A DNA stretch of 59,460 nucleotides from a bacterium. Its GTDB lineage: Bacteria; Sysuimicrobiota; Sysuimicrobiia; Sysuimicrobiales; Humicultoraceae. Both the position numbers and the translations under genes were made by a program. The DNA is taken from the NCBI GenBank assembly GCA_050695215.1, contig JBOGSD010000013.1, positions 1 through 59,460 on the forward strand, written 5' to 3'. The notes beneath the pieces were generated by a model. It saw only the letters and a program-made list of their open reading frames with translations. It was not told where the DNA came from and ran no database searches. Numbering within the stretch: position 1 is the first letter of the stretch; the number at the start of each line of letters is the position of its first letter. Below are positions 1-59,460 of this stretch, piece after piece.

Positions 1-688
1 CGTGGCGCTCGATGTGTGCGCCCGGCACAACGCGCGCCACGATCCGCCCATGGTCGACGATCGCGACCCGATCGGCCAGCAACTCCGCCTCCTCGATGTA
101 GTGCGTGGTCATCACGATGGTCTTGCCCTCCTTGCGGTTGAGGTGCCGGAGCAGGTCCCATAGGCTGTGGCGCATCTGGGGGTCGAGCCCGGTGGTCGGC
201 TCGTCGAGGAACAGCACGTCTGGGTCGTTCACCAGGGCGGCCGCCACTGAGAAGCGGCGCTGCTGGCCGCCCGAGAGCTGGCGCACGTACGCCTTGCGCT
301 GTTCGAATAGGCCGAGCGTGGCGAGAAGCTCGGTCGGCGAGCGGCGCTTGGCGTAGAACGATCCGAATAGGTCGAGCAGCTCCTGGAGCGTCAGCAGGCT
401 GAAGTACGAGGTGGCCTGGAGCTGCACGCCGATCATCCGCTTGACCCGGTCCAGCTCGCGTCGAGGGTCGACGCCGAGCACGCGCACCTCGCCTGACGTC
501 GGCTGGCGGATGCCCTCGATGATCTCGAGCGTGGTGGTTTTGCCCGCGCCGTTTGGCCCGAGGACCCCGAAGAACTCGCCCGCCCCCACTGCGAACGAAA
601 CGCCGTCGACCGCCCGCAGCGAGCCCCCGCCGGGTCGGGGGTAGGCCTTGACGAGGTCGCGGACCTCGACGGCCAAGTGTTCAGCCAT
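1..688 (-). CDS. ABC transporter ATP-binding protein (3' end outside window)
   Basis: Absent from the ORF track because it runs off the edge. The minus frame from ATG 686-688 reads MAEHLAVEVRDL...GPNGAGKTT (Walker A)...LSGGQQRR (signature)...VLFLDEPTTGLD (Walker B)...TTHY, with no stop. Confidence 0.9.
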   Translation of the reverse strand, partial: MAEHLAVEVRDLVKAYPRPGGGSLRAVDGVSFAVGAGEFFGVLGPNGAGKTTTLEIIEGIRQPTSGEVRVLGVDPRRELDRVKRMIGVQLQATSYFSLLTLQELLDLFGSFYAKRRSPTELLATLGLFEQRKAYVRQLSGGQQRRFSVAAALVNDPDVLFLDEPTTGLDPQMRHSLWDLLRHLNRKEGKTIVMTTHYIEEAELLADRVAIVDHGRIVARVVPGAHIERH

Positions 689-747
689 GGCATCGAACCC
701 TCCACGCATTTGTCTTCTGAACCTCGGAGACGCTTGAGCCGATTGGG

Positions 748-794
748 CTTACGCTGTAAGGCTCACGTTGTCAGGCTAGCCCTTACGGTGTAAA
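748..794. promoter_or_regulatory. Candidate TetR operator pair in the divergent ABC/TetR intergenic region
   Basis: Two similar small palindromes: CTTAC-GCT-GTAAG (748-760) and CTTAC-GGT-GTAAa (782-794). Confidence 0.3.
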
Positions 795-834
795 CTGTCA
801 AGGGGGGTTGGCAATTAGAGAGGAGCGAGGCCAG

Positions 835-1590
835 GTGACAGCTCAAGGAAGAGCCGGGCGCCACGGAGCGCCGAAAACAGTGCTAGCCCGAGAGAGAAGG
901 CCACGCGCAGCGCTGACCCGAGCCAGGCTCGTGGCTGCGGCATTGAAATTCATCGACCGAGAGGGCCTGGACGCCCTGAGCATGCGCCGCCTGGGCACCG
1001 AGCTGGGGATCGAGGCGATGTCGCTCTATCACCATGTGCCGAGCAAGGACACGCTCCTAGACGGCGTGGGCGAGCGCCTGTGGGCTGACATCCCCAAGCC
1101 TTCCGGTGACTCTCACTGGAGCGCTCAGTTGCGGAACTTCGCCCGGTCTCTCCGCGGGCTCTTCCATACGCACCCTCACGCCGCTTTGCTGCTGTATCGC
1201 CGCAATCTCCTATCACGGTCAGCCCTCGCCGTCACCCATGTATACCTCGGTGTCCTGCGCGGGGCAGGATTTGACGATGGGTTAGCTGCCGAGATTCTAA
1301 GAGCTGTAATGTCCTATAGTCTTGGATACGGACTCGCCGAGCTCACCTGCCTCGGGGTGCCGGGGATTCAAGAGAGGCGTAGGGCGCGGTCCCAGCGCGA
1401 GCGTCTCGCATGCCTTGCGCAAGCCTTGCCGCTTGACACTCCGCCCGACCTCGCGGAGACTGCCGTCGCCGTGCTGGCTGACTGCGATCCAGACGCGTGC
1501 TTCGAATCCGGTCTCAATTTCATGCTTCAGGGCGTGCGGCGGCCCCGGCACGGAGGGAGACGAACTCCACTTGGAGGGATCGCGAAATGA
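835..1590 (+). CDS. TetR/AcrR family transcriptional regulator
   Basis: ORF 808..1590. HTH region LVAAALKFIDREGLDALSMRRLGTELGIEAMSLYHHVPSKDTLL. GTG 835 is preferred as start because it follows GAGAGGAGCGAGG. Confidence 0.85.
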   Translation: MTAQGRAGRHGAPKTVLARERRPRAALTRARLVAAALKFIDREGLDALSMRRLGTELGIEAMSLYHHVPSKDTLLDGVGERLWADIPKPSGDSHWSAQLRNFARSLRGLFHTHPHAALLLYRRNLLSRSALAVTHVYLGVLRGAGFDDGLAAEILRAVMSYSLGYGLAELTCLGVPGIQERRRARSQRERLACLAQALPLDTPPDLAETAVAVLADCDPDACFESGLNFMLQGVRRPRHGGRRTPLGGIAK

Positions 1591-1600
1591 CCACACGCAG

Positions 1601-1741
1601 ATCCGACGCGTATCGGTCGCCTCGCGCGGCGTACCGGTCTGTCTGTCAAAGCACTTTGTTCTGATGACTGACCGGGGCTTCTGTTTCGCGCCGGCCGCGA
1701 TGCTCCTGGTGCACCTGCGCATGACCGGGGACCTGGAGATC
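1601..1741 (+). pseudogene. Fpg/Nei-like internal fragment
   Basis: The plus frame reads IRRVSVASRG..KHFVLMTDRG..AMLLVHLRMTGDLEI. This resembles the GK(Y/H)LLL...HLRMTG segment of Fpg/Nei. It has no start and no continuation. Confidence 0.3.
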
Positions 1742-1744
1742 ACC

Positions 1745-1975
1745 TCAGCCAGAGAGTGGATCGATCCCCAGGCCGCCTTCCAGGGTGATCAGCAGGTACT
1801 TGCCGCGCCGGCCGACCGCCACGACCCGTCGTCCGCGCAGGCGGCGCACGAACCGGGCGGGCGACGGTGAGCGGACCGTCCCGGGGTTCAGCACCCGGGC
1901 CCTCCGGATCCGCCGCCCCACCAGGCTCCGGCGCAGGCGGCGCGCCAGCGTCTCGACGTCAGGGAGTTCTGGCAC
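1745..1975 (-). pseudogene. Formamidopyrimidine-DNA glycosylase (Fpg/MutM) N-terminal fragment, 76 codons
   Basis: From GTG 1973-1975: (M)PELPDVETLARRLRRSLVGRRI...GRRGKYLLITLEGG, then a stop. The PELPEVE catalytic N-terminus is present, but the H2TH and zinc-finger parts are absent. Confidence 0.6.
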
Positions 1976-2741
1976 TGTAGACGGCCACGATCCCCCCCGC
2001 CAGGTTGCGGTAGGTGACGTTGGTGAATCCGCGGTCTTCCAGCAGTCGCACAACGCCGCGCTGATCCAGCCAGTGACGAACGGAAACCGGCAGGTAGGTA
2101 TAGGCGTCGGGGTGGCCGGAGACGAGGCGGCCCAGCGCCGCCAGCCCGGTGAAGGAGTAGAGGTCGTACAGGACCCGGACCACCGGGTTGGCCACGCGGG
2201 CGAACTCCAGCAGGGCCAGACGGCAGCCCGGGCGCAGCACCCGCCGGATCTCGGCGACGGCCTGCCCCGGGTCGGCGACGTTCCGCAGCCCGAAGCCCAC
2301 CGCGGCGGCGTCGAAGGTGGAGGCGGAAAAAGGCAGCGCCAGCGCATCAGCGACGAGAAACGCCACGCGGCCCCCGATGGTCCGCCGCCGCGCCTGAGCG
2401 ATCATCGGCTCGGCGAAGTCCACCCCGGCGACCCGGCCGCCCGGGGCGACGGCCCCCACCATGAGATAGGCCAGGTCCCCGGTGCCGCAGCAAAGGTCGA
2501 GCGCCCGTTCCCCCGGCCGCAATCCGAGGGCGCCCACGGTCTCGCGCTTCCAGACCCGGTGCAGACCCGCGCTGATGACGGTATTGGTGAGGTCGTACCG
2601 CGGCGCGACGGCGCTAAACATCCGCCGGACGTACCCCGCCCGTTCCTCCAGCGAGAGGTCGCGCCGGCCCGCCCGGATGCCCTCGGATGCCGGACGCCCT
2701 CGCCGCCTGGGGATGCCCGGTGACATGTTCTTTCGCCTCAT
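1959..2741 (-). CDS. ubiE: Demethylmenaquinone/ubiquinone methyltransferase (UbiE/MenG family)
   Basis: ORF 260 aa: FSAVAPRYDLTNTVISAGLHRVWKR...LDLCCGTGDL...FGLRNV. SAM-binding motif present. Confidence 0.85.
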   Translation of the reverse strand: MRRKNMSPGIPRRRGRPASEGIRAGRRDLSLEERAGYVRRMFSAVAPRYDLTNTVISAGLHRVWKRETVGALGLRPGERALDLCCGTGDLAYLMVGAVAPGGRVAGVDFAEPMIAQARRRTIGGRVAFLVADALALPFSASTFDAAAVGFGLRNVADPGQAVAEIRRVLRPGCRLALLEFARVANPVVRVLYDLYSFTGLAALGRLVSGHPDAYTYLPVSVRHWLDQRGVVRLLEDRGFTNVTYRNLAGGIVAVYSARTP

Positions 2742-2870
2742 CAGAGCTGTACGGGCTACCGGGTAGGCTTGTCGCTGAGTATGTCTAATACCTTCCTACG
2801 TTTGACGAGGAGTTGCCCTGTGCAGAACCGCCCTTCCTGGAATCGCATTCGTCTTTGCGTTCAAGGAGGC

Positions 2871-3857
2871 ATGACCATCGCCCTCGCAGGAGCGGTGCTC
2901 ATCAGTCCGCCGCGTCTCGGGGCCGGGGAAATGATACGGGGCCGCGTCATCAATGGCACCCTCAACAACAGCCCGGTCGCCGGGCAGACGGTACAGCTCT
3001 TGCGGATGAGCGAGGACAGTGCAACCCCGCTCGCTTCAACGAAGACGGACCATCGCGGGAGATTCGTATTCAACGTTCCGGGCACGGAGAGCGTGTCCCT
3101 GGTGGTCGCCCGGTACCGCGGAATCCAGTACGCCAGCAAGACATTGCAACCGACGTCCAATACCGGAGCCTCCGAGGACATAAGCGTTTACGAGCCGACG
3201 ACCGACAGACCCGAGATCTCCTATAGCTATCGCATCGTTCTGATAGACCGGTTGGGCATCGGTGTCATTTCGGTGAGGGAGGTGGTGGGCGTCGTTAACC
3301 CTTCGTTACGCACATACATCGGACGCGAGGACGTTCCTGGCCGGAGAGTAGCATTGAGCGTCGATCTGCCGCGGGGAGCAGAGGGCGTGACCGTGCTCGC
3401 TGGCATCCCGGCGCCGATCGTCGAGCCGGGGCGTCTTTTGGATGCATCGCCGCTGGTGCCCGGCGTGCGCGACGTCGCATTCAAGTACCAGGTCCGGTAC
3501 TGGGGAAGCAAGGCTGCGCTTCGCTGGTCACTCGCCGAGAGCACAGGAAGTATGGATGTCTTCGCCCCCGATCTCGGAGAGCGGCTCCGCAGCGCGACCT
3601 TGGAAACGAAGCCGTCGGGCGCGGTGCGGGGGCAGCGGTTCCTGCGACTGGCTCAGGACAATCTTGCCGAGGGAGATGAGATTGAGGTCGAGTTGACGGG
3701 GCTGCCCGGGAATTATGCGCCTGTCGCCCGCTGGCTGGCCGGTCTGTTGGCCTTGATGCTGGCGGCGGTGCTGGTGGTGTCCGTGCGGGGATCGAAGGCG
3801 CGCGGCAATCAGCTCCCAGGCGATCGGCTGACGATCCGCACTATCTCCAAAATTTGA
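2871..3857 (+). CDS. Membrane-anchored exported protein with N-terminal carboxypeptidase-regulatory-like domain, paralog 1
   Basis: ORF 2769..3857. ATG 2871 follows AAGGAGG. IRGRVINGTL..GQTVQLL...TDHRGRFVF matches a CarboxypepD_reg-like fold. C-terminal TM helix. Clear paralog of 11143..12108. Confidence 0.6.
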   Translation: MTIALAGAVLISPPRLGAGEMIRGRVINGTLNNSPVAGQTVQLLRMSEDSATPLASTKTDHRGRFVFNVPGTESVSLVVARYRGIQYASKTLQPTSNTGASEDISVYEPTTDRPEISYSYRIVLIDRLGIGVISVREVVGVVNPSLRTYIGREDVPGRRVALSVDLPRGAEGVTVLAGIPAPIVEPGRLLDASPLVPGVRDVAFKYQVRYWGSKAALRWSLAESTGSMDVFAPDLGERLRSATLETKPSGAVRGQRFLRLAQDNLAEGDEIEVELTGLPGNYAPVARWLAGLLALMLAAVLVVSVRGSKARGNQLPGDRLTIRTISKI

Positions 3858-4505
3858 GAGGCATGGTCACCGAACAGGAGATCCACGCGCTGGACCCGGA
3901 TGACGTCCTGCGGATCGACCACGACGAAGCCCATCTGGGCGACACCCCGCATTCCGCCCATGGGTTGCCCCGCCTTTGGGAGCATGTCGTATTGTCTGGC
4001 CACGGACAGACCGCCATCGAGGAGCACCGGAAAGGTGACCCCTGTGATCTGCAGGAGCCTGCGTGACTCGTCGGGCGTGTCTTCTGTTGATCACGTAGAC
4101 GTCCGCGCTTTGCCTGAGGGATTCTGCCGACCGCTGCAGCTTCACGAGCTGCTCAAGGCAGAGCTGTCAGCCGACTCCCATATGGAAAATGAGAACCGTC
4201 GGCCTGCCCCGGCCGGGGGTGACCATATGCGACTGGCCATCGGCTGTGGAGAGGCTGAAAGAGGGCGCCCGCTGCCCCACCAGGGTTTTCACATCCTGGG
4301 AGACGTCGCGCCCCCCTACCGGGCCAGGCAAGCGCGATTCTGATCCTGGCGGTGACTGATCACGGGACAGCAGCCAGACGCCGGCCACAACAATGACCGC
4401 GATCCCGGCCGCGATCCACCACCGCCGCGCGCCGCTGAAGCCGCGCCGTGACCGTTGCTGCCTCTGCCGGAGGCGGGCTTCCGACCGTCGATTCTTCCGG
4501 CTCAT
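3809..4505 (-). pseudogene. Prx/redoxin-like selenoprotein paralog 1 (in-frame TGA 4167-4169; +1 frameshift near 4081-4085)
   Basis: ORFs 4167..4505, 3867..4145 and 3809..4027 join as ...TVLIFHMGVG-TGA-QLCLEQLVKLQRS...VINR(+1 nt)DTPDESRRLLQITGVTFPVLLDGG... by comparison with paralog 2. Confidence 0.6.
4136..4152 (-). promoter_or_regulatory. SECIS-like hairpin 14 nt downstream of TGA 4167-4169
   Basis: mRNA sense GCAGCU-CGUGA-AGCUGC: 6-bp stem with a GU-containing loop. Confidence 0.35.
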
Positions 4506-5047
4506 GGACTCCTCCGATCGGGCGAGGGCTCTGTCTCCCGCCGGGATTCCTCGTACTGCCAGCGCCGGTGCTCATCAGACCAGAGACTCTTGAAGTAGGT
4601 GATGAGGGCGCGGATGTCGGCCTCAGTCAGTTTGTCCTTGAACGGCGGCATCGTCAGATCCGGGGTCTTGTTGAACGGATCACGCCATCCGTTGCTGATG
4701 ATTGCAGCCAGCTCCCGATCGCTGTGCCGCCACGTGTGCCCTGCGTCATCGTGGGGCGGGGGTGGCAGGTTTCCCCGGGCGTCGGGCCGCGTCCAGTTCG
4801 GTGCCCCCTCGGCCCGCGGCCCGTGGCAGCTCGCGCAGTAGCGGACATACAACTCGCGGCCGCGTGCGACCTCGGGCGGTTCGAGAGGAGGCAGGCCGGG
4901 TCCTGCCGTGTCGGCTGCGGGGCGGGCGCAGCCGGCCAGGAAGAGCGCGCAGGCGGCTGCGAAAGCCAGACGCGGCCGCCAGGCTTGCGCGGCAATGCTC
5001 CCCCCGAAAGACGACCCGCGCACATGCGCTACCGCACAGGACGCCAT
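4502..5047 (-). CDS. Monoheme c-type cytochrome, probable lipoprotein, paralog 1
   Basis: CASCH heme motif. LFLAGC lipobox-like sequence. Its stop overlaps the next start (ATGA). Confidence 0.8.
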   Translation of the reverse strand: MASCAVAHVRGSSFGGSIAAQAWRPRLAFAAACALFLAGCARPAADTAGPGLPPLEPPEVARGRELYVRYCASCHGPRAEGAPNWTRPDARGNLPPPPHDDAGHTWRHSDRELAAIISNGWRDPFNKTPDLTMPPFKDKLTEADIRALITYFKSLWSDEHRRWQYEESRRETEPSPDRRSP

Positions 5048-5148
5048 GTGCTCCCGCCGTCGGCGCTGTGAAACAGCCCGCCATCGGCCACCGCGGCTTG
5101 CACCTGGCGCTCGACTTCGTCTACCCGACCGTCCCCCACCAGGCCTGC

Positions 5149-5409
5149 TCTCCCGAGGCCGTCGCCTGCGTGCTGCGCGACTGGGAGGCCCTCCTCGCCT
5201 TCTACGTCGTCCCCGAATGCGACTGGCGGCGCGTCCGCACCACCAACGCCATCGAGCGTGCCTTCCGCGAGGTGCGGCGGCGCACCCGACCGATGACCTG
5301 CTTCACCAACCCAGCGAGCTGTGACCGCATCATCTATGCGGTCATGCACTACCTGAACAGCCAGTGGCAGGGACCTCTCTGGCGGCCCGAAATTACACAG
5401 AACTCTTGA
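5149..5409 (+). mobile_element. IS256-family (mutator-type) transposase C-terminal remnant
   Basis: The tail of ORF 4702..5409 reads WEALLAFYVVPECDWRRVRTTNAIERAFREVRRRTRPMTCFTNPASCDRIIYAV. This resembles the conserved TTNAIE...RRRT C-terminus, but the N-terminal catalytic part is missing. Confidence 0.65.
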
Positions 5410-5536
5410 CGCTACCGGAGCCGCCGCACGCCCAAGGGCAGGGGCGGGCCGACGGTGCGCCGAAGGGACTCTTCCTCTAAATACCCCAACCATTGTGGTG
5501 AGCGCGGTGCGCTAGTGCCCGGTCTGCGCGGACGAC

Positions 5537-6280
5537 ATGATTCCGGAGTTCGGGTCTACGTGTGAGGACCCGATTGCCTGGTCCTGCCGCGCCTGCGGCT
5601 TCATCCAACTGGAGACGGGCGGCCGTTCGCTCAGCAGCGAGCAGATGACCGCGGTGCGGGAACTGACCGCGGCGTATGCGCCACGGCCCGCCCGCGGGGT
5701 TGCAGTAGGAGACACGCGCGGCCCGGGCGCGCGAGGCGCCGCACCCGAAGCGATCCGAGCGGCCCGCGACATCCTGGCGGCCTTCTCCCTGACCCCTCCC
5801 GTAGACGTCGAAGCGGCCGCCCGGCTGCTGGGCTATCCGGTGGAGTGGGTCTCCCGCCCCCGCCGGGAGCGCGGCGGCATCGCCCGGAGGAATCGCGAGG
5901 TAACCCTCCTGGTCAATCGGGAGTACGCCTTCCGCTCCGAAGCGGAGCGACGGTGGGTGCTGGCGGAGGAACTTGGCCACGCGGTGCTCGGGCACCTCGC
6001 GCTCGTCGCGAGCGATGCGCCCGGGGATCCGTCCCCGCTGCGGGAACCGGACCGCCGACGCGCCGAAGACGCCGCGCGCGCGTTCGCGGCCGAGCTGCTG
6101 ATGCCCGCCGCCGAGGTGCGCACCCGCTTCATCAGCCTCCAGCAGGGCACCGACCGTCCTGCCGGCGCGTGGGAGCGGGACAAGACGGTGCGCCGGATGG
6201 TCGCCGATCTGGCCGGGGACTTCGAGGTCTCTCAGGCCGCCATGCGCATCCGGCTGGAAGAGTTAGGGCTACTGCACTGA
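5537..6280 (+). CDS. ImmA/IrrE (DUF955)-like metallopeptidase-family protein
   Basis: RWVLAEELGHAVLGH...ERRAEDAARAFAAELLMP resembles the ImmA/IrrE core. The first His of HEXXH is replaced by Glu (EELGH). Confidence 0.55.
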   Translation: MIPEFGSTCEDPIAWSCRACGFIQLETGGRSLSSEQMTAVRELTAAYAPRPARGVAVGDTRGPGARGAAPEAIRAARDILAAFSLTPPVDVEAAARLLGYPVEWVSRPRRERGGIARRNREVTLLVNREYAFRSEAERRWVLAEELGHAVLGHLALVASDAPGDPSPLREPDRRRAEDAARAFAAELLMPAAEVRTRFISLQQGTDRPAGAWERDKTVRRMVADLAGDFEVSQAAMRIRLEELGLLH

Positions 6281-6311
6281 GCGGGCAGGGGCTAAGGTCG
6301 GCGCGACTGCC

Positions 6312-8081
6312 TCAGGTTGCGCTACGGTGAACCTTCCCATTACGCACACCTCCGTCCTGTTGCCTTCTCCCCCCATCGCTCACAGCGTAGGCGTTGTGTA
6401 TGTACTGTTCGAGCATGCGTTGGGCGTTGAAGAAGGAACCGTTTAGGGCAATTGCCGACCGCATGACCCGCCCATACTCCTCCGGTCGATCGTAGAACAT
6501 GGGAACGATCACATGCTCGAGCTTGTCGAGAAGAGAGGCCACCTCGCTGGAGGGATCGCCTTCCGATTGCGGGCCGTCCCCGATTGACCATCCGGTCACT
6601 CCCTCGATATGCCCCTCGATCCACCAGCCGTCCAGGATGCTCAGGCTGGGGACTCCGTTGAGCGCGGCTTTCATGCCGCTGGTGCCTGAGGCCTCCTGCG
6701 GTTTTTGCGGGGTATTCAGCCAGAGATCGACGCCGGCGCATAACTGACGGGCCAGCGCCAGGTCGTACTCCTCCAGGTAGACTACAGCCAAAGTCTCCCG
6801 CAGCTCGTTGGCGGCCTGGAAAATCCTCCGGATAATGGCCTTCCCACCCTCATCCCGGGGATGTGCCTTCCCTGCAAAGATGACCTGAAGCGGCCCCGCG
6901 CGCCAGACAATCCGCCGCAGCCGGTTAATGTCAGAGAGGAAGAGATCCGCCCGTTTGTATGCGGTGGCGCGACGGGCGAACCCGATGGTCAGCACCTCCG
7001 GGTCGAGGCGTAGGCGCGTCCGCTCCTCCACGGCTTCGAACAACTCCGCTTTGGCCTGCGCATGGGCCTGCTTTATCTCATCCCTGGGAATGCCGGTCGC
7101 ATAGCGCAGGTAGAGGTTGTCCCGGCGCCATTCCGGAAGGTGACGGTCGAAGATCCGCTGGAACGGCGGCGCCGTCCAGGTGGCGGCGTGCACGCCGTTC
7201 GTGATGGAGCTGATCGGATAGCCCGGAAACATCGTTCGCGAGATTTCCCCGTGCCGCATGGCCACACCGTTGATGTACCGCGAGAAGTACAGGGCCAGAT
7301 AGGTCATATTCAGGACACCCTGCGGAAAACACCCATGTGCCTCCAAGAACCCGATCCGGTCCTCGCCGAGCACCTCACGGGCCAGAGCGAGTGGAAATTG
7401 ATCGTGACCGGCCGGCATCGGAGTGTGCGTGGTGAAGACGCATTGACCCCGGACGGCCTCTTTGTCCGCTTCGGTGGCGATAAGAAGCCCTCGCTCCCCG
7501 ATCCGCTCCTCCAGCAGTGCCAGAGCGAGCAGGGCAGCATGACCTTCGTTCATGTGGTAGGAGTCCACGCCCAGCGGCGGGTCGCCCAGGGCACGCAGGA
7601 GTGCCACGCCGCCAAACCCCAAGATGGCCTCCTGCCGGAGACGATAGCGCTCGTCGCCCCCGTAGAGGTGGTCCGTCAGACCCCGATCCTCGGGCACGTT
7701 CTCTGACAGGTCGGTGTCAAGGAAGTAGACGGTCACGTCTCCAGAGAGGCCGCGGAGACGGCAACGCCACGCGCCGACCTGCACGGAGCGCCCTTCAATC
7801 TGCACCGAGACGCGGGCCGCCACGGGGTCCAGGAACTCCTCCGGCGACCATACCACCGGGCTCTCGGACTGGTTCCCATGTTCATCGAGACGCTGGCGGA
7901 AATACCCTTGCCGGTGCAACAACGTGATTCCCACCATGGGGCACCCGAGATCGGCCGCGGCCCGCAGCGTATCGGCGGCCAGCACACCCAGGCCGCCAGC
8001 GTACGTGGGCATGGCAGCGAGGAGGCCAACCTCCATTGAGAAGTAGGCGACCGTTGGATGGTGCTGCGGCGTCCCAGGCAC
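6312..8081 (-). CDS. glgP: Alpha-glucan (glycogen) phosphorylase, GT35 short type
   Basis: 589 aa: [10 protein letters not shown]...[18 protein letters not shown]...[16 protein letters not shown] (PLP-Lys region). Confidence 0.85.
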
Positions 8082-8109
8082 GGGGCGGTTCTCTCCTGCG
8101 AAAACCGCG

Positions 8110-9822
8110 TCAGACGATGAAGGGGTCCCAGCCGCCGTAACGGTTCCGGATGGGACCGCGCGGAATGCTCAGCACGATCAGGAGGGCGCCGGCGACGAGG
8201 GCGTTCACGCGGGCGGCGAGAGAGGCGCCTGGCAGGACCCAGAGCGCGACGGGAATCGCCAGGGCCAGCAAGATGTTGAGGAATCTGGTCACGCGCCCCA
8301 CCTCGGCGAAGGCGATGAAGACGACGGTGACGATCAGCGCCCCGAGGATGCTCTCTGCGTCCGCGGCGGCGCCGGTCGTCCCGAAGACCGCCCGTGAGGC
8401 GAAGAGCCAGGCACCCAGGGCCGCGCCGGCCAGCAGCGGCCACGGGACGTTGGCCCCCCAGAACATCTCCGCCCAAGGGTTCCGGCGTCGTCGTTCCACC
8501 CCGATCTCCTCCACCGGGCGAGGGAGGCTCCCGCCGATCCAGAACAGCCGCCAGGCGGACAGTCCCGCACGCCGCCCGATAACCAGGAACTGCACCATCG
8601 CGACAATCTCGTCGAGCGACAGCGTCACCATGATCAGCATCAAGAGCGCCGACGTCAGGCAGAGCGTGCACCAGGCCCCCACGGCCACCGGCTGGAGCAT
8701 GATCAGGATGACGCTGGTGATCCCCAGCGGGATCACGGCGAAGCCGAACATGGCCACCATCCACGGCATCGTCCGCCACCGCCGCGAGTCGCCCATCAGC
8801 CCCGAGAGGATCTCGATCAGGTAGGTGTAGGCGCCGAGCCCGGCATCGGAGATCGGGAAGGCGCGCGACACGTCGGAGGTCAGGACCAGCTCGGTCCCCT
8901 TACCGAAGATCGGGTCCCAGGCCGTCGGGATGTGCCCTAGCTGAAAGGCCGCCATGTAGCGCGACATGAAGAAGCTGAGAAAGGCCAGTGCGATGATCGG
9001 GCCGCGCTGCGGCCAGGTGGAGGGGCTGTAGGTCCAGCCCGGCGGGATGTCGGGCCCCGGCATCTCTGTGCGCATGGGGATGATCACGGCGAAGGCGATG
9101 ACCAGCATGCCGACCAGGGTGTCGTTGGCGTAGGCCACCGCGTCGGGCGACCAAAAGGCCAGGGGCGCGAACATCAGCCACAGCCCAACGACCGCGTTCG
9201 CCCAGGGCGCCCAGGGGCGGCGTCCCACGCTCAGCGCGCCGAAGGAGATGACCAGTAGCCCACTGATGATGTCGCTCCAGACCAGTGCGCCGGCACGGTA
9301 GCCGAAAGCCAAGGGACTGGCGACGAGCCAGGCGCCCAGCGGCAAGACCGCGATTTGGGCCCAGCGTTCCATCAACAGGTGCCGGGCCATCAGCACGCCC
9401 ATGTCGAGTTCCTTCGCCTTCGCGTCCGCTTGCGCGCTGGACGCCGGCTCGATCTCCTGGAGGAGGGCCGCCTCGTGCGCCAGCAGCGCCTCAGGCAGCT
9501 CGCGCACCAGCGCCTGCCGTTCCTGCATGGACTTCATCATTTCGATGTGCCCACGGGGATCGGTGTCCATGAAGCCCTGGGCCTCGGCATCGTGGCGGCG
9601 TTGCTCCGCGAACTCGCGCCGGCGCTCCCGTTCCAGGAGCGCCTGAAGCGCGCGCATCTCCTGAAGGTGTTCTAGCTTCGGCTGCACAGAGCCGGTGGGC
9701 GCTTCATGGGCCATCTCGTGCCCGGCGTCGCCGCCGGCCTCCGAGGACGGCTGCGGCGCCGCGCCGTGGGCGCCATGGTGGTCTGAAGAAACCCTATGGG
9801 AGTCTTTGTGATCTCCCTTCAT
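8110..9822 (-). CDS. Polytopic membrane protein: His-rich N-terminus, SPW-repeat-like segments, VKOR-like domain with a TM CxxC
   Basis: 570 aa: N-terminal HKDSHRVSSDHHGAHG; LVASPLAFGY / LMFAPLAFWSP segments; AWCTLCLTSALL in a TM helix. Confidence 0.45.
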   Translation of the reverse strand: MKGDHKDSHRVSSDHHGAHGAAPQPSSEAGGDAGHEMAHEAPTGSVQPKLEHLQEMRALQALLERERRREFAEQRRHDAEAQGFMDTDPRGHIEMMKSMQERQALVRELPEALLAHEAALLQEIEPASSAQADAKAKELDMGVLMARHLLMERWAQIAVLPLGAWLVASPLAFGYRAGALVWSDIISGLLVISFGALSVGRRPWAPWANAVVGLWLMFAPLAFWSPDAVAYANDTLVGMLVIAFAVIIPMRTEMPGPDIPPGWTYSPSTWPQRGPIIALAFLSFFMSRYMAAFQLGHIPTAWDPIFGKGTELVLTSDVSRAFPISDAGLGAYTYLIEILSGLMGDSRRWRTMPWMVAMFGFAVIPLGITSVILIMLQPVAVGAWCTLCLTSALLMLIMVTLSLDEIVAMVQFLVIGRRAGLSAWRLFWIGGSLPRPVEEIGVERRRRNPWAEMFWGANVPWPLLAGAALGAWLFASRAVFGTTGAAADAESILGALIVTVVFIAFAEVGRVTRFLNILLALAIPVALWVLPGASLAARVNALVAGALLIVLSIPRGPIRNRYGGWDPFIV

Positions 9823-10994
9823 GGCCTCATCATCGTCTCATCATGGACGGGCATGCCGCCGCGCAGCATGTCGTTCACCTCATCCAACCGGCGGGCGTCC
9901 AGCTCCACATCCGGAGGCGCCGGCTCGACCTCCGCCAGCCACGCCGGCGTCTCCAGTCCGTTCTCCCGGTACCAGGCCCAGGGGTCGGCCTTCAGCGCGG
10001 CGACGATCATCGGCAGTGTCTCGCGCAGGCGCCGCTTCGGCGCCCATGAAAGAAGCGCCCGGGCCCGCGCAATATCCAGTTCGAAGTGGTCGTCTGCCAG
10101 CTCAATCATCCAGGGCTTGATGAACGGCTTCCGCCCCAGCGGAAGCGTATCCTGAAGCCACGCGCCCAGTTTCGCCGGAGACTTGGGGATCTGCCGGGTT
10201 TTCCACTCCTCGCCGTGGATGAGACCTCCCAGGAGGACCTGCATCTCTCCGTACCCCACCGTCTCGGGCTCGCCGGCCAGGAGAACCAGCTCGGACGGCA
10301 GGTCCCCACGGCGTTCCACGAGCCGGACGTAGAGGTCGACCACATCCTGCAGATGGATCAGCGCTTGTCCGTGGGAGAGATTCCCCGGGAAGGCGTAGGC
10401 GGTGAGGTCCCGCTCGAAGATTCGCTGAATCTGGCGGGGCAGCGGCGCGGTGTGACCCAGGTCATCGTACACTCCGGCGAGTCGCAGGATCACCGCGGGA
10501 ATGTCGCCACGCTCCGTCCGGATCACCTGCTCCGTGCGCACCTTCGACTCCGGGTAGGGCCAAGCCGGGCGCAGCGGCCAGTCTTCAGTGATCGGGCGCC
10601 CCGGGCTGGTGGGCGCGTGCACCAGCATCGTGCTGGCGAAGATGAACTGCTCCACGCGGAACATCTCGCGCAGTAGACGGAGCAGCCGCTGCGTGCCACG
10701 GACGGTGACCTTGTCGTAGAGCGGGCTGGGGGCGCCGGAGAAATCGTAGTACGCCGCCAGGTGGACGACCGAGGCGAGACGGTCGCCGTGGATGTCGCGG
10801 ACCGCCTGTAGGGCCCGCCGCAGGCTGGGTTCAGAGGTCAGATCCGTATACAGACACTCCGCCGTGGGCGGCGGATGGGACGGGGCCCGCCGGTCGAATC
10901 CCACGACGGAGAACGTCTCGCTGAACCGCTTGGCTACCGCGTAGCCGAGGTAGCCGCTGCTCCCCGTGACGAGAATCGTTCCGGCTTCTTTCAT
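9819..10994 (-). CDS. NAD(P)-dependent epimerase/dehydratase (extended SDR)
   Basis: ILVTGSSGYLGYAV Rossmann motif. 391 aa. Confidence 0.8.
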   Translation of the reverse strand: MKEAGTILVTGSSGYLGYAVAKRFSETFSVVGFDRRAPSHPPPTAECLYTDLTSEPSLRRALQAVRDIHGDRLASVVHLAAYYDFSGAPSPLYDKVTVRGTQRLLRLLREMFRVEQFIFASTMLVHAPTSPGRPITEDWPLRPAWPYPESKVRTEQVIRTERGDIPAVILRLAGVYDDLGHTAPLPRQIQRIFERDLTAYAFPGNLSHGQALIHLQDVVDLYVRLVERRGDLPSELVLLAGEPETVGYGEMQVLLGGLIHGEEWKTRQIPKSPAKLGAWLQDTLPLGRKPFIKPWMIELADDHFELDIARARALLSWAPKRRLRETLPMIVAALKADPWAWYRENGLETPAWLAEVEPAPPDVELDARRLDEVNDMLRGGMPVHDETMMRP

Positions 10995-11013
10995 CGCTTT
11001 CGCAGCCAGCGCA

Positions 11014-11030
11014 CACTACGACAAGAAGTG
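11014..11030. promoter_or_regulatory. Operator site 7: CACTAC-GACAA-GAAGTG
   Basis: Lies in the divergent intergenic region, 20 bp from the epimerase start (10994) and upstream of 11143. A TATATT -10-like hexamer is at 11036-11041. Confidence 0.5.
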
Positions 11031-11142
11031 TGTCATATATTTCCCCGGAGGCGAGGGGGACTCCCGCCCGCCGGCGCTGCATCTTCTGTTGAGGTGGAGG
11101 ACTGAGAATCGTACCCTGAACATTGGTGGAAGGGATGGCGAA

Positions 11143-12108
11143 GTGCTCAGGAAGCTGACGCTCATTGGGCTGTTAATCTTTCTGACCAGTCCGGCTCGGG
11201 CCGAGCCGATTGTGACGATCCGTGGCCATGTCCTCAACGGCACATTTGACCGGCGGCCGCTTCCCGGACGGTTCGTTCAAGTCGTCCGGATGAGCAGGGA
11301 AGGCGTCGTGATCGCGTCAGTCCGGACAAACGCCAACGGGGAATTCACCGCGAGGATACCCGAAAGCGACGGCACCTACGTCGTGGTCGCTCGCCATGGC
11401 GAGGTGGAGTACGCCAGTGAGCCGTTCCGGCTGAAACCCGGTCCCCCGGCGCGGATCAACGTCGTCGTGTACGAACCCACAACCCTCCGGCCGCCGCTCG
11501 TCTTTCCCTTTCGCATTGTCTTGATCGATCGTTTCGGGGCCGGCGTCATTTCCGTGCGAGAGGTCGTGGCCATTGCAAACCCATGGCCTCGCACATACAT
11601 CGGTCAACGTTCGCCGCAAGAGGGGTTCACGTTGACCCTGGCGTTGCCCCAAGGCGCCGAAGCGGTCGAAGTGCTGCGCGGTCTCGGGTCGGCGTCCCTC
11701 GAGAAAGGACGCCTCATCGACCGAGCCCCCTTGCAGCCCGGAGAGCACGAGATCGCGTATGCATACCAAGTCCGTTATTGGGGCACGAAAGCGCGGTTGA
11801 GGTGGGCGTTGGACGAGGACACCGGAAGCATGGATGTCTTCGCGCCCGACCAGGGTGAACGGCTCGCCAGCAATGTCCTAGAGGCCAAGCCTTCCGGCAT
11901 GGTCAAAGGGCAGCGATTCCTTCGCCTGGCCCGAGACGAGCTGCGCAGTGGTGAGGTCGTCGAAGTGATAGTGACGGGATTGCCGGGGAACTACTCGCCG
12001 GTCGTGCCCTTCCTGGCGATCGTGCTGGCGGTGGTCCTTTCAAGCAGCACGCTCATGGCGATCCGGAAGGCCAAGAAGGACCAGATCAGCTCGATGGCGT
12101 CCGACTGA
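11143..12108 (+). CDS. Membrane-anchored exported protein with carboxypeptidase-regulatory-like domain, paralog 2
   Basis: ORF 10966..12108. GTG 11143 gives signal peptide VLRKLTLIGLLIFLTSPARA. IRGHVLNGTF...NANGEFT. C-terminal TM helix. Confidence 0.6.
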   Translation: MLRKLTLIGLLIFLTSPARAEPIVTIRGHVLNGTFDRRPLPGRFVQVVRMSREGVVIASVRTNANGEFTARIPESDGTYVVVARHGEVEYASEPFRLKPGPPARINVVVYEPTTLRPPLVFPFRIVLIDRFGAGVISVREVVAIANPWPRTYIGQRSPQEGFTLTLALPQGAEAVEVLRGLGSASLEKGRLIDRAPLQPGEHEIAYAYQVRYWGTKARLRWALDEDTGSMDVFAPDQGERLASNVLEAKPSGMVKGQRFLRLARDELRSGEVVEVIVTGLPGNYSPVVPFLAIVLAVVLSSSTLMAIRKAKKDQISSMASD

Positions 12109-12784
12109 GCATCCTGACGATTTGCAAGAGCTGAGCGGCATGCTGGCCGAACAAGATATCGACCCGCTGGACACGGATCGCGCCCTGAGGGTCCACCACG
12201 ACAAAACCCATTTGGGCAACTCCCCTCATGCCCCCCATGGGTTGCCCCCGTTTCGGCAGCATATCGTAGCGCTCCGCCACCGCGAGATCACCGTCTAACA
12301 GTACCGGAAACGAGATCCCGGTGATCCGGAGGAGTCTGCGGGATTCCTCCGGCGTGTCCCTGTTCACCACATAAACGTCTGCGCGCTCACTGAGGACTTC
12401 CCTTTCCCTTGACCGCTGCAGCTCCACGAGCTGCTCGAGACAGAGCTGTCAGCCGACCCCCATGTGGAAAATGATCACGGTGGGGCGGCCCTTCCCCCGA
12501 GGGACGGTATGTTTCTCACCGTCGGCGGTGGAAAGTGCGAATGAGGGTGCCTGCCTCCCGACCAGGGTATTGACCTCCTGCGAGACCTCCCGTCCGCCGG
12601 CCGGACCCGGCAACCGTGTGTCCGTCGATTGCTGCTCGCCGCGCGATGCCAGCCAGATGCCTGCGACGAGGAGAGCGAGCACGATCGCCCCGCCCGCCCA
12701 CCAGGCGATCGAGGTCCTGGACCTGCGGCGTCCGCGCCGATGCTGCGGGGGCGAGCGCTTCACCCTGGCCTTTTGCGGGGTCAT
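12086..12784 (-). CDS. Membrane-anchored Prx/redoxin-like selenoprotein candidate (UxxC; Sec codon 12449-12451)
   Basis: ORFs 12449..12841 and 12086..12427 share one frame. Joined, they read VIIFHMGVG-U-QLCLEQLVELQRS...FPVLLDGDLAVAERYD. The TGA aligns to the first Cys of CQPC in paralog 26160..26780. ATG 12784 overlaps the cytochrome stop (ATGA). Confidence 0.7.
12418..12434 (-). promoter_or_regulatory. SECIS-like hairpin 14 nt downstream of TGA 12449-12451
   Basis: mRNA sense GCAGCUC-GUG-GAGCUGC: 7-bp stem with a GU-containing apical loop. Confidence 0.4.
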
Positions 12785-13284
12785 GGCTGTTTCTCCCCCG
12801 GGGAGCCGGTCTGCTCGCGCCTGCTCTCTCCCAGTTGCCATCGGCGGTGCTCTTGCGACCAGAGGCTCTTGAAGTAGGCGATCACGGCGCCGATCTCTTC
12901 ATCGCTAAGTTTGTCTTTGAAGGGCGGCATCGTAAGCTCCGGCGTCTTGTTGAACGGATCCCGCCAGCCATTCCGGATGATTTGGGACAACTCCTTGTCG
13001 CCGTGCCGCCACGTATGCCCGGTGTCATCGTGCGGCGGCGGCGGGAGATTGCCGCGAGCGTCCGGTTTGGTCCAGTCCGTGGCCCCTTCCGCGCGCGGTC
13101 CGTGACAGCTCGCGCAGGACTTCAGATATACCGCTCGCCCCTCAGCGACCTCCGCAGGATCGAGCGGAGGAAGTCTTCCCGATGTCGTCTCTGGACCGAG
13201 ACGCGTACAGGAGGTCAGGGCGAGGATCACCAGTATTAGCAAGAACAGCGAACCGAAGCCGAGCCCGTGTGGTCCGATTCTCAC
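12781..13284 (-). CDS. Monoheme c-type cytochrome lipoprotein, paralog 2
   Basis: LALTSC lipobox and CASCH heme motif. GTG start at 13284. Confidence 0.8.
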   Translation of the reverse strand: MRIGPHGLGFGSLFLLILVILALTSCTRLGPETTSGRLPPLDPAEVAEGRAVYLKSCASCHGPRAEGATDWTKPDARGNLPPPPHDDTGHTWRHGDKELSQIIRNGWRDPFNKTPELTMPPFKDKLSDEEIGAVIAYFKSLWSQEHRRWQLGESRREQTGSPGEKQP

Positions 13285-13307
13285 AGAACCCGCTGCGCCA
13301 AGGTTCT

Positions 13308-14216
13308 CTACTGCGTCACCTTCCGCCAGCTTATGCCGCCGCCCCGACTCGCCAGGAGCGTTCCGTCGGCGGCAATGGCGAAGAGGCGCTGCGGAAGGCG
13401 GGGGTGTTGTGCGAGCGCCGCCAGGCTTCCCGCCCCTGAGGGAAGAGTCACTGGGCGCCAGGTCCGTCCTGCGTCCGGGGAACGAAAGAGCCCGGCAGGG
13501 CCTGCGGCAAAGACCAGGCGCGGGTTGCGGAGATCGACAAGTACGGCGGCAGCCTCACTGGGGGTGGGCCACCGGCCCACCTGGCGCCACCCTCAGAAAC
13601 AATCCATGCTGATGTAGGGGCCCTCTTTGGTCCCGGCATAGAGCCAGCCGGTATTCATGCTGCCCTCGAGGGGCGAGTGCGCGAGCGCCAGGACCGGCTG
13701 TGCGGCGGGGCCGCCATCCATGCGCTGCCATCGCTGGCCGCTATCCTCCGTCCGGTACATCCCCTTTCCGCGCAGGGAGACAAAAAGGGTTGCGCGCCGG
13801 GAGGCGTGGATGGCCAAGGCCTCGACGTCCGTGGAGGAGAGCCCGGTGTTGATCTGCTGCCACGTGGCGCCGCTGTCCCGGCTCATGAGGACCCCTGCAC
13901 CGGGGCCGGCCGCGTATATTACGTCAGGCTTCTCTGGATTGACCACGACCTGGCTGACGCCGGTGGACGCAAAGCGGGCGGGAAGGGGAAGCGGCACCCA
14001 GCGACGCCCGCCGTCTTTACTGCGGAACAGCTGGGCCGAGGCGGCCTTGAGCAGATCGCCATTGCGCGGATCGACTGCAAGGCCGATTTGCGGGCGCCCC
14101 GGCGAAACAGACACGGGCGCCGCCACCCCGGAGGAACTCGATTCGCGCCTGTAGACGACGACAGCCCCCAGCAAGAGGAAGACCGCCAGGGACGCGATCA
14201 GGATGCGTGCCCTCAA
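13308..14216 (-). CDS. TM-anchored six-bladed BNR/Asp-box beta-propeller (Ycf48/sialidase-like) with in-frame TGA 13593-13595
   Basis: ORFs 13593..14369 and 13308..13580 share one frame. Asp-boxes: SKDGGRRW, SRDSGATW, TEDSGQRW, SMDCF-TGA-GW, SPDAGRTW, SRGGGISW. Start tentatively TTG 14216, overlapping the Rieske stop. Confidence 0.5.
13563..13581 (-). promoter_or_regulatory. SECIS-like hairpin 11 nt downstream of TGA 13593-13595
   Basis: mRNA sense GGUGGGCC-GGU-GGCCCACC: perfect 8-bp stem. Confidence 0.4.
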
Positions 14217-14884
14217 GCGATGCCCCCCGACTCGACGTCGGTGACCACGATCTGCTCGCCGCGGATCTCGTACAGGAACGTCCGCGGCGGGCGCGGCGCA
14301 GGGCCGGAAAGAACGCGGCCCGGCTGCTCGGGGTCTGCTGGATCGAAGATGGAGAGGTGGCAGGGGCACGCCATCAGGGCGTGCTGGCGCTCCTTGGGCG
14401 GCCTGTAGCCGCCATAGCCAGCCGTAACCTCTGCGTGGTTCGAGACATAGTTATAGATGCACCCCAAGTGGGGGCAGATGCGGGAGAAGACAATGAGATT
14501 GCTCTCTCGTCCAACAAACTCGGGTTTGTTAATGGCGCGGGCCCAGTCCCAAGGGAGCCTGACTTTCCCGGGCAGGCGGACCACCACTGCAGGCACGTTC
14601 GCCGAGCGCAGCCCTTCCGGCGTGTACTGCGGGTACTTCTGAGTGAATACGAAATACTTGAAGTCCCACGACCTCTGGACCTCGGACAGCGCCGCGGCGA
14701 CGGTCGTCTCCCCTCGAGGGATGTCGCGCACGGTAGGACGATACAGCACCTCAAATGGCTTCATGTTGGGTTTGAGCATCCTCAGGAGAGGCGATAAGAA
14801 GGCAGCGGCGGCGGCGACAAGCGGCAGGGACGTGACGAGTTTCAGGAAGCCGCGACGATCCAGGCCCTTTAGCTCCGTGGCCAT
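14213..14884 (-). CDS. Rieske [2Fe-2S] protein with Tat signal
   Basis: DRRGFLK twin-arginine signal. CPHLGC ... CPCH cluster motifs. Confidence 0.85.
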   Translation of the reverse strand: MATELKGLDRRGFLKLVTSLPLVAAAAAFLSPLLRMLKPNMKPFEVLYRPTVRDIPRGETTVAAALSEVQRSWDFKYFVFTQKYPQYTPEGLRSANVPAVVVRLPGKVRLPWDWARAINKPEFVGRESNLIVFSRICPHLGCIYNYVSNHAEVTAGYGGYRPPKERQHALMACPCHLSIFDPADPEQPGRVLSGPAPRPPRTFLYEIRGEQIVVTDVESGGIA

Positions 14885-14909
14885 CCTTCCTCACCCCGCG
14901 CGTGCTTTT

Positions 14910-14926
14910 CCTTACAGATTGTAGTG
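14910..14926. promoter_or_regulatory. Operator site 1: CCTTAC-AGATT-GTAGTG, overlapping the Rieske-operon promoter
   Basis: Minus sense TTGTCC(14942-14947)-N18-TACAAT(14918-14923). The operator overlaps the -10. RBS GGTGAGGAAGG precedes ATG 14884. Confidence 0.55.
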
Positions 14927-14967
14927 TAAACCTGCCCTGTAGGACAACCTGTGGAAAGCCCGGGCTT

Positions 14968-15873
14968 CTAAACCGGACAAACCGTCAAAATGGGGAAGAC
15001 ATTCAACGCCCAGACGAGCCCGTAGAGCCCGGCCGCCGGTCCCAGGACAACCGCCACTGCCACCCAGCTCTCGAGGAGCGCCCGAGGGGACGCTCCGGGC
15101 AGGTCCACGCCTCGCCCCAGCAGCAGTGAGAGCCGGACATCTGTCACGCTCGTGAAAGCGCTGGCCGGCGTGACAGCGGGCGCCGGGTTGAGGAGCTTGA
15201 GCATGGCAGAGGAGAGGCTGACCGAATCGCCAAGTCGCGCCAGGGCGTACTGGTCGGCGGCAAGCTCCAGGGCGGCCTGCTGTCGCACGGCCAGAGCCTT
15301 CGCAACGGGAAGATAGAAGAACCCGGCGGCCAGCGCCCTGGACACAAGCAGAGCCAGGGGGTCCCTGTGCACAGCATGGCTCGCCTCATGGAGGAGGACG
15401 GCTTCGAGCTCGCCTTCATCGAGGCGCTCGATCAGCCCGGTGGAAATGATGATCTTTGGCGCAAAGAGGCCCGCGGTGAGCGCGTATGGCCGGACGTCGC
15501 CGACGGCGACGACGTGATCCATCAACCCCAGCGTGTGGAGGACAGGGAGGAGCTCTAAGGGCAAGCCCACAGCGTGACGCCTGAGGGACCGGACATACCG
15601 CCACGTCTCCCACCATTTGCTCAGCGCGGCGGCGAGCCAGAAGACGGCGGCGGCCAGACCCGCCAGCATTACAACGACCGCCAAGCCCTGAACCACATCC
15701 GGCAGGACGCGCCACACACGGAGGCACATGTGGCCCAGCGCCGTCAAGGCTCCCCGGAAGGCCTTTGCGCCAAGCACGGCGGCCACGCCAAGGGCAAGAG
15801 AGGCCACGACGGACACGACCACGACGCCCCACAGCGCACGGACTGCCTCTTTACGGTAATCGGCTTGGTCCAC
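14968..15873 (-). CDS. M56-family (BlaR1-like) membrane metalloprotease without extracellular sensor domain
   Basis: 301 aa, multiple TM helices, LLHEASHAVHRDPLALL (HEXXH). Confidence 0.8.
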   Translation of the reverse strand: MDQADYRKEAVRALWGVVVVSVVASLALGVAAVLGAKAFRGALTALGHMCLRVWRVLPDVVQGLAVVVMLAGLAAAVFWLAAALSKWWETWRYVRSLRRHAVGLPLELLPVLHTLGLMDHVVAVGDVRPYALTAGLFAPKIIISTGLIERLDEGELEAVLLHEASHAVHRDPLALLVSRALAAGFFYLPVAKALAVRQQAALELAADQYALARLGDSVSLSSAMLKLLNPAPAVTPASAFTSVTDVRLSLLLGRGVDLPGASPRALLESWVAVAVVLGPAAGLYGLVWALNVFPILTVCPV

Positions 15874-15918
15874 TTGCGCCTGCCTCCTGACCTAGGCCCG
15901 CTGCCGATGGGCCGTCTT

Positions 15919-15935
15919 CGCTACAAAGTCTAGTG
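15919..15935. promoter_or_regulatory. Operator site 2: CGCTAC-AAAGT-CTAGTG, upstream of the M56 gene
   Basis: Minus sense TTGACC-N18-TAGACT, with the operator over the -10. Confidence 0.5.
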
Positions 15936-15952
15936 TTTTCCGGGCGGATGGG

Positions 15953-16201
15953 TCAACGACGCGACTTCTTCGGCCTCCCCCAGGCGGCGGTCAGCACGAT
16001 GGCCGCGCCGGCCAACAGCATGCCCTGGGCCACGACGTTCCAGAGATGCTCGGTCAGGGCGATGCCCGTACCGTGAGCAGCAAGCACCGCGAACCCGCCG
16101 AGGATCGAGGTCCATCCGAGCGCCAGGACCAGCAGATGCCGCATGGCGTGAGGGCGGCGAGGGCTGAGCGCCATGCGAGAGCCTGATTTTGACCGAGGCA
16201 T
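15953..16201 (-). CDS. Small two-TM membrane protein
   Basis: 82-aa ORF with two hydrophobic helices, positioned inside the operon. Confidence 0.4.
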   Translation of the reverse strand: MPRSKSGSRMALSPRRPHAMRHLLVLALGWTSILGGFAVLAAHGTGIALTEHLWNVVAQGMLLAGAAIVLTAAWGRPKKSRR

Positions 16202-16210
16202 AAAGAGCGT

Positions 16211-16639
16211 TCAGATGTTAGGGCGCACGTCGACCGGGAAGGTCAGCCGGCCCGTTGAAGTCCCGCGACGGATGATCACTTCAAGCCAGGCAGGGCCAAC
16301 GTTCAGGAACTTGATTTCGGTCCGATAGACTCCAGGTGCGACGGGACTCGTCCTTGCCAGGTCCGGCCTCTGCCTCTCTGCCCCATACCGGAGGGTCACC
16401 CCGTCAACGGGGACAGAGCGCTGCCGGTTGTCGGTAAGCACTACCTCGACCGGAATTGGGCCGGTCCTTGGCGGGTCGGGGGCCATGCGGATCGTGACTT
16501 GCACCTGCGTGCCGGCCAGATCGACCGCCCCCGACCGGGGAGGGGTTTGGAGGACCGTGTTGAGCAGCGCCAGGCCCGCAAAGAGGATGACGCCGAAGCC
16601 CGCGAGGTAGACGACCTGTTTCCTCCGGCGCCCCTTCAA
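16211..16639 (-). CDS. TM-anchored FixH/YtkA-like domain protein
   Basis: 142 aa. N-terminal anchor, then a beta-rich domain (VQVTIRMAPDPPRTGPIPVEVVLTD...YRTEIKF). Confidence 0.45.
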   Translation of the reverse strand: MKGRRRKQVVYLAGFGVILFAGLALLNTVLQTPPRSGAVDLAGTQVQVTIRMAPDPPRTGPIPVEVVLTDNRQRSVPVDGVTLRYGAERQRPDLARTSPVAPGVYRTEIKFLNVGPAWLEVIIRRGTSTGRLTFPVDVRPNI

Positions 16640-16677
16640 CTCTCGATGCGAAGGGACGATGAGCTTTCTCCTCTAGG

Positions 16678-18630
16678 TTATGCCCGGCCGGGAGCCAGCC
16701 GCCGCCGCCCCGGAAGCACTGCGACAAGGGTGCCCGCGGTGATCACGCCAGCCCCCACCCAGATCCAGAACACGAGGGGATTCAGCAGGATCCGCAGGCG
16801 TGCCTCCCCTTCGATCACACCGCTGAAGATGACATACAGGTCGTCCCGAGGCGTCGATCTGAGACCTATCAAAGTCACGGGCTGCTGGGAGGCCAGGTGC
16901 ATGACTTGGGCCGGGCTGAGCTCGCCTAAGTCGCGGCCGGCGTTCGACACGGAGATCCGGGCAGCCATCCCGGCCCGGGTGCTGTCGCGATAGGGGATCA
17001 CCCCGTTGAGGGTCAGGCGGTACCGCCCGATCTGCACCTGGCCCCCCGGAGCGAGGCCCGTTTCGACCTGACGCGAAAACGCGGAGGAGGCCGTGATCCC
17101 CACGACCATCAACAGCACGCCGACGTGGACGATGTAGCCTCCGTATCGCTGCGGGTTCACGCGAAGCAGGGAGAAAACGCCTCCAGCCATCCCCTCGCCA
17201 AGGCGCCGCCGAGCCGCGAGTCCGCGGCCGAACTCACTGAGCGTGATGGCGACAACGAAGACCGATAGTACGAAACCGCTCAGGGCCGCAGGCTTGCGGA
17301 TGCCGAAGACGATCAGGACCACGCCTGCGGCCGCGGCCAGCATCCCCGCCGCGTAGAGCCTCCGGCCGAGGCGGGCGGGGGACTCCTGCACCCATGGGAT
17401 ATGCGTGCCGATGCCCATCAGCAGGAGCGTCAACAGGGCAATGGGCACGAAGACCTGGTTGAAGTACGGCGGCCCGATGAAGATCTTGATGCCCTTGACG
17501 GCCTCGTAGAGCATAGGGAAGGTCGTGCCCAGGAATACGGTCGCAGCGGCGGCGGTGAGCACGACGTTGTTGAACAGGAACGAGGCCTCCCTGGAAAGGA
17601 GGGACTCCAGGTAGTTGTGCTCGCGCAGCCGGTCCATGCGCGCCAACAGCAGGCCAAGAGTCGCCGTCATGGCGACGGCGAGGAAGATCACGAAAACCGG
17701 GCCGATCGAGGACCGGGCAAAAGAGTGGACGGAGGACACCACCCCGCTGCGCGTCAAGAATGTTCCGAAGATCGAGAGGCCGAACGCCACGATGATCAGC
17801 CCAAGGTTCCAGACGCTCAGCATGCCGCGGCGCTCCTGCACCATCACCGAATGCAGGTAGGCGGTCATCACGAGCCAGGGCATAAACGCGGAGTTCTCAA
17901 CAGGGTCCCACCCCCAGTATCCGCCCCACCCCAGGACGTGATAGGCCCACCACCCCCCGATCGTCAGGCCCATGCCCAGGAAGTACCAGCTCATGATGGC
18001 CCACCGGCGCATGCTTCTGAGCCACTCCTCGCCCAGCTCCCCCGTGATGAGCGCGGCCACGGCGAAGGCGAAGGGGACGGTGATCCCCACGTAGCCCAGG
18101 TACAGCGTGGGGGGATGGATGAACATCCCCGGATCCTCGAGGAGCGGGTTCAGGTACCGCCCGTCCGCCGGGGGAAAGGGGAGTCTGTCAAACGGGTTCG
18201 ACACGCTTGAGAGAAGAAGGAGAAAGAAGGCCAGCACGCCCATGAGGACCGCGATCACGTAGGGCATCAGGCGCTTGTGCCGGTCACGATTGATCAGCAC
18301 GACCGCCGCGCCATAGAGGCTGAGGATCCAGGCCCACAGGAGGAGTGAGCCGTCCATACTCCCCCAGAAACCGGAGATCCGGTACGCCAGAGGGGTGGAG
18401 AGGTTGGTGTTCTCGGCGACATAGCTGACCGAGAAGTCGCGCCCGATGAAGCTCCCCACCAGGATCGCCGACGCCACCGTCAGAAGGAACGCGATCGCAA
18501 TCACTCCCCGCCGGGCTCCGATGAGGAGGGGCTCGTGGGCGCGCCGGGCCCCGGCCACCGCGGCCGTGATCGCGTACGCGCTCGTGACGAGGCTGGCGAG
18601 GACCGCGAAGTATCCGAGATCCGCCATCAT
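16678..18630 (-). CDS. ccmF: Cytochrome c-type biogenesis heme lyase CcmF/NrfE family
   Basis: 650 aa, polytopic. W-rich motif WGGYWGWDPVENSAFMPWL. Confidence 0.85.
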   Translation of the reverse strand: MMADLGYFAVLASLVTSAYAITAAVAGARRAHEPLLIGARRGVIAIAFLLTVASAILVGSFIGRDFSVSYVAENTNLSTPLAYRISGFWGSMDGSLLLWAWILSLYGAAVVLINRDRHKRLMPYVIAVLMGVLAFFLLLLSSVSNPFDRLPFPPADGRYLNPLLEDPGMFIHPPTLYLGYVGITVPFAFAVAALITGELGEEWLRSMRRWAIMSWYFLGMGLTIGGWWAYHVLGWGGYWGWDPVENSAFMPWLVMTAYLHSVMVQERRGMLSVWNLGLIIVAFGLSIFGTFLTRSGVVSSVHSFARSSIGPVFVIFLAVAMTATLGLLLARMDRLREHNYLESLLSREASFLFNNVVLTAAAATVFLGTTFPMLYEAVKGIKIFIGPPYFNQVFVPIALLTLLLMGIGTHIPWVQESPARLGRRLYAAGMLAAAAGVVLIVFGIRKPAALSGFVLSVFVVAITLSEFGRGLAARRRLGEGMAGGVFSLLRVNPQRYGGYIVHVGVLLMVVGITASSAFSRQVETGLAPGGQVQIGRYRLTLNGVIPYRDSTRAGMAARISVSNAGRDLGELSPAQVMHLASQQPVTLIGLRSTPRDDLYVIFSGVIEGEARLRILLNPLVFWIWVGAGVITAGTLVAVLPGRRRLAPGRA

Positions 18631-19052
18631 GGTCGGAATGCGTCGGCTGGGCCGCTCGGAGCCGTGCGCGTCCAGCGGCGGAGGGTGGAGATGGCGATGG
18701 CCGCCGCCAGGACAAGGACGGCGAACGGCCCGATCCAGACGATGAGGCTCAACCCTCGTTTGGGCGGCGCCGCCAGGATGGACTCACCGTACCGGCTCAC
18801 GAAATAGGTGATGATTTCTTCTGGGCTCTTGCCCTGCTTGAGTTTGTCCCTGATAAGAGCCCGCATCTGCTCGGCCAGTTCTGCGTTCGATTCCGCGACG
18901 GTTTGGCCTTCGCAGACCGGGCACATCAGCCGACCGGAGATCTCCCAGACGCGCTCATCCAGCGTCTGGGCACCAGAGCGTTCAGCAGAGAGCAGCCAGG
19001 CGAGAGCGGTCACCAAGACCACAAGCGACAGCACGCGTTGGAGACTCCTCAT
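18627..19052 (-). CDS. ccmH: Cytochrome c-type biogenesis protein CcmH
   Basis: LMCPVCEGQTVAESNAELA...SPEEIITYFVSRYGESIL followed by a TM helix. Confidence 0.8.
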   Translation of the reverse strand: MRSLQRVLSLVVLVTALAWLLSAERSGAQTLDERVWEISGRLMCPVCEGQTVAESNAELAEQMRALIRDKLKQGKSPEEIITYFVSRYGESILAAPPKRGLSLIVWIGPFAVLVLAAAIAISTLRRWTRTAPSGPADAFRP

Positions 19053-19579
19053 CGGGACGCGCTGCCGGACAAGAGCGGCTCCACGTTGCTGATGATGAGC
19101 TCCCGCGTGACAGGCCCCAAGTGCTTCAGGGCAATCCGTCCCGAGCGGTCGATGAAGAAGGTCTCGGGGATCCCGGTCACTCCGTAATCCTGCAGGATCT
19201 TCCCGCTGAGGTCAGGTCCGTTGGGATAGGTTTTGCCGAACTCCCGAATCATGGCCAGCGCGTCCTGTTGCCGGTCCCAGATATTCACCCCGACCAACAC
19301 CAGCCCGCGGGGGCGATAGGTCACCCACGTCCATTGCAGGACAGGTGACTCCTGCTTGCAGGCGGTGCACCAGGATGCCCAAAAGTTGATGAGAACAACT
19401 CTGCCGCGAAGGTCCGCCAGACGGAGGCGGTCGCCTTCGAACAGGTCGAGCGTGAAGTCGGGCGCCGGCGCGCCGACCAGCGGCGTGCTCCACGGCGGCT
19501 TCTCGCGGGCCACGCCCAGCGCCAGAACCGCCAGAACGGCGGCCAGGGCCCCCAGGACGGCCGCCCTTTGCCAGCGCAT
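19049..19579 (-). CDS. Thiol:disulfide oxidoreductase, DsbE/CcmG/ResA-like
   Basis: INFWASWCTACKQESP thioredoxin motif with an N-terminal anchor. Confidence 0.8.
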   Translation of the reverse strand: MRWQRAAVLGALAAVLAVLALGVAREKPPWSTPLVGAPAPDFTLDLFEGDRLRLADLRGRVVLINFWASWCTACKQESPVLQWTWVTYRPRGLVLVGVNIWDRQQDALAMIREFGKTYPNGPDLSGKILQDYGVTGIPETFFIDRSGRIALKHLGPVTRELIISNVEPLLSGSASR

Positions 19580-19596
19580 GCGCTGCGCGCCTAAGT

Positions 19597-19878
19597 TTAA
19601 TTCCTCCCGACGGACTCGACGGGCGCCGGTTCCTCGGACGAGTGGTGCTCACTGATAGTCCTTGCGGCCTCCTTCTTGCCGTCGGTCGACTCCATACCGT
19701 GGTGGCTCATACTCCCGGTTCCGTGCTGCATGCCCCCCATGCCCCGCATCATCATCACGGGGCAAGCCAGCAGGGCGGCAACGATCAGCAGGGTCCCCAG
19801 TGGAACGCCTAGAGCCAAACCCAAACCTCCTGCGCCGAGTACTCCGGCCACCCACAGCCACCTGCGATCGACCTTCAT
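19597..19878 (-). CDS. DUF2933-like small membrane protein with Met/His-rich tail
   Basis: LLACPVMMMRGMGGMQHGTGSMSHHGMES. Confidence 0.45.
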   Translation of the reverse strand: MKVDRRWLWVAGVLGAGGLGLALGVPLGTLLIVAALLACPVMMMRGMGGMQHGTGSMSHHGMESTDGKKEAARTISEHHSSEEPAPVESVGRN

Positions 19879-19895
19879 CTCATCCCCTCCCGTCC

Positions 19896-20648
19896 TCAGA
19901 AGAACCGCCAGAGATCCAGGCCGAACCGGGCAAACGCCCTTTGCGCCCAGATGCTGACGTAGAACATCTTGTTCGTGATGAGAAGAGTCCCAACGGCGGC
20001 CAGCGTCAGCCCGCTCACGGCCTCGAGGGGGCGGGACAGTCGCTGCAACCAGCGGAGCGCGCCCACCGCCCGGGTGAAGGCCAATCCCGTCAAGATGAAC
20101 GGCAGTCCGAGCCCGAGCGCATACACCAGCAGCAGCAGGGCACCGGTCTTCACCGTGCCCACAGCCCCCGCGTAGAGGAGAATCGACGCGAGGATCGGTC
20201 CGATACAGGGGGTCCAGGCAAAGGCGAATGCCGCGCCCAGGAGGGCTGGGCCCAGAAACCCGCCCTTCATGCCCTCCAGGCGAAAGCGGCGCTCCCTGGC
20301 GACGAGCCCGATGCGGAGTACCCCAAGCAGGTACAGCCCCATGACGATGATAAACGCACCGGAGATCCGGTTCAGGATGAAGCGGTAACCGCCGAGCAAT
20401 GCCCCGACAGCCGAAGCGGACGCTCCCAGCGCGACAAACACGACGGTGAATCCGAGCACGAACAGCAGAGACTGCCAGAATACCCGGCTCGTCCGGACGG
20501 CTCCACCCGCCTGCAGTCCTTCTGAGGTGATCCCGGTGACGTACGAGAGGTAGCCGGGGACGAGCGGGATCACGCAGGGAGAGAGGAAGGAGACCGTGCC
20601 GGCCAGGAAGGGGATGACCCAGCCGATGGACGCTGGATCAGCGGGCAT
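19896..20648 (-). CDS. ccdA: Cytochrome c biogenesis thiol-disulfide transporter CcdA
   Basis: FLSPCVIPLVPGYLSYVTG ... AWTPCIGPIL motifs. Confidence 0.85.
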   Translation of the reverse strand: MPADPASIGWVIPFLAGTVSFLSPCVIPLVPGYLSYVTGITSEGLQAGGAVRTSRVFWQSLLFVLGFTVVFVALGASASAVGALLGGYRFILNRISGAFIIVMGLYLLGVLRIGLVARERRFRLEGMKGGFLGPALLGAAFAFAWTPCIGPILASILLYAGAVGTVKTGALLLLVYALGLGLPFILTGLAFTRAVGALRWLQRLSRPLEAVSGLTLAAVGTLLITNKMFYVSIWAQRAFARFGLDLWRFF

Positions 20649-21309
20649 TCAACAGGACCTCGATGCGCTGCGTGAGGGTCTGCTTCCCCAGATCTCCCAG
20701 GAACCCGCCGAGGTAGCGGCCGCGGATGATCCCCTCGCGGTCGATAAAGTAGGTGGTCGGAAGGTTCGCGATCCGATAGATCTCAGTGATCTTGCCCGTC
20801 GTATCGCGCACCATAGGATACGTGATGCCGAACTCCTTCACGAAGGCCATGGCATCGTCCCAAGTGTCCTGTACGATGTCCACGCCGAGGAACACAAGGC
20901 CCCGTTCTTTGTAGCGTTGATACGTGGCCTCCAGGTCTCTGGCCTCCAAGCGACATGGCCCGCACCATGATGCCCAGAAGTTCATGACCACGGCCTTGCC
21001 TCGCAAGTCGCTGAGCTTAAGCTCGCCACTGGTTTCTCTCAAAAGGGAAGCGCTGAAATCGGGAGCGCGATCGCCAACGTTTAGGCCAACCTTCGCCGGC
21101 GGAGCAGCGGTGAGGCCGGACGGCGCCTGGGTAGTGGGGCGACGTTCCAGTGGGGTTTCCGCTCGAGTGGAAGGCGAACGTTCCGAGACGACTGTCGGCG
21201 TGCCAGAGAAGTAGACGAAGAAGCCAGTGATGGCCACCGCGGCAACCCCGAGAACCAACCCGACCTTGAGGAGGCCGCGCTTGGAAGTTTCCCGAGGATC
21301 GACCGACAT
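20638..21309 (-). CDS. TlpA-family thiol-disulfide oxidoreductase
   Basis: NFWASWCGPCRLEA with an N-terminal TM anchor. Confidence 0.8.
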   Translation of the reverse strand: MSVDPRETSKRGLLKVGLVLGVAAVAITGFFVYFSGTPTVVSERSPSTRAETPLERRPTTQAPSGLTAAPPAKVGLNVGDRAPDFSASLLRETSGELKLSDLRGKAVVMNFWASWCGPCRLEARDLEATYQRYKERGLVFLGVDIVQDTWDDAMAFVKEFGITYPMVRDTTGKITEIYRIANLPTTYFIDREGIIRGRYLGGFLGDLGKQTLTQRIEVLLNAR

Positions 21310-21333
21310 GGCAGCCGCCTGTCCCCGCGAGGT

Positions 21334-21762
21334 TCACGACCTCTTGCTGCGCCGTTCCTGGATGAGTCGCTCGAGCGCGGCGAGCTTCTCCGGATCGACC
21401 TCCTGCAGGACCTCGACGAACTGGGCCACAGCGACATCGCCAAACTCGTGGACCAGGGCCGCCGCGACGTCGTGAGATACACTGGCCAGAAACGCCTGGC
21501 GGTCAACGCGGGGAGAGTAGCGGTAATTGCCTCGGCGGTCATTGCGGCGCAGCAGGCGCTTGTCGACCAGACGGTTCATCACGGTCATCACGGTGTTGAA
21601 GGCCACGGGGTGCCTGACCTTGACCTCGTCCCACACCTCGCGGATTGAGGCAGTCCCTCGCCGCCACAGCACCTCCATGACCTCGGCCTCCAGGCCTCCA
21701 AGCACCCGCCCCAGCCGACGGCCTTTCAAGCGGAAGGTCGTCACGATCTTGCCCTTCTTCAT
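21334..21762 (-). CDS. BlaI/MecI/CopY-family winged-helix repressor
   Basis: ORF 21334..21777: LGGLEAEVMEVLWRRGTASIREVWDEV...AFNTVMTVMNRLVDKRLLRR. ATG 21762 follows GGTGGGGAG. Confidence 0.8.
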   Translation of the reverse strand: MKKGKIVTTFRLKGRRLGRVLGGLEAEVMEVLWRRGTASIREVWDEVKVRHPVAFNTVMTVMNRLVDKRLLRRNDRRGNYRYSPRVDRQAFLASVSHDVAAALVHEFGDVAVAQFVEVLQEVDPEKLAALERLIQERRSKRS

Positions 21763-21796
21763 CCGGCTGCTCCCCACCTTGACCGATGCGGATTTT

Positions 21797-21813
21797 CACT
21801 ACAGACTTTAGTG
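21797..21813. promoter_or_regulatory. Operator site 3: CACTAC-AGACT-TTAGTG, in the divergent blaI-like/copCD region
   Basis: Minus sense TTGACA(21829-21834)-N18-TAAAGT(21805-21810). Plus sense TTGACC(21779-21784)-N17-CAGACT. The operator overlaps both -10 elements. Confidence 0.6.
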
Positions 21814-21883
21814 TTATAGGGAGAAATGTGTCAATGGCAATGGACAGGAATTGCCGCGTTTGACCCGTCCGAAAGGAGACATC

Positions 21884-24160
21884 GTGTCCCTAACCTCTCG
21901 CCGGCCGCTGCTTCTCCTGCTGGTCACAACCCTGTTCATCGCCGGCGGCGCCGGCGGCGCCCAAGGTCACGCGCTCCTGGAGAGCTCTGACCCGCCTGCG
22001 AACCGCCTTCTCCTCAAGTCACCGAAGGAGATCGTGCTGCGGTTCTCCGAGCCCGTCGACCCTACGCGGACGCAGATCCGCATCCTTGATCAGGAGGGCC
22101 GGCGGATCGACCGCCAGGCATTCCGGTTCACTCCGGACCGCCGTCAGGCGCGCCAGCCCCTGCGCCTACCGGGCCCAGGGATCTACACCGTTACCTGGCG
22201 CACAGTCTCAACCGTCGACCAGCACACGTACGAGGGCTTCTTCACTTTCACCCTGGGACCGCTGCGGGTCGGGGGATTCACCCTGAAGGGGGGTGTGCCG
22301 ACACTCCCCTCCCCCTGGGAGATCGCCGCGCGCTGGGGCATGTTCCTCGGCGCCGCCGTGCTCGTTGGCGGCCTGATGGTCCACCGGGTCCTCCTCCCTC
22401 ACGCCCTCGGCGTGTCGGGGATCGTTGAGCCACCCCTGGCGGGACTGCACCATCGCTGGAGGGTGGTCTCAGCGCTGGGGGTGGCCCTCTTCATTCTCGG
22501 TGCGTCAGGTGAGCTTGCGGCCCTGGCGACCCGCACCGCCCAGGCCGCAGGCGAGAACGTCATTCCGGCATTATCTCAACTCGCCGCGGGAGAGCCGACC
22601 CGCACTGCGCTCGCGATCAAGATCGCAGCTCCTCTGGCCCTGCTCGCGCTACTCCGACGCCGGCTGCCCCCCGCGCCCCCAACGTCGCGGCTGGGAGTGG
22701 TTGCTCCCGGTGCAGCCCTTCGCTTCACTGAACTGACGCTCGCGGCGGTGCTGCTGCTGGGTATCACCATCACCAGCCATGCCGCCGCCACGGGACGCCT
22801 CCTCCCCCTCCTCGCCGACTGGCTGCACCTGATCAGTGCCGCCGTCTGGGTGGGAGGCCTGATCCACCTGGCACTCGTGCTGCCTCCCAGCCTTCGGGAT
22901 CTGGGCGCCGGAGCAGGGCATCGTCTCCTCGGTCCCCTTGTCGAGCGATTCTCAAACGTCGCCCTGGTCAGCGTCTCCGTGCTCGTGGCGACCGGCGTCT
23001 ACGCCTCTCTGACGAACATCCCCACTCTGGAAGGTGTCACCGATACGACCTACGGCAGGACGCTGGCGGTTAAGATCGCCCTCGTTCTGCCCCTTCTGGT
23101 CATCGCGACGGTGAACCTCCTGTCCTTCCGCCCCGCCCTTGTGGACGCGGCAGGACGCGCCGCAGAGGTTAGGATCCACGCTCTCCACCGTCTCTTCTTC
23201 CGGCTGGTCCGCGCCGAGGTCGTCCTGGCCTCGGCCGCCTTGCTGGCGGCGGCGCTTCTGGCGCTGCTTCCGACCGCTCGCCAGGCCCTCGCTCTGGCGC
23301 CCGAACGTGCGGTGGCCCTCACCCGGCGGGCGGAGGGACTCGAGGGCACCCTCAGGATCGCGCCCTATCAGGTGGGCGAAAATACCTTCGAGCTGCGGGT
23401 CCGCAACGTGGAGTCCGGGATCTTGCTGCCGGACGCCCGCGTCCGCTTCACCTTCCAACCCCTCATGGCTGACATCGGGACCTCCTCGGTCGACGCTCAA
23501 TCCCTGGGCGACGGCCGCTTTGTCCTCGAGGGAGCATACATCGGCACGGCTGGGGCATGGCTTATCAGCGTGACCGTGAGGCTGCGGGGACGGGAGGACG
23601 TCCACCTGCTGTACCCCGTGGAGCCGGACTGGCAGAGGAAGGACGCTCTCATGCCCCGCTCCGACCCACGGGCGGAGGGCCTCCTCGCCGCGACCGATGA
23701 GGCCATGAACCGGCTCAGGGCGCTCCGCCAGCGCCAGGAGATCGCCGACGGCTCCGGCAACGACGTGGTGACGTTCTACGCGTTCACGGCGCCCGACGCG
23801 ATGCACTACAAAGTGGTCGGAGGAAGCGAGGCAATCTTCGTCGGCGAGAAGCGGTTCGACACCGACGGGAGCGGTTGGCAAGAGTCGCGGGCGCCCGACC
23901 GCTTCCGTTTTCCCAACTTCACCTATGCGGAAAACGCGACCAACGTGGTGCTGGGCCCGCGCCAGGTCGTGAATGGAGCCAGGACCCAGGCGGTCGTCTT
24001 TGTCCTCAACCTCGGCTCAGCGAGGGCGCGCTATGCCGTCTGGGTCGACGAGCGCACCCGCCGCATCATCCGCGAGGCCATGGTCGCGCGATCGCACTAC
24101 ATGACGAACGACTACTTCGACTTCAACGCGCCAATCCGGATCAGGGCTCCCGTGCCATGA
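21884..24160 (+). CDS. Copper resistance CopC-CopD fusion (YcnJ-like) with C-terminal FixH/YtkA-like and additional domains
   Basis: ORF 21851..24160. GTG 21884 follows AAAGGAGA. HALLESSDPPANRLL...LRFSEPVDP is the CopC part, followed by a polytopic CopD part. Confidence 0.8.
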   Translation: MSLTSRRPLLLLLVTTLFIAGGAGGAQGHALLESSDPPANRLLLKSPKEIVLRFSEPVDPTRTQIRILDQEGRRIDRQAFRFTPDRRQARQPLRLPGPGIYTVTWRTVSTVDQHTYEGFFTFTLGPLRVGGFTLKGGVPTLPSPWEIAARWGMFLGAAVLVGGLMVHRVLLPHALGVSGIVEPPLAGLHHRWRVVSALGVALFILGASGELAALATRTAQAAGENVIPALSQLAAGEPTRTALAIKIAAPLALLALLRRRLPPAPPTSRLGVVAPGAALRFTELTLAAVLLLGITITSHAAATGRLLPLLADWLHLISAAVWVGGLIHLALVLPPSLRDLGAGAGHRLLGPLVERFSNVALVSVSVLVATGVYASLTNIPTLEGVTDTTYGRTLAVKIALVLPLLVIATVNLLSFRPALVDAAGRAAEVRIHALHRLFFRLVRAEVVLASAALLAAALLALLPTARQALALAPERAVALTRRAEGLEGTLRIAPYQVGENTFELRVRNVESGILLPDARVRFTFQPLMADIGTSSVDAQSLGDGRFVLEGAYIGTAGAWLISVTVRLRGREDVHLLYPVEPDWQRKDALMPRSDPRAEGLLAATDEAMNRLRALRQRQEIADGSGNDVVTFYAFTAPDAMHYKVVGGSEAIFVGEKRFDTDGSGWQESRAPDRFRFPNFTYAENATNVVLGPRQVVNGARTQAVVFVLNLGSARARYAVWVDERTRRIIREAMVARSHYMTNDYFDFNAPIRIRAPVP

Positions 24161-24882
24161 ACCGATGGAGCAAGGGCACTATCGCTGCCGCAGCCGTTCT
24201 GCTGGGATTGGCGCTCGGCAACCAGGCCCGCACCGGTCTGATGATCCGCGCGCACCTCAGCGTGCTCCCCCAGGACGTCCTCGAGTTCGGCCACCGGCTG
24301 GCTCGGGCGGAACAACGGAAGGAAGCCCTGGAGAAGCAAGTCTATCAGCTGCGCCTTGAGATTGCCGCCCTCGAGCAGGCGGCCGCAGCCCGGCATCCAA
24401 GGTTAGTAGCCCTGGGCAAGCAGCTGAATGATCTGAAGAACCTGGCTGGGGTCGTGCGGTTAGAAGGCCCGGGACTCATCCTTGAACTCCGCGACAGCAA
24501 CGCCCCTCTCCTCCCGGGGCAGGACCCCAACGAGTTCATCCTCCACAACTACCAGATTGCGATCCTCATCAACGACCTCTGGGCAGCAGGAGCAGAGGCG
24601 CTCGCCGTGAACGGCGAGCGCATTGTGGCCACGACACCGATCAGGAGTATCGCGACGACGTTCATGATCAACACGAAGCGGGTGACGCCCCCTTTAGAGA
24701 TCGTCGCCATCGGCGATCCGGACCGCCTGGCGCGACACATCTCGCGGCCGGGGGGCGCCCTCGAGTTCCTTCAGGCGATGGACTTCCCCGCCCGGGTTCG
24801 CCGCGCCGACCGAGTCACCGTCCCCGCCTACAAGGGGGCATTCTTGTTCAGATACGCCAGGGCGTCTGAGGCCCGCCCCTGA
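24157..24882 (+). CDS. DUF881-family protein, paralog 1
   Basis: ATG 24157 overlaps the copCD stop (ATGA). TM helix, coiled coil, then GPGLILELRD...NDLWAAGAEALAVNGERIV. Confidence 0.75.
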   Translation: MNRWSKGTIAAAAVLLGLALGNQARTGLMIRAHLSVLPQDVLEFGHRLARAEQRKEALEKQVYQLRLEIAALEQAAAARHPRLVALGKQLNDLKNLAGVVRLEGPGLILELRDSNAPLLPGQDPNEFILHNYQIAILINDLWAAGAEALAVNGERIVATTPIRSIATTFMINTKRVTPPLEIVAIGDPDRLARHISRPGGALEFLQAMDFPARVRRADRVTVPAYKGAFLFRYARASEARP

Positions 24883-24926
24883 AGACCTGCCATCGGACCG
24901 TGACGTGGCTGCATCAGTGGATCTGA

Positions 24927-24954
24927 TTGACACTACTTTATGTAGTGATAGACT
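24927..24954 (+). promoter_or_regulatory. Sigma70-like promoter TTGACA-N16-TAGACT with operator site 4 (CACTAC-TTTAT-GTAGTG, 24931-24947) in the spacer
   Basis: Perfect 6+6 palindrome. The predicted transcription start coincides with GTG 24962, so the mRNA may be leaderless. Confidence 0.6.
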
Positions 24955-24961
24955 CGAGCCT

Positions 24962-25228
24962 GTGAACCGCGTCCAATTGCTCACCACGCCCGAGTGCACC
25001 CACTGTGGCGAGGTCCGAGGCCTGCTGAGGCGTTTCCAGGCGGAAAGGACGGATGTGGAGGTCGAGGAGATCGACGCCCGGTCGCCGCTCGGCCTGCGCT
25101 TGAGCATCGAGCACGGGGTCCTGGTGATGCCCGGGATTATCGTCAACGGGCGGTTCCTGGCCATGGGGTCACTGAATGAGACTCTGCTCTGCCGGGAACT
25201 GGCGCGGTCCGTCGGCGAGGTTCGGTGA
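24962..25228 (+). CDS. Small thioredoxin/glutaredoxin-fold protein (CxxC)
   Basis: ORF 24905..25228, trimmed to GTG 24962 because the promoter lies upstream. VQLLTTPECTHCGEV...VMPGIIVNG. Confidence 0.6.
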   Translation: MNRVQLLTTPECTHCGEVRGLLRRFQAERTDVEVEEIDARSPLGLRLSIEHGVLVMPGIIVNGRFLAMGSLNETLLCRELARSVGEVR

Positions 25229-26163
25229 CCTCCCTTCTCTTCGGTGGTTCGGTGCTGGCGGCGTTTCTGGCCGGGGGACTGGCGCTGCTGGCCCCCTGCT
25301 GCATCACCTTTTTGCTGCCGGCATACTTTGCCTCTGCCTTCCGGGAGCGCCGGTCCTTGCTCATGATGACCTTCGTCTTCGCCTCGGGGATCGCGCTCGT
25401 CCTGGTCCCTATCGCGCTGGGTCTGGCCGCCCTCTCTCAAGTTTTCTCCCGCTTCCACCGTGAACTCAGCATGGCCGGCGGCGCCTTCCTGATGCTTGTG
25501 GGGATCCTGGCACTGAGCGGCAAAGGGATGACGCCCGCCGTCATGCGGGCCCCCGATCTCAAACGGCGGGACCCGCTGGCCGTAATGGGGCTGGGGGTCT
25601 TCTCGGGCGTCGCCAGCTCGTGCTGTACGCCCGTCCTCGCCGGCGTGCTGGCCCTCACTGCCCTCTCGGCCTCCCTGGTACATGCCGTGACCGTGAGTCT
25701 TGCCTACGTCGCCGGGATGGTCTTCCCGATGCTCGCCCTGGCCTACTTCTGGGACGAGCGGCAGTGGGCCGACAGCCCGCTGCTGCGCGGGAAACGCATC
25801 AGGATCAGGCTGCCCGGCGGACCGGTCACCGTTCACTCGACCAACCTGACCGCCGGAGCACTGTTCACCATCATGGGCGCGGTCGTCTTCCTGTTTGGCC
25901 TGTTGGGCGGCAGCGTCTACGCGCCGCGCTGGCAGACCGAACTCGGGAGCAGGCTGGGCGAAACGGTGAGGGATCTGCTCGCCCGACTCACCGCTGCTGA
26001 GCAGGGAGCCGCCGGCGCCGTCTTCCTCCTGATCGTCTTCGCCCTTGCGGTCAAGGCGTTCCGGTCTAGCAAAGCCGGGCGCAAAGTCTCCCGGCGGCTC
26101 CCTCAACTCGACGAGACGCTCGAGCACCCCGGGGGCCAAGGCAGGGCCGGGGCGGCACGGTGA
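25225..26163 (+). CDS. CcdA/DsbD-type (DsbD_2) transmembrane thiol-disulfide electron transporter
   Basis: 312 aa, polytopic. LLAPCCITFLLPAYF and SSCCTPVLAGVL motifs. Confidence 0.65.
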   Translation: MTSLLFGGSVLAAFLAGGLALLAPCCITFLLPAYFASAFRERRSLLMMTFVFASGIALVLVPIALGLAALSQVFSRFHRELSMAGGAFLMLVGILALSGKGMTPAVMRAPDLKRRDPLAVMGLGVFSGVASSCCTPVLAGVLALTALSASLVHAVTVSLAYVAGMVFPMLALAYFWDERQWADSPLLRGKRIRIRLPGGPVTVHSTNLTAGALFTIMGAVVFLFGLLGGSVYAPRWQTELGSRLGETVRDLLARLTAAEQGAAGAVFLLIVFALAVKAFRSSKAGRKVSRRLPQLDETLEHPGGQGRAGAAR

Positions 26164-26780
26164 GCCGGCGAGACCGCGCTCAGCGCCGGGAGGCCCGGCG
26201 GCAGGCGAAGCACCGGCGTGGGGGGTTCGTGGGGATCAGCATCGCGCTCGTAGTCGTGCTGCTGGGGGCGGGACTCATCTATGCGCGGATCACAGGGCGG
26301 CGGTCCGAGAGGTTTGTGGTGGACGTCGGTGACCACGCGCCGGATTTTTCCCTGGTGGACGCCAACCGGGGCGAGACCCTTTCCCTGGAGCAGCTCCGCG
26401 GTCGGAGCCGCGTCCTCCTCTTCTTCTTTGAAGGAATCATGTGCCAGCCCTGCTGGGACCAGCTGCGGGACTTTGAGCGGGTGGACGAAGAGTTCCGAAA
26501 GCTCGGGATCGAGGTCGTCGGCGTGACCGTCGATCCACTTCGCCCTCTCGCGGCGAAGACGCGTCAGGAGGGCCTGGGGCTCCCGGTCCTCTTCGACGGT
26601 GGTGCCCGCGTCTCCCGACAATACGACACGCTGGCCTTCGGCAGTATGCACCCCGGGCAGCGTCCTGGACATACGTTCATCCTCGTCGGGCGGGAGGGCA
26701 CCGTGCTCTGGCGGCAAGACTTCCGCGAGATGTACGTCCCCGTGCACGTTGTTTTGCAAGACCTCCGCTCGGTGAATTGA
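26160..26780 (+). CDS. Membrane-anchored Prx/redoxin-like protein, Cys (CQPC) paralog of the selenoprotein candidates
   Basis: Basic N-terminus plus a TM helix. GDHAPDFSL...RVLLFFFEGIMCQPCWDQLRDFERV...LPVLFDGGARVSRQYD. Confidence 0.75.
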   Translation: MSRRDRAQRREARRQAKHRRGGFVGISIALVVVLLGAGLIYARITGRRSERFVVDVGDHAPDFSLVDANRGETLSLEQLRGRSRVLLFFFEGIMCQPCWDQLRDFERVDEEFRKLGIEVVGVTVDPLRPLAAKTRQEGLGLPVLFDGGARVSRQYDTLAFGSMHPGQRPGHTFILVGREGTVLWRQDFREMYVPVHVVLQDLRSVN

Positions 26781-26863
26781 CCCGCCCGGCATCGCTGCGC
26801 AATTTGCCGGGGAACGCAGCGGAGCAGCTGCCCCCGCGGTGACGCTGAAGAGTAAAGTCTTGA

Positions 26864-26938
26864 TCAGAGAATGTACGGATTCCAGCCGCCGTAGCGATCC
26901 CGCAGCGGACCCCGAGGAACGCTCAGCGCGCTCAAACG
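26864..26938 (-). pseudogene. C-terminal remnant of a paralog of the SPW/VKOR-like gene
   Basis: The minus frame reads ..LSALSVPRGPLRDRYGGWNPYIL*. Compare the C-terminus of 8110..9822: ..LSIPRGPIRNRYGGWDPFIV*. Confidence 0.4.
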
Positions 26939-26978
26939 AGATGCCCGGCGCAACGAGGCAGCTGTGCGCTGGGCCGGC

Positions 26979-27010
26979 TTGACATTCCAGTGCGCTGGAA
27001 GGTCTATACT
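26979..27010 (+). promoter_or_regulatory. MerR-type promoter: TTGACA-N20-TATACT with a dyad in the over-long spacer
   Basis: ACATTCCAG-TGCG-CTGGAAGGT dyad (26982-27003). It is 30 bp upstream of the merR-family ATG 27040. Confidence 0.6.
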
Positions 27011-27039
27011 GGGGGCCAACTCCAGGAGGGCGAGGCGCG

Positions 27040-27540
27040 ATGAGGATCGGCGAACTGGCGAAGAACGCGGGCCTTAACCCAAAGACCATCCGGTACTACG
27101 AAGAGATCGGGTTGCTTCCGCCGGCCAGGCGCACCGGGTCCGGGTACCGGCAGTACGCATCCGAGGATGTAGAACGACTAGAGTTCATCCGCACCGCCCA
27201 GGGCCTCAGCCTGGCCCTCGACGAGATCAGGGAGATCCTGAGCTTTCGTGACCGCGGCGAATCTCCCTGCCCTCACGTCCTTCTCCTCATCGACAAGAAG
27301 ACGCAGGAGATAGAAGCGCGCATCCGGGGGCTGCGGGGCCTGGCGGAGGATCTGAAGCGCCTCCGCCGGGCTGCCACTCACCTACCGCCTGAGGAAGTCC
27401 GCGCCAAGGCCCGCTTCTGTCACATCATCGAGAACCGGGAGCTGCTTGCTGCCCGGAGGGTGAGGGGCTCGCGGAAGGGCGTCTTGACGAAATACACTAC
27501 ATTCCGTAATGTTTCACTGGGCCCGAGAAAGAGGCGTTAA
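27040..27540 (+). CDS. MerR-family heavy-metal-responsive regulator (CueR/HmrR-like)
   Basis: MRIGELAKNAGLNPKTIRYYEEIGLLPPARRTGSGYRQY...LEFIRTAQGLSLALDEIREIL. Confidence 0.85.
   Translation: MRIGELAKNAGLNPKTIRYYEEIGLLPPARRTGSGYRQYASEDVERLEFIRTAQGLSLALDEIREILSFRDRGESPCPHVLLLIDKKTQEIEARIRGLRGLAEDLKRLRRAATHLPPEEVRAKARFCHIIENRELLAARRVRGSRKGVLTKYTTFRNVSLGPRKRR
27484..27512 (+). promoter_or_regulatory. copA-proximal promoter TTGACG-N17-TAATGT with operator site 5 (CACTAC-ATTCC-GTAATG, 27495-27511)
   Basis: It lies inside the 3' tail of the merR-family ORF, 65 nt upstream of copA ATG 27577. Confidence 0.5.
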
Positions 27541-27576
27541 TCGGTGTCTGCTGCCAGAAACACGGAGGAGCGACCC

Positions 27577-30168
27577 ATGGACACCGCCACGGCCGGAGCG
27601 CCAAAAAGTGCGACCCTGCCGGTGGAGGGGATGTCGTGCGCGTCGTGCGTGCACACGATCGAGACGGCGCTCTCGAACCTTCCGGGCGTGGCGAAGGCCA
27701 CCGCGAGCCTCGGCGCGGAGAAGGCCTTCGTCGAATACCTTCCCGGCGTTACCAGCCTCCGCCAGATGGAAGAGGCGATCACGGCGGTCGGGTACCGGGT
27801 GGCCAGAGAGACCGTCACGTTCACGCTCCGGAGGATCTCGTGGCCTGGTGACGTGAGCAAGATCGAAAGCCGGATCGGCGCCCTTGGGGGAGTCGCGCAG
27901 GTGGCCGTCGACCACGGCACCGGCGCCGTCAAGGTCGAGTACTACCCGGGGGCGATTACCCCCGCCGAGGTCGGGCGGGCACTCCGGGACCTCGGCTACG
28001 AGCCCGAGGAGCGGCGGGAGGGCATCGCGGCAGCAGACCGCGAGCGCGAGGCGCGCCAGCGTGAGATCCGGCGCCAGGCCCGGAACATGCTCGTCGCCTG
28101 GCCGCTCAGTCTGCTGGTGATGTTCGGCACCTTCCGCGACTACTTTCCCTGGGGCCTCGGTGCTCTGCTGCCCGAGGGCCTCGGCAACCGCTTCCTCCTG
28201 TGGGCCCTGACGACGCCGGTCGTGTTCGGGCCGGGCTGGCAGTTTTTCGTACGCAGTTACCGTGGCCTCCGCCACGGCGTCACGGACATGAACCTCCTCT
28301 ACGCAGTCGGGATCGGCACCGCGTACCTCATCGCCGTCCTGAACACGGTCTTCCCTCGCGCCGGCTTCGGCGGCCCGCAGGCCACGTTCTTCGAGGCCGC
28401 CGCGTTGCTCACCGCGTTTATCGTCCTGGGCCGCTACCTGGAGGCCCTGACGCGGGGGCGGACCTCCGAGGCCATCCGCAGGCTGATGGGCCTCCAGCCC
28501 AAGATGGCGCGCGTCCTCCGCGAGGGCGGGGAGGTTGAGATCTCGGCAGATGAGGTCGAGGTCGGCGACACCGTGGTCGTCCGCCCCGGGGAGCGCATTC
28601 CGGTGGACGGCATCGTGCTCGAGGGTTACTCCGCCGTCGACCAATCCATGCTCACCGGCGAATCCCTGCCCGTAGAGAAACAGGCAGGTGACGAAGTCAT
28701 CGGCGGCACCATCAACAAGACCGGGGCATTCAAGTTCCGGGCCACAAAGGTGGGGAGGGATACGGCCCTCGCCCAGATCATCAGGCTCGTCGAGGACGCG
28801 CAGGCCAGCAAGGCGCCGCTGCAGCAGATGGCCGACACGGTGGCAGGCTACTTCATCCAGGGGGTCCTGGTCCTGGCGCTGGCCGCCTTCCTCTTCTGGT
28901 TCTTCGTCGGCTACCAGGCCTACTTCGACCCGGCGACGCGTTTCGTCCTGACGCCGTACACCCTGGGCCAGGTGGGGGTCTTCGGGTTCGCCCTCCTGCT
29001 CAGCGCGACCGTCCTGATCATCTCCTGCCCTTGCGCCGTGGGGATCGCGACCCCCAGCGCCATGATGGCCGGGATCGGCAAGGGCGCGGAGCACGGCATC
29101 CTGTTCAAGGGCGCCCGCGCGATCGAGGCGACAAGCCGGCTGCAGATGGTGGTTTTCGACAAGACGGGGACGCTGACCCGGGGGGAACCGTCCGTGACGG
29201 ACGTGCTGCCGGCCGAGGGCATCCGCGAGGCGGAACTGCTGGGCTTCGCGGCGGCCGTCGAGGTGAACTCGGAACACCCGCTGGGTGAGGCCATCGTCCG
29301 CGGCGTCCGGCAGCGCGGGCTGCCGGTCGAGGAGGCCGAACGGTTCAACGCCATCCCCGGGCACGGTGTGGAGGGCCGGCACGGCGGCCGGGAAGTCCTG
29401 CTGGGCAACCGGAAGTTGATGACGACCCGCGGGGTACAGATCGGCCATCTCGAAGCCCACGCCGTCCGGCTGGAGGAGGAGGGCAAGACGGTCATGTTCG
29501 TGGCGGTCGATGGCCGCGCGGCCGGGCTCGTCGCCGTGGCGGACACGCTAAAGGAGTATTCGGTGGACGCCGTCCGCCGGCTGCAGCGGCTTGGACTCAA
29601 GGTGGCCATGATCACCGGGGACAACCAGCGCACGGCGGCGGCGATCGCCCGGCAGGTCGAGATCGACCGGGTGCTGGCCGAGGTGCTGCCGCAGGACAAG
29701 GCGGAGGAGGTCAAGAGGCTGCAGGCGCAGGGCCTCCGCGTTGCCATGGTCGGCGACGGCGTGAACGACGCCCCGGCACTGGCCCAGGCGGACGCGGGCA
29801 TCGCCATCGGCAGCGGTACGGACGTCGCCAAGGAGACGGGCGAGGTGATCCTGATCAAGGACGACCTGCGCGACGTCGTCGTGGCCATCGAGATCGCCCG
29901 CCGCACGATGGGCAAGGTGAAGCAGAACCTCTTCTGGGCGTTCATCTACAACCTGACGGGCATCCCCATCGCCGCCGGCGTGCTCTACCCCGCGCTCAAG
30001 CTCATCGTCAGCCCCGAACTGGCAGCCTTCTTCATGGCCACGAGCTCCGTCTCCGTGACCCTGAACACGCTGCTGCTGAAACGGTACGTCCCCTCAATCA
30101 AGCGGGTTGGACCGACGCCCAGGCGGGGGCAGCCGGCGCCCGTGCCCGCCACGGCAGGGAGCGAGTAG
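27577..30168 (+). CDS. copA: Cu(I)-translocating P1B-type ATPase CopA
   Basis: ORF 27544..30168. ATG 27577 follows GGAGGA. HMA domain GMSCASC, plus a second HMA-like domain without CxxC. SCPCAVG, DKTGTLT and GDGVNDAP motifs. Confidence 0.9.
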
Positions 30169-30417
30169 ATGGCTCCGGCGGCGGCGCGCGATCCGGTGCG
30201 GTTCGGCATCCGGCTGGGGACGCTCATTTCGCTGGCGCTCGCGGTGGTATTCTTCGTGACTGCCCGGGTTTCCGGAGCGCCGGGCGCGGCACAGTACGGC
30301 GGTGCGGTCTGGGTCTTCATCCTATCGCTCCTCGTCTCGCTTCCGCTCCTCACCCCCCTAATGCGGAAGAAGTCCGGACAGAGGCGAGTGCCGGAGACTC
30401 CGGAGGATGTGCGGTGA
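30169..30417 (+). CDS. Small two-TM membrane protein
   Basis: 82-aa ORF immediately after copA, overlapping the next gene. Confidence 0.35.
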   Translation: MAPAAARDPVRFGIRLGTLISLALAVVFFVTARVSGAPGAAQYGGAVWVFILSLLVSLPLLTPLMRKKSGQRRVPETPEDVR

Positions 30418-31085
30418 CCTTCGCCGAGTGGTACGGCAACTGGAAGGTCGTCCTGGTCTACGTCCTCCTGTTCGGCGGGTTCACGCTGGGTCTCGCCCGC
30501 CCGCGCCGCCCCCGCGAGTGGCGCGGGATGGGCGTCTTCCAGGCGTTCCTGGTCGCGCTCTTCACCGAGATGTTCGGGGTCCCGCTGACCATCTATCTGC
30601 TCGCCCCGGCGCTGGGACTGCCCCCCGCGGCGTTCGGATTCTACGAGAGCCACCTGTGGGGGTACTTGCTCGCCCGAGCAGGCCTGATGCCCGTGGGCGC
30701 GGCGGCTCACCTGATGATGTTCCTCAGCACCCTCATCATCCTGCCCGGCATCCTCTTGACCATCGCCGGATGGCGGCGGATCTACCGGGCGGGCGAGGGG
30801 CTGGTCACCACAGGCGTCTATGCGTTGATGCGCCACCCTCAGTACCTGGGAATCGTCCTGGTGGCCACCGGATTCCTGGTGATGTGGCCCACCCTGCCGA
30901 CGCTCGTCATGTACCCCATCCTGCTCGTGATGTATGGGCGCCTCGCGGGCGAGGAGGAGTTCCGTCTGGCGCAGGAGTACGGCGAGGCGTACGAAGACTA
31001 CCGGCAGCGTGTCCCGGCCGTCTTCCCCGTCTTCCACCCCAGTTCCGGCTTCCGGGAACGCAGGAGACAGGAGAAGACAGCTTGA
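30414..31085 (+). CDS. Isoprenylcysteine carboxyl methyltransferase / PEMT-family membrane methyltransferase
   Basis: TTGVYALMRHPQYLG ... EEEFRLAQEYGEAYEDYRQRV. Confidence 0.65.
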   Translation: MTFAEWYGNWKVVLVYVLLFGGFTLGLARPRRPREWRGMGVFQAFLVALFTEMFGVPLTIYLLAPALGLPPAAFGFYESHLWGYLLARAGLMPVGAAAHLMMFLSTLIILPGILLTIAGWRRIYRAGEGLVTTGVYALMRHPQYLGIVLVATGFLVMWPTLPTLVMYPILLVMYGRLAGEEEFRLAQEYGEAYEDYRQRVPAVFPVFHPSSGFRERRRQEKTA

Positions 31086-31492
31086 GCCATCGCGGGCGCG
31101 CGAGACACGTCAGTCTGGTGATTCTTCAAGGGGTCCTCTTCCTGATGGCAGGGTGTGCGCGAAAGCCGGCCGGACAGGCTCCCGGCCAGCCCGCTGCGGG
31201 CCCGGGCAGGGTGGTCGAGGTCAGGCTTGTAGGCACTGAGTTCAAGTGGAACCCGCGCACCGTGACCGTCACGCAGGGACAGCGGGTCCGGTTCAGGGTC
31301 GTGAACGCCGGCGCGATCGAGCACACATTTGTTAGCGACCAGGCGAAGATTCCAGAGACGAAGTCGATCGCGCCCGGCGAGGAATTCGTCGTCGAGTGGA
31401 CGGCCCCGCAGAAGCCGGGGTCCCTGCCATTCTGGTGCGGAGTTCCGGGGCACCGTGAGGCCGGGATGGAAGGGACCATCATCGTGAAGTGA
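31082..31492 (+). CDS. Cupredoxin (plastocyanin/amicyanin-like) lipoprotein
   Basis: TTG 31082 overlaps the upstream stop (TTGA). LFLMAGC lipobox. Type-1 Cu ligands: IEHTF...FWCGVPGHREAGM. Confidence 0.7.
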   Translation: MSHRGRARHVSLVILQGVLFLMAGCARKPAGQAPGQPAAGPGRVVEVRLVGTEFKWNPRTVTVTQGQRVRFRVVNAGAIEHTFVSDQAKIPETKSIAPGEEFVVEWTAPQKPGSLPFWCGVPGHREAGMEGTIIVK

Positions 31493-31499
31493 CACGGAG

Positions 31500-32270
31500 A
31501 TGATCGAGTCCAATCCCGACAGGAAAGGAGCGAGGCGGTTGAGACCAGCATACGCCGTCGAGCGGCGGCACACGCTACAGTCGTGGGTGGCGGATCTCGA
31601 GAGCCCTCTGCTGCTGGCGCTGGTCCTCTGGCTCTGCACGCTCGTTCTGGTGGCGCTGCTGGTCCTCCCCCTCTTCGGAAGCACGGCAGCCATGCTCGTC
31701 GCCGCCTTGCTCCTCGTCGTCATCTTCGTCATCTGTCTGAGCCTCTGTGCTCCTAGAGCGCGCGAGCATTTCGAAGATATCGCTCAGATGACAAAAGGGC
31801 AACCTGGAGAGGTGAGGAGGGAACCTGTGAAACCACGTGTGATCAGTCTGATCGTCGTCGCAACGGTCGTGGGCGGCCTGCTGCTGGCGCTCATTGCGGG
31901 GGCCTTCGCCCGGCAGATGGGCCAGATGCCCATGCCCATGAGCCAGCCGATGCCCATGGGCCAGATGAACCAGCAGCAGATGACCCAGCAGATGAACCAG
32001 ATGATGGCCCAGATGCAACGTCAGATGGCCCAGATGAACGCCATGATCAAGCAACTCCGCGCCCAGCTCGACAAGGTCAACCCGGACCTTCTGACGCTGC
32101 AGGAACGCCCGATGTACGAGTACCTGAAGCTCCTGCAGGCGCACCTGGAAACCATGCCGCCGATGATGAACGCGATGCAGGGGATGATGTCGATGATGCC
32201 GATGATGTCCATGATGATGGGCGGCATGACGGGATCGATGCCCATGCCCACTGCGACCCCGCGTCGCTAA
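31500..32270 (+). CDS. Membrane protein with Met/Gln-rich low-complexity extracytoplasmic region
   Basis: MGQMPMPMSQPMPMGQMNQQQMTQQMNQMMAQMQRQM...MQGMMSMMPMMSMMMGGMTGSMPMP. Confidence 0.5.
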   Translation: MIESNPDRKGARRLRPAYAVERRHTLQSWVADLESPLLLALVLWLCTLVLVALLVLPLFGSTAAMLVAALLLVVIFVICLSLCAPRAREHFEDIAQMTKGQPGEVRREPVKPRVISLIVVATVVGGLLLALIAGAFARQMGQMPMPMSQPMPMGQMNQQQMTQQMNQMMAQMQRQMAQMNAMIKQLRAQLDKVNPDLLTLQERPMYEYLKLLQAHLETMPPMMNAMQGMMSMMPMMSMMMGGMTGSMPMPTATPRR

Positions 32271-32280
32271 GGGAGGACCC

Positions 32281-33075
32281 GTGATCCATCTCGGCCCGTT
32301 CATGATCAACTGGCACGGGATCCTGACCGCGGTAGGCATCCTTGCCGGATGGTATGCCGCCGGGAGGTTGGCGCGGCGCTTCGGCATCAACCCGGAGGAG
32401 ATCTCCCGCCTGGCCCCTTACCTGATCGTGTCGGCGATCATCGGTGGACGCGTCGCCTACGTCCTGTCGCACCTCGACGACTTCACCGGCAACCTCTGGG
32501 CTGTCGTGCGCATCGACCAGGGAGGCCTCGCTTCCCACGGGGCGCTGCTTTTCGGTTTCCTGACGGTGTACGCTTATGCCCGCCGCCGCGGGCAGAATCT
32601 GGGGCACCTCCTGGATGCGCTGGCCCCGGCGATCCCCATCAACTACCTGGCGATGCGCATCGGGAACTTTCTGATCGGCGAGCTGTACGGCGACCCCACC
32701 TCGCTCCCGTGGGGGGTCGTCTTCCCGGGTGCCGGCGCCAGCCCGCGGCATCCCGCGCAGTTGTACGACGGTGTCGGCCAGACCATCGTTCTTATCCTGC
32801 TGCTTGTGCTTGCCAGACGGCCGCGCCCCGCCGGGGAGTTCTTCTGGCTGACGCTGGCCGGCACGTCCGTCGTCAGACTTTTCTCCGATCTTGTCCGGAC
32901 CCAGCTCCGGGTGATCGGCCCCCTCACCCTGGGACAAGTTGGGGCCGTCGTCGCCCTTCTCATTGCGCTGGGAGCGCTATGGTCCGGGCGCCGGCGATGG
33001 CGGCGCACGGGAGAGGCCGAAGGCAGCTCCCTGCCACCGCCCGCAACGGCGCAGGCGGGTCAGGTATCAGGCTAG
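32281..33075 (+). CDS. lgt: Prolipoprotein diacylglyceryl transferase
   Basis: INWHGILTAVGILAG...GGRVAYVL...GGLASHGALLFG...NFLIGELYG...HPAQLYD. Confidence 0.85.
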   Translation: MIHLGPFMINWHGILTAVGILAGWYAAGRLARRFGINPEEISRLAPYLIVSAIIGGRVAYVLSHLDDFTGNLWAVVRIDQGGLASHGALLFGFLTVYAYARRRGQNLGHLLDALAPAIPINYLAMRIGNFLIGELYGDPTSLPWGVVFPGAGASPRHPAQLYDGVGQTIVLILLLVLARRPRPAGEFFWLTLAGTSVVRLFSDLVRTQLRVIGPLTLGQVGAVVALLIALGALWSGRRRWRRTGEAEGSSLPPPATAQAGQVSG

Positions 33076-33117
33076 GCTCTGGGCTGCCGAAAGATCAAAA
33101 CGAAGGAGGGGATCTCG

Positions 33118-33267
33118 ATGGCCAGGGATCCGGTTTGCGGGATGGACGTCAACGAGGAGCACACCGCGGGGAAGTCTGAGTACAAAGGCAAGACCTACTA
33201 TTTCTGTTCGGAGCACGACAAGGCGACGTTTGACCGGAACCCAGAGCGTTACGCGGAGAAAGAGTAG
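33118..33267 (+). CDS. YHS/TRASH-domain small metal-binding protein (49 aa; below the ORF-track cutoff)
   Basis: GAAGGAGGGG RBS, then MARDPVCGMDVNEEHTAGKSEYKGKTYYFCSEHDKATFDRNPERYAEKE*. Confidence 0.7.
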   Translation: MARDPVCGMDVNEEHTAGKSEYKGKTYYFCSEHDKATFDRNPERYAEKE

Positions 33268-33365
33268 CCCCCGGCGGGGGCATCATCTCCCCTCGGTGTA
33301 TCGAGGCGGATAGATAGAGAGGGCGCCTCTCCTGGTTGGGCTCTGATCCCTCCGGAAGGACCCCC

Positions 33366-34199
33366 ATGGCTTCGACTCCTCCCCGACCCCGGCGAGACCC
33401 GACGGCCCTCGCTCTCTCTCTCGGCTTCGCTTTCCTGATCGTGCTTGCCGTCGCCGCAACTCTTTTCGCCCGCGGCCGCTGGTGGCTTCCTCCCGTGGCG
33501 TCCGCGCAGGGGGTGGAGATCGACCGCCTCTTCCGCGTGACCTTTGTCATCCTCAGTATCGCGTTCGTCCTTGTCCACGGGCTGCTGGCGCTGTTCGTCT
33601 GGCGGTTCCGGGCGCGAGGAGAGGAGCGGGCGAGCTACTGGCACGAAAACCGGACTCTGGAGGCAGCGTACACTATCATCCCCGCCATAGTCATGATAAC
33701 GTTGACCGTCATCGCCGCGGGTCTCTGGGGCCGGATCCACAGCCCTCCGCCGCCGGATGCGCTGGTGGTGGAGGTCCGCGCCGAGCAGTTCACCTGGCTC
33801 GCCCGATACCCGGGCAGGGACGGGGTGTTCGGCCGCATCGACTCAAAGCAGTACGACCGTGAGCGGAATCCCATGGCGCTGGAGCGCGGCGACCCGGCGG
33901 GAAGAGACGACATCGTCGCGAACGAGCTGCACCTCGTAGTGAACCGTCCTGTCCGGCTCCGCCTGCGGTCCAAGGACGTCATCCACTCCTTCTACGTTCC
34001 GGCCTTACGCGTGAAGCAGGACGCCGTGCCCGGCATCACGGTCGAGACATGGTTCACGCCGACCCGCCTCGGGCGTTTCCAGGTCGTCTGCGCCGAGCTG
34101 TGCGGGGTCGGCCACTACGTGATGGTGCGCCCCCTCGTCGTGGAGTCCGAGCAGGCCTTCAACGTCTGGCTGGCCGCTCAGCGACCGAAGCAACCCTGA
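33366..34199 (+). CDS. coxB: Heme-copper oxidase subunit II (CuA cupredoxin domain)
   Basis: Two N-terminal TM helices. DVIHSFYVPALRVKQDAVPG...CAELCGVGHYVM is the CuA site. No subunit I gene is adjacent. Confidence 0.8.
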   Translation: MASTPPRPRRDPTALALSLGFAFLIVLAVAATLFARGRWWLPPVASAQGVEIDRLFRVTFVILSIAFVLVHGLLALFVWRFRARGEERASYWHENRTLEAAYTIIPAIVMITLTVIAAGLWGRIHSPPPPDALVVEVRAEQFTWLARYPGRDGVFGRIDSKQYDRERNPMALERGDPAGRDDIVANELHLVVNRPVRLRLRSKDVIHSFYVPALRVKQDAVPGITVETWFTPTRLGRFQVVCAELCGVGHYVMVRPLVVESEQAFNVWLAAQRPKQP

Positions 34200-34570
34200 T
34201 GAACGCCGTCATCCCCCGAACTCAGCGGACCCCAACTCGTGCCAGGACGAGAGGGCCCCTTCTAACGATGCCCGTAACCATCAAAGAGGGCACGACGTTC
34301 ATGGTCTCTGACGAGCGGGGACTCCCCGAAGGACCGAGCTCGGCTTCTACCATGAGGACACCCGCTTCCTCAGCCCCTACGAACTCAGGCCGACGGGCAC
34401 CCCCCCGTACTCGCTACGCGGCGACGGATTACTTCGCTGCCGGACACATTCTGACCAATCCCGCCCTCCCAGCCGTGGACCGTGGGCTGCTTGGCGTCGT
34501 CCGGCAGCGGCTGGTTGGACGAGGCATGCACGAGGACCTAGAGGTGACCAAAAAGTATCCCCGCAGGTAA
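34199..34570 (+). pseudogene. Glycogen debranching enzyme (amylo-alpha-1,6-glucosidase) N-terminal remnant with frameshifts
   Basis: VTIKEGTTFMVSDERG, then in other frames GFYHEDTRFLSPYELRPTGTPP and ATDYFAAGHILTNPAL... The reading is truncated at about 125 codons. Confidence 0.5.
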
Positions 34571-34601
34571 CCGCAGGACGTTGACCGCGCTCGTCTCTGG
34601 A

Positions 34602-34618
34602 CACTACACTCCGTAGTA
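34602..34618. promoter_or_regulatory. Operator site 6: CACTAC-ACTCC-GTAGTA
   Basis: TTGACC(34581-34586)-N18-TACACT(34605-34610). It is 228 nt upstream of PBP2 ATG 34846. Confidence 0.45.
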
Positions 34619-34845
34619 AAAGCGGCGGTAATCTCTGTCGACGGCCGGATGGCCTCGACGTGCGGAAAACGCCTGCCCTGGATAGCTAGGAATTTCTGGA
34701 ACCAGATCCACAGTTCGCCCGCGACCCGCACCAGCAGACATGAGATCGCGTGCATGGAGCGAGGCATTCGATGCCTGGTCGAGGCTCAAGCAGAAGCGCA
34801 TGGCGTCCTCGCGAAGGAGTCCCCGGTACGTCAGGTGGCCCGTCG

Positions 34846-36624
34846 ATGAGATCTCCGGAACATAAAGGAGCGGGGGCCCGCCTTTCGGCGTTTGGCGTCG
34901 TCATCCTGCTACTGTTCGGCCTTCTGGCCGGCCGGCTCTGGCAGCTGCAGGTGCTGCAGGGCTCGAATTACCAGAGACTCTCCGAGGAGAACCGGCTCCG
35001 GGACCTCCGGTTGCGGGCCCCCCGCGGCATTATCTATGACCGCAAGAGACGGCCGCTGGCTTCCAACCGGCCGGCGTTCACCATCTCCGTGCTGCCAATG
35101 GAGCTTCGCGACCAGAAGAACGTCCTTCCCCGCCTTGCTGGCATTCTACAAATCCCGGAAGGAGAGATCCGCGATCGGCTGAGTGAGGCCCGCGGCCGCC
35201 CATTCGAGCCCGTCCGCATCCGTCGTGATGCGCCGAAAGCCATCGTCGCGATGATTGAGGAGAACCGGCTTGACCTGCGGGGCGTGATCGTCGAGGTTGA
35301 ACCCGTGCGGTTCTATCCGGAGGGCACGCTCGCGGCCCATACCCTTGGCTACGTCAGCGAGATTAGCCGCTCAGAGCTGGGGCTTCGCGTGTGGAAGGGC
35401 TACCGGATAGGAGACGTGATCGGCAAGGTCGGGATTGAACGCTTCTATGATCGGACGCTGCGCGGTCGGGACGGTCGGGTGCGAGTCGAGGTGGACGCCC
35501 GCGGACGCCCCCTCCGGATCCTCGCGCGCGACCCCTCAGATCCGGGCCGGTCAGCGGTGTTAACGATTGACCGTGACATCCAGCGGGCCGCGGAGGAGGC
35601 CCTTGGCGATCGAGTAGGAGCTCTGGTGGCCCTCGATCCAAGGAACGGCGAGATTCTGGCCATCGCCAGCCATCCCGCCTTCGACCCCAATCTGTTCGCG
35701 GCGGGGATCTCCGCACGAAAGTGGGCAGGACTGATGGGCGACCCTGCCCGCCCGCTTCTGAACAGGGCTGTCGACAGCGCCTACGAACCGGGTTCGGTCT
35801 TCAAGGTCGTCACAGCAGCCGCGGCGTTGACGCAGCGCACCGCAACCCGGGAGACTCGGGTTCACTGCCCGGGCTTCTTCAGGCTGGGCAGATCCATCTT
35901 CCGGGACCTGAAGGCCTATGGGACTGTCGACTTCGTGACAGGGGTGGCCGTATCGTGCAACGCCTTCTTTTGGACGCTGGGGCTGCGTACCGGCCCCGAG
36001 GCCCTTTCTCAGATGGCGCGAGCACTCGGGCTAGGAGAGCCGACAGGGATCGACCTCCCGTCTGAAAGCCCCGGCTTCATCCCCTCGATGAATTGGAAGC
36101 GACGGACGTTGGGCGAGGCGTGGTATCCGGGGGACACCTTGAACATGGCGATCGGCCAGGGATGGGTGCAAACAACGACTCTCCAAATCGCACGCATGGT
36201 GGCGGCTGTTGGTAATGGGGGAACGCTCGTACACCCGCATCTGGTCCGGGAAGTCCTGGACACGGACGGCCGCGTGGTCGAGCAGGTGACGGCTCCTCCG
36301 AATGGAAGGGTGGACTTTCCTCCCGATGCATTGGCGACGCTGCGCGATGCGCTGGAAGCAGTGGTGCTCCGAGGGACGGGCCGGCGGGCCGCCATCCCGG
36401 GGCTGACGATTGCCGGCAAGACGGGCAGCGCCGAGAACCCGCACGGTCAGCCTCACGCGTGGTTTGCTGCCTACGCCCCCGCCGAGCAACCCCGTATCGC
36501 TGTCGCTGTGCTCGTCGAGCATGGCCGGCGCGGAGGGCTCGTAGCGGCACCTATCGCCAGGGCTGTGCTGCAGGTGGCTCTCCAGATTCCGCCATCCCCC
36601 GAGGCGGGCGCGCCGCCCAGGTGA
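34846..36624 (+). CDS. mrdA: Penicillin-binding protein 2 (class B transpeptidase)
   Basis: ORF 34750..36624. TM anchor, then RLWQLQVLQGSNYQRLSEENRLR; SVFKVVT (SxxK); KTGSAE (KTG). Confidence 0.85.
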   Translation: MRSPEHKGAGARLSAFGVVILLLFGLLAGRLWQLQVLQGSNYQRLSEENRLRDLRLRAPRGIIYDRKRRPLASNRPAFTISVLPMELRDQKNVLPRLAGILQIPEGEIRDRLSEARGRPFEPVRIRRDAPKAIVAMIEENRLDLRGVIVEVEPVRFYPEGTLAAHTLGYVSEISRSELGLRVWKGYRIGDVIGKVGIERFYDRTLRGRDGRVRVEVDARGRPLRILARDPSDPGRSAVLTIDRDIQRAAEEALGDRVGALVALDPRNGEILAIASHPAFDPNLFAAGISARKWAGLMGDPARPLLNRAVDSAYEPGSVFKVVTAAAALTQRTATRETRVHCPGFFRLGRSIFRDLKAYGTVDFVTGVAVSCNAFFWTLGLRTGPEALSQMARALGLGEPTGIDLPSESPGFIPSMNWKRRTLGEAWYPGDTLNMAIGQGWVQTTTLQIARMVAAVGNGGTLVHPHLVREVLDTDGRVVEQVTAPPNGRVDFPPDALATLRDALEAVVLRGTGRRAAIPGLTIAGKTGSAENPHGQPHAWFAAYAPAEQPRIAVAVLVEHGRRGGLVAAPIARAVLQVALQIPPSPEAGAPPR

Positions 36625-36668
36625 CCGCGTTCCCGCCGAATCGCCTGCGCGAGCCTGGGATTGTTCCT

Positions 36669-37313
36669 CTAGCGGGCTGCTGAACCGCCCGGAGGGACAA
36701 CCAACGAAAGTCGTGCAGGGCCGGAGACAGCATTCGCCTGCCCGGCGCGCCACGCTCCCCAGACGGCCCCGCCGGCCAGCAGCGCGATGCTGACCGGGAT
36801 GAGGTAGACGCGGAGCGCGATCAGCGCCAGGACCGAGTTGGCGCCCAGGACGATCGCCACCGTGGGGACGCAGCAGGTGAATCCCGTCAAGAGGCTGGGG
36901 AGGGATCCAAGGAACCCCGAGACCGTACTCCGCCGGCAGGCGTACTGCGCTCTGAACTGATGAACCGCCAGCGAAAGGTTGACGCCAACGAGGATGGCGA
37001 GCAGGAGCCCCAACAGCAGGTTTGGCACAGCCAGCAGGATCACAAGCCGCGGTGTCAGGTACAGCGCGGCGACGGGTTCGTACGCATAAGGCGCGATCGC
37101 CCGCCAGAGCTTGAGCGGCCAGTCCGGCGCCACCTGGAACGCGGGAAAGCCCGGTAGAGGGACGGTAGCCGCGCGCAAATACACAATGTGTTGGATGCTG
37201 TACAGGTACATCAGCAGGTAGAGGAGCGCGGTAATCAGGACGATCCGGCGGTACGTCGGGAGCCTGAAGACGTGCGCGAACTGGCGACCGGCGATCGAGA
37301 GCACGCCGGTCAT
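36669..37313 (-). CDS. Polytopic membrane protein with an intramembrane vicinal Cys pair (TCCVP)
   Basis: 214 aa. LPSLLTGFTCCVPTVAIVLG. Its start overlaps the DUF3179 stop. Confidence 0.45.
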   Translation of the reverse strand: MTGVLSIAGRQFAHVFRLPTYRRIVLITALLYLLMYLYSIQHIVYLRAATVPLPGFPAFQVAPDWPLKLWRAIAPYAYEPVAALYLTPRLVILLAVPNLLLGLLLAILVGVNLSLAVHQFRAQYACRRSTVSGFLGSLPSLLTGFTCCVPTVAIVLGANSVLALIALRVYLIPVSIALLAGGAVWGAWRAGQANAVSGPARLSLVVPPGGSAAR

Positions 37314-38476
37314 CGCCCCTCCACCTGAGGGACGAAGAGCCTAGTCGCCGGGAAGAAAGCGTACCAGGCGAACCACATCACGTCGAACGTGTTGATCCCC
37401 ATCAATTGAGCCCCCCGGAGCTTCCCTTTGAGAGCTTGCCCGCGAGGCGACCAAGTGGTGCCCGTCTGGCGATCAGCGACGACGTCACCGCGGCGCTCGA
37501 ACTGCAAGACCTTCCCCTCAAGCCGGCGCGAGTAGACTCGCACCGTGTCGAGGGCGCTGTCGTACAGCACCACGATGGGCTCTTCCCCTATGTCTGTGTT
37601 GGACACCTCGACCTTTCGCATGGCGTCCTTCGGGATGGCCAGTTGCTCCCCGTTGTGCTTGATCCCCATGACGACGTGCTTCATCGGCAGGCGGTCGCTG
37701 CGGTGCATGATCGGGAAGAACGGCCCGCCCGTGAAGTAGTAGTTATTCCCGGGCCGACGGTACGAGCCGTACGGATCCTGCCCGTACGCCCGGATATGGC
37801 CGGTCTCCCTAGAGAGAACCAGCGTGTTCGGATAGAGGCGCTTCCACCGTTCCCACGTCGTCCACACGACCGGAAACTCCTCCAGCGTGGCACCTTTGAG
37901 ACGGCCCTGAATAGCGACCCCGAGGACCTGCGGCCAGTTGCTGTCCGTCGGCCGATCATACATGAGCAGGTTGCTGTTGACCAACATGCCGGAGGTGCCC
38001 AAGGTCAGGGGCTTGCCGTCGACGATCGGCGACCGGCCCCGGAAGCCGACAGCGGATCCTGTCAGCGGGCAGTAGGTGAGGGACGCCTGCTCGCCGCCGA
38101 AGGTATCGTTGACGATCTCGTGCCAGACCAGGATGATCTGCGGGAAGGCTTTGACCTCGCCCTTGTAGTCCACCCCGAAGACCACGTCCTCCGGGACGAG
38201 GAACTTATCCGCCTCGGCCGCGGAGGTATACTTGGGTCGGTCGATCGGAGGAATCCCGTCCTTCGGCGGGCCGCCCCGGATGACGTTGCTGGCGAAATCG
38301 TCAAGCGTCGGCAGCTTGCCGGCCGCAAGCGCCTGGGCTCGACGCCAGCGGTCGGGGCCGAGGATCGAGAAGAACGTCCCTCTGGTGAGCGCAAGAGCGA
38401 CCAGACCGGCAGCGCTGAGCCCGCCAAGGAGAAAGGCCCTGCGGGTGATTTCGGCGCCGTCCTTCACCGGCATCAC
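37310..38476 (-). CDS. DUF3179-domain protein with Tat-like signal
   Basis: RRAFLLGGLSAAG signal. GGPPKDGIPPIDRPKY...AFPQIILVWHEIVND...TYCPLTGS. Confidence 0.75.
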   Translation of the reverse strand: MMPVKDGAEITRRAFLLGGLSAAGLVALALTRGTFFSILGPDRWRRAQALAAGKLPTLDDFASNVIRGGPPKDGIPPIDRPKYTSAAEADKFLVPEDVVFGVDYKGEVKAFPQIILVWHEIVNDTFGGEQASLTYCPLTGSAVGFRGRSPIVDGKPLTLGTSGMLVNSNLLMYDRPTDSNWPQVLGVAIQGRLKGATLEEFPVVWTTWERWKRLYPNTLVLSRETGHIRAYGQDPYGSYRRPGNNYYFTGGPFFPIMHRSDRLPMKHVVMGIKHNGEQLAIPKDAMRKVEVSNTDIGEEPIVVLYDSALDTVRVYSRRLEGKVLQFERRGDVVADRQTGTTWSPRGQALKGKLRGAQLMGINTFDVMWFAWYAFFPATRLFVPQVEGR

Positions 38477-38521
38477 CTCTTACCATCATAAACCACAGGG
38501 AGGGCCCCGAAATTCCCGGAC

Positions 38522-38538
38522 CGCTACGCTATGTCGTG
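38522..38538. promoter_or_regulatory. Operator site 8: CGCTAC-GCTAT-GTCGTG, in the divergent DUF3179/DUF881 region
   Basis: 10/12 match to the consensus half-sites. Core promoter elements are not clear here. Confidence 0.4.
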
Positions 38539-38621
38539 GCAGGGTCCAGCCGGTGTCGCAGTCTGCCAGCGTGCTTGCCGCGCGAAGGGGTATCCTGGGG
38601 AAAGGAACCCTGGACGGTCCT

Positions 38622-39368
38622 ATGCTGAGCCCGGCGCGAGCGCGCCTCCCAGCGAAGCTCCTGACGCAGATGGCATTCCTCGCCGTCGGCCTGACGCTGG
38701 GCGTCGCCATCGGTAACCAGGTCCGTACCGCTCTGACGGTACGGGTGCATCTGGACGTCCTCCCCACGAGGCTGACCGAGCTGGCCTATCACCTGCACCA
38801 GCAGGAGCGTGCGCTAGAGGCTCTTCAGCAACAGGTTCAGGAGCTTCGCGCCCAGGCGTCGTCCCATGAGCAGGCGGTCACTGCGCAGCAACCGCGGCTC
38901 GCCGCCCTCGCCGGAGAGCTCCGGCGGCTGAAGTCCTTCGCCGGGCTCACGGCCCTGGAGGGCCCAGGCGTGGTGGTGGAGCTAGACGACAGCCGCCACC
39001 CGCGGCGTCCCGGCGAAAACCCGAACCTGTGGATCCTCCACAACTACGACGTGGCCGCCGTGGTCGGCGACCTGTGGGCGGCGGGCGCCGAGGCGGTCGC
39101 CGTCAACGGCGAGCGGATCGTGCCCACCACCGCCATCAGAAGCGTCTACACGACGCTCATGATCAATGACCGGCGCCTAGTCCCGCCGCTGCGCATCCTG
39201 GCGATCGGCGACCCGCGCGGTCTCGGTGAGTATCTCTTGCGTCCAGGGGGTCCGGTCGAGCGCCTCCAGGCCTTCGAATTCCCTGCCAGGGTCAGCCCAG
39301 CCGACCGGGTGATCATCCCCGCCTACAGAGGGGCCTTCTCCTTCAAACAGGCGCGGCCAAGCCGGTAG
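38622..39368 (+). CDS. DUF881-family protein, paralog 2
   Basis: ORF 38232..39368 trimmed to ATG 38622. GPGVVVELDD...GDLWAAGAEAVAVNGERIV. Confidence 0.75.
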   Translation: MLSPARARLPAKLLTQMAFLAVGLTLGVAIGNQVRTALTVRVHLDVLPTRLTELAYHLHQQERALEALQQQVQELRAQASSHEQAVTAQQPRLAALAGELRRLKSFAGLTALEGPGVVVELDDSRHPRRPGENPNLWILHNYDVAAVVGDLWAAGAEAVAVNGERIVPTTAIRSVYTTLMINDRRLVPPLRILAIGDPRGLGEYLLRPGGPVERLQAFEFPARVSPADRVIIPAYRGAFSFKQARPSR

Positions 39369-39746
39369 AGAGAACGCGCCTCTCTTTTCGTCTTCCGCCA
39401 GCCCACCGGCGATTGATCATCGGACTGGTTCAGATAGATCCGAGACACCCTCACCCCGAGGGTGGCGCACCGGAAACGTTGGTTTGAGCCGATTCGGCGG
39501 GGCTACACTGGCCCCATGAACGTCCAAGAAAGCATCCTGCCGGAAGGGCGGCGCGTCCGGGTCTCCCCCACGCTCTCTCGAGAGACCCTCCGCCGGCTGA
39601 AATGGATGGACTATGACCGAAACCAGGACGGCTGTAGCTGAACATCTGTACGCGTTTCAAGTTTCCTGCCGCCCGGACGGGACACTCCAACAGCGCCAAC
39701 GGGAGGGATAACAAAGGGGTCGACGGCCTAAGAAGGCCAGAATTGC

Positions 39747-39821
39747 TGGTGGGCCCGCCTGGGTTCGAACCAGGAACCGGCGCCTTATGAGGGCGCTGCT
39801 CTGCCCTTGAGCTACGGGCCC
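39747..39821 (-). tRNA. tRNA-Met (anticodon CAU; elongator Met or Ile2-type), CCA encoded
   Basis: GGGCCCGTAGCTCAAGGGCAGAGCAGCGCCCTCATAAGGCGCCGGTTCCTGGTTCGAACCCAGGCGGGCCCACCA folds as a cloverleaf: 7-bp acceptor stem, CTCATAA anticodon loop, GTTCGAA T-loop. The paired 1:72 position argues against an initiator. Confidence 0.9.
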
Positions 39822-39965
39822 GCAACGATTATAGCATCGGGCATTCCATCGACCGGACGAGGCCCCTAGGTCTTCCCACCGCGGTCGATCATCTCCAAGT
39901 GAGGGCATAGATCGCGAGATCGCTCGTCTACGCCCCGCCGTTTCGGCTAGAGTGTGGGGGGAATC

Positions 39966-40226
39966 ATGGCCGTCAATCCCATTGAAGTCAGGCTGGCGCA
40001 TCTCGAAGGCGCCTTCGAGCAGATCAATCATCGCCTCGGAGCGATCGAGGGGCGTCTCGATTCAATTGACTCTCGGATGGAGTCGCGATTTGCAGCGGTC
40101 GACGCCCGGTTAGAACGGTTGGAAGACAGACTGGTCTCTCGAATGGATCGTCAGTTCTACTGGATACTCACGCTCGTGGTTCTGTCGATCCTTGTCCCGA
40201 TCTCGCTCCGCGTCTTGAATCTCTGA
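39966..40226 (+). CDS. Small coiled-coil protein with C-terminal TM helix
   Basis: RLAHLEGAFEQINHRLGAIEGRLDSIDSRMESRFAAVDARLERLEDRL, then a TM helix. The architecture is XhlA-like, which is an inference only. Confidence 0.35.
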   Translation: MAVNPIEVRLAHLEGAFEQINHRLGAIEGRLDSIDSRMESRFAAVDARLERLEDRLVSRMDRQFYWILTLVVLSILVPISLRVLNL

Positions 40227-40260
40227 GCCTACACTCCCTAAGGACATCCGCCGCCGCGGC

Positions 40261-40998
40261 TCAATAGGCGACATGGAGCAGATATAGCCCGTGGGCGGGG
40301 GCGCTGGGACCTGCGGCGCCATCCGATCCAGAGGTCAGGAATGCCTCGATCGCTCCGGCATCGAGCGTGCCTCTTCCGACCCGGAGGACCGTTCCCACCA
40401 TCATCCGTACCATGTGGCGCAGGAAGCGGTCGGCGCCGAAGGTCAGCACCAACAGGTCGTCCCGCGCCTCGTCTAGCCCGGCGTGGGCCAACGTGCACCG
40501 CGTCGTCCGCGTGGGTGTCCCCAGGGCCCGGAACGCCCGGAAGTCATGTTCGCCTTCCAGCCGTCCCAGGGCCGTTCGCATCCCGTCAAGATCGAGCGCA
40601 TCACGAACGTGAAGGGCATTGGGCCGGAGCAACGCGGAGGGTTCGGGCCGCCGGAGGATGAGATAGCGATAGACGCGGAAGCGCGCGTCGCGGCGAGCGT
40701 GGAAATCGCGTGGAGCGTCGGCCGCCTCGCGGATGGAGACGTCGCGGGGCAGGAGGGCGTTCAGCCCACCGGCGATCCGTTCCGGCGGCAGGCGGCTCTC
40801 CGTGTGGAAGTGGGCCACCTGTCCCAGGGCGTGCACGCCGGCGTCAGTGCGGCCGGCCCCCACCACGCGGGCGGGGGTCTGCGTCAGCGCCTCGATGGCG
40901 CGTTCGAGTTCTCTCTGCACCGACCGATCGTTCCTCTGGCGCTGCCAGCCGGCGAAGTGCGTCCCATCGTACTCCACGGTCAGACGGATGGTGCGCAT
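40261..40998 (-). CDS. truA: tRNA pseudouridine(38-40) synthase
   Basis: MRTIRLTVEYDGTHFAGWQRQ...GRTDAGVHA. Confidence 0.9.
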   Translation of the reverse strand: MRTIRLTVEYDGTHFAGWQRQRNDRSVQRELERAIEALTQTPARVVGAGRTDAGVHALGQVAHFHTESRLPPERIAGGLNALLPRDVSIREAADAPRDFHARRDARFRVYRYLILRRPEPSALLRPNALHVRDALDLDGMRTALGRLEGEHDFRAFRALGTPTRTTRCTLAHAGLDEARDDLLVLTFGADRFLRHMVRMMVGTVLRVGRGTLDAGAIEAFLTSGSDGAAGPSAPAHGLYLLHVAY

Positions 40999-41008
40999 GC
41001 CGCCCGCG

Positions 41009-41830
41009 TCAGGGCAGGCCGAGCCAGCGGGGGAGCAGGACCACGGCGGACAGCGCCAGGGTGAGCACCCCGGCGGCCAGGTCGCGCGGGGAGAAGCGCA
41101 GCTCTTTCATCCGCGTCCGGCCCTCCCCGCCCCGGTAGGCGCGCGCCTCCATGGCCAGGGCCAGTTCGTCCGCCCGGCGGAAGGCGCTGAGAAAGAGCGG
41201 CACCAGCACCGGCAGCAGCGCGCGGGCGCGGCGCAGCACGTTCCCTTCCTGGAAAGAGGCCCCGCGGGCCATCTGCGCCTTCATGATCCGCTCCGTCTCC
41301 TCCAGCAGCGTGGGGATGAAGCGCAGCGCGATCGACATCATCATCGCCAGCTCGTGCCCGGGCACGCCGATGCGGCGGAAGGGGCGGAGCAACCGCTCCA
41401 TGCCGTCGGTCAGCGCCATCGGCGACGTGGTGAAGGTGAAGAGCGAGGTCGTCGCAATCAGCAGGATCAGCCGCAGGGCGATGAACACCGCCCGGGAGAG
41501 CGCCTCGGCCGTGATGACCACGGGGCCGAGGCTGATCAGCGGGGTCCCTCCGCGGATCCCGCTGAAAAGGAGGTTCAGAATAAACGTCAGCGCGATCAGG
41601 AAGGCCACCGGGCGCAGTCCCCGGAGCACGAATCCCAGCGGGATCTGGGCGGCGAGGAACAGGGCCACCAGCAGGGCGGCAAAGAGGGCGGTGCCGGCGA
41701 AGTCGCCGATGAGAAAGACGACCACGGTTAGGACGAAGGTGGCCGCGATCTTCGTGCGCGGATCCAGCCGGTGAATCGGAGAGTCCCGGGGGATGTACTG
41801 GCCGACGGGGGCGGAGCGCAGCAGTTCCAT
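41009..41830 (-). CDS. ecfT: ECF transporter transmembrane component EcfT
   Basis: CbiQ/EcfT-like polytopic ORF located after two ecfA genes. Confidence 0.85.
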   Translation of the reverse strand: MELLRSAPVGQYIPRDSPIHRLDPRTKIAATFVLTVVVFLIGDFAGTALFAALLVALFLAAQIPLGFVLRGLRPVAFLIALTFILNLLFSGIRGGTPLISLGPVVITAEALSRAVFIALRLILLIATTSLFTFTTSPMALTDGMERLLRPFRRIGVPGHELAMMMSIALRFIPTLLEETERIMKAQMARGASFQEGNVLRRARALLPVLVPLFLSAFRRADELALAMEARAYRGGEGRTRMKELRFSPRDLAAGVLTLALSAVVLLPRWLGLP

Positions 41831-42681
41831 CAGCGCGGGGCCAGGGCGCGCAGGATCTCGGCCCGCGCCTCCTCGAGCGTCAGCAGATCGGTGCGCACCG
41901 GCACCCCGCGGGCGCGCAGCCGGTGCAGCACCTGGGTGGGCTGCGGCACGGCCAGGTGCAGCGCTTCCAGCTCGGCGGCGCGGGCGAAGATCTCGCGCAC
42001 CGGCCCGTCCATGACCACGCGCCCCTCCGCCAGCACGATGACGCGCTCGGCGACGCGGGCCACCTCCTCCATCGTGTGGCTGATCACAATCAGCGTGATC
42101 CCCCCGCGGGCGTGGAGATCGAGGATCAGGCGCTGCAGGTCGGCCTTGCCCTGCGGATCGAGGCCGGCCGTCGGTTCGTCCAGGATGAGGACCCGCGGCC
42201 GCATCGCCAGCACGCCGGCGAGCGCGACGCGCCGCATCTCCCCGCCGGAGAGCGTAAAAGGCGAGCGCGGACCGAAGGCGGCCGGCTCCAGGCCGACCAG
42301 GCCCAGCGCTTCCTCGACGCGCGCCGTGACCTCCTCGGGGTCGAGGCCGAGGTTGCGGGGACCGAACCCTACGTCGCGGGTGACGGTCTCTTCAAAGAGC
42401 TGCTGCTCCGCGTACTGAAAGAGGAGCGCGACCTGCTGGCGGATCTGCCGGCGGTCGGTCTTCGGGGCGAAGACATCCTGCCCGCCCACGAGCACCGCCC
42501 CCCCCGTCGGCCGGATCAGGCCGTTGAAGGTCTGCACGAGCGTGGACTTTCCCGACCCGGTGGGCCCGATGACCGCCACCCGGTCACCATCAGGGATGGT
42601 CAGGGTGACGCCCCGCAGGGCCTCCGCCTCCAGCGGCGTGCCCTGGAGATAGGTATGGTGCAGGGCGCGGATCTCGATCAT
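41830..42681 (-). CDS. ecfA2: ECF transporter ATPase EcfA2
   Basis: ATG 42681: MIEIRALHHTYLQGTPLEAEALRGVTLTI..GPTGSGKST...LSGGEMRR. Confidence 0.85.
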   Translation of the reverse strand: MIEIRALHHTYLQGTPLEAEALRGVTLTIPDGDRVAVIGPTGSGKSTLVQTFNGLIRPTGGAVLVGGQDVFAPKTDRRQIRQQVALLFQYAEQQLFEETVTRDVGFGPRNLGLDPEEVTARVEEALGLVGLEPAAFGPRSPFTLSGGEMRRVALAGVLAMRPRVLILDEPTAGLDPQGKADLQRLILDLHARGGITLIVISHTMEEVARVAERVIVLAEGRVVMDGPVREIFARAAELEALHLAVPQPTQVLHRLRARGVPVRTDLLTLEEARAEILRALAPR

Positions 42682-42685
42682 CCGT

Positions 42686-43549
42686 CTACCGCGCCGCGAC
42701 GCCGGCGAGGGCCTCGACCAGGTCGTCCGGGGTGAGGGGCCGGCCCGGCAGCGGCAACCCGCCGGCCCGCAGGCTCTGCGCCAGGGCGACCATGGGAGGG
42801 AGCTCCAGCCGCAGGTCGCGCAGCGTCGCCGCCTCCTCGAAGACCTCCCCGGCGGGCCCGTCCAGCGCCACACGGCCAGAGGCCATCGCCACGACCCGCG
42901 GGGCCAGCGCCGCCTCTTCCATGGCATGGGTGATGTGCAGGATCGTGATGCCTTCGTCGCGGTTGAGCCGCTCGATCGTGCGCAGCACCTCGGCGCGGCC
43001 CTGCGGGTCCAGCATGGCGGTCGCTTCGTCCAGGATCAGGCAGGCCGGGCGCATCGCCAGCATCCCCGCGATGGCCACCCGCTGCTTCTGCCCTCCGGAG
43101 AGCCGGTGCGGCTCGTGCGAGCGGTACTCCCACATCTCCGCGATCCGCAGCGCCTCCTCGACGCGCCGGCGGATGTCGGCGGAGGGGAGCCCGAGGTTCT
43201 CGGGACCGAAGGCGACGTCCTCTTCGACGACGGTGGCGACGAGCTGATTGTCGGGATTCTGGAAGACCATGCCGACACGCTGGCGCACCGCCCAGACCGC
43301 GTCTCTGTCGCGCGTATCCAGGCCGTCCACCAGCACCCGGCCGCCGGTGGGCTGGTGCAGCGCGTTGAGGCACTTGGCCAGCGTGGACTTGCCGGAGCCG
43401 TTGGCGCCGATGAGGGCGAGATACTCGCCGCGGCGCACCGTCAGCGTGATGCCGTCGACAGCGGTCACCGCCTGCGGCGTGCCGGCGTTGTAGGTGTACC
43501 GGAGGTCTTCGACCTGGATCAGTGGGACGGAGCCCGTCCCCCCGGGCAT
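42686..43549 (-). CDS. ecfA1: ECF transporter ATPase EcfA1
   Basis: IQVEDLRYTY...GANGSGKSTL...LSGGQKQRVAIAG. Confidence 0.85.
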   Translation of the reverse strand: MPGGTGSVPLIQVEDLRYTYNAGTPQAVTAVDGITLTVRRGEYLALIGANGSGKSTLAKCLNALHQPTGGRVLVDGLDTRDRDAVWAVRQRVGMVFQNPDNQLVATVVEEDVAFGPENLGLPSADIRRRVEEALRIAEMWEYRSHEPHRLSGGQKQRVAIAGMLAMRPACLILDEATAMLDPQGRAEVLRTIERLNRDEGITILHITHAMEEAALAPRVVAMASGRVALDGPAGEVFEEAATLRDLRLELPPMVALAQSLRAGGLPLPGRPLTPDDLVEALAGVAAR

Positions 43550-43557
43550 GCGGAAGT

Positions 43558-43917
43558 CTACGAGGAGGAGACCAGTTCGACCAGCGCCATCGGCGCACTG
43601 TCGCCGCGGCGGCGCCTCGTCTTGATCACCCGAGTGTATCCGCCCTGCCCCACCTTGTACCGCGGCGCGATTTCAGCAAACAGACGCTTGCGCGCGGCGC
43701 GGTCCAGGACCAGGCGGCCCACCTGGCGCCGCGCGTGCAGGTCACCCCGCAGGGCGAGGGAGATGAGGCCGTCGGCGATCTTCTTGGTCTCTTTGGCCTT
43801 GGCCTCGGTGGTTTCGATCCGCTCGTGTAAGATCAGCGCGCTGAGCAATTGCCGGAACAGGGCGGTCCGCGCGCCCGTGTCCCGTCCCAGTTTGCGCCCC
43901 TTCGCTCCCAGTCCCAT
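43558..43917 (-). CDS. rplQ: 50S ribosomal protein L17
   Basis: ORF sequence and position after rpoA. Confidence 0.9.
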
Positions 43918-44888
43918 CAGCCCGCCGTCACTCCTGACTCTTTCTGGCGCAGCGTCAGTCCCAGGACGGCCAGCTTCTCCTTCACCTCGTCCAGCGACTT
44001 GCGCCCGAAGTTCTTCACGTTCACGATCTCCTCTTCCGTGCGCTGCACCAGGTCGCCGACGGTGTGGATGGAGGCGCGCTTGAGGCAGTTGTAGGGGCGG
44101 ACGGAGAGGTCCAGCTCCTCGATCGGCATCGCGTACAACCGGGAGAGTTCCCCGTCGGGGCCGCCTTCCAAGGCGCTGGGGGCCCCCTCCTCCCCGACGC
44201 CGAAGAGTTTGAAGTAGTCGATCAGGATCGTGGAGGCTTCGCGCAGCGCCTCTTCTGGCCGGATGGAACCATCCGTCCAGACCTCCAGCACCAGGCGATC
44301 GTAATCGGTCATCTGCCCCACCCGCGTGTCCTCGATCAGGAAGTTGACCTTCTGGACGGGTGAGAAGATCGAGTCTATGGGGATGACGCCGATGACGTGC
44401 TCGCTCTTGCGGTGCCGCTCCGCCGGCACGTAGCCGGTGCCGCGCTCCACGATCAGTTCCATCGCCAGGCGGGAGTCCCGGCGGTCCAGGGTGGCGATGT
44501 GCAGGTCGGGGTTGAGGATCTCCACTTCCGCGTCCGGCTGCACGTCGCCCGCGGTGGCGTCTTTCTTGCCGGAGGCCTCCAGCCGCAGCAGTTTCGGTTT
44601 GTCGCTGTGCAGTTTGAGCGTCAGTTCCTTCAGGTTGAGGATGATCTGCGTGACGTCCTCCACCACCCCGGGGACGGAACTGAACTCATGCAGCACCCCC
44701 TCGATCTTCACCGAGGTAACGGCGGCGCCAGGGATGGCGGCCAGCAGCACCCGGCGCAGGGCGTTGCCCAGCGTCACGCCGAAGCCGCGGTCAAGCGGCT
44801 CGATGACGAACTTCCCGTAGGTCTCGGACAGTTCCGCGTAGTCGACCTTGGGCTGGGACGAGGCGTCCCAAATTGCGGCAATGCTCAT
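43917..44888 (-). CDS. rpoA: DNA-directed RNA polymerase subunit alpha
   Basis: 323 aa. [23 protein letters not shown]. Confidence 0.95.
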
Positions 44889-44905
44889 GCGTCTCCTCCT
44901 TCTAC

Positions 44906-44996
44906 TTCACCGCCGGTTCGCCATCGCGAACGCAGCGCCGACCCCCACGCATTCACCGCCGGTCCGCTATCGCGAACATGGCGGTCGCCCCCCTGA
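44906..44996 (-). repeat. Tandem pair of structured intergenic repeat units (rpsD-rpoA spacer)
   Basis: The 26-mers at 44906-44931 and 44952-44977 match 24/26 (TTCACCGCCGGTyCGCyATCGCGAAC). Same family as 51944-51989. Confidence 0.6.
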
Positions 44997-45623
44997 TTAG
45001 CGCGAGTAGTACTCGACGATCAACTGTTCTTGCACCGGCACATCGATCTCGTCCCGCCCGGGCAGGGCCAGAACGCGCCCGGTCCGGTCTGCGCCCACCT
45101 CCAGCCACGACGGCGCCGAGCGCCCGCCCGCCTCGGTCAGTTCCTTGATCCGGGCGTTGCCGCGGCCGCGTTCGGTCAGCCCGACGCTCTGGCCGGGCTT
45201 GACCTGATAGGCGGGAATGGTCAGCGCCTTCCCTTCCACGGCGATGTGGCCGTGCACGACCATCAGCCGCGCTTCCTTTCGTGAAGCGGCCACCCCCAGC
45301 CGGTAGACGACGTTGTCCAACCGCAGTTCGAGCAGCTGCAGCAGCCGCGTGCCCGTGACGCCCTTGGCGTGGGCGGCCTGCTGGAAGTAGTTCTTGAACT
45401 GGGTCTCGTAGACCCCGTAGATGCGGCGCAGCTTCTGCTTCTCGCGCAGGCGCATGCCGAACTCCGACATCTTGCGCCGCGACGGCCGGGGGCCGTGCAT
45501 CCCCGGCGGCGTCGGCCGCTTGTGCACCGGGCATTTTTCGGTGTAGCACTTCTCGCCCTTGAGGTAGAGCTTCATCCCCTCCCGGCGGCACAGCCGACAG
45601 ACCGATGCGGTGTAACGTCCCAT
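44997..45623 (-). CDS. rpsD: 30S ribosomal protein S4
   Basis: MGRYTASVCRLCRREGMKLYLKGEKC. Confidence 0.95.
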   Translation of the reverse strand: MGRYTASVCRLCRREGMKLYLKGEKCYTEKCPVHKRPTPPGMHGPRPSRRKMSEFGMRLREKQKLRRIYGVYETQFKNYFQQAAHAKGVTGTRLLQLLELRLDNVVYRLGVAASRKEARLMVVHGHIAVEGKALTIPAYQVKPGQSVGLTERGRGNARIKELTEAGGRSAPSWLEVGADRTGRVLALPGRDEIDVPVQEQLIVEYYSR

Positions 45624-45659
45624 GACGCCTCCTCTAGCCCTGCTGACGACTGGCCGTCA

Positions 45660-46046
45660 TTACACCCGGCGCCGCTTGGGCGGCCGGCATCCGTTATGCG
45701 GAATGGGCGTGACGTCCTTGATCAGGCTGACCTCCAGGCCCGCCGCCTGGAGGGAGCGGATGGCCGCTTCCCGACCGGCGCCCGGGCCCTTCACGTACAC
45801 TTCCACCGAGCGCAGCCCATGTTCCATCGCCTTGCGCGCGGCGGTCTCGGCAGCCAGGCCGGCGGCGAAGGGCGTGCCCTTCCGCGATCCCTTGAACCCG
45901 GAGGTGCCGGCCGACGACCAGGCCAGCACGTTCCCCTGCGGGTCGGCGATCGTGACGATGGTGTTGCTGAAGGTGGATTGGATGTGCGCCACCCCCGTGG
46001 GAACGTTCTTGCGTTCTTTGCGCCGTCCGCGCGGTCGCTGCGCCAC
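45660..46046 (-). CDS. rpsK: 30S ribosomal protein S11
   Basis: [30 protein letters not shown]. Confidence 0.95.
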
Positions 46047-46049
46047 AGC

Positions 46050-46481
46050 TTAGGCTCCCGCCGGCCTGGGCGCGGCCGCCGCGGCGGCGGCGGCGGGGCC
46101 ACCCGTGGTCTTGGCCGCCCGGCGCACGCCGACCGTCTTCTTCGGCCCCTTGCGCGTCCGCGCGTTGGTGCGCGTGCGCTGCCCCCGCGCGGGCAGCCCC
46201 TTGCGGTGGCGCTGCCCGCGGTAACTCCCGATCTCCATCAGGCGGCGAATGTCCATCGTCACCTCGCGGCGGAGGTCGCCTTCGACCTTGTAGGATCGAT
46301 CGATGAACTCGCGCAGCCGGGTGACCTCCTCTTCGCTGAGGTTGCGCACCCGGGTCTCCGGGCTCACGCTGGTCGCCGACAGGATCTGGCGCGCCCGCCC
46401 GATGCCTACGCCGAAGATGTAGGTCAGCGCGACCTCCACCCGCTTGTCCCGCGGCAGGTCCACGCCCGCAATTCGTGCCAT
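46050..46481 (-). CDS. rpsM: 30S ribosomal protein S13 (Ala-rich C-terminal extension)
   Basis: [26 protein letters not shown]. Confidence 0.95.
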
Positions 46482-46492
46482 CGCTCCGCCTC

Positions 46493-46606
46493 CTACCCCT
46501 GCTTCTGCTTATGCTTGGGGTTCTCGCAGATCACCAGCAGGCGCCGACCGCGCTTGACGATCTTGCACTTCTCGCACATCCGTCGTACCGAGGCTCGTAC
46601 TTTCAT
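46493..46606 (-). CDS. rpmJ: 50S ribosomal protein L36 (37 aa; below the ORF-track cutoff)
   Basis: [37 protein letters not shown]. Confidence 0.9.
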
Positions 46607-46626
46607 CGTGTGCTCCTACGCTCCCG

Positions 46627-46845
46627 CTACCGATAACGGTACGTGATGCGTCCCCGGGTGGGGTCGTACGGCGAGAGTTCCACCTTCACCCGGTCGCCCG
46701 GGAGGATGCGGATGAAATGGATCCGCATCTTGCCGGAGATATGCGCCAGCACTTTGTGGCCGCTGCTCAGTTCCACCCGGAACATGGCGTTGGGCAGCAC
46801 CTCGGACACGGTGCCCTCCACCTCGATCAGATCCTTCTTCGCCAT
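46627..46845 (-). CDS. infA: Translation initiation factor IF-1
   Basis: [26 protein letters not shown]. Confidence 0.95.
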
Positions 46846-47204
46846 TACCCCTCCGGCGCGCCGCCGGGCGCCTCTGCATCCGGCTTGGGCCCGGCCGCGG
46901 CGCCGCCGGCCGTCCCCTCCGTCTCCGCCGCCCCGGCCGCGTCGGCCAGGGCACCCCGGATCTCCTCGTCCCGCGGCCGTTCTCCCTGGGCCAGTTTGCC
47001 GGCCAGCTGAGGGGCCGCCTCGTGCAGAATGAGGTGCTTCACGTTCTTCTTCTTGGGGCGGTCCATGCCGCGCCGCTGCCCATCGGCGACCAGCACCGTA
47101 TCTTCACCGAGGGCGGCCACGACCACGTAGCGGTCGCCCCGGTCGCGCCCGGCCTTCGAGGTGACCACCCGTCCCAACAGCGCGGCAACTGTGTCTGAGA
47201 CCAC
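46845..47204 (-). CDS. KOW-domain RNA-binding protein (L14E/L6E-like) with acidic/Ala-rich tail
   Basis: [19 protein letters not shown]. Located between map and infA. Confidence 0.6.
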
Positions 47205-47216
47205 AACAATCCTTAA

Positions 47217-47987
47217 TTATATGTGCGCGGGCACGGGCAGTCCAGTCAGAACCTCCGCCCCCTCCGCACCGACGGCCACCGTGTGCTCCGCGTGCGCCGA
47301 GCGGCTCCGGTCGCGCGTGCGCACCGTCCAGCCGTCGTCGTCGAGCGTGACCTCGAAGCCACCGGCGTTCACCATCGGCTCGATGGCCAGCGTCATCCCC
47401 ATCCGCAGCGGCACGCCCTCCCCCGGCGCCCCGAAGTTGGGCAGTTCCGGCCCCTCGTGCAGCGCGCGACCGACACCATGCCCGGCGAGATCGCGCACCA
47501 CGGAGAACCCCGCGCGTTCGACGACCTCCTGCACGGCGTGGCCGATATCGCCGCTGGCGCGGCCGGGGCGCGCCTGGGCGATGCCCGCGGTCAAGGCGTC
47601 TTCCGCCGCGGCCAGCAGCCGGCGTGTCGCCGCGTCCACCTCGCCTACCGGCACCGTGCGCGCGACGTCGACGTGGAAGCCCTCCAGGTAGACGCCCAGG
47701 TCGAGCGACACGATGGACCCCGCCCGCAGCCGCCGCGGCCCGGGGATGCCGTGCACCACCTCGTCATCCACCGAGACGCAGATGGAGGCGGGGAAGCCGC
47801 GATACCCCTGGAACGACGGCGCCGCCCCGTGATCGCGGATGAAGGTGTCCGCGCGCCGGTCCAGAGCCGCCGTCGTCACGCCGGGCGCTACGGCCTCGAG
47901 CACCGCCGCCAGCGCCCGGGCGGCCAGCGTGCCGGCGCGGCGCATCCGCGCGATCTCCTCCGGGGTCTTGATCACGATCGGGCTCAT
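47217..47987 (-). CDS. map: Type I methionine aminopeptidase
   Basis: IKTPEEIARMRRAG...metal ligands D..D..H..E..E. Confidence 0.9.
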   Translation of the reverse strand: MSPIVIKTPEEIARMRRAGTLAARALAAVLEAVAPGVTTAALDRRADTFIRDHGAAPSFQGYRGFPASICVSVDDEVVHGIPGPRRLRAGSIVSLDLGVYLEGFHVDVARTVPVGEVDAATRRLLAAAEDALTAGIAQARPGRASGDIGHAVQEVVERAGFSVVRDLAGHGVGRALHEGPELPNFGAPGEGVPLRMGMTLAIEPMVNAGGFEVTLDDDGWTVRTRDRSRSAHAEHTVAVGAEGAEVLTGLPVPAHI

Positions 47988-48631
47988 GCCGCCGCCAGCG
48001 CCTCCGCCAGCCTGGCGTAGACCGTCTCCTCATCGCCCGCCGCGTCGAGCGGGGTCAAGACCCCCCGCGCGCGATAGAAGGCCAGCACCGCAGGGATCTC
48101 CCGGCGGTAGACTTCCAGCCGCCGGCGGATCACGTCGGGCTGATCGTCGTCCCGCTGGCGCAACGGGGTGCCGTCGCGATCGCAGATCCCCTCCTGCCGG
48201 GGCGGCGCGAACTCCACGTGATAGATGTGGCCCGCCGCCGTGCACACCCGCCGGCCGGTCAAACGCCGGATGACCGTGTCCTCGTCGATCCGGAATTCCA
48301 CGGCTCGGTCGATGGCCCGCGCCATGGTCTCGAGCAGGCGCTCCAGCGCCTGAGCCTGGTGCAGCGTGCGCGGAAACCCGTCGAGGGTGAACCCCTGGCG
48401 GGCGTCGGCCCGGTCCAGCCGCTCCTGGATCAACCCGATCATGACGGCATCGGGCACCAGGTCGCCGGCGTCCATGTAGCGGCGCGCCTCACGCCCCAAG
48501 GCCGTCCCCGCGGCCACCGCCTCGCGCAGGATGTCGCCCGTGGAGATCTGCGGGAAGCCGCGCCGGGCGGCCAGCAGCCGCGCCTGGGTGCCCTTTCCTC
48601 CCCCCGGTGGACCGAAGAAGATCAGGTTCAT
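47984..48631 (-). CDS. adk: Adenylate kinase
   Basis: MNLIFFGPPGGGKGTQA. Confidence 0.95.
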   Translation of the reverse strand: MNLIFFGPPGGGKGTQARLLAARRGFPQISTGDILREAVAAGTALGREARRYMDAGDLVPDAVMIGLIQERLDRADARQGFTLDGFPRTLHQAQALERLLETMARAIDRAVEFRIDEDTVIRRLTGRRVCTAAGHIYHVEFAPPRQEGICDRDGTPLRQRDDDQPDVIRRRLEVYRREIPAVLAFYRARGVLTPLDAAGDEETVYARLAEALAAA

Positions 48632-49906
48632 TCACCGCATGAAGCCTTCGTAATGGCGCATCAAGACGTAGGCCTCGATCTGCTTCATCGTCTCGAGGGC
48701 CACGCCCACGACGATCAGCAGGGAGGTGCCCGCCAGGTAGAAGGTGAGGGCTCCCCCGCCGCGGGAGAGATAGACCGGCAGCACCGCGATCGCCGCCAGG
48801 ATGAGGGCGCCGACGAAGGTCAGCCGCTCCGTCACCCGCATCAGGTACTCGGTGGTCGGGCGGCCTGGCCGGATCCCGGGGATGAAGCCGCCGTACTTCT
48901 TGATGTTGTTGGCCACGTCGTTGGGGTCGAAGGAGACCGCGGTGTAGAAATACGTGAACATGATGATCAGGATGAAGTAGAGCGCGTCGCCGAAGGGCTG
49001 GCCGGGTTGGACCCTCCCCGCGTAGCGGCGCAGCCATTCCGCCGTCGTGAACTGGGCGATGGTCTGCGGAAACTGCAGCACGGAGATGGCGAAGATGATC
49101 GGGATGACCCCGGCCTGGATCAGCCGCATCGGCAGGTGCGTGGACTGCCCGCCGTAGACCCGGCGCCCCACCACCCGTTTGGCGTACTGCACCGGAATCT
49201 TCCGCACGGCCTGGGTGATGGCCACCACCCCGACGATGCTGCCGACGACGATGACGACGTCCAGCAGGAAGGCCCACCAGGCCAACTCACCCACGCGCAC
49301 CAGCGTGATCGTGCGGTAGATCTGGTCGGGGAGGCGGGCGACGATGCCGCCGAAGATGATCAGCGAGACCCCGTTGCCCACCCCGTATTCGGTCATGATC
49401 TCGCCCATCCAGGTCAGCAGCATCGTCCCGGCCACCAGCGTGATGACGATGATCCCCAGGGTGATCGGCCGCCCATCGGGGATGGCGCCCTGGCTGCGGA
49501 TGAGGTACATCTGGCCGACCCCCTGCAGGATCGCCAGGACGACGGTGAGATAGCGCGTGTATTGACCGATCCGGCGCCGCCCCGCCTCGCCTTCCTCCGT
49601 GGCCATCTCTTTCAGGCGGGGGAAGACCACCTGCAGCAGGCTGAAGATGATCGACGCCGTGATGTAGGGGAAGACGCCGAGGGCGAAGAGCGCGAAGTTG
49701 GAGAGCGCGCCCCCGACGAACAGGTCGAAGAAGGAGAACAGGCTGCCGGGCTGGCGGAACAACTGCTCCAGCACGCTCACGTCCACTCCGGGGACCGGCA
49801 GGTGGGCGCCCAGCCGGTAGAGGACCAGCATCCCCGCGGTAAAGAGCACCCGGCGCCGCAGGTCGGGGATGCGCAGGGGGTTGGACAGGGAACGCACCTG
49901 CATCAT
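48632..49906 (-). CDS. secY: Preprotein translocase subunit SecY
   Basis: 424 aa, polytopic, at the canonical position. Confidence 0.95.
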
Positions 49907-50394
49907 GGCAGCACGTCCGCCTTTCCGCCTGCGGCCTCGATGGCGGCCTTCGCGCCTTTCGTGAAGCCGTGCGCCTTCACCGTCAGCGCCACGCCGAGTG
50001 CGCCCCCGCCCAGGACTTTCACCCGTCCCCGGCCAACCAGGCCGGCGCCGCGGAGCGTGGCCGGGGTCACCTCCGTCCCCGCGGGGAAGCGGGCCAGCCG
50101 CCGGATCGTGACCTCTTCCGGGCGGCGGCGCGGCGGGCCACCGGTCATGACGCTGCCGGCCCCACGCACGCCCCGGCGGTAGGGCAACCGCTTCTCCAAC
50201 CGGGTCTGCCCGCCCTCAAAGCCCGGACGGGGCGCACCCCCCGCCCGCGCTTTCTGGCCCTTGCGCCCCCGCCCGGCGTAGACGCCGGAGCCGGAGCCCA
50301 GGCCCCGCCCCACGCGGCGGCCGGGACGGCGCGCGCCGCGGGCGGCGCGCACGGAAGTCGTCGTCATCAATCTTCGTCCGTCGGTCGCTGCCAT
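49903..50394 (-). CDS. rplO: 50S ribosomal protein L15 (start may be ATG 50367)
   Basis: [27 protein letters not shown]. Confidence 0.9.
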
Positions 50395-50405
50395 CCGCTC
50401 CCTCG

Positions 50406-50966
50406 TTATCTGGCGCCGCGCGCCCGGCGCCGCCCGATCAGTTCCTCCACCGACTTGCCGCGGATCGCCGCGACCTCTTCCGGCCGCCGCAGTTCCTGCA
50501 GGCCGGTGGCGGTGGCCCGCGCCTGGTTGATCGGATTGTTGCTGCCCAGCGATTTGGTGAGGATGTCCTTGATGCCGGCCGCTTCCAGCACGGCGCGCAC
50601 CGGCCCGCCGGCGATGACCCCGGTGCCCTCAGAGGCGGGGCGCAGCAGCACCCGCGCCGCCCCGAACCGCCCGATGATCTCATGGGGGATGGTCCCGCCC
50701 GCGCGCGGCACCCAGAAGACCTGCTTCTTGGCGTCCTCGACGCCTTTGCGGATGGCGTCGGGGACCTCCGATGCCTTGCCCAGCCCCACGCCCGCGTAGC
50801 CGGCCTGGTCGCCGATGACGACCAGCGCGCTGAATTTGAAGCGCTTCGCGCCCTTGGTCACCTTGGCGACGCGGTTGATCCAGATCGCCTTTTCCACGGT
50901 CAGATTCAGCGCGTCCGCGTCGATCCGTCCGCTGCCCCTGCCTCCGTTCCTCGCCATCGCCACCAC
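50406..50966 (-). CDS. rpsE: 30S ribosomal protein S5
   Basis: [21 protein letters not shown]. Confidence 0.95.
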
Positions 50967-50977
50967 TGCGAACCTCC

Positions 50978-51346
50978 TTAGAATTCCAGCCCGCCTTCGC
51001 GGGCGCCGTCGGCCAGGGCCTTCACCCGGCCGTGATACGCATACCCCCCGCGGTCGAAGACCACACGCGTGATCCCCTTGGCCGCCGCCCGCTGCGCCAG
51101 CAGCCCACCGACGATCTTGCTGGCTTCGCTCTTGCGCTTGCCCTTGAGGCTGTCACGCACTTCCGCGTCCAGCGTCGAGGCCGCCGCCAGCGTCTGGCCC
51201 CTGCCGTCGTCGACGATCTGCGCGTAGATGTGCGTGAGGCTGCGAAAAACCGCCAGCCGCGGCCGGTCCGCGCCGCCGATCATCCGCCGCCGCAGCCGCA
51301 GATGGCGCCGCTGGCGCAGGGTGTTTCGATCCGCTCGCTTCAACAT
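50978..51346 (-). CDS. rplR: 50S ribosomal protein L18
   Basis: [20 protein letters not shown]. Confidence 0.95.
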
Positions 51347-51373
51347 CGCCGCTCCCTCACCCGCCCGCCGATC

Positions 51374-51931
51374 TCAGGCCTTGCCGGTGACGGTGGCCCG
51401 GCCGGCCTTGCCCGGCTTTAACTTGATCCGCTCGCCGGCGTAGCGGATCCCCTTGCCCTTGTAGGGATCGGGCCCGCGCACCGCCCGGATCCGCGCCGCC
51501 ACCTGGCCCACCAGCTCCCGGTCGATCCCGGTGACGGCGATCCGGTTGGGCGCCGGCACCTCGAAGGCGATCCCCTCGGGGGCGGCGATCTCCACCGGAT
51601 GAGAGTAGCCCACCGTCAGCACCAGGGCGGTACCCGCTTTGGCGGCGCGGTACCCCACGCCCTGGATCTCCAGTTCCGTGCGGTAGCCGGCGGTGACGCC
51701 GCGCACCATGTTCGCCAGGAGGGCCCGGCTCAGCCCGTGCAGGGCGCGGTGCTGCCGCTGATCGGTGGCCCGTTCCACGAGGACGGTCCCATCGGCGACG
51801 CGGATGGCCATCTCCGGATGAAAGGTGCGCTCCAGCCGCCCCTTCGGCCCCTGCACCGAAACGCGGGACCCGTCCACCTTCACCTCCACGCCCGCCGGGA
51901 TGGCGACGGGCGCCTTGCCGATGCGTGACAT
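51374..51931 (-). CDS. rplF: 50S ribosomal protein L6
   Basis: [21 protein letters not shown]. Confidence 0.95.
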
Positions 51932-51943
51932 GCTCTCCTCCTG

Positions 51944-51989
51944 TTTACCGCCAGTTCGCTACCGCGAACCTGGCGGTCACCCCCACTGA
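51944..51989 (-). repeat. Structured intergenic repeat unit (rpsH-rplF spacer)
   Basis: Plus strand ACCGCCAGTTCGC-TACC-GCGAACCTGGCGGT: a 13-bp stem with one bulge, followed by CACCCCCACTGA. Confidence 0.6.
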
Positions 51990-51999
51990 CAACCCCCTC

Positions 52000-52404
52000 C
52001 TACCAGATGTAGGCGAGGATCTCGCCCCCGACGCCCTGGCGGCGGGCCTGGCGGTCGGTCATCACCCCGCGCGACGTGGAGACGATGACCACGCCCAGGC
52101 CGCCCCGCACCCGCGGGATCTCCGTCCGCCGGCTGTAGATGCGCAGCCCCGGCCGGCTCACCCGCCGGATGCCCGTGAGGATCGGCTCGCGCCGGGCGCC
52201 GTAGCGCAGCGTAATCAGCAGGGCTCCCTGCGGACGTTCATCCAGCCGCTTGAACTCGGTGATGAACCCTTCCTCTTTGAGAATGCGCGCGATCTCCGCC
52301 TTCAGGCGGCTCCCCGGGATCTTCACCGTATCGTGCCGTGCCGCGCTGGCGTTGCGGATGCGCGTGAGCATGTCCGCCACGCTGTCTGTGATCACTCCGC
52401 CCAT
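52000..52404 (-). CDS. rpsH: 30S ribosomal protein S8
   Basis: TDSVADMLTRIRNA. Confidence 0.95.
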   Translation of the reverse strand: MGGVITDSVADMLTRIRNASAARHDTVKIPGSRLKAEIARILKEEGFITEFKRLDERPQGALLITLRYGARREPILTGIRRVSRPGLRIYSRRTEIPRVRGGLGVVIVSTSRGVMTDRQARRQGVGGEILAYIW

Positions 52405-52416
52405 GATGCCCTCCTC

Positions 52417-52466
52417 AGCCTCACCCCACGCGGTCGTACCGCGTGGGAACCCCGAACCCCCACTGA
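52417..52466 (-). repeat. Structured intergenic element (rpsN-rpsH spacer)
   Basis: AGCCTCACC, then CCCACGCGG-TCGTA-CCGCGTGGG (9-bp stem), then AACCCCGAACCCCCACTGA. Confidence 0.55.
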
Positions 52467-52471
52467 TGCAC

Positions 52472-52657
52472 TCACCAGCTGGCCTTAACGACGCCGGGGA
52501 TCTCGCCCCGGTGGGCCAGTTCGCGCAGGCAAATGCGGCAGAGCCCGAACCGGCGGAAGACCGCCCGCGGCCGGCCGCAGCGCAGGCAGCGCGTGTAGGC
52601 CCGCACCTTGAACTTGGGCTTGCGTTCCCACTTTTCCAGCAGCGCCTTCTTCGCCAT
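52472..52657 (-). CDS. rpsN: 30S ribosomal protein S14, type Z (zinc ribbon, 61 aa)
   Basis: [49 protein letters not shown] 52657 follows AAAGGAGGA. Confidence 0.9.
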
Positions 52658-52670
52658 GCGTCCTCCTTTA

Positions 52671-52728
52671 AGCCTCACCCCACGAGGCGCCGCTCCGCGC
52701 GCTCGTGGGGACCCCGCACCCCAACTGA
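52671..52728 (-). repeat. Structured intergenic element (rplE-rpsN spacer)
   Basis: AGCCTCACC, then CCCCACGAG-(15 nt)-CTCGTGGGG (9-bp stem), then ACCCCGCACCCCAACTGA. The flanks match 52417-52466. Confidence 0.55.
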
Positions 52729-52729
52729 C

Positions 52730-53287
52730 TTACGACACGGCGACCGGCTCGCGCAGCGGCAGCCCGAGGAGCCGCAGTAGTTCGCGCGCCTCCTCGTCCG
52801 TGCGCGCCGTCGTCACGATCGTGATGTCCATCCCCCGAATCCTGTCCACCTTGTCGTAGTCGATCTCCGGAAAGATCAACTGCTCCTTGATCCCGACGTT
52901 CAAGTTGCCGCGCGCGTCGAAGGCGCGTTCGCTGACGCCTTTGAAGTCCTTGATCCGCGGCAGGGCGACGCTGAAGAGCTTGTCCAGGAACTCGTACATG
53001 CGATCCCCCCGCAGCGTCACCTTGGCCCCAATGGGGACGCCCGCCCGCAGCTTGAACGCGGCGATGGACTTCCGCGCCCGGGTGACCAGCGGCCGCTGCC
53101 CAGTGATCTGGGTCAGCTCTTCCACCGCTTTGTCGATCTGCCGTGGCTCGGAAACCGCTTCCCCCACGCGTACATTGAGCACGATTTTCTCAACGCGGGG
53201 CACCTCCATGACGTTCCGGTACTGGAAGCGCTCGCGGAGTTTCTGCACGACTTCCTTCCTGTACCGCTCTCGTAGCCGAGTCGCCAT
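52730..53287 (-). CDS. rplE: 50S ribosomal protein L5
   Basis: [34 protein letters not shown]. Confidence 0.95.
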
Positions 53288-53300
53288 CGTCCTGCTCCCC

Positions 53301-53618
53301 TTAACTAATCTGCTCCCCGCAGTTGCGGCAGACCCGTACCTTGCTCCCGTCCGGCAGGTGGTCGTGCCCGAAGCGCACCGCCTCGCCGCATTTGCCGCAG
53401 ACCAGCATCACCTTGCTGGCCGCGATGCGCGCCTCTTTCTCCACGATGCCGCCCTGAGGCAGCTTCTGCGTGGGCTTGGCGTGGCGCTTCACCACGTTCA
53501 CGCCCTCGACGATGAGGCGGCCGCGATCGGGGAAGACCCGCAGCACCCGTCCCCGCTTCCCGCGGTTGCGCCCCCCGATCACCTCAACGGTGTCGCCCTT
53601 GCGCACGTGCACGGCCAT
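53301..53618 (-). CDS. rplX: 50S ribosomal protein L24
   Basis: [24 protein letters not shown] motif. Confidence 0.95.
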
Positions 53619-53621
53619 CGT

Positions 53622-53993
53622 CTACAGCACCTCCGGCGCCAGCGAGATGATCTTCATGAACTGGCGCTCCCGCAGTTCGCGCGCCACGGGGCCGAAGATC
53701 CGCGTCCCGCGCGGGTTCTGGCCGTCCGGGGTGAGGAGGACCGCGGCGTTGTCGTCGAAGCGGATGTAGCTGCCGTCGCCGCGGCGGACCTCCTTGTGCG
53801 TACGCACCACCACCGCCTTGACGATCTCCCCCTTCTTGACCGCGCTGTTGGGGATGGCCTGTTTGACCGTGCCCACGACAATGTCCCCCACCGTGGCATA
53901 GCGGCGCTGCCCGCCGCCCAATACCCGGATCACCAGCAGCTCCCGGGCACCAGTGTTGTCGGCCACCTTCACGCGCGATTGCTGCTGGATCAT
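53622..53993 (-). CDS. rplN: 50S ribosomal protein L14
   Basis: [18 protein letters not shown]. Confidence 0.95.
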
Positions 53994-54322
53994 CGCTGCT
54001 CGTCGCCCGTCCCGTCCGCGCCGTCCGGGGCGGCCATCGCGGCCACCGACGCCATCGCCCGCGGGGTCACGACGCGCACCACCCGCCAGCGCTTGTCCTT
54101 ACTCAGCGGCCTGGTCTCGGCGATCAGCACCGTGTCCCCGGTGTGGCTGGCGTTGGACTCGTCGTGCGCCTTGTAGGTCTTGATGTAGCGCATCGTCTTC
54201 CGATAAAAAGGGTGGCGGCGGCGGGTCTCCACGCGGACGACCACCGTCTTGCTCATCCGGTCGCTGACGACGACGCCGACCTTCTCCTTGCGTGCTTTGC
54301 GCGCTGTCTTCTCCTGCGTCAC
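53990..54322 (-). CDS. rpsQ: 30S ribosomal protein S17 (C-terminal extension)
   Basis: [19 protein letters not shown]...YKAHDE. Confidence 0.9.
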
Positions 54323-54507
54323 GCCCGTGTCCCTTTCTCGGCCAGCACCGTCTTCATCCGCGCGACCTGCTGGCGCAGGAGGCGGATGCGGCCGCCGTTT
54401 CGCTGCGGTCCCACGCGCAGGCGCAGCGTGAAGAGTTCCTGCTGCGCGTCCTCCAACCGCTTGTGCAGTTCCTCGGGGGTGAGGTCCCGGTACTCTCCCG
54501 CGGCCAT
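54319..54507 (-). CDS. rpmC: 50S ribosomal protein L29
   Basis: ATG 54507 overlaps the rplP stop (ATGA). [22 protein letters not shown]. Confidence 0.9.
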
Positions 54508-54926
54508 CAGACCGTCACCTCCGGCCGGGCCACGAACTTCGTGCGGATCGGCAGTTTGTGGCCGGCCAGGCGCATCGCCTCGCGCGCCACCTCTTCGGGC
54601 ACCCCCGCGAGCTCGAAGAGCGTGCGCCCGGGCTTGATCACCACCACCCAGCCTTCCGGGTTTCCTTTGCCGCTGCCCATTCGCGTCTCCGCCGGCTTCT
54701 TGGTGATCGGCTTGTCCGGGAAGACGCGGATCCACAATTTGCCGCCGCGCTTGATGAAGCGGGTGATCGCCACGCGCGCCGCCTCGAGCTGCTGCGCGGA
54801 CACCCAGGCCGGCTCCAGCGCCTGGAGGGCGAACTCGCCGAAGGCCACGCCCGAACCGGCGAAGGCCTTCCCCCGCCGGCTGCCGCGGTGGGCCTTGCGA
54901 AACTTGGTGCGCTTAGGCGCCTGCAT
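54507..54926 (-). CDS. rplP: 50S ribosomal protein L16
   Basis: [15 protein letters not shown]. Confidence 0.95.
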
Positions 54927-55680
54927 CGTCCTCTCTCCGTTTCACGGCCACCGCCGGCGCCCGTGAGGGAATCACCACCGTCTCGGGCTCTCCGCTCGAT
55001 GGCTCCGGCGGCGCGGGGCGCGGCGGGCGGCGGAACTCGTGTTCGACGCGGCGCGGCTCGGGCAGGATGTCCCCGCGGTAGATCCACGCCTTCACGCCGA
55101 TCCGCCCGTAGGTAGTGAGCGCCTCGGCGACGCCGAAGTCGATGTCCGCGCGCAGCGTGTGCAGCGGCACACGCCCCTCCCGGTACCACTCATAGCGGGC
55201 GATCTCCGCCCCGCCCAGCCGGCCGGCGGCGGCGAGGCGAATGCCCTTGGCCCCCGCCCGCAGGCTGCGCTGCACCGCCTGCTTCATGGCGCGGCGGTAG
55301 GCCACCCGCCGCTCCAGCTGCTGGGCGACGTTCTCGGCCACCAGCTGCGCTTCCAGCTCGGGCCGCCGGATCTCCTGGACGTTCAACTGGATCTGCTTGC
55401 CGGTGAGGGCGTCCAGCTCTTTCTTCAGCGCGTCGATGCCCGTGCCGCCCCGGCCGATGATGATCCCCGGGCGGGCGGCGTGGATGGTCACGCGCACGCG
55501 CGCGGCGGCGCGCTCGATCTCAATGCGCGAGATGCCGGCGCGATACATCTTCTTCTTGATGTGGCGGCGCAGTTGCACGTCCTCCTTGATCAACGGGGCC
55601 ATCCGCCGCGCGTACCAGCGGGACTCCCAGTCCCGGATGATCCCGACGCGCAACCCGACTGGATGAATCTTCTGTCCCAC
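54913..55680 (-). CDS. rpsC: 30S ribosomal protein S3 (C-terminal extension)
   Basis: [24 protein letters not shown]. Confidence 0.95.
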
Positions 55681-55706
55681 GCCTCACCTCCGCCCGGAGC
55701 CGGCCG

Positions 55707-56042
55707 TCACGACCGCTCTCCCACGACTACGGTCACATGGCTGCTGCGCTTCTTCAGCACGTCCAGCCGCCCGCGCGCCCGCGGGCTCAACCGGCGCTGC
55801 GACGGCCCCGCGTCCACGAAGGCCCGGGTGACGACCAGGTCTCCCCGGGCGAGTTCCAGGTTGTTCTCGGCGTTGGCCACCGCGGACTTCAGCGTCTTGG
55901 CCACGACCCGCGCCGCCTCGTGGGGGAGGAACTGCAGGATCGCCCGCGCCTCCTCCACCGGCCGGCCGCGGATCTGCGCCGTGATCCGCCGCACTTTTCT
56001 CGGGGCGATACGCACGTAGCGGGTAACCGCCTTCGTTTCCAT
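55707..56042 (-). CDS. rplV: 50S ribosomal protein L22
   Basis: AVTRYVRIAPRKVRRITAQIRG. Confidence 0.95.
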   Translation of the reverse strand: METKAVTRYVRIAPRKVRRITAQIRGRPVEEARAILQFLPHEAARVVAKTLKSAVANAENNLELARGDLVVTRAFVDAGPSQRRLSPRARGRLDVLKKRSSHVTVVVGERS

Positions 56043-56047
56043 TACGT

Positions 56048-56112
56048 CCCGCCCTCCCGCCCCCGCCGGCCACTAGGTCGCTGCGCTCCCACCGCCCCGC
56101 CCTCCCGCCCCC
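56048..56112 (-). repeat. Two G-quadruplex-type motifs in an 18-nt direct repeat (rpsS-rplV spacer, sense strand)
   Basis: Plus-strand C-tracts at 56048-56064 and 56095-56112. CCGCCCTCCCGCCCCCGC is repeated at 56049-56066 and 56097-56114. Confidence 0.6.
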
Positions 56113-56113
56113 G

Positions 56114-56398
56114 CTACCGGGGTGTCGTGGCGCGCTCGGTGTGCGCGCCGTGCCCTTTGAAGGTCCGCGTGGGCGCGAACTCCCCCAACTTGTGCCCGAC
56201 CATCTGCTCGGTGATGTAGAGGGGGACGTGCTTGCGCCCGTCGTAGACGGCGATCGTGTGCCCCACGAACTCCGGCAGGATGGTGGAGCGGCGCGACCAC
56301 GTGCGCACGACGCGGCGCTCGCGCGTGCGGTTGAGGTCGCGCATCTTCTCCAGCAGGTGCCCATCCACGAACGGACCCTTTTTCTTCGAGCGGGTCAT
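56114..56398 (-). CDS. rpsS: 30S ribosomal protein S19
   Basis: ORF 56114..56422. Likely start ATG 56398 ([16 protein letters not shown]). Confidence 0.95.
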
Positions 56399-56434
56399 GT
56401 GCGCTGTCTCCTCTTCACTCAACTCACCTGATGG

Positions 56435-57259
56435 TTACTTGCGCCGCTTCACGATCATCCGGTCGCTGGCCTGGCGCCGGCGGGTCTTCGCGCCGAGCGT
56501 GGGTTTGCCCCAGGGACTGACCGGTCCGGGCATGCCGATGGGGGAGCGTCCCTCCCCGCCGCCGTGCGGGTGGCTGCTGGGGTCCATGGCCACGCCGCGC
56601 ACCGACGGCCGCCAGCCCATCCAGCGGTTGCGCCCCGCCTTGCCGATCTTGATCGCTTCGTGCTCGACGTTGCCCACCTGGCCGACGGTGGCCCGGCAGT
56701 CCAGCGGCACCAGCCGCACCTCGCCCGAGGGCAGCCGCAGGTGGACGACCGGACCCTCTTTGGCCATGATCTGCGCCCCGCCGCCCGCCGAGCGCACCAG
56801 TTGTCCGCCGCGGCCCGGTCGCAGCTCGACGTTGTGCACGATCGTGCCGACCGGGATGTGGCGCATCGGCAGGGCGTTCCCCGGCTGGATCTCCGCGGTC
56901 GCCCCCGAGGTCACCCGCTCGCCGACGCGCAGCCCCACTGGGGCCAGGATGTAGCGCTTCTCGCCGTCGGCATAGTGCAGCAGGGCGATGCGCGCCGAGC
57001 GGTTCGGGTCGTACTCGATCGCCGCCACCTTGGCGCTGACCCCGTCCTTGTCGCGCTTGAAATCGATGACGCGATACAGCCGCCGGTGCCCGCCGCCGCG
57101 GTGCCGCACCGTCACCTTCCCCTGCGCGTTCCGGCCCGCGGCGCGGGACAGGCGCTCCGTGAGGGAAGGCTCAGGGCGGTGCTTCGTGATCTCGTCGAAG
57201 GTGTGGACGGTCATGAAGCGCCGTCCCGGTGTCGTTGGTTTGAACTTCTTGACGCCCAT
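56435..57259 (-). CDS. rplB: 50S ribosomal protein L2
   Basis: [14 protein letters not shown]...[12 protein letters not shown]. Confidence 0.95.
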
Positions 57260-57315
57260 CGGTCCTGATCACCTACCTTGGCCGCCTCTCGGCGGCGCAC
57301 AAACCTCCGGCGATC

Positions 57316-57606
57316 TTAGGTCAGGCTCTCCAGATCGATCTTGTCTCCCGCCCGCAACGTGACGATGGCCTTGCGCCGCCCGGTCGTGCGGTAGTAGTGG
57401 GGCCCACGGCGCTTCTGCCGGCCGGACAGCGTGATCACGTTGACCTTGGCCACCCTGACGTTGAACAGCCGCTCGACGGCCTCCCGGATGGCCAGCTTGT
57501 TGTAGCCCGGCGCCACTTCGAAGGTGTACTTGCCGCCCTCGGTGCCGCGCATGCTCTTCTCGGTCAGGATCGGCCGCCGGATCACCAGGCGCGCTTCCAC
57601 GTTCAT
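57316..57606 (-). CDS. rplW: 50S ribosomal protein L23
   Basis: ORF sequence (VIRRPILTEKS) and position. Confidence 0.9.
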   Translation of the reverse strand: MNVEARLVIRRPILTEKSMRGTEGGKYTFEVAPGYNKLAIREAVERLFNVRVAKVNVITLSGRQKRRGPHYYRTTGRRKAIVTLRAGDKIDLESLT

Positions 57607-58265
57607 CGCCGGCTCCTCCGGACGTCGCCGTCACCCCCGCCCTCACCCCAGACCTCCGCCAGCACGTCCAGGGCGTCTTTCGTGACGACCAGAGCCTGAT
57701 GCCTCAGCAGGTCGTGGACGTTCAGGGTGCGCGCGGTCAGCACGGTCACACCCGGCAGATTGGCCGCCGCCTTGATCACCATCTGATCGTGGGCGGCGGT
57801 CACGAGCACGGTGTGGCGCCCTTCCAGGCCCATCTTCGCCAGCGCTGCCCGAAGGTCGCGCGTGCGCGGCGTCTCCGGCCGCAGCGTCTCCACCACGGTC
57901 AGCCCGCCGCCCTGCGCCCGGTCGGCCAGGAGCGAGCGGATGGCCAGCCGCCGTACTCGCTTGGGAAGCGCGTAGCCGTGCGTCCGAGGCAGCGGACCGA
58001 ACGTGATCCCCCCGCCGACCCAGATGGGCGAACGCCGGCTGCCGGCGCGCGCGCGGCCGGTGCCCTTCTGCCGCCAGGGTTTCCGCCCCCCCCCGCGCAC
58101 GTCGCCGCGCGTCTTGGTGGCGTGGGTCCCGGTACGCCGTCCCGCCAGCTGCGAGAGCAGCGCTTCGTGGACGACCTCCGGGTGGGGCTTCGCGTCAAAG
58201 AGGGCCGGCAGGTCCACCTCGCCTTGCGCGCTCCCCGTGGCGTCCACCAGAGTCGCCTTCACCAT
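57603..58265 (-). CDS. rplD: 50S ribosomal protein L4
   Basis: GGGRKPWRQKGTGRARAGSRRSPIWVGGG. Confidence 0.95.
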   Translation of the reverse strand: MVKATLVDATGSAQGEVDLPALFDAKPHPEVVHEALLSQLAGRRTGTHATKTRGDVRGGGRKPWRQKGTGRARAGSRRSPIWVGGGITFGPLPRTHGYALPKRVRRLAIRSLLADRAQGGGLTVVETLRPETPRTRDLRAALAKMGLEGRHTVLVTAAHDQMVIKAAANLPGVTVLTARTLNVHDLLRHQALVVTKDALDVLAEVWGEGGGDGDVRRSRR

Positions 58266-58930
58266 TAGCCTCGCTCCTTCTCCTTGCCCCGCCGCTTCCG
58301 CCCGGGTTTCGCCGCGGCCCCCCGCAGCACCAGCAGGCTGCCCCGGATTCCCGGGACCGCCCCGCGCAGGTAGAGCAGGTTCCGCTCGGCTTCTACCTTG
58401 ATGACCCGCAGTCCGCGCACGGTAACGCGCGCGCTGCCGCTCCGCCCGGGCATGCGCTTGCCGGGGAGGACGCGGGCGATGTTGGACGAGCCGATCGAGC
58501 CGACCGCCCGATGCATCAGCGACACGCCGTGCGTGTCACGCTGCCCACTGAACCCGTGGCGCTTCATCGCCCCGGTGAATCCCTTGCCCCGGCTGGTCCC
58601 GATGACGTCCACGATGTCCCCCGGCGAGAAGGCGTCAACCTTGAGCGTCTGTCCGGGCTCCAGCCCCGCCGCCGCGGCCCCCCGGACCTCCCGGAGGTAG
58701 CGCTGCGGAGTCACGCCGGCCTTGCCGTAGACCCCCCGGGCCGCCTTGCTGAGCCGCCGCAGATTCGCCTGACCAAACCCCAGACGGGCCGCCTCGTAGC
58801 CGTCCCGGTCCGCCGACCGCCGATCCACCACCACGACGGGACCGGCCTCCACCAGCGTCACGGGCACGCGGTGGCCGGCATCATCGAACACCTCGGTCAT
58901 CCCCAGTTTGCGTCCCAGCAGCGTGGCCAT
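58265..58930 (-). CDS. rplC: 50S ribosomal protein L3
   Basis: [16 protein letters not shown]...[11 protein letters not shown]. Confidence 0.95.
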
Positions 58931-58943
58931 CAGCGTCGCTCCG

Positions 58944-59258
58944 TTACAGTTTGATCTCGATGTCCACGCCGGCCGGCAGGTCGAGATGCATCAGGGCGTC
59001 CACGGTCTTTTGGGTCGGCTCCAGGATGTCGATCAGGCGCTTGTGGGTGCGCAGCTCGAAATGCTCCATCGACTCCTTATCGATGTGCGGGGAGCGGATC
59101 ACCGTGAAGACGTTGCGCGCGGTCGGCAGCGGCACCGGACCGCTGATCCGGGCGCCGGTGCGCTTGACGGTGTCGACGATCTTCTCGGCCGATTGATCTA
59201 GGACTTTGTGGTCAAAGGCGCGGAGTTTGATGCGGATCTTCTGCTTCACGGTGTTCAC
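58944..59258 (-). CDS. rpsJ: 30S ribosomal protein S10
   Basis: [17 protein letters not shown]. The GTG start overlaps the tuf stop (GTGA). Confidence 0.95.
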
Positions 59259-59460
59259 TCGACGACCGCGGTGACGACGCCGGCGCCCACCGTCCGCCCG
59301 CCCTCGCGCACCGCGAACCGCAGCCCCTCTTCCAGCGCCACCGGCGTGATCAGGATCACGTCCAGGTTCACGTTGTCCCCCGGCATCACCATCTCCACCC
59401 CCGCCGGCAGCGCGATGTCCCCCGTCACGTCCGTCGTCCGAAAGTAGAACTGCGGCCGGT
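59255..59460 (-). CDS. tuf: Elongation factor Tu, C-terminal part (5' end outside window)
   Basis: The minus frame reads ..[67 protein letters not shown]. Confidence 0.9.

Follow-up and report, generated by a model that had tools for sequence, protein, structure and literature searches.

The palindrome (a)CACTAC-N5-GTAGTG(t) very probably serves as the operator of the repressor encoded at 21334-21762, and would with it define an envelope copper and thiol/disulfide regulon in the window, which here means the whole stretch of 59,460 nucleotides that was analysed. Its copies are predicted, almost certainly, to be binding sites of a BlaI-family repressor. Computation showed which sites belong to the operator set, how they are tied to the repressor family, that they overlap promoters and which genes the regulon contains. 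The type of switch, a BlaI-family repressor with a sensor-less membrane protease, is known, and the set of target genes is new.

Occurrence of the palindrome and its overlap with promoters

Eight matches to CACTAC-N5-GTAGTG with at most two mismatches were observed in the whole window, against a mean of 0.58 in dinucleotide shuffles, in which the maximum was four and none of 100 shuffles attained eight; the positions and letters given for these eight sites in the original prediction were all verified in the sequence. An external matrix, built from 58 unique sites located 5' of repressor orthologs in other genomes only, provided a non-circular test, and its eight best matches in the window were the same eight sites. 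Seven of them scored between 14.2 and 25.4 bits. With a threshold of 10 bits the null gives 0.155 matches per window, and with a threshold of 14 bits it gives 0.006 for the non-coding sequence alone, modelled with its own composition; no match of at least 12 bits was detected in about 270 kb of unrelated control loci. The eighth site, at 38522, reaches 7.4 bits against a null of 0.18 matches of at least 7 bits in the non-coding part; the eight sites comprise seven firm ones and a marginal one, which is not significant by score alone and is supported only by its context. The matrix scan returned no matches in the ordinary coding sequence of the window and none of the eight sites lies there. Seven sites are intergenic, and only the site at 27495 falls inside a reading frame, within the last 15 or so codons of merR. 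The description of all sites as promoter-proximal is corrected on two points: the copA site overlaps merR, and the PBP2 start is about 229 nt away from its site.

Five of the putative operators overlap the -10 element or the spacer of sigma-70 promoters predicted by a promoter scan. On the minus strand, the -10 elements of TTGTCC-N18-TACAAT (14947>14918), TTGACC-N18-TAGACT (15956>15927) and TTGACA-N18-TAAAGT (21834>21805) are overlapped by operators 2, 3 and 4, respectively; on the plus strand, operator 5 fills the spacer of TTGACA-N16-(TG)TAGACT (24927-24954) and operator 7 overlaps the -10 element of TTGACC-N18-TACACT (34581-34610). Four of the five promoter-like matches within 10.9-28 kb coincide with an operator. 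The scan recovered these five among the promoters that had been quoted for the sites, whereas TTGACG-N17-TAATGT at operator 6 (27484-27512) is present in the sequence but under the scan threshold.

Putative operators and the genes behind them

The eight sites are distributed over 27 kb of DNA from an uncultivated, Armatimonadota-like bacterium, in a cluster of genes for copper handling and for thiol/disulfide chemistry of the cell envelope; the originally proposed target assignments, from the epimerase to DUF881, were checked and found to be correct. Operator 1 (CACTACGACAAGAAGTG, 11014..11030; one mismatch, 14.2 bits with the external matrix) lies between two divergent units; the epimerase ATG (10994) is 20 nt away and the likely GTG start on the other side (11143) 113 nt away. 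The minus-strand unit (6312..10994) encodes by Pfam an NAD-dependent epimerase, an SPW-VKOR fusion and a glycogen-phosphorylase-like product, and the plus-strand gene (11143..12108) a CarboxypepD_reg-like (Pfam) exported protein with a signal-peptide-like N-terminus after GTG 11143. Operator 2 (CCTTACAGATTGTAGTG, 14910..14926; 22.6 bits) is located 5' of a minus-strand operon (12086..14884) that, by Pfam and open reading frames, encodes a Rieske-like protein with a Tat signal, a BNR/Ycf48-like protein, a cytochrome c and a redoxin whose reading frame has a TGA at the first position of U-x-x-C. Operator 3 (CGCTACAAAGTCTAGTG, 15919..15935; 18.9 bits) is 5' of the M56 protease gene.

Operator 4 (CACTACAGACTTTAGTG, 21797..21813; 23.6 bits) separates the minus-strand repressor operon, whose repressor ATG is 35 nt away, from a plus-strand unit (21851..24882) consisting of a CopC-CopD fusion, likely starting at GTG 21885, and a DUF881 gene (Pfam, sequence). 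The repressor gene is the first of a long minus-strand operon; downstream of it (15953..21309, minus strand), Pfam, membrane anchors and CxxC motifs point to a redoxin (CGPC), CcdA, a Met/His-rich protein of 93 aa, a second redoxin (CTAC), CcmH, CcmF and unknown proteins of 142 aa and 82 aa, with genes that overlap or are separated by gaps of at most 38 nt, and the same gene order was found in the relatives L001, L002 and L010. Operator 5 (CACTACTTTATGTAGTG, 24931..24947; 25.4 bits), a perfect palindrome with zero mismatches, precedes a plus-strand operon (24962..26780) for a thioredoxin-like protein with a CTHC motif, a CcdA-like protein with 7 TM segments and an anchored redoxin with CQPC, assigned from Pfam with transmembrane and CxxC analysis, and the GTG of this operon is 8 nt past the -10 element. 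The CcdA-like protein of 312 aa matched the CcdA of the window by BLASTP (E 2e-4), in an alignment that pairs both Cys positions. Operator 6 (CACTACATTCCGTAATG, 27495..27511; 25.0 bits) is directly 5' of copA (27544..30168, plus strand; Pfam, N-terminus), encoding a P1B-type ATPase with HMA domains, and lies in the 3'-terminal part of merR, whose frame runs on past the operator to 27540.

Operator 7 (CACTACACTCCGTAGTA, 34602..34618; 21.8 bits) is 5' of a stand-alone PBP2 gene (34750..36624, plus strand; PBP_dimer and transpeptidase domains in Pfam), for which the called product of 592 aa places the start near 34846. The nearest PBP2 homologs, at 68-74% identity, are all encoded without this operator in mreB-mreC-(169-205-aa gene)-pbp2-rodA operons, where the 169-205-aa gene has no Pfam match and occupies the mreD position. 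The marginal operator 8 (CGCTACGCTATGTCGTG, 38522..38538) lies between a minus-strand pair (36669..38476; Pfam) of DUF3179 and a 214-aa membrane protein, a pair also kept in L014, and a second DUF881 gene (38622..39368, plus strand; PF05949, E 8.5e-37); its GTCGTG half-site is a frequent variant in L002. The second DUF881 protein is 53% identical to its L001 ortholog, whose gene is 3' of two sites.

Repressor, protease partner and conservation among relatives

The repressor has 142 aa and belongs to the BlaI family (Penicillinase_R, PF03965, 86.7 bits; minus strand), its nearest solved structure being 2G9W, the M. tuberculosis BlaI (E 1.5e-9), and 11 of the 12 positions of its recognition helix (FNTVMTVMNRLV) are conserved at 80% or more among 80 orthologs. 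These ortholog loci come from genomes labelled Armatimonadota, Bacillota and Trueperaceae, and 68 of the 80 have the palindrome, with at most two mismatches, within 150 bp 5' of the repressor ortholog, compared with 0.76% of random windows; judged from sequence, the palindrome is a conserved autoregulatory site of the repressor orthologs. The same 6-N5-6 layout is seen upstream of the M. tuberculosis BlaI orthologs (TACGAC-N5-GTAGTA, 71 of 74 mycobacterial loci), and PetR and a C. thermocellum BlaI likewise have half-sites 5 nt apart, so the spacing does differ from the cop box, as first described, but is not novel.

Among relatives, L002 has sites 5' of copCD (7144), copC/COX2, Rieske (15198) and BNR genes; L001 has the two sites 5' of the DUF881 ortholog, L004 one site beside the DUF3179 ortholog, and L007, L008, L011 and L012 have sites 5' of ccdA-redoxin. 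Second-site targets across the family encode DUF2231, DoxX/MauE, DsbA-like and CcdA proteins. No site was found 5' of the copA or CarboxypepD_reg orthologs in L004 or of the DUF3179 ortholog in L014. Regulon membership thus differs from relative to relative, and the expected conservation of sites 5' of orthologous genes is borne out for several targets but not for these three. PBP2 has no positional ortholog. The autoregulatory sites of the orthologs and the conserved targets together support the original prediction of a clustered regulon of this repressor.

The M56 (BlaR1-like) zinc metalloprotease of 301 aa (14968..15873, minus strand; PF05569, 45.2 bits) carries a HEASH motif and the invariant residues H162, E163, H166, E203 and D207, and has no PF00905 beta-lactam sensor domain. 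Its only two cysteines are Cys50 and Cys299, and in the L001 and L002 proteins, too, the only cysteines are these two. Cys50 is kept in 93% of 70 orthologs and a loop Cys in 123 of 135 distant representatives, 87 of these 135 having a Cys within the last 10 residues. By hydropathy and analogy, the Cys50 loop directly precedes the TM helix leading into the protease domain, the position occupied by EL1 in S. aureus BlaR1 (PMC9834060).

The M56 gene was detected in 75 of the 80 repressor loci, mostly directly 3' of the repressor gene, while in the window the two are 5.5 kb and nine genes apart. This separation, together with M48/HtpX models that matched nearly as well as M56, would suit a general HtpX-like quality-control protease that is a regulon member and not an anti-repressor. 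Such a role is unlikely, as the two genes adjoin or overlap in most relatives, about 96% of M56 genes are at most five genes from a BlaI-like gene (PMC13492132), and PetP, of equal size and topology, directly cleaves PetR.

Proposed mechanism and inducing signal

A repressor dimer would block RNA polymerase at seven promoters, and probably at an eighth, by covering the -10 element or the spacer between -35 and -10; it would repress its own promoter, as negative autoregulation, and that of its M56 partner. The activated protease would cut the dimerisation helix at Q|F, which aligns with N101|F102 of MecI, freeing all promoters together; in the orthologs the residue at the presumed scissile position varies, being F or M preceded by Q, H or P. 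Proteolytic derepression of this kind is likely by analogy with BlaI/BlaR1, M. tuberculosis BlaI/BlaR and PetR/PetP. PetP is a sensor-less M56 protease that has conserved Met residues in the loop corresponding to that of Cys50, and it degrades PetR, which binds GAC-N5-GTC, only when copper is present (bioRxiv 10.1101/2020.07.31.226407).

Derepression would release two complete CcdA-to-anchored-thioredoxin reductant relays, VKOR, CcmF/CcmH, cytochrome c and the Rieske protein, along with CopCD, CopA, the Met/His-rich membrane protein, both DUF881 proteins, DUF3179 and the stand-alone PBP2, a set that adds up to a regulon for copper and thiol/disulfide homeostasis in the envelope. [quoted passage not shown] Against this signal stand the Bacillales orthologs, most of them lacking a C-terminal Cys and all without copper genes within the 20-kb loci examined, and mycobacterial BlaR, from which the loop Cys is absent. 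The same operators and repressor could instead answer beta-lactams or cell-wall damage with PBP2 as the key output: the BlaI family was first found as a beta-lactam switch, the M. tuberculosis BlaR, without a sensor domain, reportedly responds to beta-lactams, and the PBP2 gene is behind an operator-bearing promoter. That inducer is improbable for a PF00905-free protease in a cluster without a beta-lactamase gene, where thiol/disulfide or copper proteins account for 10 or more of the roughly 30 regulated genes, and just about 6% of M56 proteins have a beta-lactam domain (PMC13492132).

Direct sensing by the repressor, with Cu(I) binding releasing DNA as in CopY and the M56 protein uninvolved, would accord with the Pfam family common to both, the copper exporter genes among the targets and CopY_TcrY as the top NCBIfam match. 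It is nevertheless very unlikely, as the repressor contains no Cys, and hence neither a CxC hook nor the CxCxxxxCxC copper site of CopY, with 42.7 bits it falls short of the CopY_TcrY cut-off of 121.95, the operator reads TACA-N3-TGTA and the cop box TACA-N2-TGTA, and the M56 gene accompanies the repressor in so many loci. The BlaI/CopY label first given to the repressor is accordingly kept as BlaI-type, and a CopY-like identity is rejected. Binding of the palindrome by another factor, such as the MerR-family protein encoded within the cluster (27040-27540), or an AT-rich promoter feature or chance, is scarcely credible: the overlap with -10-like hexamers (TACAAT, TAGACT) could mean that conservation is partly promoter sequence, but the full 6-N5-6 dyad, not merely a hexamer, precedes the BlaI-like gene in those 68 genomes, most of them without a MerR-like gene in the locus examined, and the chance expectation is the 0.006 given above. 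The merR gene has its own MerR-type promoter with a 20-nt spacer and a different dyad, TTCCAG-N4-CTGGAA.

Operator sites and promoter geometry

Eight copies of the palindrome CACTAC-N5-GTAGTG, each with at most two mismatches, had been claimed in the original prediction, and all of them were found at the coordinates given for them (11014, 14910, 15919, 21797, 24931, 27495, 34602 and 38522) in the 59,460-base window, which has a G+C content of 67%. The eight copies are confined to one 27.5-kb stretch. In comparison, 100 dinucleotide-preserving shuffles of the window yielded a mean of 0.58 matches and a maximum of 4. Since the consensus had been derived from these same eight sites, an independent test was built from the sites of orthologs. 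With the repressor protein encoded at 21334–21762 (minus strand), 80 related loci were retrieved from species genomes, labelled as Armatimonadota, Bacillota (Paenibacillus, Cohnella, Sporosarcina, Lysinibacillus and clostridial MAGs) and Trueperaceae, and a weight matrix was constructed from 58 unique sequences, obtained by taking the best match per repressor ortholog within 150 bp of upstream DNA. When both strands of the window were scanned with this matrix, the eight top matches were the same eight sites, seven of them scoring 14.2–25.4 bits and 38522 scoring 7.4 bits, with the next-best match in the window at 4.5 bits. Markov-simulated windows contained 0.155 matches of at least 10 bits, simulation from the non-coding fraction of the window gave 0.006 matches at 14 bits or above and 0.18 at 7 bits or above, and about 270 kb of unrelated loci contained no match of at least 12 bits. 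Judged by these scores against simulated and control sequence, seven sites are past reasonable doubt; site 38522 is marginal, being placed by its context and not by its score. Seven sites are intergenic, and the remaining one, 27495, occupies the last codons of the merR frame immediately upstream of copA. A repeat or mobile element as the source of the motif was rejected, as only the 17–21 bp core is common to the copies and their flanks are unrelated. The motif is also tied to the repressor gene, for 68 of the 80 loci have a site with at most two mismatches in the 150 bp ahead of the repressor ortholog, compared with 0.76% of random 150-bp windows from the same loci.

A scan for consensus promoters between 10.9 and 28 kb returned five promoter-like sites, four of which coincide with operators, and one further promoter-like site was found at the PBP2 operator. 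The -10 hexamer is covered by the operators at 14910 (TTGTCC-N18-TACAAT), 15919 (TTGACC-N18-TAGACT) and 34602 (TTGACC-N18-TACACT), and likewise at 21797, where the operator (21797–21813) sits on the -10 of the repressor's own promoter (TTGACA-N18-TAAAGT, 21834>21805), a geometry of autoregulation. The operator at 24931 fills the spacer of TTGACA-N16-TG-n-TAGACT exactly, and that at 27495 spans the spacer and -10 of TTGACG-N17-TAATGT, a promoter read by eye and lying under the scan threshold. Among the Bacillales orthologs the left half-site and spacer usually read CACTACAAT, so that the operator itself contains a TACAAT -10 hexamer. The operator/promoter geometry is that of a repressor working by occlusion. 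Within 24949–24964, the most likely start of the thioredoxin-like gene is the GTG at 24962, only 8 nt past the -10 hexamer, and its mRNA would therefore be leaderless or nearly so.

Gene units under the operators

The gene map, assembled from Pfam, NCBIfam and sequence inspection, bore out all gene assignments of the original prediction. Operator 11014 heads, on the minus strand, an epimerase, an SPW-VKOR fusion and a glycogen-phosphorylase-like gene, and on the plus strand an exported CarboxypepD_reg-like protein; 14910 (minus strand) heads a Rieske-like protein exported by Tat, one or more BNR/Ycf48-like proteins, a cytochrome c and a redoxin whose frame contains a TGA; and 15919 (minus strand) heads the M56 protease. 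The minus-strand unit of 21797 comprises the repressor, an anchored redoxin (CGPC), CcdA, a membrane protein of 93 aa whose tail is rich in Met and His, another anchored redoxin (CTAC), CcmH, CcmF and two small proteins without assignment, and its plus-strand unit a CopC-CopD fusion and a DUF881 protein. On the plus strand, 24931 precedes a thioredoxin-like protein (CTHC), a 7-TM CcdA-like protein and an anchored redoxin (CQPC), 27495 precedes CopA and 34602 precedes PBP2; finally, 38522 stands between DUF3179 and a 214-aa membrane protein (minus strand) and a second DUF881 protein (plus strand).

Several of these genes concern thiol chemistry. The 7-TM protein (25225–26163, plus strand), which has no Pfam match, is distantly similar to CcdA (BLASTP E 2e-4) with both cysteine positions aligned, and carries the Cys doublets APCC and SCCTP where CcdA has single active cysteines. 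VKOR is a disulfide-forming DsbB analogue, and with the 570-aa SPW-repeat/VKOR-domain fusion (8110–9822, minus strand, downstream of the epimerase) in the unit of 11014 the putative regulon would hold both oxidising and reducing thiol pathways. CcmF and CcmH of System I cytochrome c maturation (16678–19052, minus strand) occur alongside CcdA and a CcmG-like redoxin; neither CcmE nor CcmABCD was recognisable in the cluster, and the 142-aa and 82-aa genes beside ccmF/ccmH gave no family match. The redoxin at 12086–12841 (minus strand) is an anchored AhpC/TSA-type protein whose lone in-frame TGA (12449–12451) falls at the first Cys of the CxxC motif (GVG-TGA-QLC), and it may be a candidate selenoprotein of the U-x-x-C kind. 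As a SECIS, the GCAGCTC/GAGCTGC hairpin about 16 nt after the TGA was no more stable than shuffled sequence (z = -0.57), and no tRNA-Sec or sel genes were found in the window. The 93-aa protein (19597–19878, minus strand) has two TM helices and a tail with 8 Met and 5 His, including MMMRGMGGMQHGTGSMSHHGM; its gene sits between ccdA and a redoxin gene. The protein is conserved in L001 and L002 (the two closest relatives with enough upstream DNA), and its features suggest a small membrane protein that binds Cu(I).

The copA gene lies behind merR (27040–27540), which has a MerR-type promoter at 26979–27010 (TTGACA, a 20-nt spacer with the dyad TTCCAG-N4-CTGGAA, and TATACT) and whose frame extends about 40 codons beyond the conserved Cys, across the copA promoter and operator 27495. 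With read-through from the merR promoter and this operator, copA probably has two regulatory inputs, which would join a cytoplasmic and an envelope sensor.

PBP2 (34581–36624 including its promoter) is stand-alone, with a leader of about 229 nt from operator to start codon; the called product of 592 aa places that start codon near 34846. An Rfam scan returned one tRNA only and no RNA element in this long leader. A search of species genomes and JGI metagenomes yielded only PBP2 relatives at most 40% identical, and a large protein database contained homologs of 68–74% identity (five proteins on seven contigs, L260–L266). All close homologs examined belong to an mreB-mreC-(gene at the mreD position)-pbp2-rodA operon without the operator. 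As the window PBP2 has no mre/rodA neighbours and no mreD relic was found upstream of it, it looks displaced or duplicated, behind a BlaI-type operator, and would be the second such PBP case after mecA, which is under MecI. The right-hand 19 kb of the window holds co-directional genes of ribosomal-protein-operon size, including secY, and no sites; a tRNA-Met (CAT) at 39747–39821 (minus strand) forms the border between the regulon cluster and this block. SecY shares 80–83% identity with proteins of two uncultivated MAGs, one of them labelled Armatimonadota, and no more than 57% with any other protein; the PBP2 homologs are likewise labelled Armatimonadota.

Repressor, protease and a proposed mechanism

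The repressor belongs to the Penicillinase_R family (PF03965, 86.7 bits against a cut-off of 22.6, residues 26–141 of a 147-aa ORF), and as a 142-aa protein it contains no cysteine. It scores far under the NCBIfam cut-offs for CopY/TcrY, BlaI and MecI and is, by its sequence, a PF03965 member without a name of its own. Among solved structures the nearest is that of M. tuberculosis BlaI, 2G9W (E 1.5e-9), and further PDB matches are B. licheniformis BlaI, S. aureus BlaI, MecI and L. lactis CopR. In the predicted recognition helix FNTVMTVMNRLV, 11 of 12 positions are conserved at 80% or more across the orthologs, which matches the near-constant half-site.

M. tuberculosis BlaI (Rv1846c) has a similar recognition helix (YTTVMAVLQRLA versus FNTVMTVMNRLV) and an operator of the same 6-N5-6 design with a nearly identical right half-site. 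The mycobacterial operator was reportedly given by Sala and colleagues in 2009 as TAC[GT]AC-N5-GT[AC]GTA. To compare the two directly, 80 loci were retrieved with the 2G9W sequence, 74 of them full-length; the pattern stands upstream of blaI in 71 of the 74 (TACGAC-N5-GTAGTA in 69, TACTAC-N5-GTAGTA in 2), with only 4 further matches elsewhere in about 244 kb of these loci. The window consensus falls within the half-site class [TC]AC[GT]AC at 5-nt spacing, and L002 uses CACGAC/GTCGTG variants. By this direct scan the window motif belongs, as a close variant, with the mycobacterial BlaI operator class, although the half-site there is TACGAC and here CACTAC. The partner protein BlaR (Rv1845c, about 316 aa) is sensor-less like the window protease and the system is autoregulated too, but BlaR lacks both the conserved loop Cys and the C-terminal Cys that the window protease has. 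The targets of M. tuberculosis BlaI are, also reportedly from the 2009 study, blaC, the ATP synthase genes and sigC, unlike those in the window.

The M56 protease (14968–15873, minus strand, 301 aa) matches PF05569 with 45.2 bits against a cut-off of 31, carries an HEASH motif and has hydrophobic segments at about 16–34, 56–84 and 265–283. It has no PF00905 match and reaches 15.6 bits against a cut-off of 400 for blaR1_generic, so it is not a canonical BlaR1/MecR1; a sensor domain is lacking because the protein ends 18 residues past the last TM helix. Its gene lies on the same strand as the repressor gene, 5.5 kb downstream in the window, and the two are neighbours in the majority of the 75 relatives with an M56 gene. 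In size and hydropathy it fits the PetP type of about 280–300 aa. PetR/PetP of Synechocystis pairs a BlaI-type repressor free of the CopY site with a sensor-less M56 protease (about 280 aa, four TM helices), as here, and is a copper switch between cytochrome c6 and plastocyanin in which cleavage occurs at a conserved Phe; PetP degrades PetR only with added copper, two conserved Met in the outer loop ahead of the helix into its protease domain being the proposed copper ligands (bioRxiv 10.1101/2020.07.31.226407). The PetR operator core GAC-N5-GTC / GACA-N3-TGTC has the same spacing as the window operator. On the other hand, the PetR regulon consists of four genes without copper export or thiol-redox genes and PetR also activates, so that the window regulon differs, and the PetP loop ligands are Met53/Met58 where the window has Cys, a loop match that rests on residue numbering only.

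The BlaI-BlaR1 and MecI-MecR1 systems of S. aureus and B. licheniformis share with the window the Pfam pair PF03965 and PF05569, a repressor placed on the promoter, autoregulation and a protease gene inside the regulon, and MecI controls the PBP gene mecA as the window has PBP2 behind an operator. The window differs in having no C-terminal penicillin-binding sensor domain and no beta-lactamase, in carrying TACA-N3-TGTA within a 17-bp dyad as against the bla/mec TACA/TGTA operators, and in extending over eight promoters rather than one or two. In the alignment the MecI scissile bond N101|F102, which lies in the dimerisation helix, falls on Q|F of the window repressor; in the orthologs the first residue is Q, H or P and the second F or M. 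A beta-lactam domain is likewise absent from the BlaIR pairs CenIR (C. difficile), PvmSR (P. aeruginosa) and BlaI_0696 (C. thermocellum), some of them with envelope-related signals; BlaI_0696 is autoregulated and binds inverted GTCTAT half-sites 5 nt apart. The half-sites and regulons of these three are unlike those of the window, and control of copper or thiol/disulfide genes has been reported for none of them.

CopY/CopR of the Firmicutes has the fold family, copA-type targets and a TACA...TGTA core in common with the window, but CopY reads Cu(I) directly by a C-terminal Cys motif, absent from the window repressor, and has no protease partner. Membership in CopY/TcrY was rejected, since without cysteine there is no CxCxxxxCxC site and TIGR02698 gives 42.7 bits against a cut-off of 121.95. 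Identity of the operator with the cop box was rejected as well, the core here and in the orthologous sites being TACA-N3-TGTA within CACTAC-N5-GTAGTG; the cop box is TACANNTGTA, one base shorter (PMC7253601). The remark in the original prediction that the spacing differs from the cop box and bla operator thus holds against the CopY cop box and fails against mycobacterial BlaI, PetR and BlaI_0696, which also have N5. The system is of the BlaI/BlaR1 kind in an atypical sensor-less form, neither canonical BlaR1 nor CopY, and is unsurprising in principle.

In the protease, the catalytic residues H162, E163, H166, E203 and D207 are invariant in 70 orthologs, and the only other strongly conserved polar residue is Cys50 (93% of the 70). 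It lies in a segment of about 20 residues directly before the helix leading into the protease domain, reading His-Met-Cys in the window. [quoted passage not shown] A search of 1.84 billion cluster representatives (50% identity) gave about 1,466 M56 proteins at E 1e-10 or better, and among 135 near-full-length representatives the loop Cys column is kept in 123. A Cys within the last ten residues was present in 87 of the 135, where typical Cys content would give roughly 10–15% by chance as a rough estimate. A Cys among the final 8 residues occurs in each of the 12 non-Bacillales orthologs, and the loop and C-terminal cysteines are the sole ones in the proteases of the window, L001 and L002. About 94% of BlaR-like proteases were found to be without a beta-lactam sensor in a 2026 survey, which states that their ligands are not predictable (PMC13492132).

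As supported by computation, a dimeric BlaI-type repressor would occupy seven to eight core promoters, among them those of the repressor and protease genes. By analogy with the known pairs, an activated M56 protease probably cuts the repressor and brings about coordinated derepression, with feedback that would be positive for the protease and negative for the repressor. The stimulus could equally well be, or not be, envelope copper and/or thiol oxidation, to which the regulon content and the conserved outward-facing cysteines point, and the sensor may be reset by the CcdA/thioredoxin-like relays once these are induced. Copper-dependent degradation of the repressor is pointed to solely by the copper-related regulon content (copCD, copA and the Met/His-rich protein). 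A more tentative proposal, and on present evidence a rather doubtful one, is that the sensor-less M56 subfamily senses the envelope redox/copper state directly via the loop Cys as a self-correcting thiol homeostat. The loop Cys would lie in the EL1 equivalent, and a C-terminal partner Cys, in about two thirds of members, would take the place of the lost penicillin-binding domain; thiol oxidation or Cu(I) bridging between the cysteines would lead to repressor cleavage, the induced CcdA/thioredoxin-like reductants would then reset the sensor, and copper export, cytochrome c maturation and a duplicated PBP2 would also have been captured in the lineage of the window. The locus and its relatives would offer a concrete, testable answer to what one large BlaR-like protease subfamily senses, the outputs of the regulon being envelope thiol/disulfide and copper proteins.

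The regulon in relatives

The regulon was compared among the relatives by tblastn of 31 window proteins against the loci together with the matrix scan. The order in L002, whose repressor is 70% identical, is repressor-redoxin-CcdA-93aa-redoxin-142aa-M56-ICMT-Rieske, with sites ahead of copCD (25.0 bits), a copC/COX2 unit (27.7), the Rieske-like gene (17.7) and the BNR gene (10.8). Two sites precede the ortholog of the second DUF881 gene in L001, one lies between DUF3179 and the repressor gene in L004, one is ahead of the 142-aa gene in L010, and the Bacillota MAGs L007, L008, L011 and L012 have sites ahead of the repressor gene and of ccdA-redoxin. The Bacillales unit runs repressor-M56-site-target, and its second-site targets (n=43) include 20 DUF2231 proteins, 8 DoxX/MauE, 5 DsbA-like thioredoxins and 3 CcdA; pirins account for 11 of 23 divergent neighbours. 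These second-site targets mark envelope thiol/disulfide chemistry as the family-wide theme, and copper genes (copCD, copA, copC/YHS/cupredoxin) joined in the Armatimonadota-like relatives and L013. No site was present before the copA or CarboxypepD_reg orthologs in L004, nor before DUF3179 in L014, and regulon membership is not fixed among the relatives.

Within the literature searched, no description of a BlaI/M56 regulon with thiol-disulfide and copper genes was found, and a search for CACTAC/GTAGTG with BlaI returned primer noise only. Judged by that literature, what appears to be new is the operator variant with its broad occurrence, the regulon in its size and gene content, and the near-invariant loop cysteine. 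With seven to eight promoters against the usual one to three, the regulon is large for a BlaI type, and the operator is usable as a matrix for predicting regulons in Bacillota and Armatimonadota. Because the module is also present in culturable Paenibacillus, Cohnella, Sporosarcina and Lysinibacillus, the hypothesis is testable without growing the source organism.

A small gene (111–125 aa), absent from the window, lies between the operators and the repressor gene in L001 (1439–1774) and L002 (9601–9978). In several relatives two or three operators are located 20–24 bp apart on one promoter, such as 9931/9955 in L007, 8395/8415/8522 in L008 and 9840/9863/9963 in L028; the window has single sites only, and the tandem operators fit the four-protomer arrangement proposed for C. 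thermocellum BlaI_0696.

Follow-up and report, generated by a model that had tools for sequence, protein, structure and literature searches.

ResA of Bacillus subtilis and the related TlpA and CcmG are thiol-disulfide oxidoreductases that are anchored in the membrane, act outside the cytoplasm and take part in cytochrome c maturation, and the thioredoxin-fold proteins Scs (suppressor of copper sensitivity) and Sco/TlpA act in periplasmic copper tolerance or delivery. Three groups of selenoproteins come close, in domain and motif, to the redoxin described here. The Prx-like thiol:disulfide oxidoreductases combine a PF00578 domain with UxxC or UxxU (representative WP_010940744.1; PMC13188914) and have been reported from Geobacter, Syntrophus and Desulfotalea species (PMC1794560), whereas the "Redoxin family protein" selenoproteins have PF08534 and UxxC (representative HEU0032618.1) and the "Thiol-disulfide isomerase-like" selenoproteins have cd02966 and UxxC (PMC13188914). 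The model of the bacterial SECIS element (bSECIS) comprises a stem of 4–16 bp and a loop of 3–9 nt that has G in its first two positions, a distance of 16–37 nt from the UGA and a minimum free energy of ≤ −7.5 kcal/mol (PMC13188914). UxxC redoxin selenoproteins are thus known as a kind; what seems to be new in the locus presented here is a conserved operon in which such a gene is accompanied by a second, seemingly uncatalogued selenoprotein.

The features of the locus are collected in Table 1, with positions in the window, i.e. the whole stretch of 59,460 nucleotides that was analysed. The redoxin gene of interest (copy B) reads on the minus strand from an ATG at 12784..12782 to a terminal TGA at 12088..12086 and contains a single further in-frame TGA, 12451..12449. 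Judging from sequence evidence, we assign a probability of about 0.87 to the reading that this TGA is a selenocysteine (Sec) codon and that the gene encodes a UxxC redoxin, which is ResA-like and predicted to be membrane-anchored. The minus-strand translation is ...TVIIFHMGVG-TGA-QLCLEQLVELQRS..., which on read-through gives HMGVG-U-QLCLEQLVELQR, with the second Cys codon of the U-Q-L-C motif at 12442..12440. Every sequence statement that a preliminary description had made on the locus checks out, including that the open reading frames 12449..12841 and 12086..12427 share one frame with the TGA and seven codons between them, and that exactly 29 residues lie between the APxF motif and the TGA, as they do between APxF and the Cys in the paralog at 26160..26780. 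The copy B region is identical in two independent Logan assemblies, indicating that the TGA is not an assembly artefact. Pfam AhpC-TSA matches copy B with an E value of 9.5e-18 over residues 75–205 (profile positions 1–123 of 124), a match that spans the TGA and bears out the proposed continuation of thioredoxin-fold homology beyond it; Pfam Redoxin matches as well (E 3e-9). In the translations of copy B and its homologs, read by eye, an Arg-rich N-terminus is followed by ~21 hydrophobic residues, in line with the positively charged N-terminus and single hydrophobic helix described previously. Because the Arg-rich N-terminus precedes the predicted anchor, the redoxin domain should face outwards.

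Table 1. Positions of the features discussed, in window coordinates.
Feature	Position	Strand	Remarks
Paralog of the candidate Sec-redoxin, copy A	3809..4505	(-)	TGA 4169..4167; DNA alignment with copy B
Candidate Sec-redoxin gene, copy B	12086..12784	(-)	232 codons (231 aa + Sec); AhpC/TSA homology
Predicted single transmembrane anchor	12647..12709	(-)	IAWWAGGAIVLALLVAGIWLA; read from translation; preceded by Arg-rich N-terminus
In-frame UGA, proposed Sec codon	12449..12451	(-)	First position of U-Q-L-C
SECIS-like hairpin, redoxin gene	12418..12434	(-)	7-bp stem GCAGCUC/GAGCUGC; triloop GUG (12427..12425)
Mono-haem c-type cytochrome	12781..13284	(-)	CASCH ~13116..13102; Pfam Cytochrome_CBB3/Cytochrom_C
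BNR/Ycf48-like beta-propeller gene	13308..14216	(-)	Second selenoprotein candidate; Pfam Sortilin-Vps10/BNR/PSII_BNR
Second in-frame UGA	13593..13595	(-)	Motif ...SMDCF-U-GWRQVG (C-x-U)
SECIS-like hairpin, BNR gene	13563..13581	(-)	8-bp stem GGUGGGCC/GGCCCACC; triloop GGU
Cys-type paralogous redoxin (CQPC), Cys comparator	26160..26780	(+)	Pfam AhpC-TSA E 1.4e-22; BLASTP against the Sec-redoxin

A sequence comparison of the redoxin with the solved structures of the PDB ranked ResA first (E 9e-6). ResA is also the best Foldseek match, with a TM score of 0.80 normalised to the target, of a low-confidence structural model (pLDDT 62) that was built from a five-sequence alignment with Trp in place of Sec. 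The TGA aligns with Cys74 of ResA, the nucleophilic first Cys of CEPC. In the low-confidence model the Sec position falls between a strand (71–77) and a helix (84–99), and alignment and model together place the UxxC at the N-terminus of helix α-1 of the thioredoxin fold, as in ResA, TlpA and CcmG. The predicted arrangement of an anchor plus a domain would likewise be ResA-like, as is the gene context, with CcdA/DsbD_TM, Ccm genes and a cytochrome c encoded nearby. In contrast to ResA, the protein would have Sec in place of Cys, and its score of 24.4 bits falls well short of the 170 demanded by the NCBIfam ResA model. The Ccm gene set of the window includes a separate Cys-type CcmG-like redoxin (19049..19579), so the Sec protein is probably not a general apocytochrome reductase.

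The product had been termed Prx/redoxin-like. The "Prx" in this name applies loosely, as the nearest relative of solved structure is the thiol-disulfide oxidoreductase ResA and the peroxidatic motif PxxxTxxC is absent: in H-M-G-V-G-U-Q-L-C the Sec occupies the Thr position and a Met the Pro position. The NCBIfam peroxiredoxin cutoffs were missed (24.5 bits against 140 and 20.7 against 211), and none of the curated NCBIfam selenoprotein models (release 20) reached its cutoff, the best being that of a SelL-related redox protein with 30.2 bits against 120. When the TGA is read as Sec, the protein has a PF00578 domain with Sec in UxxC, which is how the Prx-like family is defined (Table 1 of PMC13188914), and it shares with those selenoproteins the AhpC/TSA-superfamily domain, Sec as the first residue of UxxC, a SECIS-like hairpin within the coding region directly after the Sec codon, and the occurrence of Cys homologs. 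The Prx-like selenoproteins differ in being from Deltaproteobacteria, whereas the present family is found in Chloroflexota, Armatimonadota and Sysuimicrobiota-like MAGs, and the present redoxin is further set apart by its predicted N-terminal membrane anchor (the type members being compared by description only), by its own HMGxx-U-xLC signature and Met-rich loop, and by its position in a conserved BNR(U)-cytochrome c-redoxin(U) module. With the PF08534 and cd02966 groups, again compared by description only, it has in common the UxxC in a redoxin/TlpA-like domain.

Copies of the gene were sought among at most the 80 best loci from a genome collection of 185,579 species. The scan relied on peptide patterns lying outside the Sec site and was therefore not biased toward TGA. 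All 24 distinct copies examined, from Chloroflexota, Armatimonadota and other MAGs, have an in-frame TGA at the Sec column. About 45 further database clusters, consisting of N-terminal fragments, stop exactly at ...HMGxx, and ~20 C-terminal fragments in the protein database begin just past the TGA column. The family is characterized by the signature (F/S)HMGxx-U-xLC and an invariant Met-rich loop, QPMGxMxGVAQMGF; a His, four Met, the Sec and the Cys are invariant throughout. Where homologs are of the Cys form (ResA, P0129, P0137 and the window paralog), they carry Cys at the position of the TGA. This includes the first Cys of CQPC in the paralog at 26160..26780, which BLASTP sets opposite the TGA (35% identity, E 7e-12) in agreement with the alignment to a CxxC motif proposed earlier, the Cys of the full-length homolog P0129 (38% identity, E 8e-44), and that of P0137, P0143, P0150 and P0178, which read FYMGYFCGxC. 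Homologs that terminate at this column with nothing conserved after it had been named as the outcome that would speak against a Sec codon. Instead, the frame is kept in 24/24 copies, and the mean pN of 0.23 compared with a pS of 0.64 downstream of the TGA, across all pairs, indicates that this region is under purifying selection.

Retention of the same TGA in a diverged paralog (copy A) had been put forward as additional support. The codon is present at 4169..4167 and is followed by a hairpin at 4152..4136 (6 bp, loop CGUGA), but it is weaker support than assumed, since the gene is frameshifted: a +1 insertion near 4083/4082, overlooked in the preliminary description and found identically in the independent Logan assembly SRR27067775, shifts the frame after the TGA. 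Copy A is therefore probably a pseudogene, and it was downgraded as independent support because of the frameshift; with the frame repaired, its comparison with copy B gives a pN of 0.13 and a pS of 0.64. A frameshifted copy in the same window means that decay does occur at this locus, and copy B itself might be a decaying pseudogene in which a nonsense mutation struck the active-site Cys codon by chance. This is exceedingly improbable, as the same TGA recurs across dozens of diverged lineages, the sequence to either side of it is under strong purifying selection, the gene has no other disruptions, and a family-wide TGA with a covarying hairpin goes beyond a one-off mutation.

The hairpin reported 14 nt after the UGA, GCAGCUC-GUG-GAGCUGC, is present at 12434..12418. 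With its 7-bp stem, its GUG loop of the form G[G/U]N and a UGA-to-loop distance of 21 nt it agrees with the bSECIS model, and the 39-nt segment enclosing it has a folding energy of −14.7 kcal/mol. Single-sequence folding energies compared with those of shuffled sequences gave z values of +0.5 and −0.3, which is not unusual for DNA of 67% GC. The thermodynamic argument was dropped on account of these non-significant scores, and synonymous-site and covariation tests were used in its place. Among 170 codon columns, the only 5 with an invariant third position are hairpin arm codons (Fisher p ~9e-10). The hairpin proved conserved and covarying among homologs: in 24 sequences 98.8% of the hairpin cells pair, two compensatory pairs occur (GC to CG and GC to AU), and none of 500 shuffles reached the observed score. 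No covariation was seen in the first 13 sequences, in which the hairpin is invariant, and it was the broader set that showed the compensatory changes. Taken together, the comparative sequence evidence from TGA conservation, hairpin and selection is far beyond chance.

The same data bear on whether the TGA could be a true stop, with two products, an anchored N-terminal fragment and a C-terminal fragment restarted from a nearby GTG. All public annotations do split the gene, for example into the genes of 111 and 113 aa of the source record or into the fragments P0002–P0006, and a GTG is found in the hairpin loop of the window copy. Such a split, however, would cut the thioredoxin fold within its active site, while the Cys-form relatives are single polypeptides; the downstream start codon is not conserved, with gene callers choosing differing starts from homolog to homolog, whereas the frame is kept across the TGA in every copy and synonymous change is missing only where the hairpin constrains the sequence. 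We regard the two-product explanation as very unlikely. Gene callers split this gene everywhere, a 133-aa piece of one homolog being named "redoxin domain-containing protein" at NCBI, and JGI gives a Trp at the codon (see below), so that a whole extracytoplasmic redox family of soil, groundwater and hot-spring Chloroflexota-like bacteria appears to be mis-annotated.

The redoxin with its Sec codon led directly to a second, apparently uncatalogued selenoprotein family in the same operon. The BNR gene lies two genes upstream of the redoxin gene, its likely start being a TTG at 14216 that overlaps the stop of a Rieske gene, and in the read-through further BNR-like repeats continue after its in-frame TGA. 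At this column, 20 of 23 species-representative loci have TGA, two have U-F-U and one has Cys (TGC). In the protein database ~69 clusters end in ...MDCF and ~9 in ...SMD, and 10 full-length proteins read MDCFCGW. The BNR hairpin, with a UGA-to-loop distance of 19 nt, was also predicted independently by RNAalifold; in 22 sequences 96% of its cells pair, with two compensatory pairs and 0/500 shuffles reaching the observed score. In two loci this position is taken by a hairpin with another sequence, and in the Cys-form locus there is none. Among the NCBIfam models, F510_1955 (88 bits, cutoff 175) and Ycf48 were the sole matches of the BNR read-through. The family is absent from the 2026 selenoprotein catalogue and from NCBIfam, and an earlier description in Haft and Tolstoy 2025 is possible; from its sequence features it is apparently a second, uncatalogued selenoprotein family. 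The signature of a Sec gene is thereby found in two unrelated genes of the same lineages. When the collected DNA was scanned for other in-frame TGAs with coding-like flanks, only two recurrent signals emerged, those of the redoxin and BNR genes; the many other matches were rejected as spurious in GC-rich DNA.

One compact hairpin design is common to both genes. As in Escherichia coli fdhF/fdnG and the bSECIS consensus (Zhang and Gladyshev, PMC13188914), the stem-loop follows the UGA directly on its 3′ side within the open reading frame, and the loop begins with G followed by G or U, with UGA-to-loop distances of 19–21 nt that lie within 16–37 nt. Unlike these, both hairpins have a very compact, perfect stem of 7–8 bp and a 3-nt loop, without a bulged U. 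A nearly invariant element of this kind, with 7–8 bp and a G-G/U-N triloop, would provide a natural example for SelB recognition beyond model organisms.

The identity of the inserted residue was considered in light of the genetic code. TGA had been described as a true stop elsewhere in the window, and it is in fact the commonest stop, ending 41 of 68 roughly predicted genes, which indicates that UGA is not reassigned. Searches for the Sec machinery found no selA, selB, selD or tRNA-Sec within the window or the fetched loci: Rfam at the gathering threshold gave only a tRNA-Met in the window, ARAGORN reported no tRNA-Sec in the window and 37 loci, and tblastn with E. coli SelD and SelA probes gave no matches within the window or loci. 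Mukai and colleagues reportedly described a SelB-dependent tRNA of the kind that inserts Cys. Recoding of the UGA as Cys by such a tRNA, as Trp or Gly by an altered code, or through near-cognate read-through would be in keeping with the lack of visible machinery in the window and fetched loci, with the Trp that the JGI pipeline gave to homolog P0001 at this codon, and with the fact that the inserted amino acid is indistinguishable from sequence alone. However, the DNA of P0001 has TGA, so its Trp is a translation-table artefact, and genetic codes 4 and 25 are excluded because TGA terminates both the window genes and the adjacent upstream gene for cytochrome c. Insertion of Cys at UGA, a rare event, would likewise depend on the same hairpin and on SelB, and a redox Cys position combined with a SECIS-model hairpin is a specific signature of Sec. 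Altogether, insertion of a residue other than Sec is improbable.

For a Sec codon, established bacterial Sec biology suggests that the 7-bp hairpin with its G-U-G loop, which begins 14 nt after the UGA, serves as a bacterial SECIS that would recruit SelB with Sec-tRNA(Sec), the machinery being assumed, such that Sec is inserted and termination avoided. The predicted product of ~231 aa would have a cytoplasmic Arg-rich N-terminus, one anchor and an outward-facing ResA/TlpA-like thioredoxin-fold domain of the AhpC/TSA superfamily, with U-Q-L-C beginning helix α-1. In thiol-disulfide exchange the selenolate would replace the attacking N-terminal Cys and may form a selenenylsulfide with the second Cys, which could be re-reduced by a membrane electron transporter of the CcdA/DsbD type whose gene lies nearby. 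From the conserved gene order and the ATGA coupling, possible partners are the lipoprotein cytochrome c that is co-translated with it, the C-x-U propeller, or both. The cytochrome c has a lipoprotein-like signal (LALTSC), and a CxxCH open reading frame is found between the BNR and redoxin genes in every locus with enough sequence. Its stop is TGA in 10/10 examinable loci, often as ATGA or GTGA over the redoxin start; the ATGA coupling noted in the preliminary description is present at 12784..12781 and recurs in most loci. For lineages in which few selenoproteins are documented, the use of Sec on the outward side of the membrane would be an addition.

At roughly even odds, the three genes make up an undescribed extracytoplasmic two-selenoprotein module of an anchored C-x-U (sometimes U-x-U) BNR/Ycf48-like propeller from an uncatalogued family, a lipoprotein cytochrome c and, in most instances, the UxxC redoxin. 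In Chloroflexota and neighbours such a module would serve as a Se-dependent redox relay on the outward side of the membrane, possibly in copper stress or haem-protein maturation. Speculatively, the module might, when copper stress occurs, protect or mature thiols and haem proteins outside the cytoplasm, or it might handle Cu(I) directly. A link to copper is suggested by the invariant His, four Met, Sec and Cys together with nearby CopCD, CueR-CopA, Ccm and VKOR. Like Scs and Sco/TlpA, the redoxin is a thioredoxin-fold protein predicted to lie outside the cytoplasm, and its gene has copper-homeostasis genes as neighbours (CopCD and CueR-CopA, with SCO1/SenC in locus L002), a likeness that derives from gene neighbourhood, with Cu binding by His/Met/Sec/Cys being hypothetical. 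The proposed substrate, electron donor and copper link, drawn from the gene neighbourhood and from conserved residues, are speculative, and for substrate and copper the certainty is far lower than for the reading of the TGA as the Sec codon of a UxxC protein. A Penicillinase_R gene at 21334..21777 was considered as a CopY-type metal-sensing repressor and rejected, as it is without the C-terminal Cys motif. The wider gene context comprises the Ccm system I, CcdA, further redoxins, CopCD, CueR with CopA, and VKOR, and outside the three-gene core the neighbours vary between loci.

The redoxin gene that the preliminary description put forward as a selenoprotein gene was re-read in translation, and the open reading frames on either side of its TGA lie in one frame as claimed. 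Residues 75-205 of the read-through product match positions 1-123 of 124 in the Pfam AhpC/TSA profile and the match crosses the TGA, in agreement with the proposal that thioredoxin-fold homology continues past this codon. Alignment with the Cys paralog at 26160..26780 (35% identity) places its CQPC motif opposite TGA-Q-L-C, as originally proposed, and the first Cys of CEPC in ResA of Bacillus subtilis, the closest solved relative by sequence, also lies opposite the TGA. The AlphaFold model of the homologous protein P0001, which is of low confidence (pLDDT 62), positions the selenocysteine (Sec, U) column between a β-strand and the long helix α-1, and Foldseek with this model returned ResA as the top match (TM 0.80, target-normalised), followed by BCP-type peroxiredoxins. 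The peroxiredoxin motif PxxxTxxC was not found in the redoxin sequence, and none of the NCBIfam models scored above cutoff, the top one being "SelL-related redox protein" with 30 bits versus 120. As read from the sequence, the N-terminus is Arg-rich and continues with about 21 hydrophobic residues, a predicted signal anchor that would leave the domain extracellular. Invariant elements of the family are the His-Met preceding Sec, the second Cys and QPMGxMxGVAQMGF, a loop rich in Met. The redoxin starts at the ATG at 12784, which shares bases with the stop TGA of the cytochrome c gene lying 5' (ATGA), matching the coupling to a c-type cytochrome proposed earlier. The public call for this cytochrome c gene (12781..13284, minus strand) has 49 aa (12930..12781), and the open ORF has 167 aa with CASCH. 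The factual statements of the preliminary description on the sequence were correct without exception.

Positions of the features discussed, in the window unless another locus (L number) is named
Feature	Position	Strand	Remarks
Sec-redoxin gene (copy B)	12784..12086	-	translation MTPQK...TVIIFHMGVG-TGA-QLCLEQLVELQRS...SRTPSS-TGA
In-frame TGA of redoxin gene	12451..12449	-	flanking mechanical ORFs in one frame, TGA and seven codons apart
Redoxin hairpin GCAGCUC-GUG-GAGCUGC	12434..12418	-	begins 14 nt past the UGA; present in minimum-energy fold
Copy A of Sec-redoxin	3809..4505	-	retains TGA, and hairpin with 6-bp stem
BNR/Ycf48-like beta-propeller gene	14216..13308	-	two genes 5' of redoxin; reads ...GPYISMDCF-TGA-GWRQVGRWP...
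In-frame TGA of BNR gene	13593..13595	-	motif SMDCF-U-GW
Conserved TGA of BNR gene, other loci	L002:8846, L004:5200, L005:5169, L006:5005, L007:2915, L009:4976		
U-F-U BNR loci	L003:4925..4933 (one contig with L112), L118:3228..3236		GAC TGA TTC TGA
Island of extracytoplasmic thiol, haem and copper genes	14968..30168		dense
VKOR with SPW repeats	8110..9822		
Ribosomal-protein/SecY/Adk/Map operon	43558..59258	-	

UGA is not reassigned, and the in-frame TGAs are not assembly errors. Of 68 genes roughly predicted in the window, 41 stop at TGA, and the cytochrome c gene just 5' of the redoxin stops at TGA in all ten loci where this could be examined, in most of them overlapping the redoxin start (ATGA, GTGA or TTGA), which upholds the earlier argument against genome-wide recoding. 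Logan assemblies of two sequencing runs equal the window at 100% identity across both TGAs, that of the redoxin and that of the BNR gene described below. The stretch 5317..14635 is identical to the Logan assembly of run SRR27067778. Single substitutions distinguish the window from NCBI record CDGWLH010000041.1 (GCA_975103605.1) at 12933, 6776 and 3906; they affect no TGA or hairpin and look like strain-level or assembly-level variation.

The protein search yielded one apparently full-length homolog, P0001, and several C-terminal fragments beginning just past the TGA column. P0001 has Trp at the Sec column, and because its underlying DNA carries TGA, this Trp is a translation-table product of the source pipeline. 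It comes from the JGI annotation (L001:399), an alternative-code artefact, and all other sources break the gene in two. The split gene recurs with the same neighbours on two long contigs. A scan in which each species was represented by one genome, run with peptide patterns distant from the Sec site, recovered nine loci, all nine with TGA at the Sec column and none of them from the source genome, and with the loci found afterwards TGA is present in 24 of 24 distinct gene copies. A profile search covering 1.84 billion cluster representatives found about 45 N-terminal fragments that terminate precisely at ...(F/S/T)HMGxx and about 20 C-terminal fragments that start directly past the Sec column; public annotation of the family is uniformly wrong. 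Cys occupies the column in the full-length relatives P0129 (...STPCDAC..., 38% identical from end to end, E 8e-44) and P0137, P0143, P0150 and P0178 (FYMGYFCGxC). Variant Sec-redoxins occur in tandem in one Anaerolineales metagenome-assembled genome (MAG; L113:4285, NMGLG-U-MMC; L113:5025, YMGFR-U-QLC), and the form NMGY(S/V)-U-(G/D)AC lies 5' of the BNR gene, not 3', at L118:1440, L120:197 and L121:2146.

In a codon alignment of 13 redoxin copies, mean pN/pS was 0.28/0.65 before the TGA and 0.23/0.64 after it, a purifying pattern indicating that constraint after the TGA is at least as strong as before it and that translation runs past this codon. The hairpin reported earlier downstream of the TGA was recovered in our fold, with a single-sequence folding energy that is nothing unusual for 67% GC DNA (z = +0.5, -0.3); by itself it proves nothing, and the weight rests on comparative evidence. 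Among the 170 codon columns that could be assessed, the third position is invariant in only five (+5, +6, +7, +9 and +10), and these are precisely the codons of both stem arms (Fisher p ~9e-10); variation is free at the loop codon and throughout the flanks. The stem showed no variation in the first 13 sequences. Across 24 sequences 98.8% of cells are paired, with compensatory double changes in two pairs (G-C to C-G twice; G-C to A-U four times, accompanied by one G-U intermediate). The covariation score was reached by 0 of 500 shuffles, and pairing fell to 15-58% when the partner was displaced by 1-3 columns. These comparisons indicate that the hairpin is selected as RNA. It satisfies the bacterial model of the SECIS, the hairpin directing Sec insertion (loop 3-9 nt beginning G then G/U, stem 4-16 bp, UGA-to-loop 16-37 nt, MFE <= -7.5 kcal/mol; PMC13188914), with a G[G/U]N loop, a 7-bp stem and a UGA-to-loop distance of 21 nt; the 39-nt segment holding it folds at -14.7 kcal/mol, a value for the whole segment and not for the hairpin by itself. 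The selenoprotein reading is thus supported by TGA conservation, Cys homologs, constraint past the TGA and the covarying hairpin. The analysis shows a UGA at the redox Cys column, a selected hairpin, a translated 3' domain and a ResA-like fold. The redoxin belongs to a known kind of selenoprotein, the UxxC thioredoxin-fold type ("Prx-like thiol:disulfide oxidoreductase"), as a new subfamily that has been mis-annotated.

The newer result is the conserved pairing of this redoxin with a second, apparently uncatalogued selenoprotein family. When the window and the homologous loci were scanned for in-frame TGAs with coding-like flanks, the BNR gene was the sole other recurrent signal. Its frame stays open for 90 codons past the TGA, with more BNR-type repeats, and this portion has no public gene call. 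The TGA is kept in 20 of 23 species-representative loci; two further loci have a U-F-U form, with TGA at both the Cys and Sec positions, and one (L012/L111) has TGC at the Sec position. In the U-F-U loci the TGAs are 6 nt apart, with a single hairpin for the putative Sec-x-Sec pair. The protein database holds about 78 truncated clusters, about 69 terminating at ...MDCF and about 9 at ...SMD, the latter consistent with the U-F-U form, as well as 10 full-length Cys-form proteins with MDCFCGW. An 8-bp hairpin with a G-G/U-U triloop begins 11 nt past the BNR UGA and is given independently by RNAalifold; in 22 sequences 96% of cells are paired, with two compensatory pairs and an observed score reached by 0 of 500 shuffles. 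At the equivalent place two loci have a hairpin whose sequence is entirely different, and the Cys-form locus has no hairpin there. A May 2026 review does not list the family in its selenoprotein table, none of the selenoprotein models in NCBIfam matches it, and a literature search, with one relevant 2025 paper outside its coverage, found nothing on it.

The order BNR, cytochrome c (CxxCH), redoxin holds in all nine loci with enough 5' sequence, with 1.13-1.40 kb between the two TGAs. Among 26 BNR loci, a CxxCH ORF lies about 450 nt 3' of the BNR motif wherever the motif was found, and a Sec-redoxin lies within 2.6 kb in 18; in three of these 18 it is 5' of BNR, with the motif NMGY(S/V)-U-xAC, and one locus has two in tandem. 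None of selA, selB, selC and selD was found in the window or in any homologous locus examined. The signature of a Sec gene, an in-frame UGA with Cys-form homologs and a covarying hairpin, is present in redoxin and BNR, and therefore the same lineages carry it in two unrelated genes, which is the best stand-in available for direct sight of the machinery. The nearest relatives of ribosomal protein L2 of the window are Candidatus Sysuimicrobiota (CSP1-3) MAGs (77-79%), and those of the selenoprotein genes are one Armatimonadota MAG and Chloroflexota MAGs; this difference hints at transfer and suggests that the module may move horizontally between phyla.

In the window the operon extends 5' of the module with genes for a Rieske protein with a Tat signal, an M56 peptidase resembling BlaR1, CcmF, CcmH, a CcmG-like redoxin, CcdA/DsbD_TM, another redoxin and a BlaI-like repressor; at loci L002 and L003 the repressor/M56 pair and DsbD_TM come after the redoxin. 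The neighbourhood also encodes CopC-CopD, a CueR-like MerR with a CopA-type ATPase, VKOR, Lgt and COX2. Following established Sec biology, the hairpin would recruit SelB with Sec-tRNA(Sec) for insertion of Sec at the UGA, the selenolate would act as attacking nucleophile in a dithiol-like U-x-x-C couple, and reducing power would come from a CcdA-type transporter. Judged by synteny, the substrates would be the cytochrome c encoded alongside and/or the C-x-U propeller. More speculatively, the invariant His, Met, Sec and Cys and the surrounding copper genes point to a function in handling Cu(I) or in copper stress. The island listed in the table holds the BlaI-like repressor, the BlaR1-like M56 peptidase, two Cys-type TlpA-like redoxins, CcdA, CcmH, CcmF, the Rieske protein, a small thioredoxin with a DsbD-like membrane protein and the CQPC redoxin, and the CopC-CopD fusion and CueR-like MerR with CopA-type ATPase.

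The TGA was confirmed in the diverged paralog, copy A, which lies in an old 1.7-kb duplicate (3227..4894, of 11508..13173; 68% nt identity) that takes in the Sec-redoxin, most of the cytochrome c gene and the 3' half of a gene with a CarboxypepD_reg domain. Just 5' of its cytochrome c gene, at about 5068..5409, copy A is cut short by a Transposase_mut (IS256-type) fragment. Copy A carries a +1 frameshift, an extra base near 4083/4082, 28 codons past the TGA, and the indel is identical in an independent assembly. With the extra base removed, comparison with copy B gives pN 0.13 and pS 0.64 and points to past purifying selection (omega ~0.1), so that copy A must have worked as a gene for most of the time since it arose; it is most likely a recent pseudogene. 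Elsewhere in the window, a protein of DUF3179, a selenoprotein family (UxxC/T) in PMC13188914, is encoded at 37310..38476 (minus strand) with the motif C-P-L-T and looks like a Cys form. Two segments of about 330 nt, 24524..24850 and 39019..39345, are 69% identical, the second lying about 400 nt from a tRNA-Met gene (39747..39821).

Follow-up and report, generated by a model that had tools for sequence, protein, structure and literature searches.

Within the window, the whole stretch of DNA analysed here (59,460 nt, about 59 kb), four minus-strand genes ordered Rieske, propeller, cytochrome c and redoxin form an operon that we read, at about even confidence, as the selenium-using form, of Armatimonadota/Chloroflexota type, of a widespread, uncharacterised outer-face redox module of copper-homeostasis islands, with a mechanism that we infer. 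The conserved core of this module is the propeller and the cytochrome c, a pair widespread in such islands and uncharacterised, whose link to copper we infer from gene context and a predicted operator. The four-gene operon itself is real and not a chance arrangement, because the same gene order was found on the independent contigs L107, L109, L153 and L094.

The features of the window are listed in Table 1. The TTG start of the propeller gene overlaps the Rieske TGA stop at TTGA (14213-14216), the propeller and cytochrome c genes lie 23 nt apart (13285-13307), and the redoxin ATG overlaps the cytochrome c TGA at ATGA (12781-12784), confirming on coordinates the overlapping and abutting arrangement described in an earlier sequence-only reading of this DNA. 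The export or anchoring signals that it had assigned to all four products were read from the sequence in each: a Tat motif (DRRGFLK) with a hydrophobic stretch after it in the Rieske protein, an N-terminal transmembrane segment in the propeller, a lipobox in the cytochrome c, and an Arg-rich tail and then a transmembrane segment in the redoxin. A CarboxypepD_reg-like (CPDreg) gene converges on the operon, overlapping the 3' end of the redoxin gene by 23 nt (12086-12108), also as described; this pairing recurs on L014, L107 and L109, and the complete arrangement of M56, Rieske, propeller, cytochrome c and redoxin genes with the converging CPDreg gene was found on L107, L109 and L153. The co-directional string that continues upstream of the operon includes CcdA and two TlpA-like genes, at a distance of 5-8 kb. 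The convergent CPD/redoxin pairing is present, again as claimed, in a second copy of the region, which is partial and decaying: its Sec-redoxin gene, with a TGA at 4167-4169, is frameshifted by a 1-nt insertion, its propeller is left as a C-terminal remnant alone, and the transposase fragment is of IS256 type (5068-5409, plus strand).

Table 1. Features of the operon, its surroundings and the second copy (positions in the window).
Feature	Position	Strand	Remarks
Partial duplicate	2769-5409		CPD-like 2769-3857(+); redoxin 3812-4505(-); cytochrome c 4502-5047(-); propeller remnant; transposase fragment
Operator copy	11014-11030		promoter region of CPDreg gene
CPDreg protein	11143/10966-12108, called from 11143	+	anchored at both ends
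Prx-like thiol:disulfide oxidoreductase (redoxin)	12086-12784	-	232 aa; membrane-anchored; U-x-x-C active site
Redoxin SECIS-like hairpin	12418-12434	-	GCAGCUC-GUG-GAGCUGC; begins 17 nt after UGA
Redoxin predicted Sec codon, in-frame TGA	12449-12451	-	active site GVG-U-QLC
Lipoprotein monohaem cytochrome c	12781-13284	-	167 aa; LALTSC, CASCH, PPH-x3-GHTW-x-H-x-D
BNR/Asp-box propeller	13308-14216	-	302 aa; six-bladed; N-terminally anchored; predicted selenoprotein, D-C-F-U-G-W
Propeller SECIS-like hairpin	13563-13581	-	GGUGGGCC-GGU-GGCCCACC; begins 14 nt after UGA
Propeller predicted Sec codon, in-frame TGA	13593-13595	-	Cys at same position in full-length homologues
Rieske [2Fe-2S] protein	14213-14884	-	223 aa; Tat signal/anchor; CPHLGC and CPCHLS boxes; bc-complex type
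Palindromic operator	14926-14910	-	CACTACAATCTGTAAGG (minus strand); overlaps promoter
Promoter-like TTGTCC-18-TACAAT	14947-14918	-	-35 TTGTCC 14947-14942; -10 TACAAT 14923-14918
M48/M56 (BlaR1-like) membrane protease	14968-15873	-	HExxH; without sensor domain
Operator copy	15919-15935		at M48/M56 gene
CcmF	16678-18630	-	co-directional upstream
CcmH	18627-19052	-	co-directional upstream
TlpA-like, second	19049-19579	-	co-directional upstream
CcdA	19896-20648	-	co-directional upstream
TlpA-like	20638-21309	-	co-directional upstream
BlaI/CopY-family repressor	21334-21777	-	heads long ccdA/tlpA/ccm string
Operator copy	21797-21813		blaI/copCD divergent region
CopC-CopD fusion	21851-24160	+
DUF881	24157-24882	+
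Operator copies	24931-24947; 27495-27511		latter just before copper P-type ATPase
Copper P-type ATPase	27544-30168	+	two HMA domains

Gene context was surveyed at 80 loci, in 80 species genomes, and a separate survey covered 80 metagenomic Rieske homologues. Propeller and cytochrome c genes were adjacent, the latter directly downstream, in 73 of the 80 species genomes, and the pair ranges over Chloroflexota, Armatimonadota, Gemmatimonadota and Alpha-, Beta- and Gammaproteobacteria. The Sec-redoxin, found in 15 of these genomes, joins the pair in Chloroflexota/Armatimonadota-type lineages only, and the Rieske was found in one, as a frameshifted remnant. On these counts the four genes were rejected as one conserved unit: the four families co-occur within the lineage (L107, L109 and L153, with the Rieske/propeller overlap in L094), but not across the species genomes. 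What stands of the sequence-only proposal is an undescribed outer-face module, conserved, apparently uncharacterised and with its own regulated promoter. Frequent neighbours over the 80 loci were DUF411/CopG (56), CcdA (54), TlpA-like proteins (54-62), SCO (34) and multicopper oxidase (19); BlaI (13), M56 (10) and CopCD (6) were rarer. A Burkholderia thailandensis plasmid (RefSeq) carries in a row a hypothetical protein (the propeller), a c-type cytochrome, SCO, TlpA, CcdA, a DsbD-domain protein and DUF411, and further along a multicopper oxidase, a copper-binding protein and an RND pump.

The propeller matched BNR/Sortilin-Vps10 in Pfam (60 bits), and a structure model of its Cys-form homologue P0137 (pLDDT 87) has six four-stranded blades. 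Its in-frame TGA, a codon absent from the sequence-only reading, sits in an invariant D-C-F-[C/U]-G-W motif, and many database homologues stop exactly at MDCF. Over the 80 loci this codon was TGA in about 20 and TGC or TGT in about 52. A hairpin was found in 19 of 19 TGA loci, those of L019 and L021 differing in sequence at the same place. Predicted folding at the hairpin site was weaker in Cys loci than in TGA loci (-9.1 versus -13.5 kcal/mol, p=3e-5), with individual hairpin thermodynamic z-scores that are not significant in GC-rich sequence. The propeller looks like an uncatalogued selenoprotein, and because its TGA has its own SECIS-like hairpin, two of the four operon products, propeller and redoxin, are predicted selenoproteins. 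No Sec machinery genes (selA, selB, selD, tRNA-Sec) were found in the window.

The cytochrome c matched Cytochrom_C (51 bits), and its PPH-containing stretch is conserved across the family. The redoxin matched AhpC-TSA (65 bits). All 11 of its homologues found by motif regex carried the TGA, and the redoxin hairpin keeps seven pairs over 14 sequences; two of these pairs covary on both sides through synonymous changes.

Judged by its sequence, the Rieske protein is of the bc-complex type. Its Pfam score (19.8 bits) falls just under the 20.3 cut-off; the CPHLGC and CPCH boxes are nonetheless present, and all invariant residues of bc-operon Rieskes were found in it. It is 79-80% identical to Rieske proteins encoded directly upstream of cytochrome b in relatives, and cytochrome b adjoins the Rieske in 67 of the 80 metagenomic homologues. 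For about 11 of the 80 the neighbours are island genes (M56, BlaI, propeller or TlpA), and the island Rieske takes at least four layouts: ahead of the propeller gene, following M56, divergently oriented to a propeller-BlaI-M56 unit, or next to TlpA. M56 directly precedes it on L093, L107, L109 and L153. L010, the closest species genome, keeps the other three genes intact but only a decayed, frameshifted remnant of the Rieske, which is therefore dispensable for them. A tblastn search of the 59-kb window gave no match to cytochrome b, upholding the absence noted from sequence within that range; two candidate cytochrome b proteins for the genome were rejected, as they belong to other assemblies. 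Membership of a bc complex encoded elsewhere, named in the sequence-only reading as an outcome that would speak against it, is closely approached by the identity and neighbourhood counts given above, although the genome's own cytochrome b was not located.

Promoter-like hexamers precede the Rieske gene and are overlapped by a palindrome, TACAnnnTGTA, unique in the window (0.01 expected), in agreement with the promoter and operator placed there earlier. With up to 2 mismatches allowed, the wider pattern CACTAC-N5-GTAGTG occurs 8 times in the window, where 0.58 matches would be expected, and its copies lie at copper-gene promoters: besides the operon, they precede the copper P-type ATPase, copCD, M56, repressor and CPDreg genes. 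The operator, in the form TACA-N3-TGTA in the window and CACGACA-N3-TGTCGTG in relatives, was also found in L010 and L011. Of 11 island loci, 8 have it no more than 220 nt ahead of the Rieske gene, as against 0 of 62 bc-operon loci. The operon appears to be copper-regulated, and the copper induction suggested previously fits the evidence. The regulon may answer to envelope stress more broadly, since a PBP2 gene (34602) also has an operator copy ahead of it.

In the proposed mechanism, a PetR/PetP-like pair, the BlaI-family repressor (21334-21777) and the sensor-less M56 protein (14968-15873), would repress the operon and release it at rising copper. The Cys-x-Sec site of the propeller may bind or redox-cycle Cu(I), or possibly a thiol/selenol substrate, and pass electrons to the lipoprotein cytochrome c, from which they would enter the respiratory chain at its high-potential end. 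The Sec-redoxin, fed via the CcdA/TlpA route encoded upstream, would hold the Cys-Sec site reduced. The Rieske would be a copper-regulated extra copy of a bc-complex subunit with its partner cytochrome b encoded elsewhere, either replacing copper-damaged subunits or coupling the quinol pool to the island cytochrome c, and would not be a stand-alone electron donor to the redoxin. By general redox chemistry, centres of such high potential as those of Rieske and cytochrome c are unable to reduce a thiol/selenol redoxin; of the two directions suggested earlier, the one from the redoxin to these centres alone is downhill. A route differing from the thioredoxin/CcdA supply is also unnecessary: the cluster itself encodes CcdA and TlpA, which makes the usual thiol-reductant route available, and 54-62 of the 80 loci have them together with the pair.

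The original idea of a self-contained outer-face chain, with Rieske and cytochrome c exchanging electrons directly with the Sec-redoxin independently of a bc complex and CcdA, strikes us as improbable. Rieske and propeller genes share a conserved stop-start overlap, which reads TTGA in the window, ATGA on L107 and L109 and GTGA on L094 and L010, the four-gene order is identical on L107, L109 and L153, and all four proteins face outward at the membrane. However, the Rieske is indistinguishable from bc-operon Rieskes, the operon holds no electron-input partner, L010 retains the other three genes intact beside a Rieske pseudogene, and outside the lineage the pair occurs without Rieske or Sec-redoxin; the nearby, widely co-occurring CcdA and TlpA and the uphill transfer to the redoxin also weigh against it. 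Alternatively, the Rieske could be adjacent by rearrangement only, as a displaced or duplicated bc-operon gene beside an unrelated three-gene copper module. Neighbour-joining trees, which place the window Rieske within the bc-operon Rieskes and do not unite the island Rieskes in one clade, would suit this, as would the decayed L010 gene and the IS remnants nearby, but the recurrence of island Rieskes in at least four arrangements and the distribution of the regulon operator (8/11 versus 0/62) make the absence of any functional link very improbable.

Copper-dependent respiratory remodelling, analogous to the cyanobacterial PetRP switch between cytochrome c6 and plastocyanin, seems unlikely to us. 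The operon would then provide an alternative Rieske and haem carrier, with the propeller as a Ycf48-like assembly factor and the redoxin as a maturation aid. Such control of electron carriers is established in Synechocystis, cupredoxin genes adjoin the bc operons of the relatives L003, L004 and L006, Ycf48 is among the nearest solved propellers, and cytochrome c maturation genes lie upstream and co-directional. Against this, proteobacterial copper-resistance islands and plasmids have the pair alongside multicopper oxidase, RND pump and DUF411 but lack a Rieske; the invariant C-x-C/U site with its Sec replacement suggests redox or metal chemistry and not scaffolding; and with an operator at the -10 element that the efflux ATPase and copCD also have, the operon would be expected to respond to an excess of copper and not to a shortage.

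The preferred reading, a selenium-using redox module of copper islands, has relatives among known systems at several points. PetR/PetP of Synechocystis is a copper-responsive BlaI/M56 pair regulating electron carriers, with a PetR site GACA-N3-TGTC between -35 and -10 (bioRxiv 10.1101/2020.07.31.226407). The window pair resembles it in combining a BlaI-family repressor with an HExxH M48/M56 protease that has no beta-lactam sensor domain, in the inverted repeat xACA-N3-TGTx at or between promoter hexamers, and in its predicted control of electron carriers of the periplasmic or lumenal space, but its two genes lie 6 kb apart and it is predicted to govern a larger set of targets (copper ATPase, copCD, Rieske operon, CPDreg, PBP2). 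Unlike CopY, the repressor has no C-terminal Cys motif. The redoxin shares the AhpC/TSA fold, UGA-encoded U-x-x-C and downstream hairpin of the Prx-like thiol:disulfide oxidoreductase selenoproteins (PF00578, UxxC), a family listed in a 2026 review of the prokaryotic selenoproteome (PMC13188914); it differs in being membrane-anchored and in always following immediately after the propeller-cytochrome pair (11 loci). The PxxxT/SxxC signature of peroxiredoxins was not seen in its sequence.

With bc-type Rieskes (QcrA/PetA/PetC) the window protein shares the Tat signal/anchor and the CxHxGC and CxCH boxes with their disulfide cysteines, but its gene has no adjacent cytochrome b, is served by a separate promoter under operator control and shows translational coupling to the propeller gene. 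Differentially regulated extra Rieske copies have precedents in the exchangeable PetC paralogues of cyanobacteria and, reportedly, in Mesorhizobium loti, the subject of a paper titled 'Two Rieske Fe/S proteins'. The propeller has the Asp-box repeats and beta-propeller fold of BNR/Asp-box propellers (Ycf48/HCF136, the F510_1955 'glycosylhydrolase', GH74, PDB 3b7f), but scores under the curated NCBIfam cut-offs (F510_1955, 113.7 versus 175; Ycf48, 32 versus 326), and its TM-scores against solved structures, Ycf48 among the nearest, are only about 0.5-0.6. To our knowledge, the D-C-F-C/U-G-W site and an obligatory cytochrome c neighbour are not known from the Ycf48/HCF136, F510_1955 or GH74 families. 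CopG/DUF411, SCO, TlpA, CcdA/DsbD, CueO/CopA multicopper oxidase and CopCD share islands and compartment with the pair, and a thiol-based chemistry dependent on imported reductant, but none of these periplasmic copper-homeostasis components is a propeller or a cytochrome; the haem partner of the propeller would imply electron exchange with the respiratory chain, and not with O2 or thioredoxin.

All four minus-strand reading frames, and the way they join, were borne out as described in the sequence-only reading, and Pfam and NCBIfam back the family assignments of all four products, a Rieske [2Fe-2S] protein, a propeller, a cytochrome c and a Prx-like UxxC protein (here, the redoxin). The translations directly show a Tat motif, N-terminal anchors, a lipobox, a CxxCH motif and the in-frame TGA of GVG-U-QLC. 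The redoxin gene converges with a CarboxypepD_reg-like (CPD-like) gene, with which it overlaps by 23 nt. The window has a GC content of about 66%, and the presence of secY, rpoA and a tRNA pseudouridine synthase gene in its right-hand part indicates that the region is chromosomal.

Features of the window discussed in the text (positions in nucleotides)
Feature	Position	Strand	Remark
Rieske [2Fe-2S] protein	14213-14884	-	reading frame, Pfam/NCBIfam
Propeller	13308-14216	-	TTG start overlaps Rieske stop as TTGA
Cytochrome c	12781-13284	-	separated from propeller by 23-nt gap
Redoxin	12086-12784	-	ATG overlaps cytochrome c stop as ATGA
In-frame TGA, propeller	13593-13595		context M-D-C-F-*-G-W
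In-frame TGA, redoxin	12449-12451		U-x-x-C
M48/M56 protease	14968-15873	-	sensor-less
BlaI-like repressor	21334-21777	-	
Operator	14910-14926		Rieske operon, overlapping -10
Operator	15919-15935		M56 gene
Operator	11014-11030		CPD-like gene
Operator	21797-21813		blaI/copCD divergent region
Operator	24931-24947		downstream of DUF881
Operator	27495-27511		copper P-type ATPase, two HMA domains
Operator	34602-34618		5' of PBP2 gene (34750-36624)
Operator-like match	38522-38538		2 mismatches
VKOR-SPW fusion	8110-9822		adjoins module
NAD-dependent epimerase	9819-10994		adjoins module
Small membrane-anchored ORF	16211-16639		between ccmF and M56 gene
Small membrane-anchored ORF	15953-16201		between ccmF and M56 gene
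Cupredoxin-domain protein	30407-31492		3' of copper ATPase
Weak Metal_resist match	31500-32270		3' of copper ATPase
COX2-like CuA protein	33336-34199		3' of copper ATPase
Partial second copy	2769-5409		CPD-like gene, Sec-redoxin, cytochrome c
IS256-type transposase fragment	5068-5409		beside second copy

A scan for propeller relatives, using one genome per species, yielded 80 loci, and in 73 of them a homolog of the window cytochrome c lies directly downstream of the propeller. The Sec-redoxin was found at 15 loci, every one in a genome of Chloroflexota or Armatimonadota type, and the CPD-like gene and the Rieske gene at one locus each. The surroundings of this propeller-cytochrome pair are those of copper-homeostasis islands, with genes for CcdA (54 of the 80 loci), TlpA-like thioredoxins (54-62), DUF411/CopG (56), SCO (34), multicopper oxidase (19), BlaI (13), M56 (10) and CopCD (6). 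On a RefSeq-annotated plasmid of Burkholderia thailandensis, for example, adjacent genes encode a hypothetical protein (the propeller), a c-type cytochrome, SCO, TlpA, CcdA, a DsbD-domain protein and DUF411, with a multicopper oxidase, a copper-binding protein and an RND pump farther along. Many cultured bacteria carry the pair in their copper islands, among them Halomonas, Bradyrhizobium, Aromatoleum and, on plasmids, Burkholderia, and it is annotated only as 'hypothetical', 'sialidase' or 'glycosylhydrolase'; literature searches on the pair with copper resistance, and on BNR selenoproteins, returned nothing. The earlier proposal of an uncharacterized, outer-face module holds, and gene context links the module to copper, but its membership has to be redrawn around the pair, with the redoxin and the Rieske protein as far less constant companions.

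Several other genes accompany the module. The VKOR-SPW fusion and the epimerase recur together, at 46-58% identity, near the propeller-cytochrome pair in two proteobacterial loci (L067 and L089), with the VKOR part alone at L061 and the epimerase alone at L076, which hints at a second island component, disulfide-forming or quinone-linked. The two small ORFs between ccmF and the M56 gene gave no family match; the 142-aa one resembles, by eye only, an Ig-like domain of FixH/YtkA type. No ORF of the window is both unassigned and of a size to encode oxidase subunit I.

The window cytochrome is a class I c-type cytochrome with a CASCH heme motif and a conserved MP motif (Pfam Cytochrom_C, 51.3 bits). 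Between the heme motif and the Met ligand, its family (the window protein and 61 homologs) carries a His-rich stretch, PPH-x3-GHTW-x-H-x-D, which could be a second metal site. In the partial second copy of the module the genes for the CPD-like protein and cytochrome c are still intact, the redoxin is frameshifted by a 1-nt insertion and the last blade alone remains of the propeller; this copy is decaying. The duplication is visible at the protein level only, a DNA-level repeat search between the two copies having found none.

The Rieske protein is of the bc type. Its boxes CPHLGC and CPCHLS, holding the [2Fe-2S] ligands and the extra disulfide cysteines, are invariant in 16 homologs, as is the RR of its Tat signal/anchor (DRRGFLK followed by a hydrophobic stretch), and its Pfam Rieske score of 19.8 bits lies just under the cut-off of 20.3. 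No cytochrome b was found in the window, and a homolog search with the cytochrome b of a relative led, through its two best candidates, to other assemblies. All six close homologs that were looked up (66-80% identity) lie directly upstream of cytochrome b in one operon type, in the order unknown protein of ~520 aa, AhpC/TSA redoxin, diheme cytochrome c, Rieske, cytochrome b, two small proteins, cytochrome b/4Fe-4S fusion and FlpD. This bc-type operon of the lineage (L001, L003, L004, L006, L009 and L091) is unusual; its second cytochrome b carries fused 4Fe-4S ferredoxin domains, and in some cases ccm genes and the gene of a CarboxypepD_reg-like protein stand ahead of the operon.

The only species genome with a Rieske gene 5' of the propeller, L010, retains about 300 alignable nt of its 3' part with at least two frameshifts, from which the Rieske was at first read as a stray gene. 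In L010, the closest of the species genomes, the place of the 5' half of the Rieske gene is taken by a degenerate HMA-like ORF (7310-7549), which lies immediately 3' of an operator copy at 7215. The stray-gene reading was revised by a metagenome scan with a Rieske alignment, which gave 80 loci. Cytochrome b lies directly downstream of the Rieske gene in 67 of these, and the independence from bc complexes proposed for the module is not upheld. The window order M56-Rieske-propeller-cytochrome c-redoxin was found on three metagenomic contigs (L107, L109 and L153), with the converging CPD-like gene on L107 and L109. Further arrangements include M56 followed by Rieske and then TlpA genes (L146, L147, L149, L151), a Rieske gene divergent from a propeller-BlaI-M56 unit (L167, L170, L174), a GTGA overlap of Rieske stop and propeller start (L094), and propeller-cytochrome c-redoxin-BlaI-TlpA-CcdA with M56-Rieske farther along (L093). 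All residues that are invariant among the bc-operon copies are kept in the island Rieske proteins, and the window protein is 79% identical to one of the latter. An island-specific Rieske clade was rejected, the island copies being scattered among bc-operon copies in neighbor-joining trees without support values. We read the island Rieske as a recurrent extra copy of the bc subunit recruited to the island, rather than a novel type of Rieske protein. If true, a spare Rieske subunit under copper control would be a new way to protect or rewire a bc complex.

The propeller frame also contains an in-frame TGA that is absent from the sequence-only reading. Among the propeller homologs that a search of 5.8 billion proteins gave, many were about 205 aa long and ended exactly at MDCF, and full-length homologs of about 290-320 aa read D-C-F-C-G-W, with D, C and F invariant; the UGA form is split in two by gene callers. 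In the 80 loci of the species-genome scan, this codon reads TGA about 20 times (Chloroflexota, Armatimonadota or Actinomycetota) and TGC or TGT about 52 times (Proteobacteria, Gemmatimonadota, cyanobacteria). A hairpin, GGUGGGCC-GGU-GGCCCACC, begins 14 nt past the propeller TGA, and a hairpin occurs at that place in 19 of 19 TGA loci, although in L019 and L021 it is built from another sequence. Folding energies over this stretch averaged -13.5 kcal/mol in TGA loci versus -9.1 kcal/mol in Cys-form loci (p=3e-5). In the redoxin, a 7-bp hairpin (GCAGCUC-GNG-GAGCUGC) lies 17 nt past the TGA, and among 14 sequences two of its seven pairs are preserved via two-sided changes that are synonymous at the codon level; the TGA is carried by 11 of 11 redoxin homologs found by a motif regex. 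Single-sequence hairpin energies do not differ significantly from those of shuffled sequences in DNA of this GC content; the case for SECIS elements rests on the comparison of TGA and Cys forms and on these compensatory changes. At gathering thresholds, Rfam reported one tRNA and no SECIS family in the window, which also holds no sel genes or tRNA-Sec. A variant genetic code is argued against by the use of TGA as a stop in other genes here. Together, the TGA/Cys pattern, the hairpins and the standard code lead us to predict that both propeller and redoxin are selenoproteins.

The redoxin has an AhpC/TSA thioredoxin-like fold (Pfam AhpC-TSA 64.8 bits, Redoxin 37.1 bits), and Prx-like UxxC proteins are listed as an already catalogued family in a 2026 prokaryotic selenoprotein review (PMC13188914). 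A keyword search of that review matched no entry corresponding to a C-x-U propeller, which is probably a new selenoprotein family. The window propeller belongs to the BNR/Asp-box (SxDxGxxW) superfamily, with Pfam BNR and Sortilin-Vps10 matches. A model of its Cys homolog P0137, standing in for the window protein, is a confident propeller of six four-stranded blades (pLDDT 87), and its PDB neighbors are generic (GH74, 3b7f, Ycf48 and DAIP, at TM-scores of about 0.5-0.6). The window propeller falls short of the curated equivalog cut-off of the F510_1955 'glycosylhydrolase' (NCBIfam NF045728), scoring 113.7 bits where 175 are required. It likewise stays below the NCBIfam cut-off for the photosystem II assembly factor Ycf48/HCF136, at 32 bits versus 326; Pfam PSII_BNR scores 30 bits, slightly over its 27-bit cut-off, and no photosystem genes were found among the window ORFs scanned. 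A profile search of the propeller alignment against 1.84 billion representatives returned 175,623 matches, led by giant multi-repeat BNR proteins and uninformative on how large the C-x-C/U subfamily is. The C-x-C/U propeller often has a second BNR propeller, a paralog, in its company (L153 3144-3920, L167 2798-3883, L032, L034, L067, L076); that of L167 lacks D-C-F-C-G-W, has HIHG-type motifs and forms one unit with BlaI and M56, divergent from the Rieske gene.

The palindrome flagged earlier at the operon promoter belongs to a family, CACTAC-N5-GTAGTG, with eight matches in the window versus 0.58 expected (at most 2 mismatches), seven of them in intergenic or promoter regions. These copies define a putative regulon. 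Of 11 island loci, 8 have an operator in the 220 nt that precede the Rieske start, as against 0 of 62 bc-operon loci, and the site is present in L010 and L011 too. The copy before the PBP2 gene is odd for a regulon that answers to copper, and brings to mind the part that BlaI systems play with beta-lactams. In Synechocystis, the sensor-less M48/M56 protease PetP degrades the BlaI-family repressor PetR when copper is present, and the site that PetR binds, GACA-N3-TGTC, is located between the -35 and -10 elements of the repressed gene (bioRxiv 10.1101/2020.07.31.226407). A system of this kind has a BlaI-family repressor, an M48/M56 protease and inverted-repeat sites that include the repressor's own promoter, all of which have sequence counterparts here. 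The window repressor matches Penicillinase_R, with CopY_TcrY at 42.5 bits under its cut-off, and the protease has 301 aa, an HEASH (HExxH) motif and no sensor domain. Compared with the PetR site, the relatives have CACGACA-N3-TGTCGTG and the window TACA-N3-TGTA. Based on the shared operator and this likeness, we predict that copper would induce the operon, the efflux ATPase gene and copCD alike. If true, such a regulon outside cyanobacteria would broaden a recently described sensing mechanism.

As to electron flow, it had been proposed that the Rieske protein and cytochrome c exchange electrons with the Sec-redoxin, separately from the thioredoxin/CcdA supply. High-potential centers cannot reduce a thiol/selenol couple, which makes a flow from Rieske or cytochrome to the redoxin unlikely, and CcdA/TlpA genes lie upstream of the operon in the same co-directional string, which speaks against independence from CcdA. 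In the flow proposed here, the propeller C-x-U site would handle Cu(I) or a thiol/selenol substrate and give electrons to the cytochrome, and the Sec-redoxin, fed by the CcdA/TlpA route, would keep that site reduced. The Rieske copy would partner a cytochrome b encoded elsewhere, either to replace the subunit under copper stress or to make a connection with the quinol pool.

Our fullest reading, put forward tentatively and rather doubtful as a whole, is that the pair is a new outer-face oxidoreductase (e.g., Cu(I):cytochrome c or thiol/selenol:cytochrome c) with a Cys-x-Cys/Sec center on a BNR propeller of an uncatalogued selenoprotein family, wired here to the quinol pool via a dedicated copper-regulated Rieske paralog under a PetR/PetP-type switch outside cyanobacteria. 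A function for the pair would close a gap in periplasmic copper handling, and its tractable hosts make it directly testable. With its core pair as yet unstudied, we file the finding as a variant of the copper-homeostasis and periplasmic redox islands.
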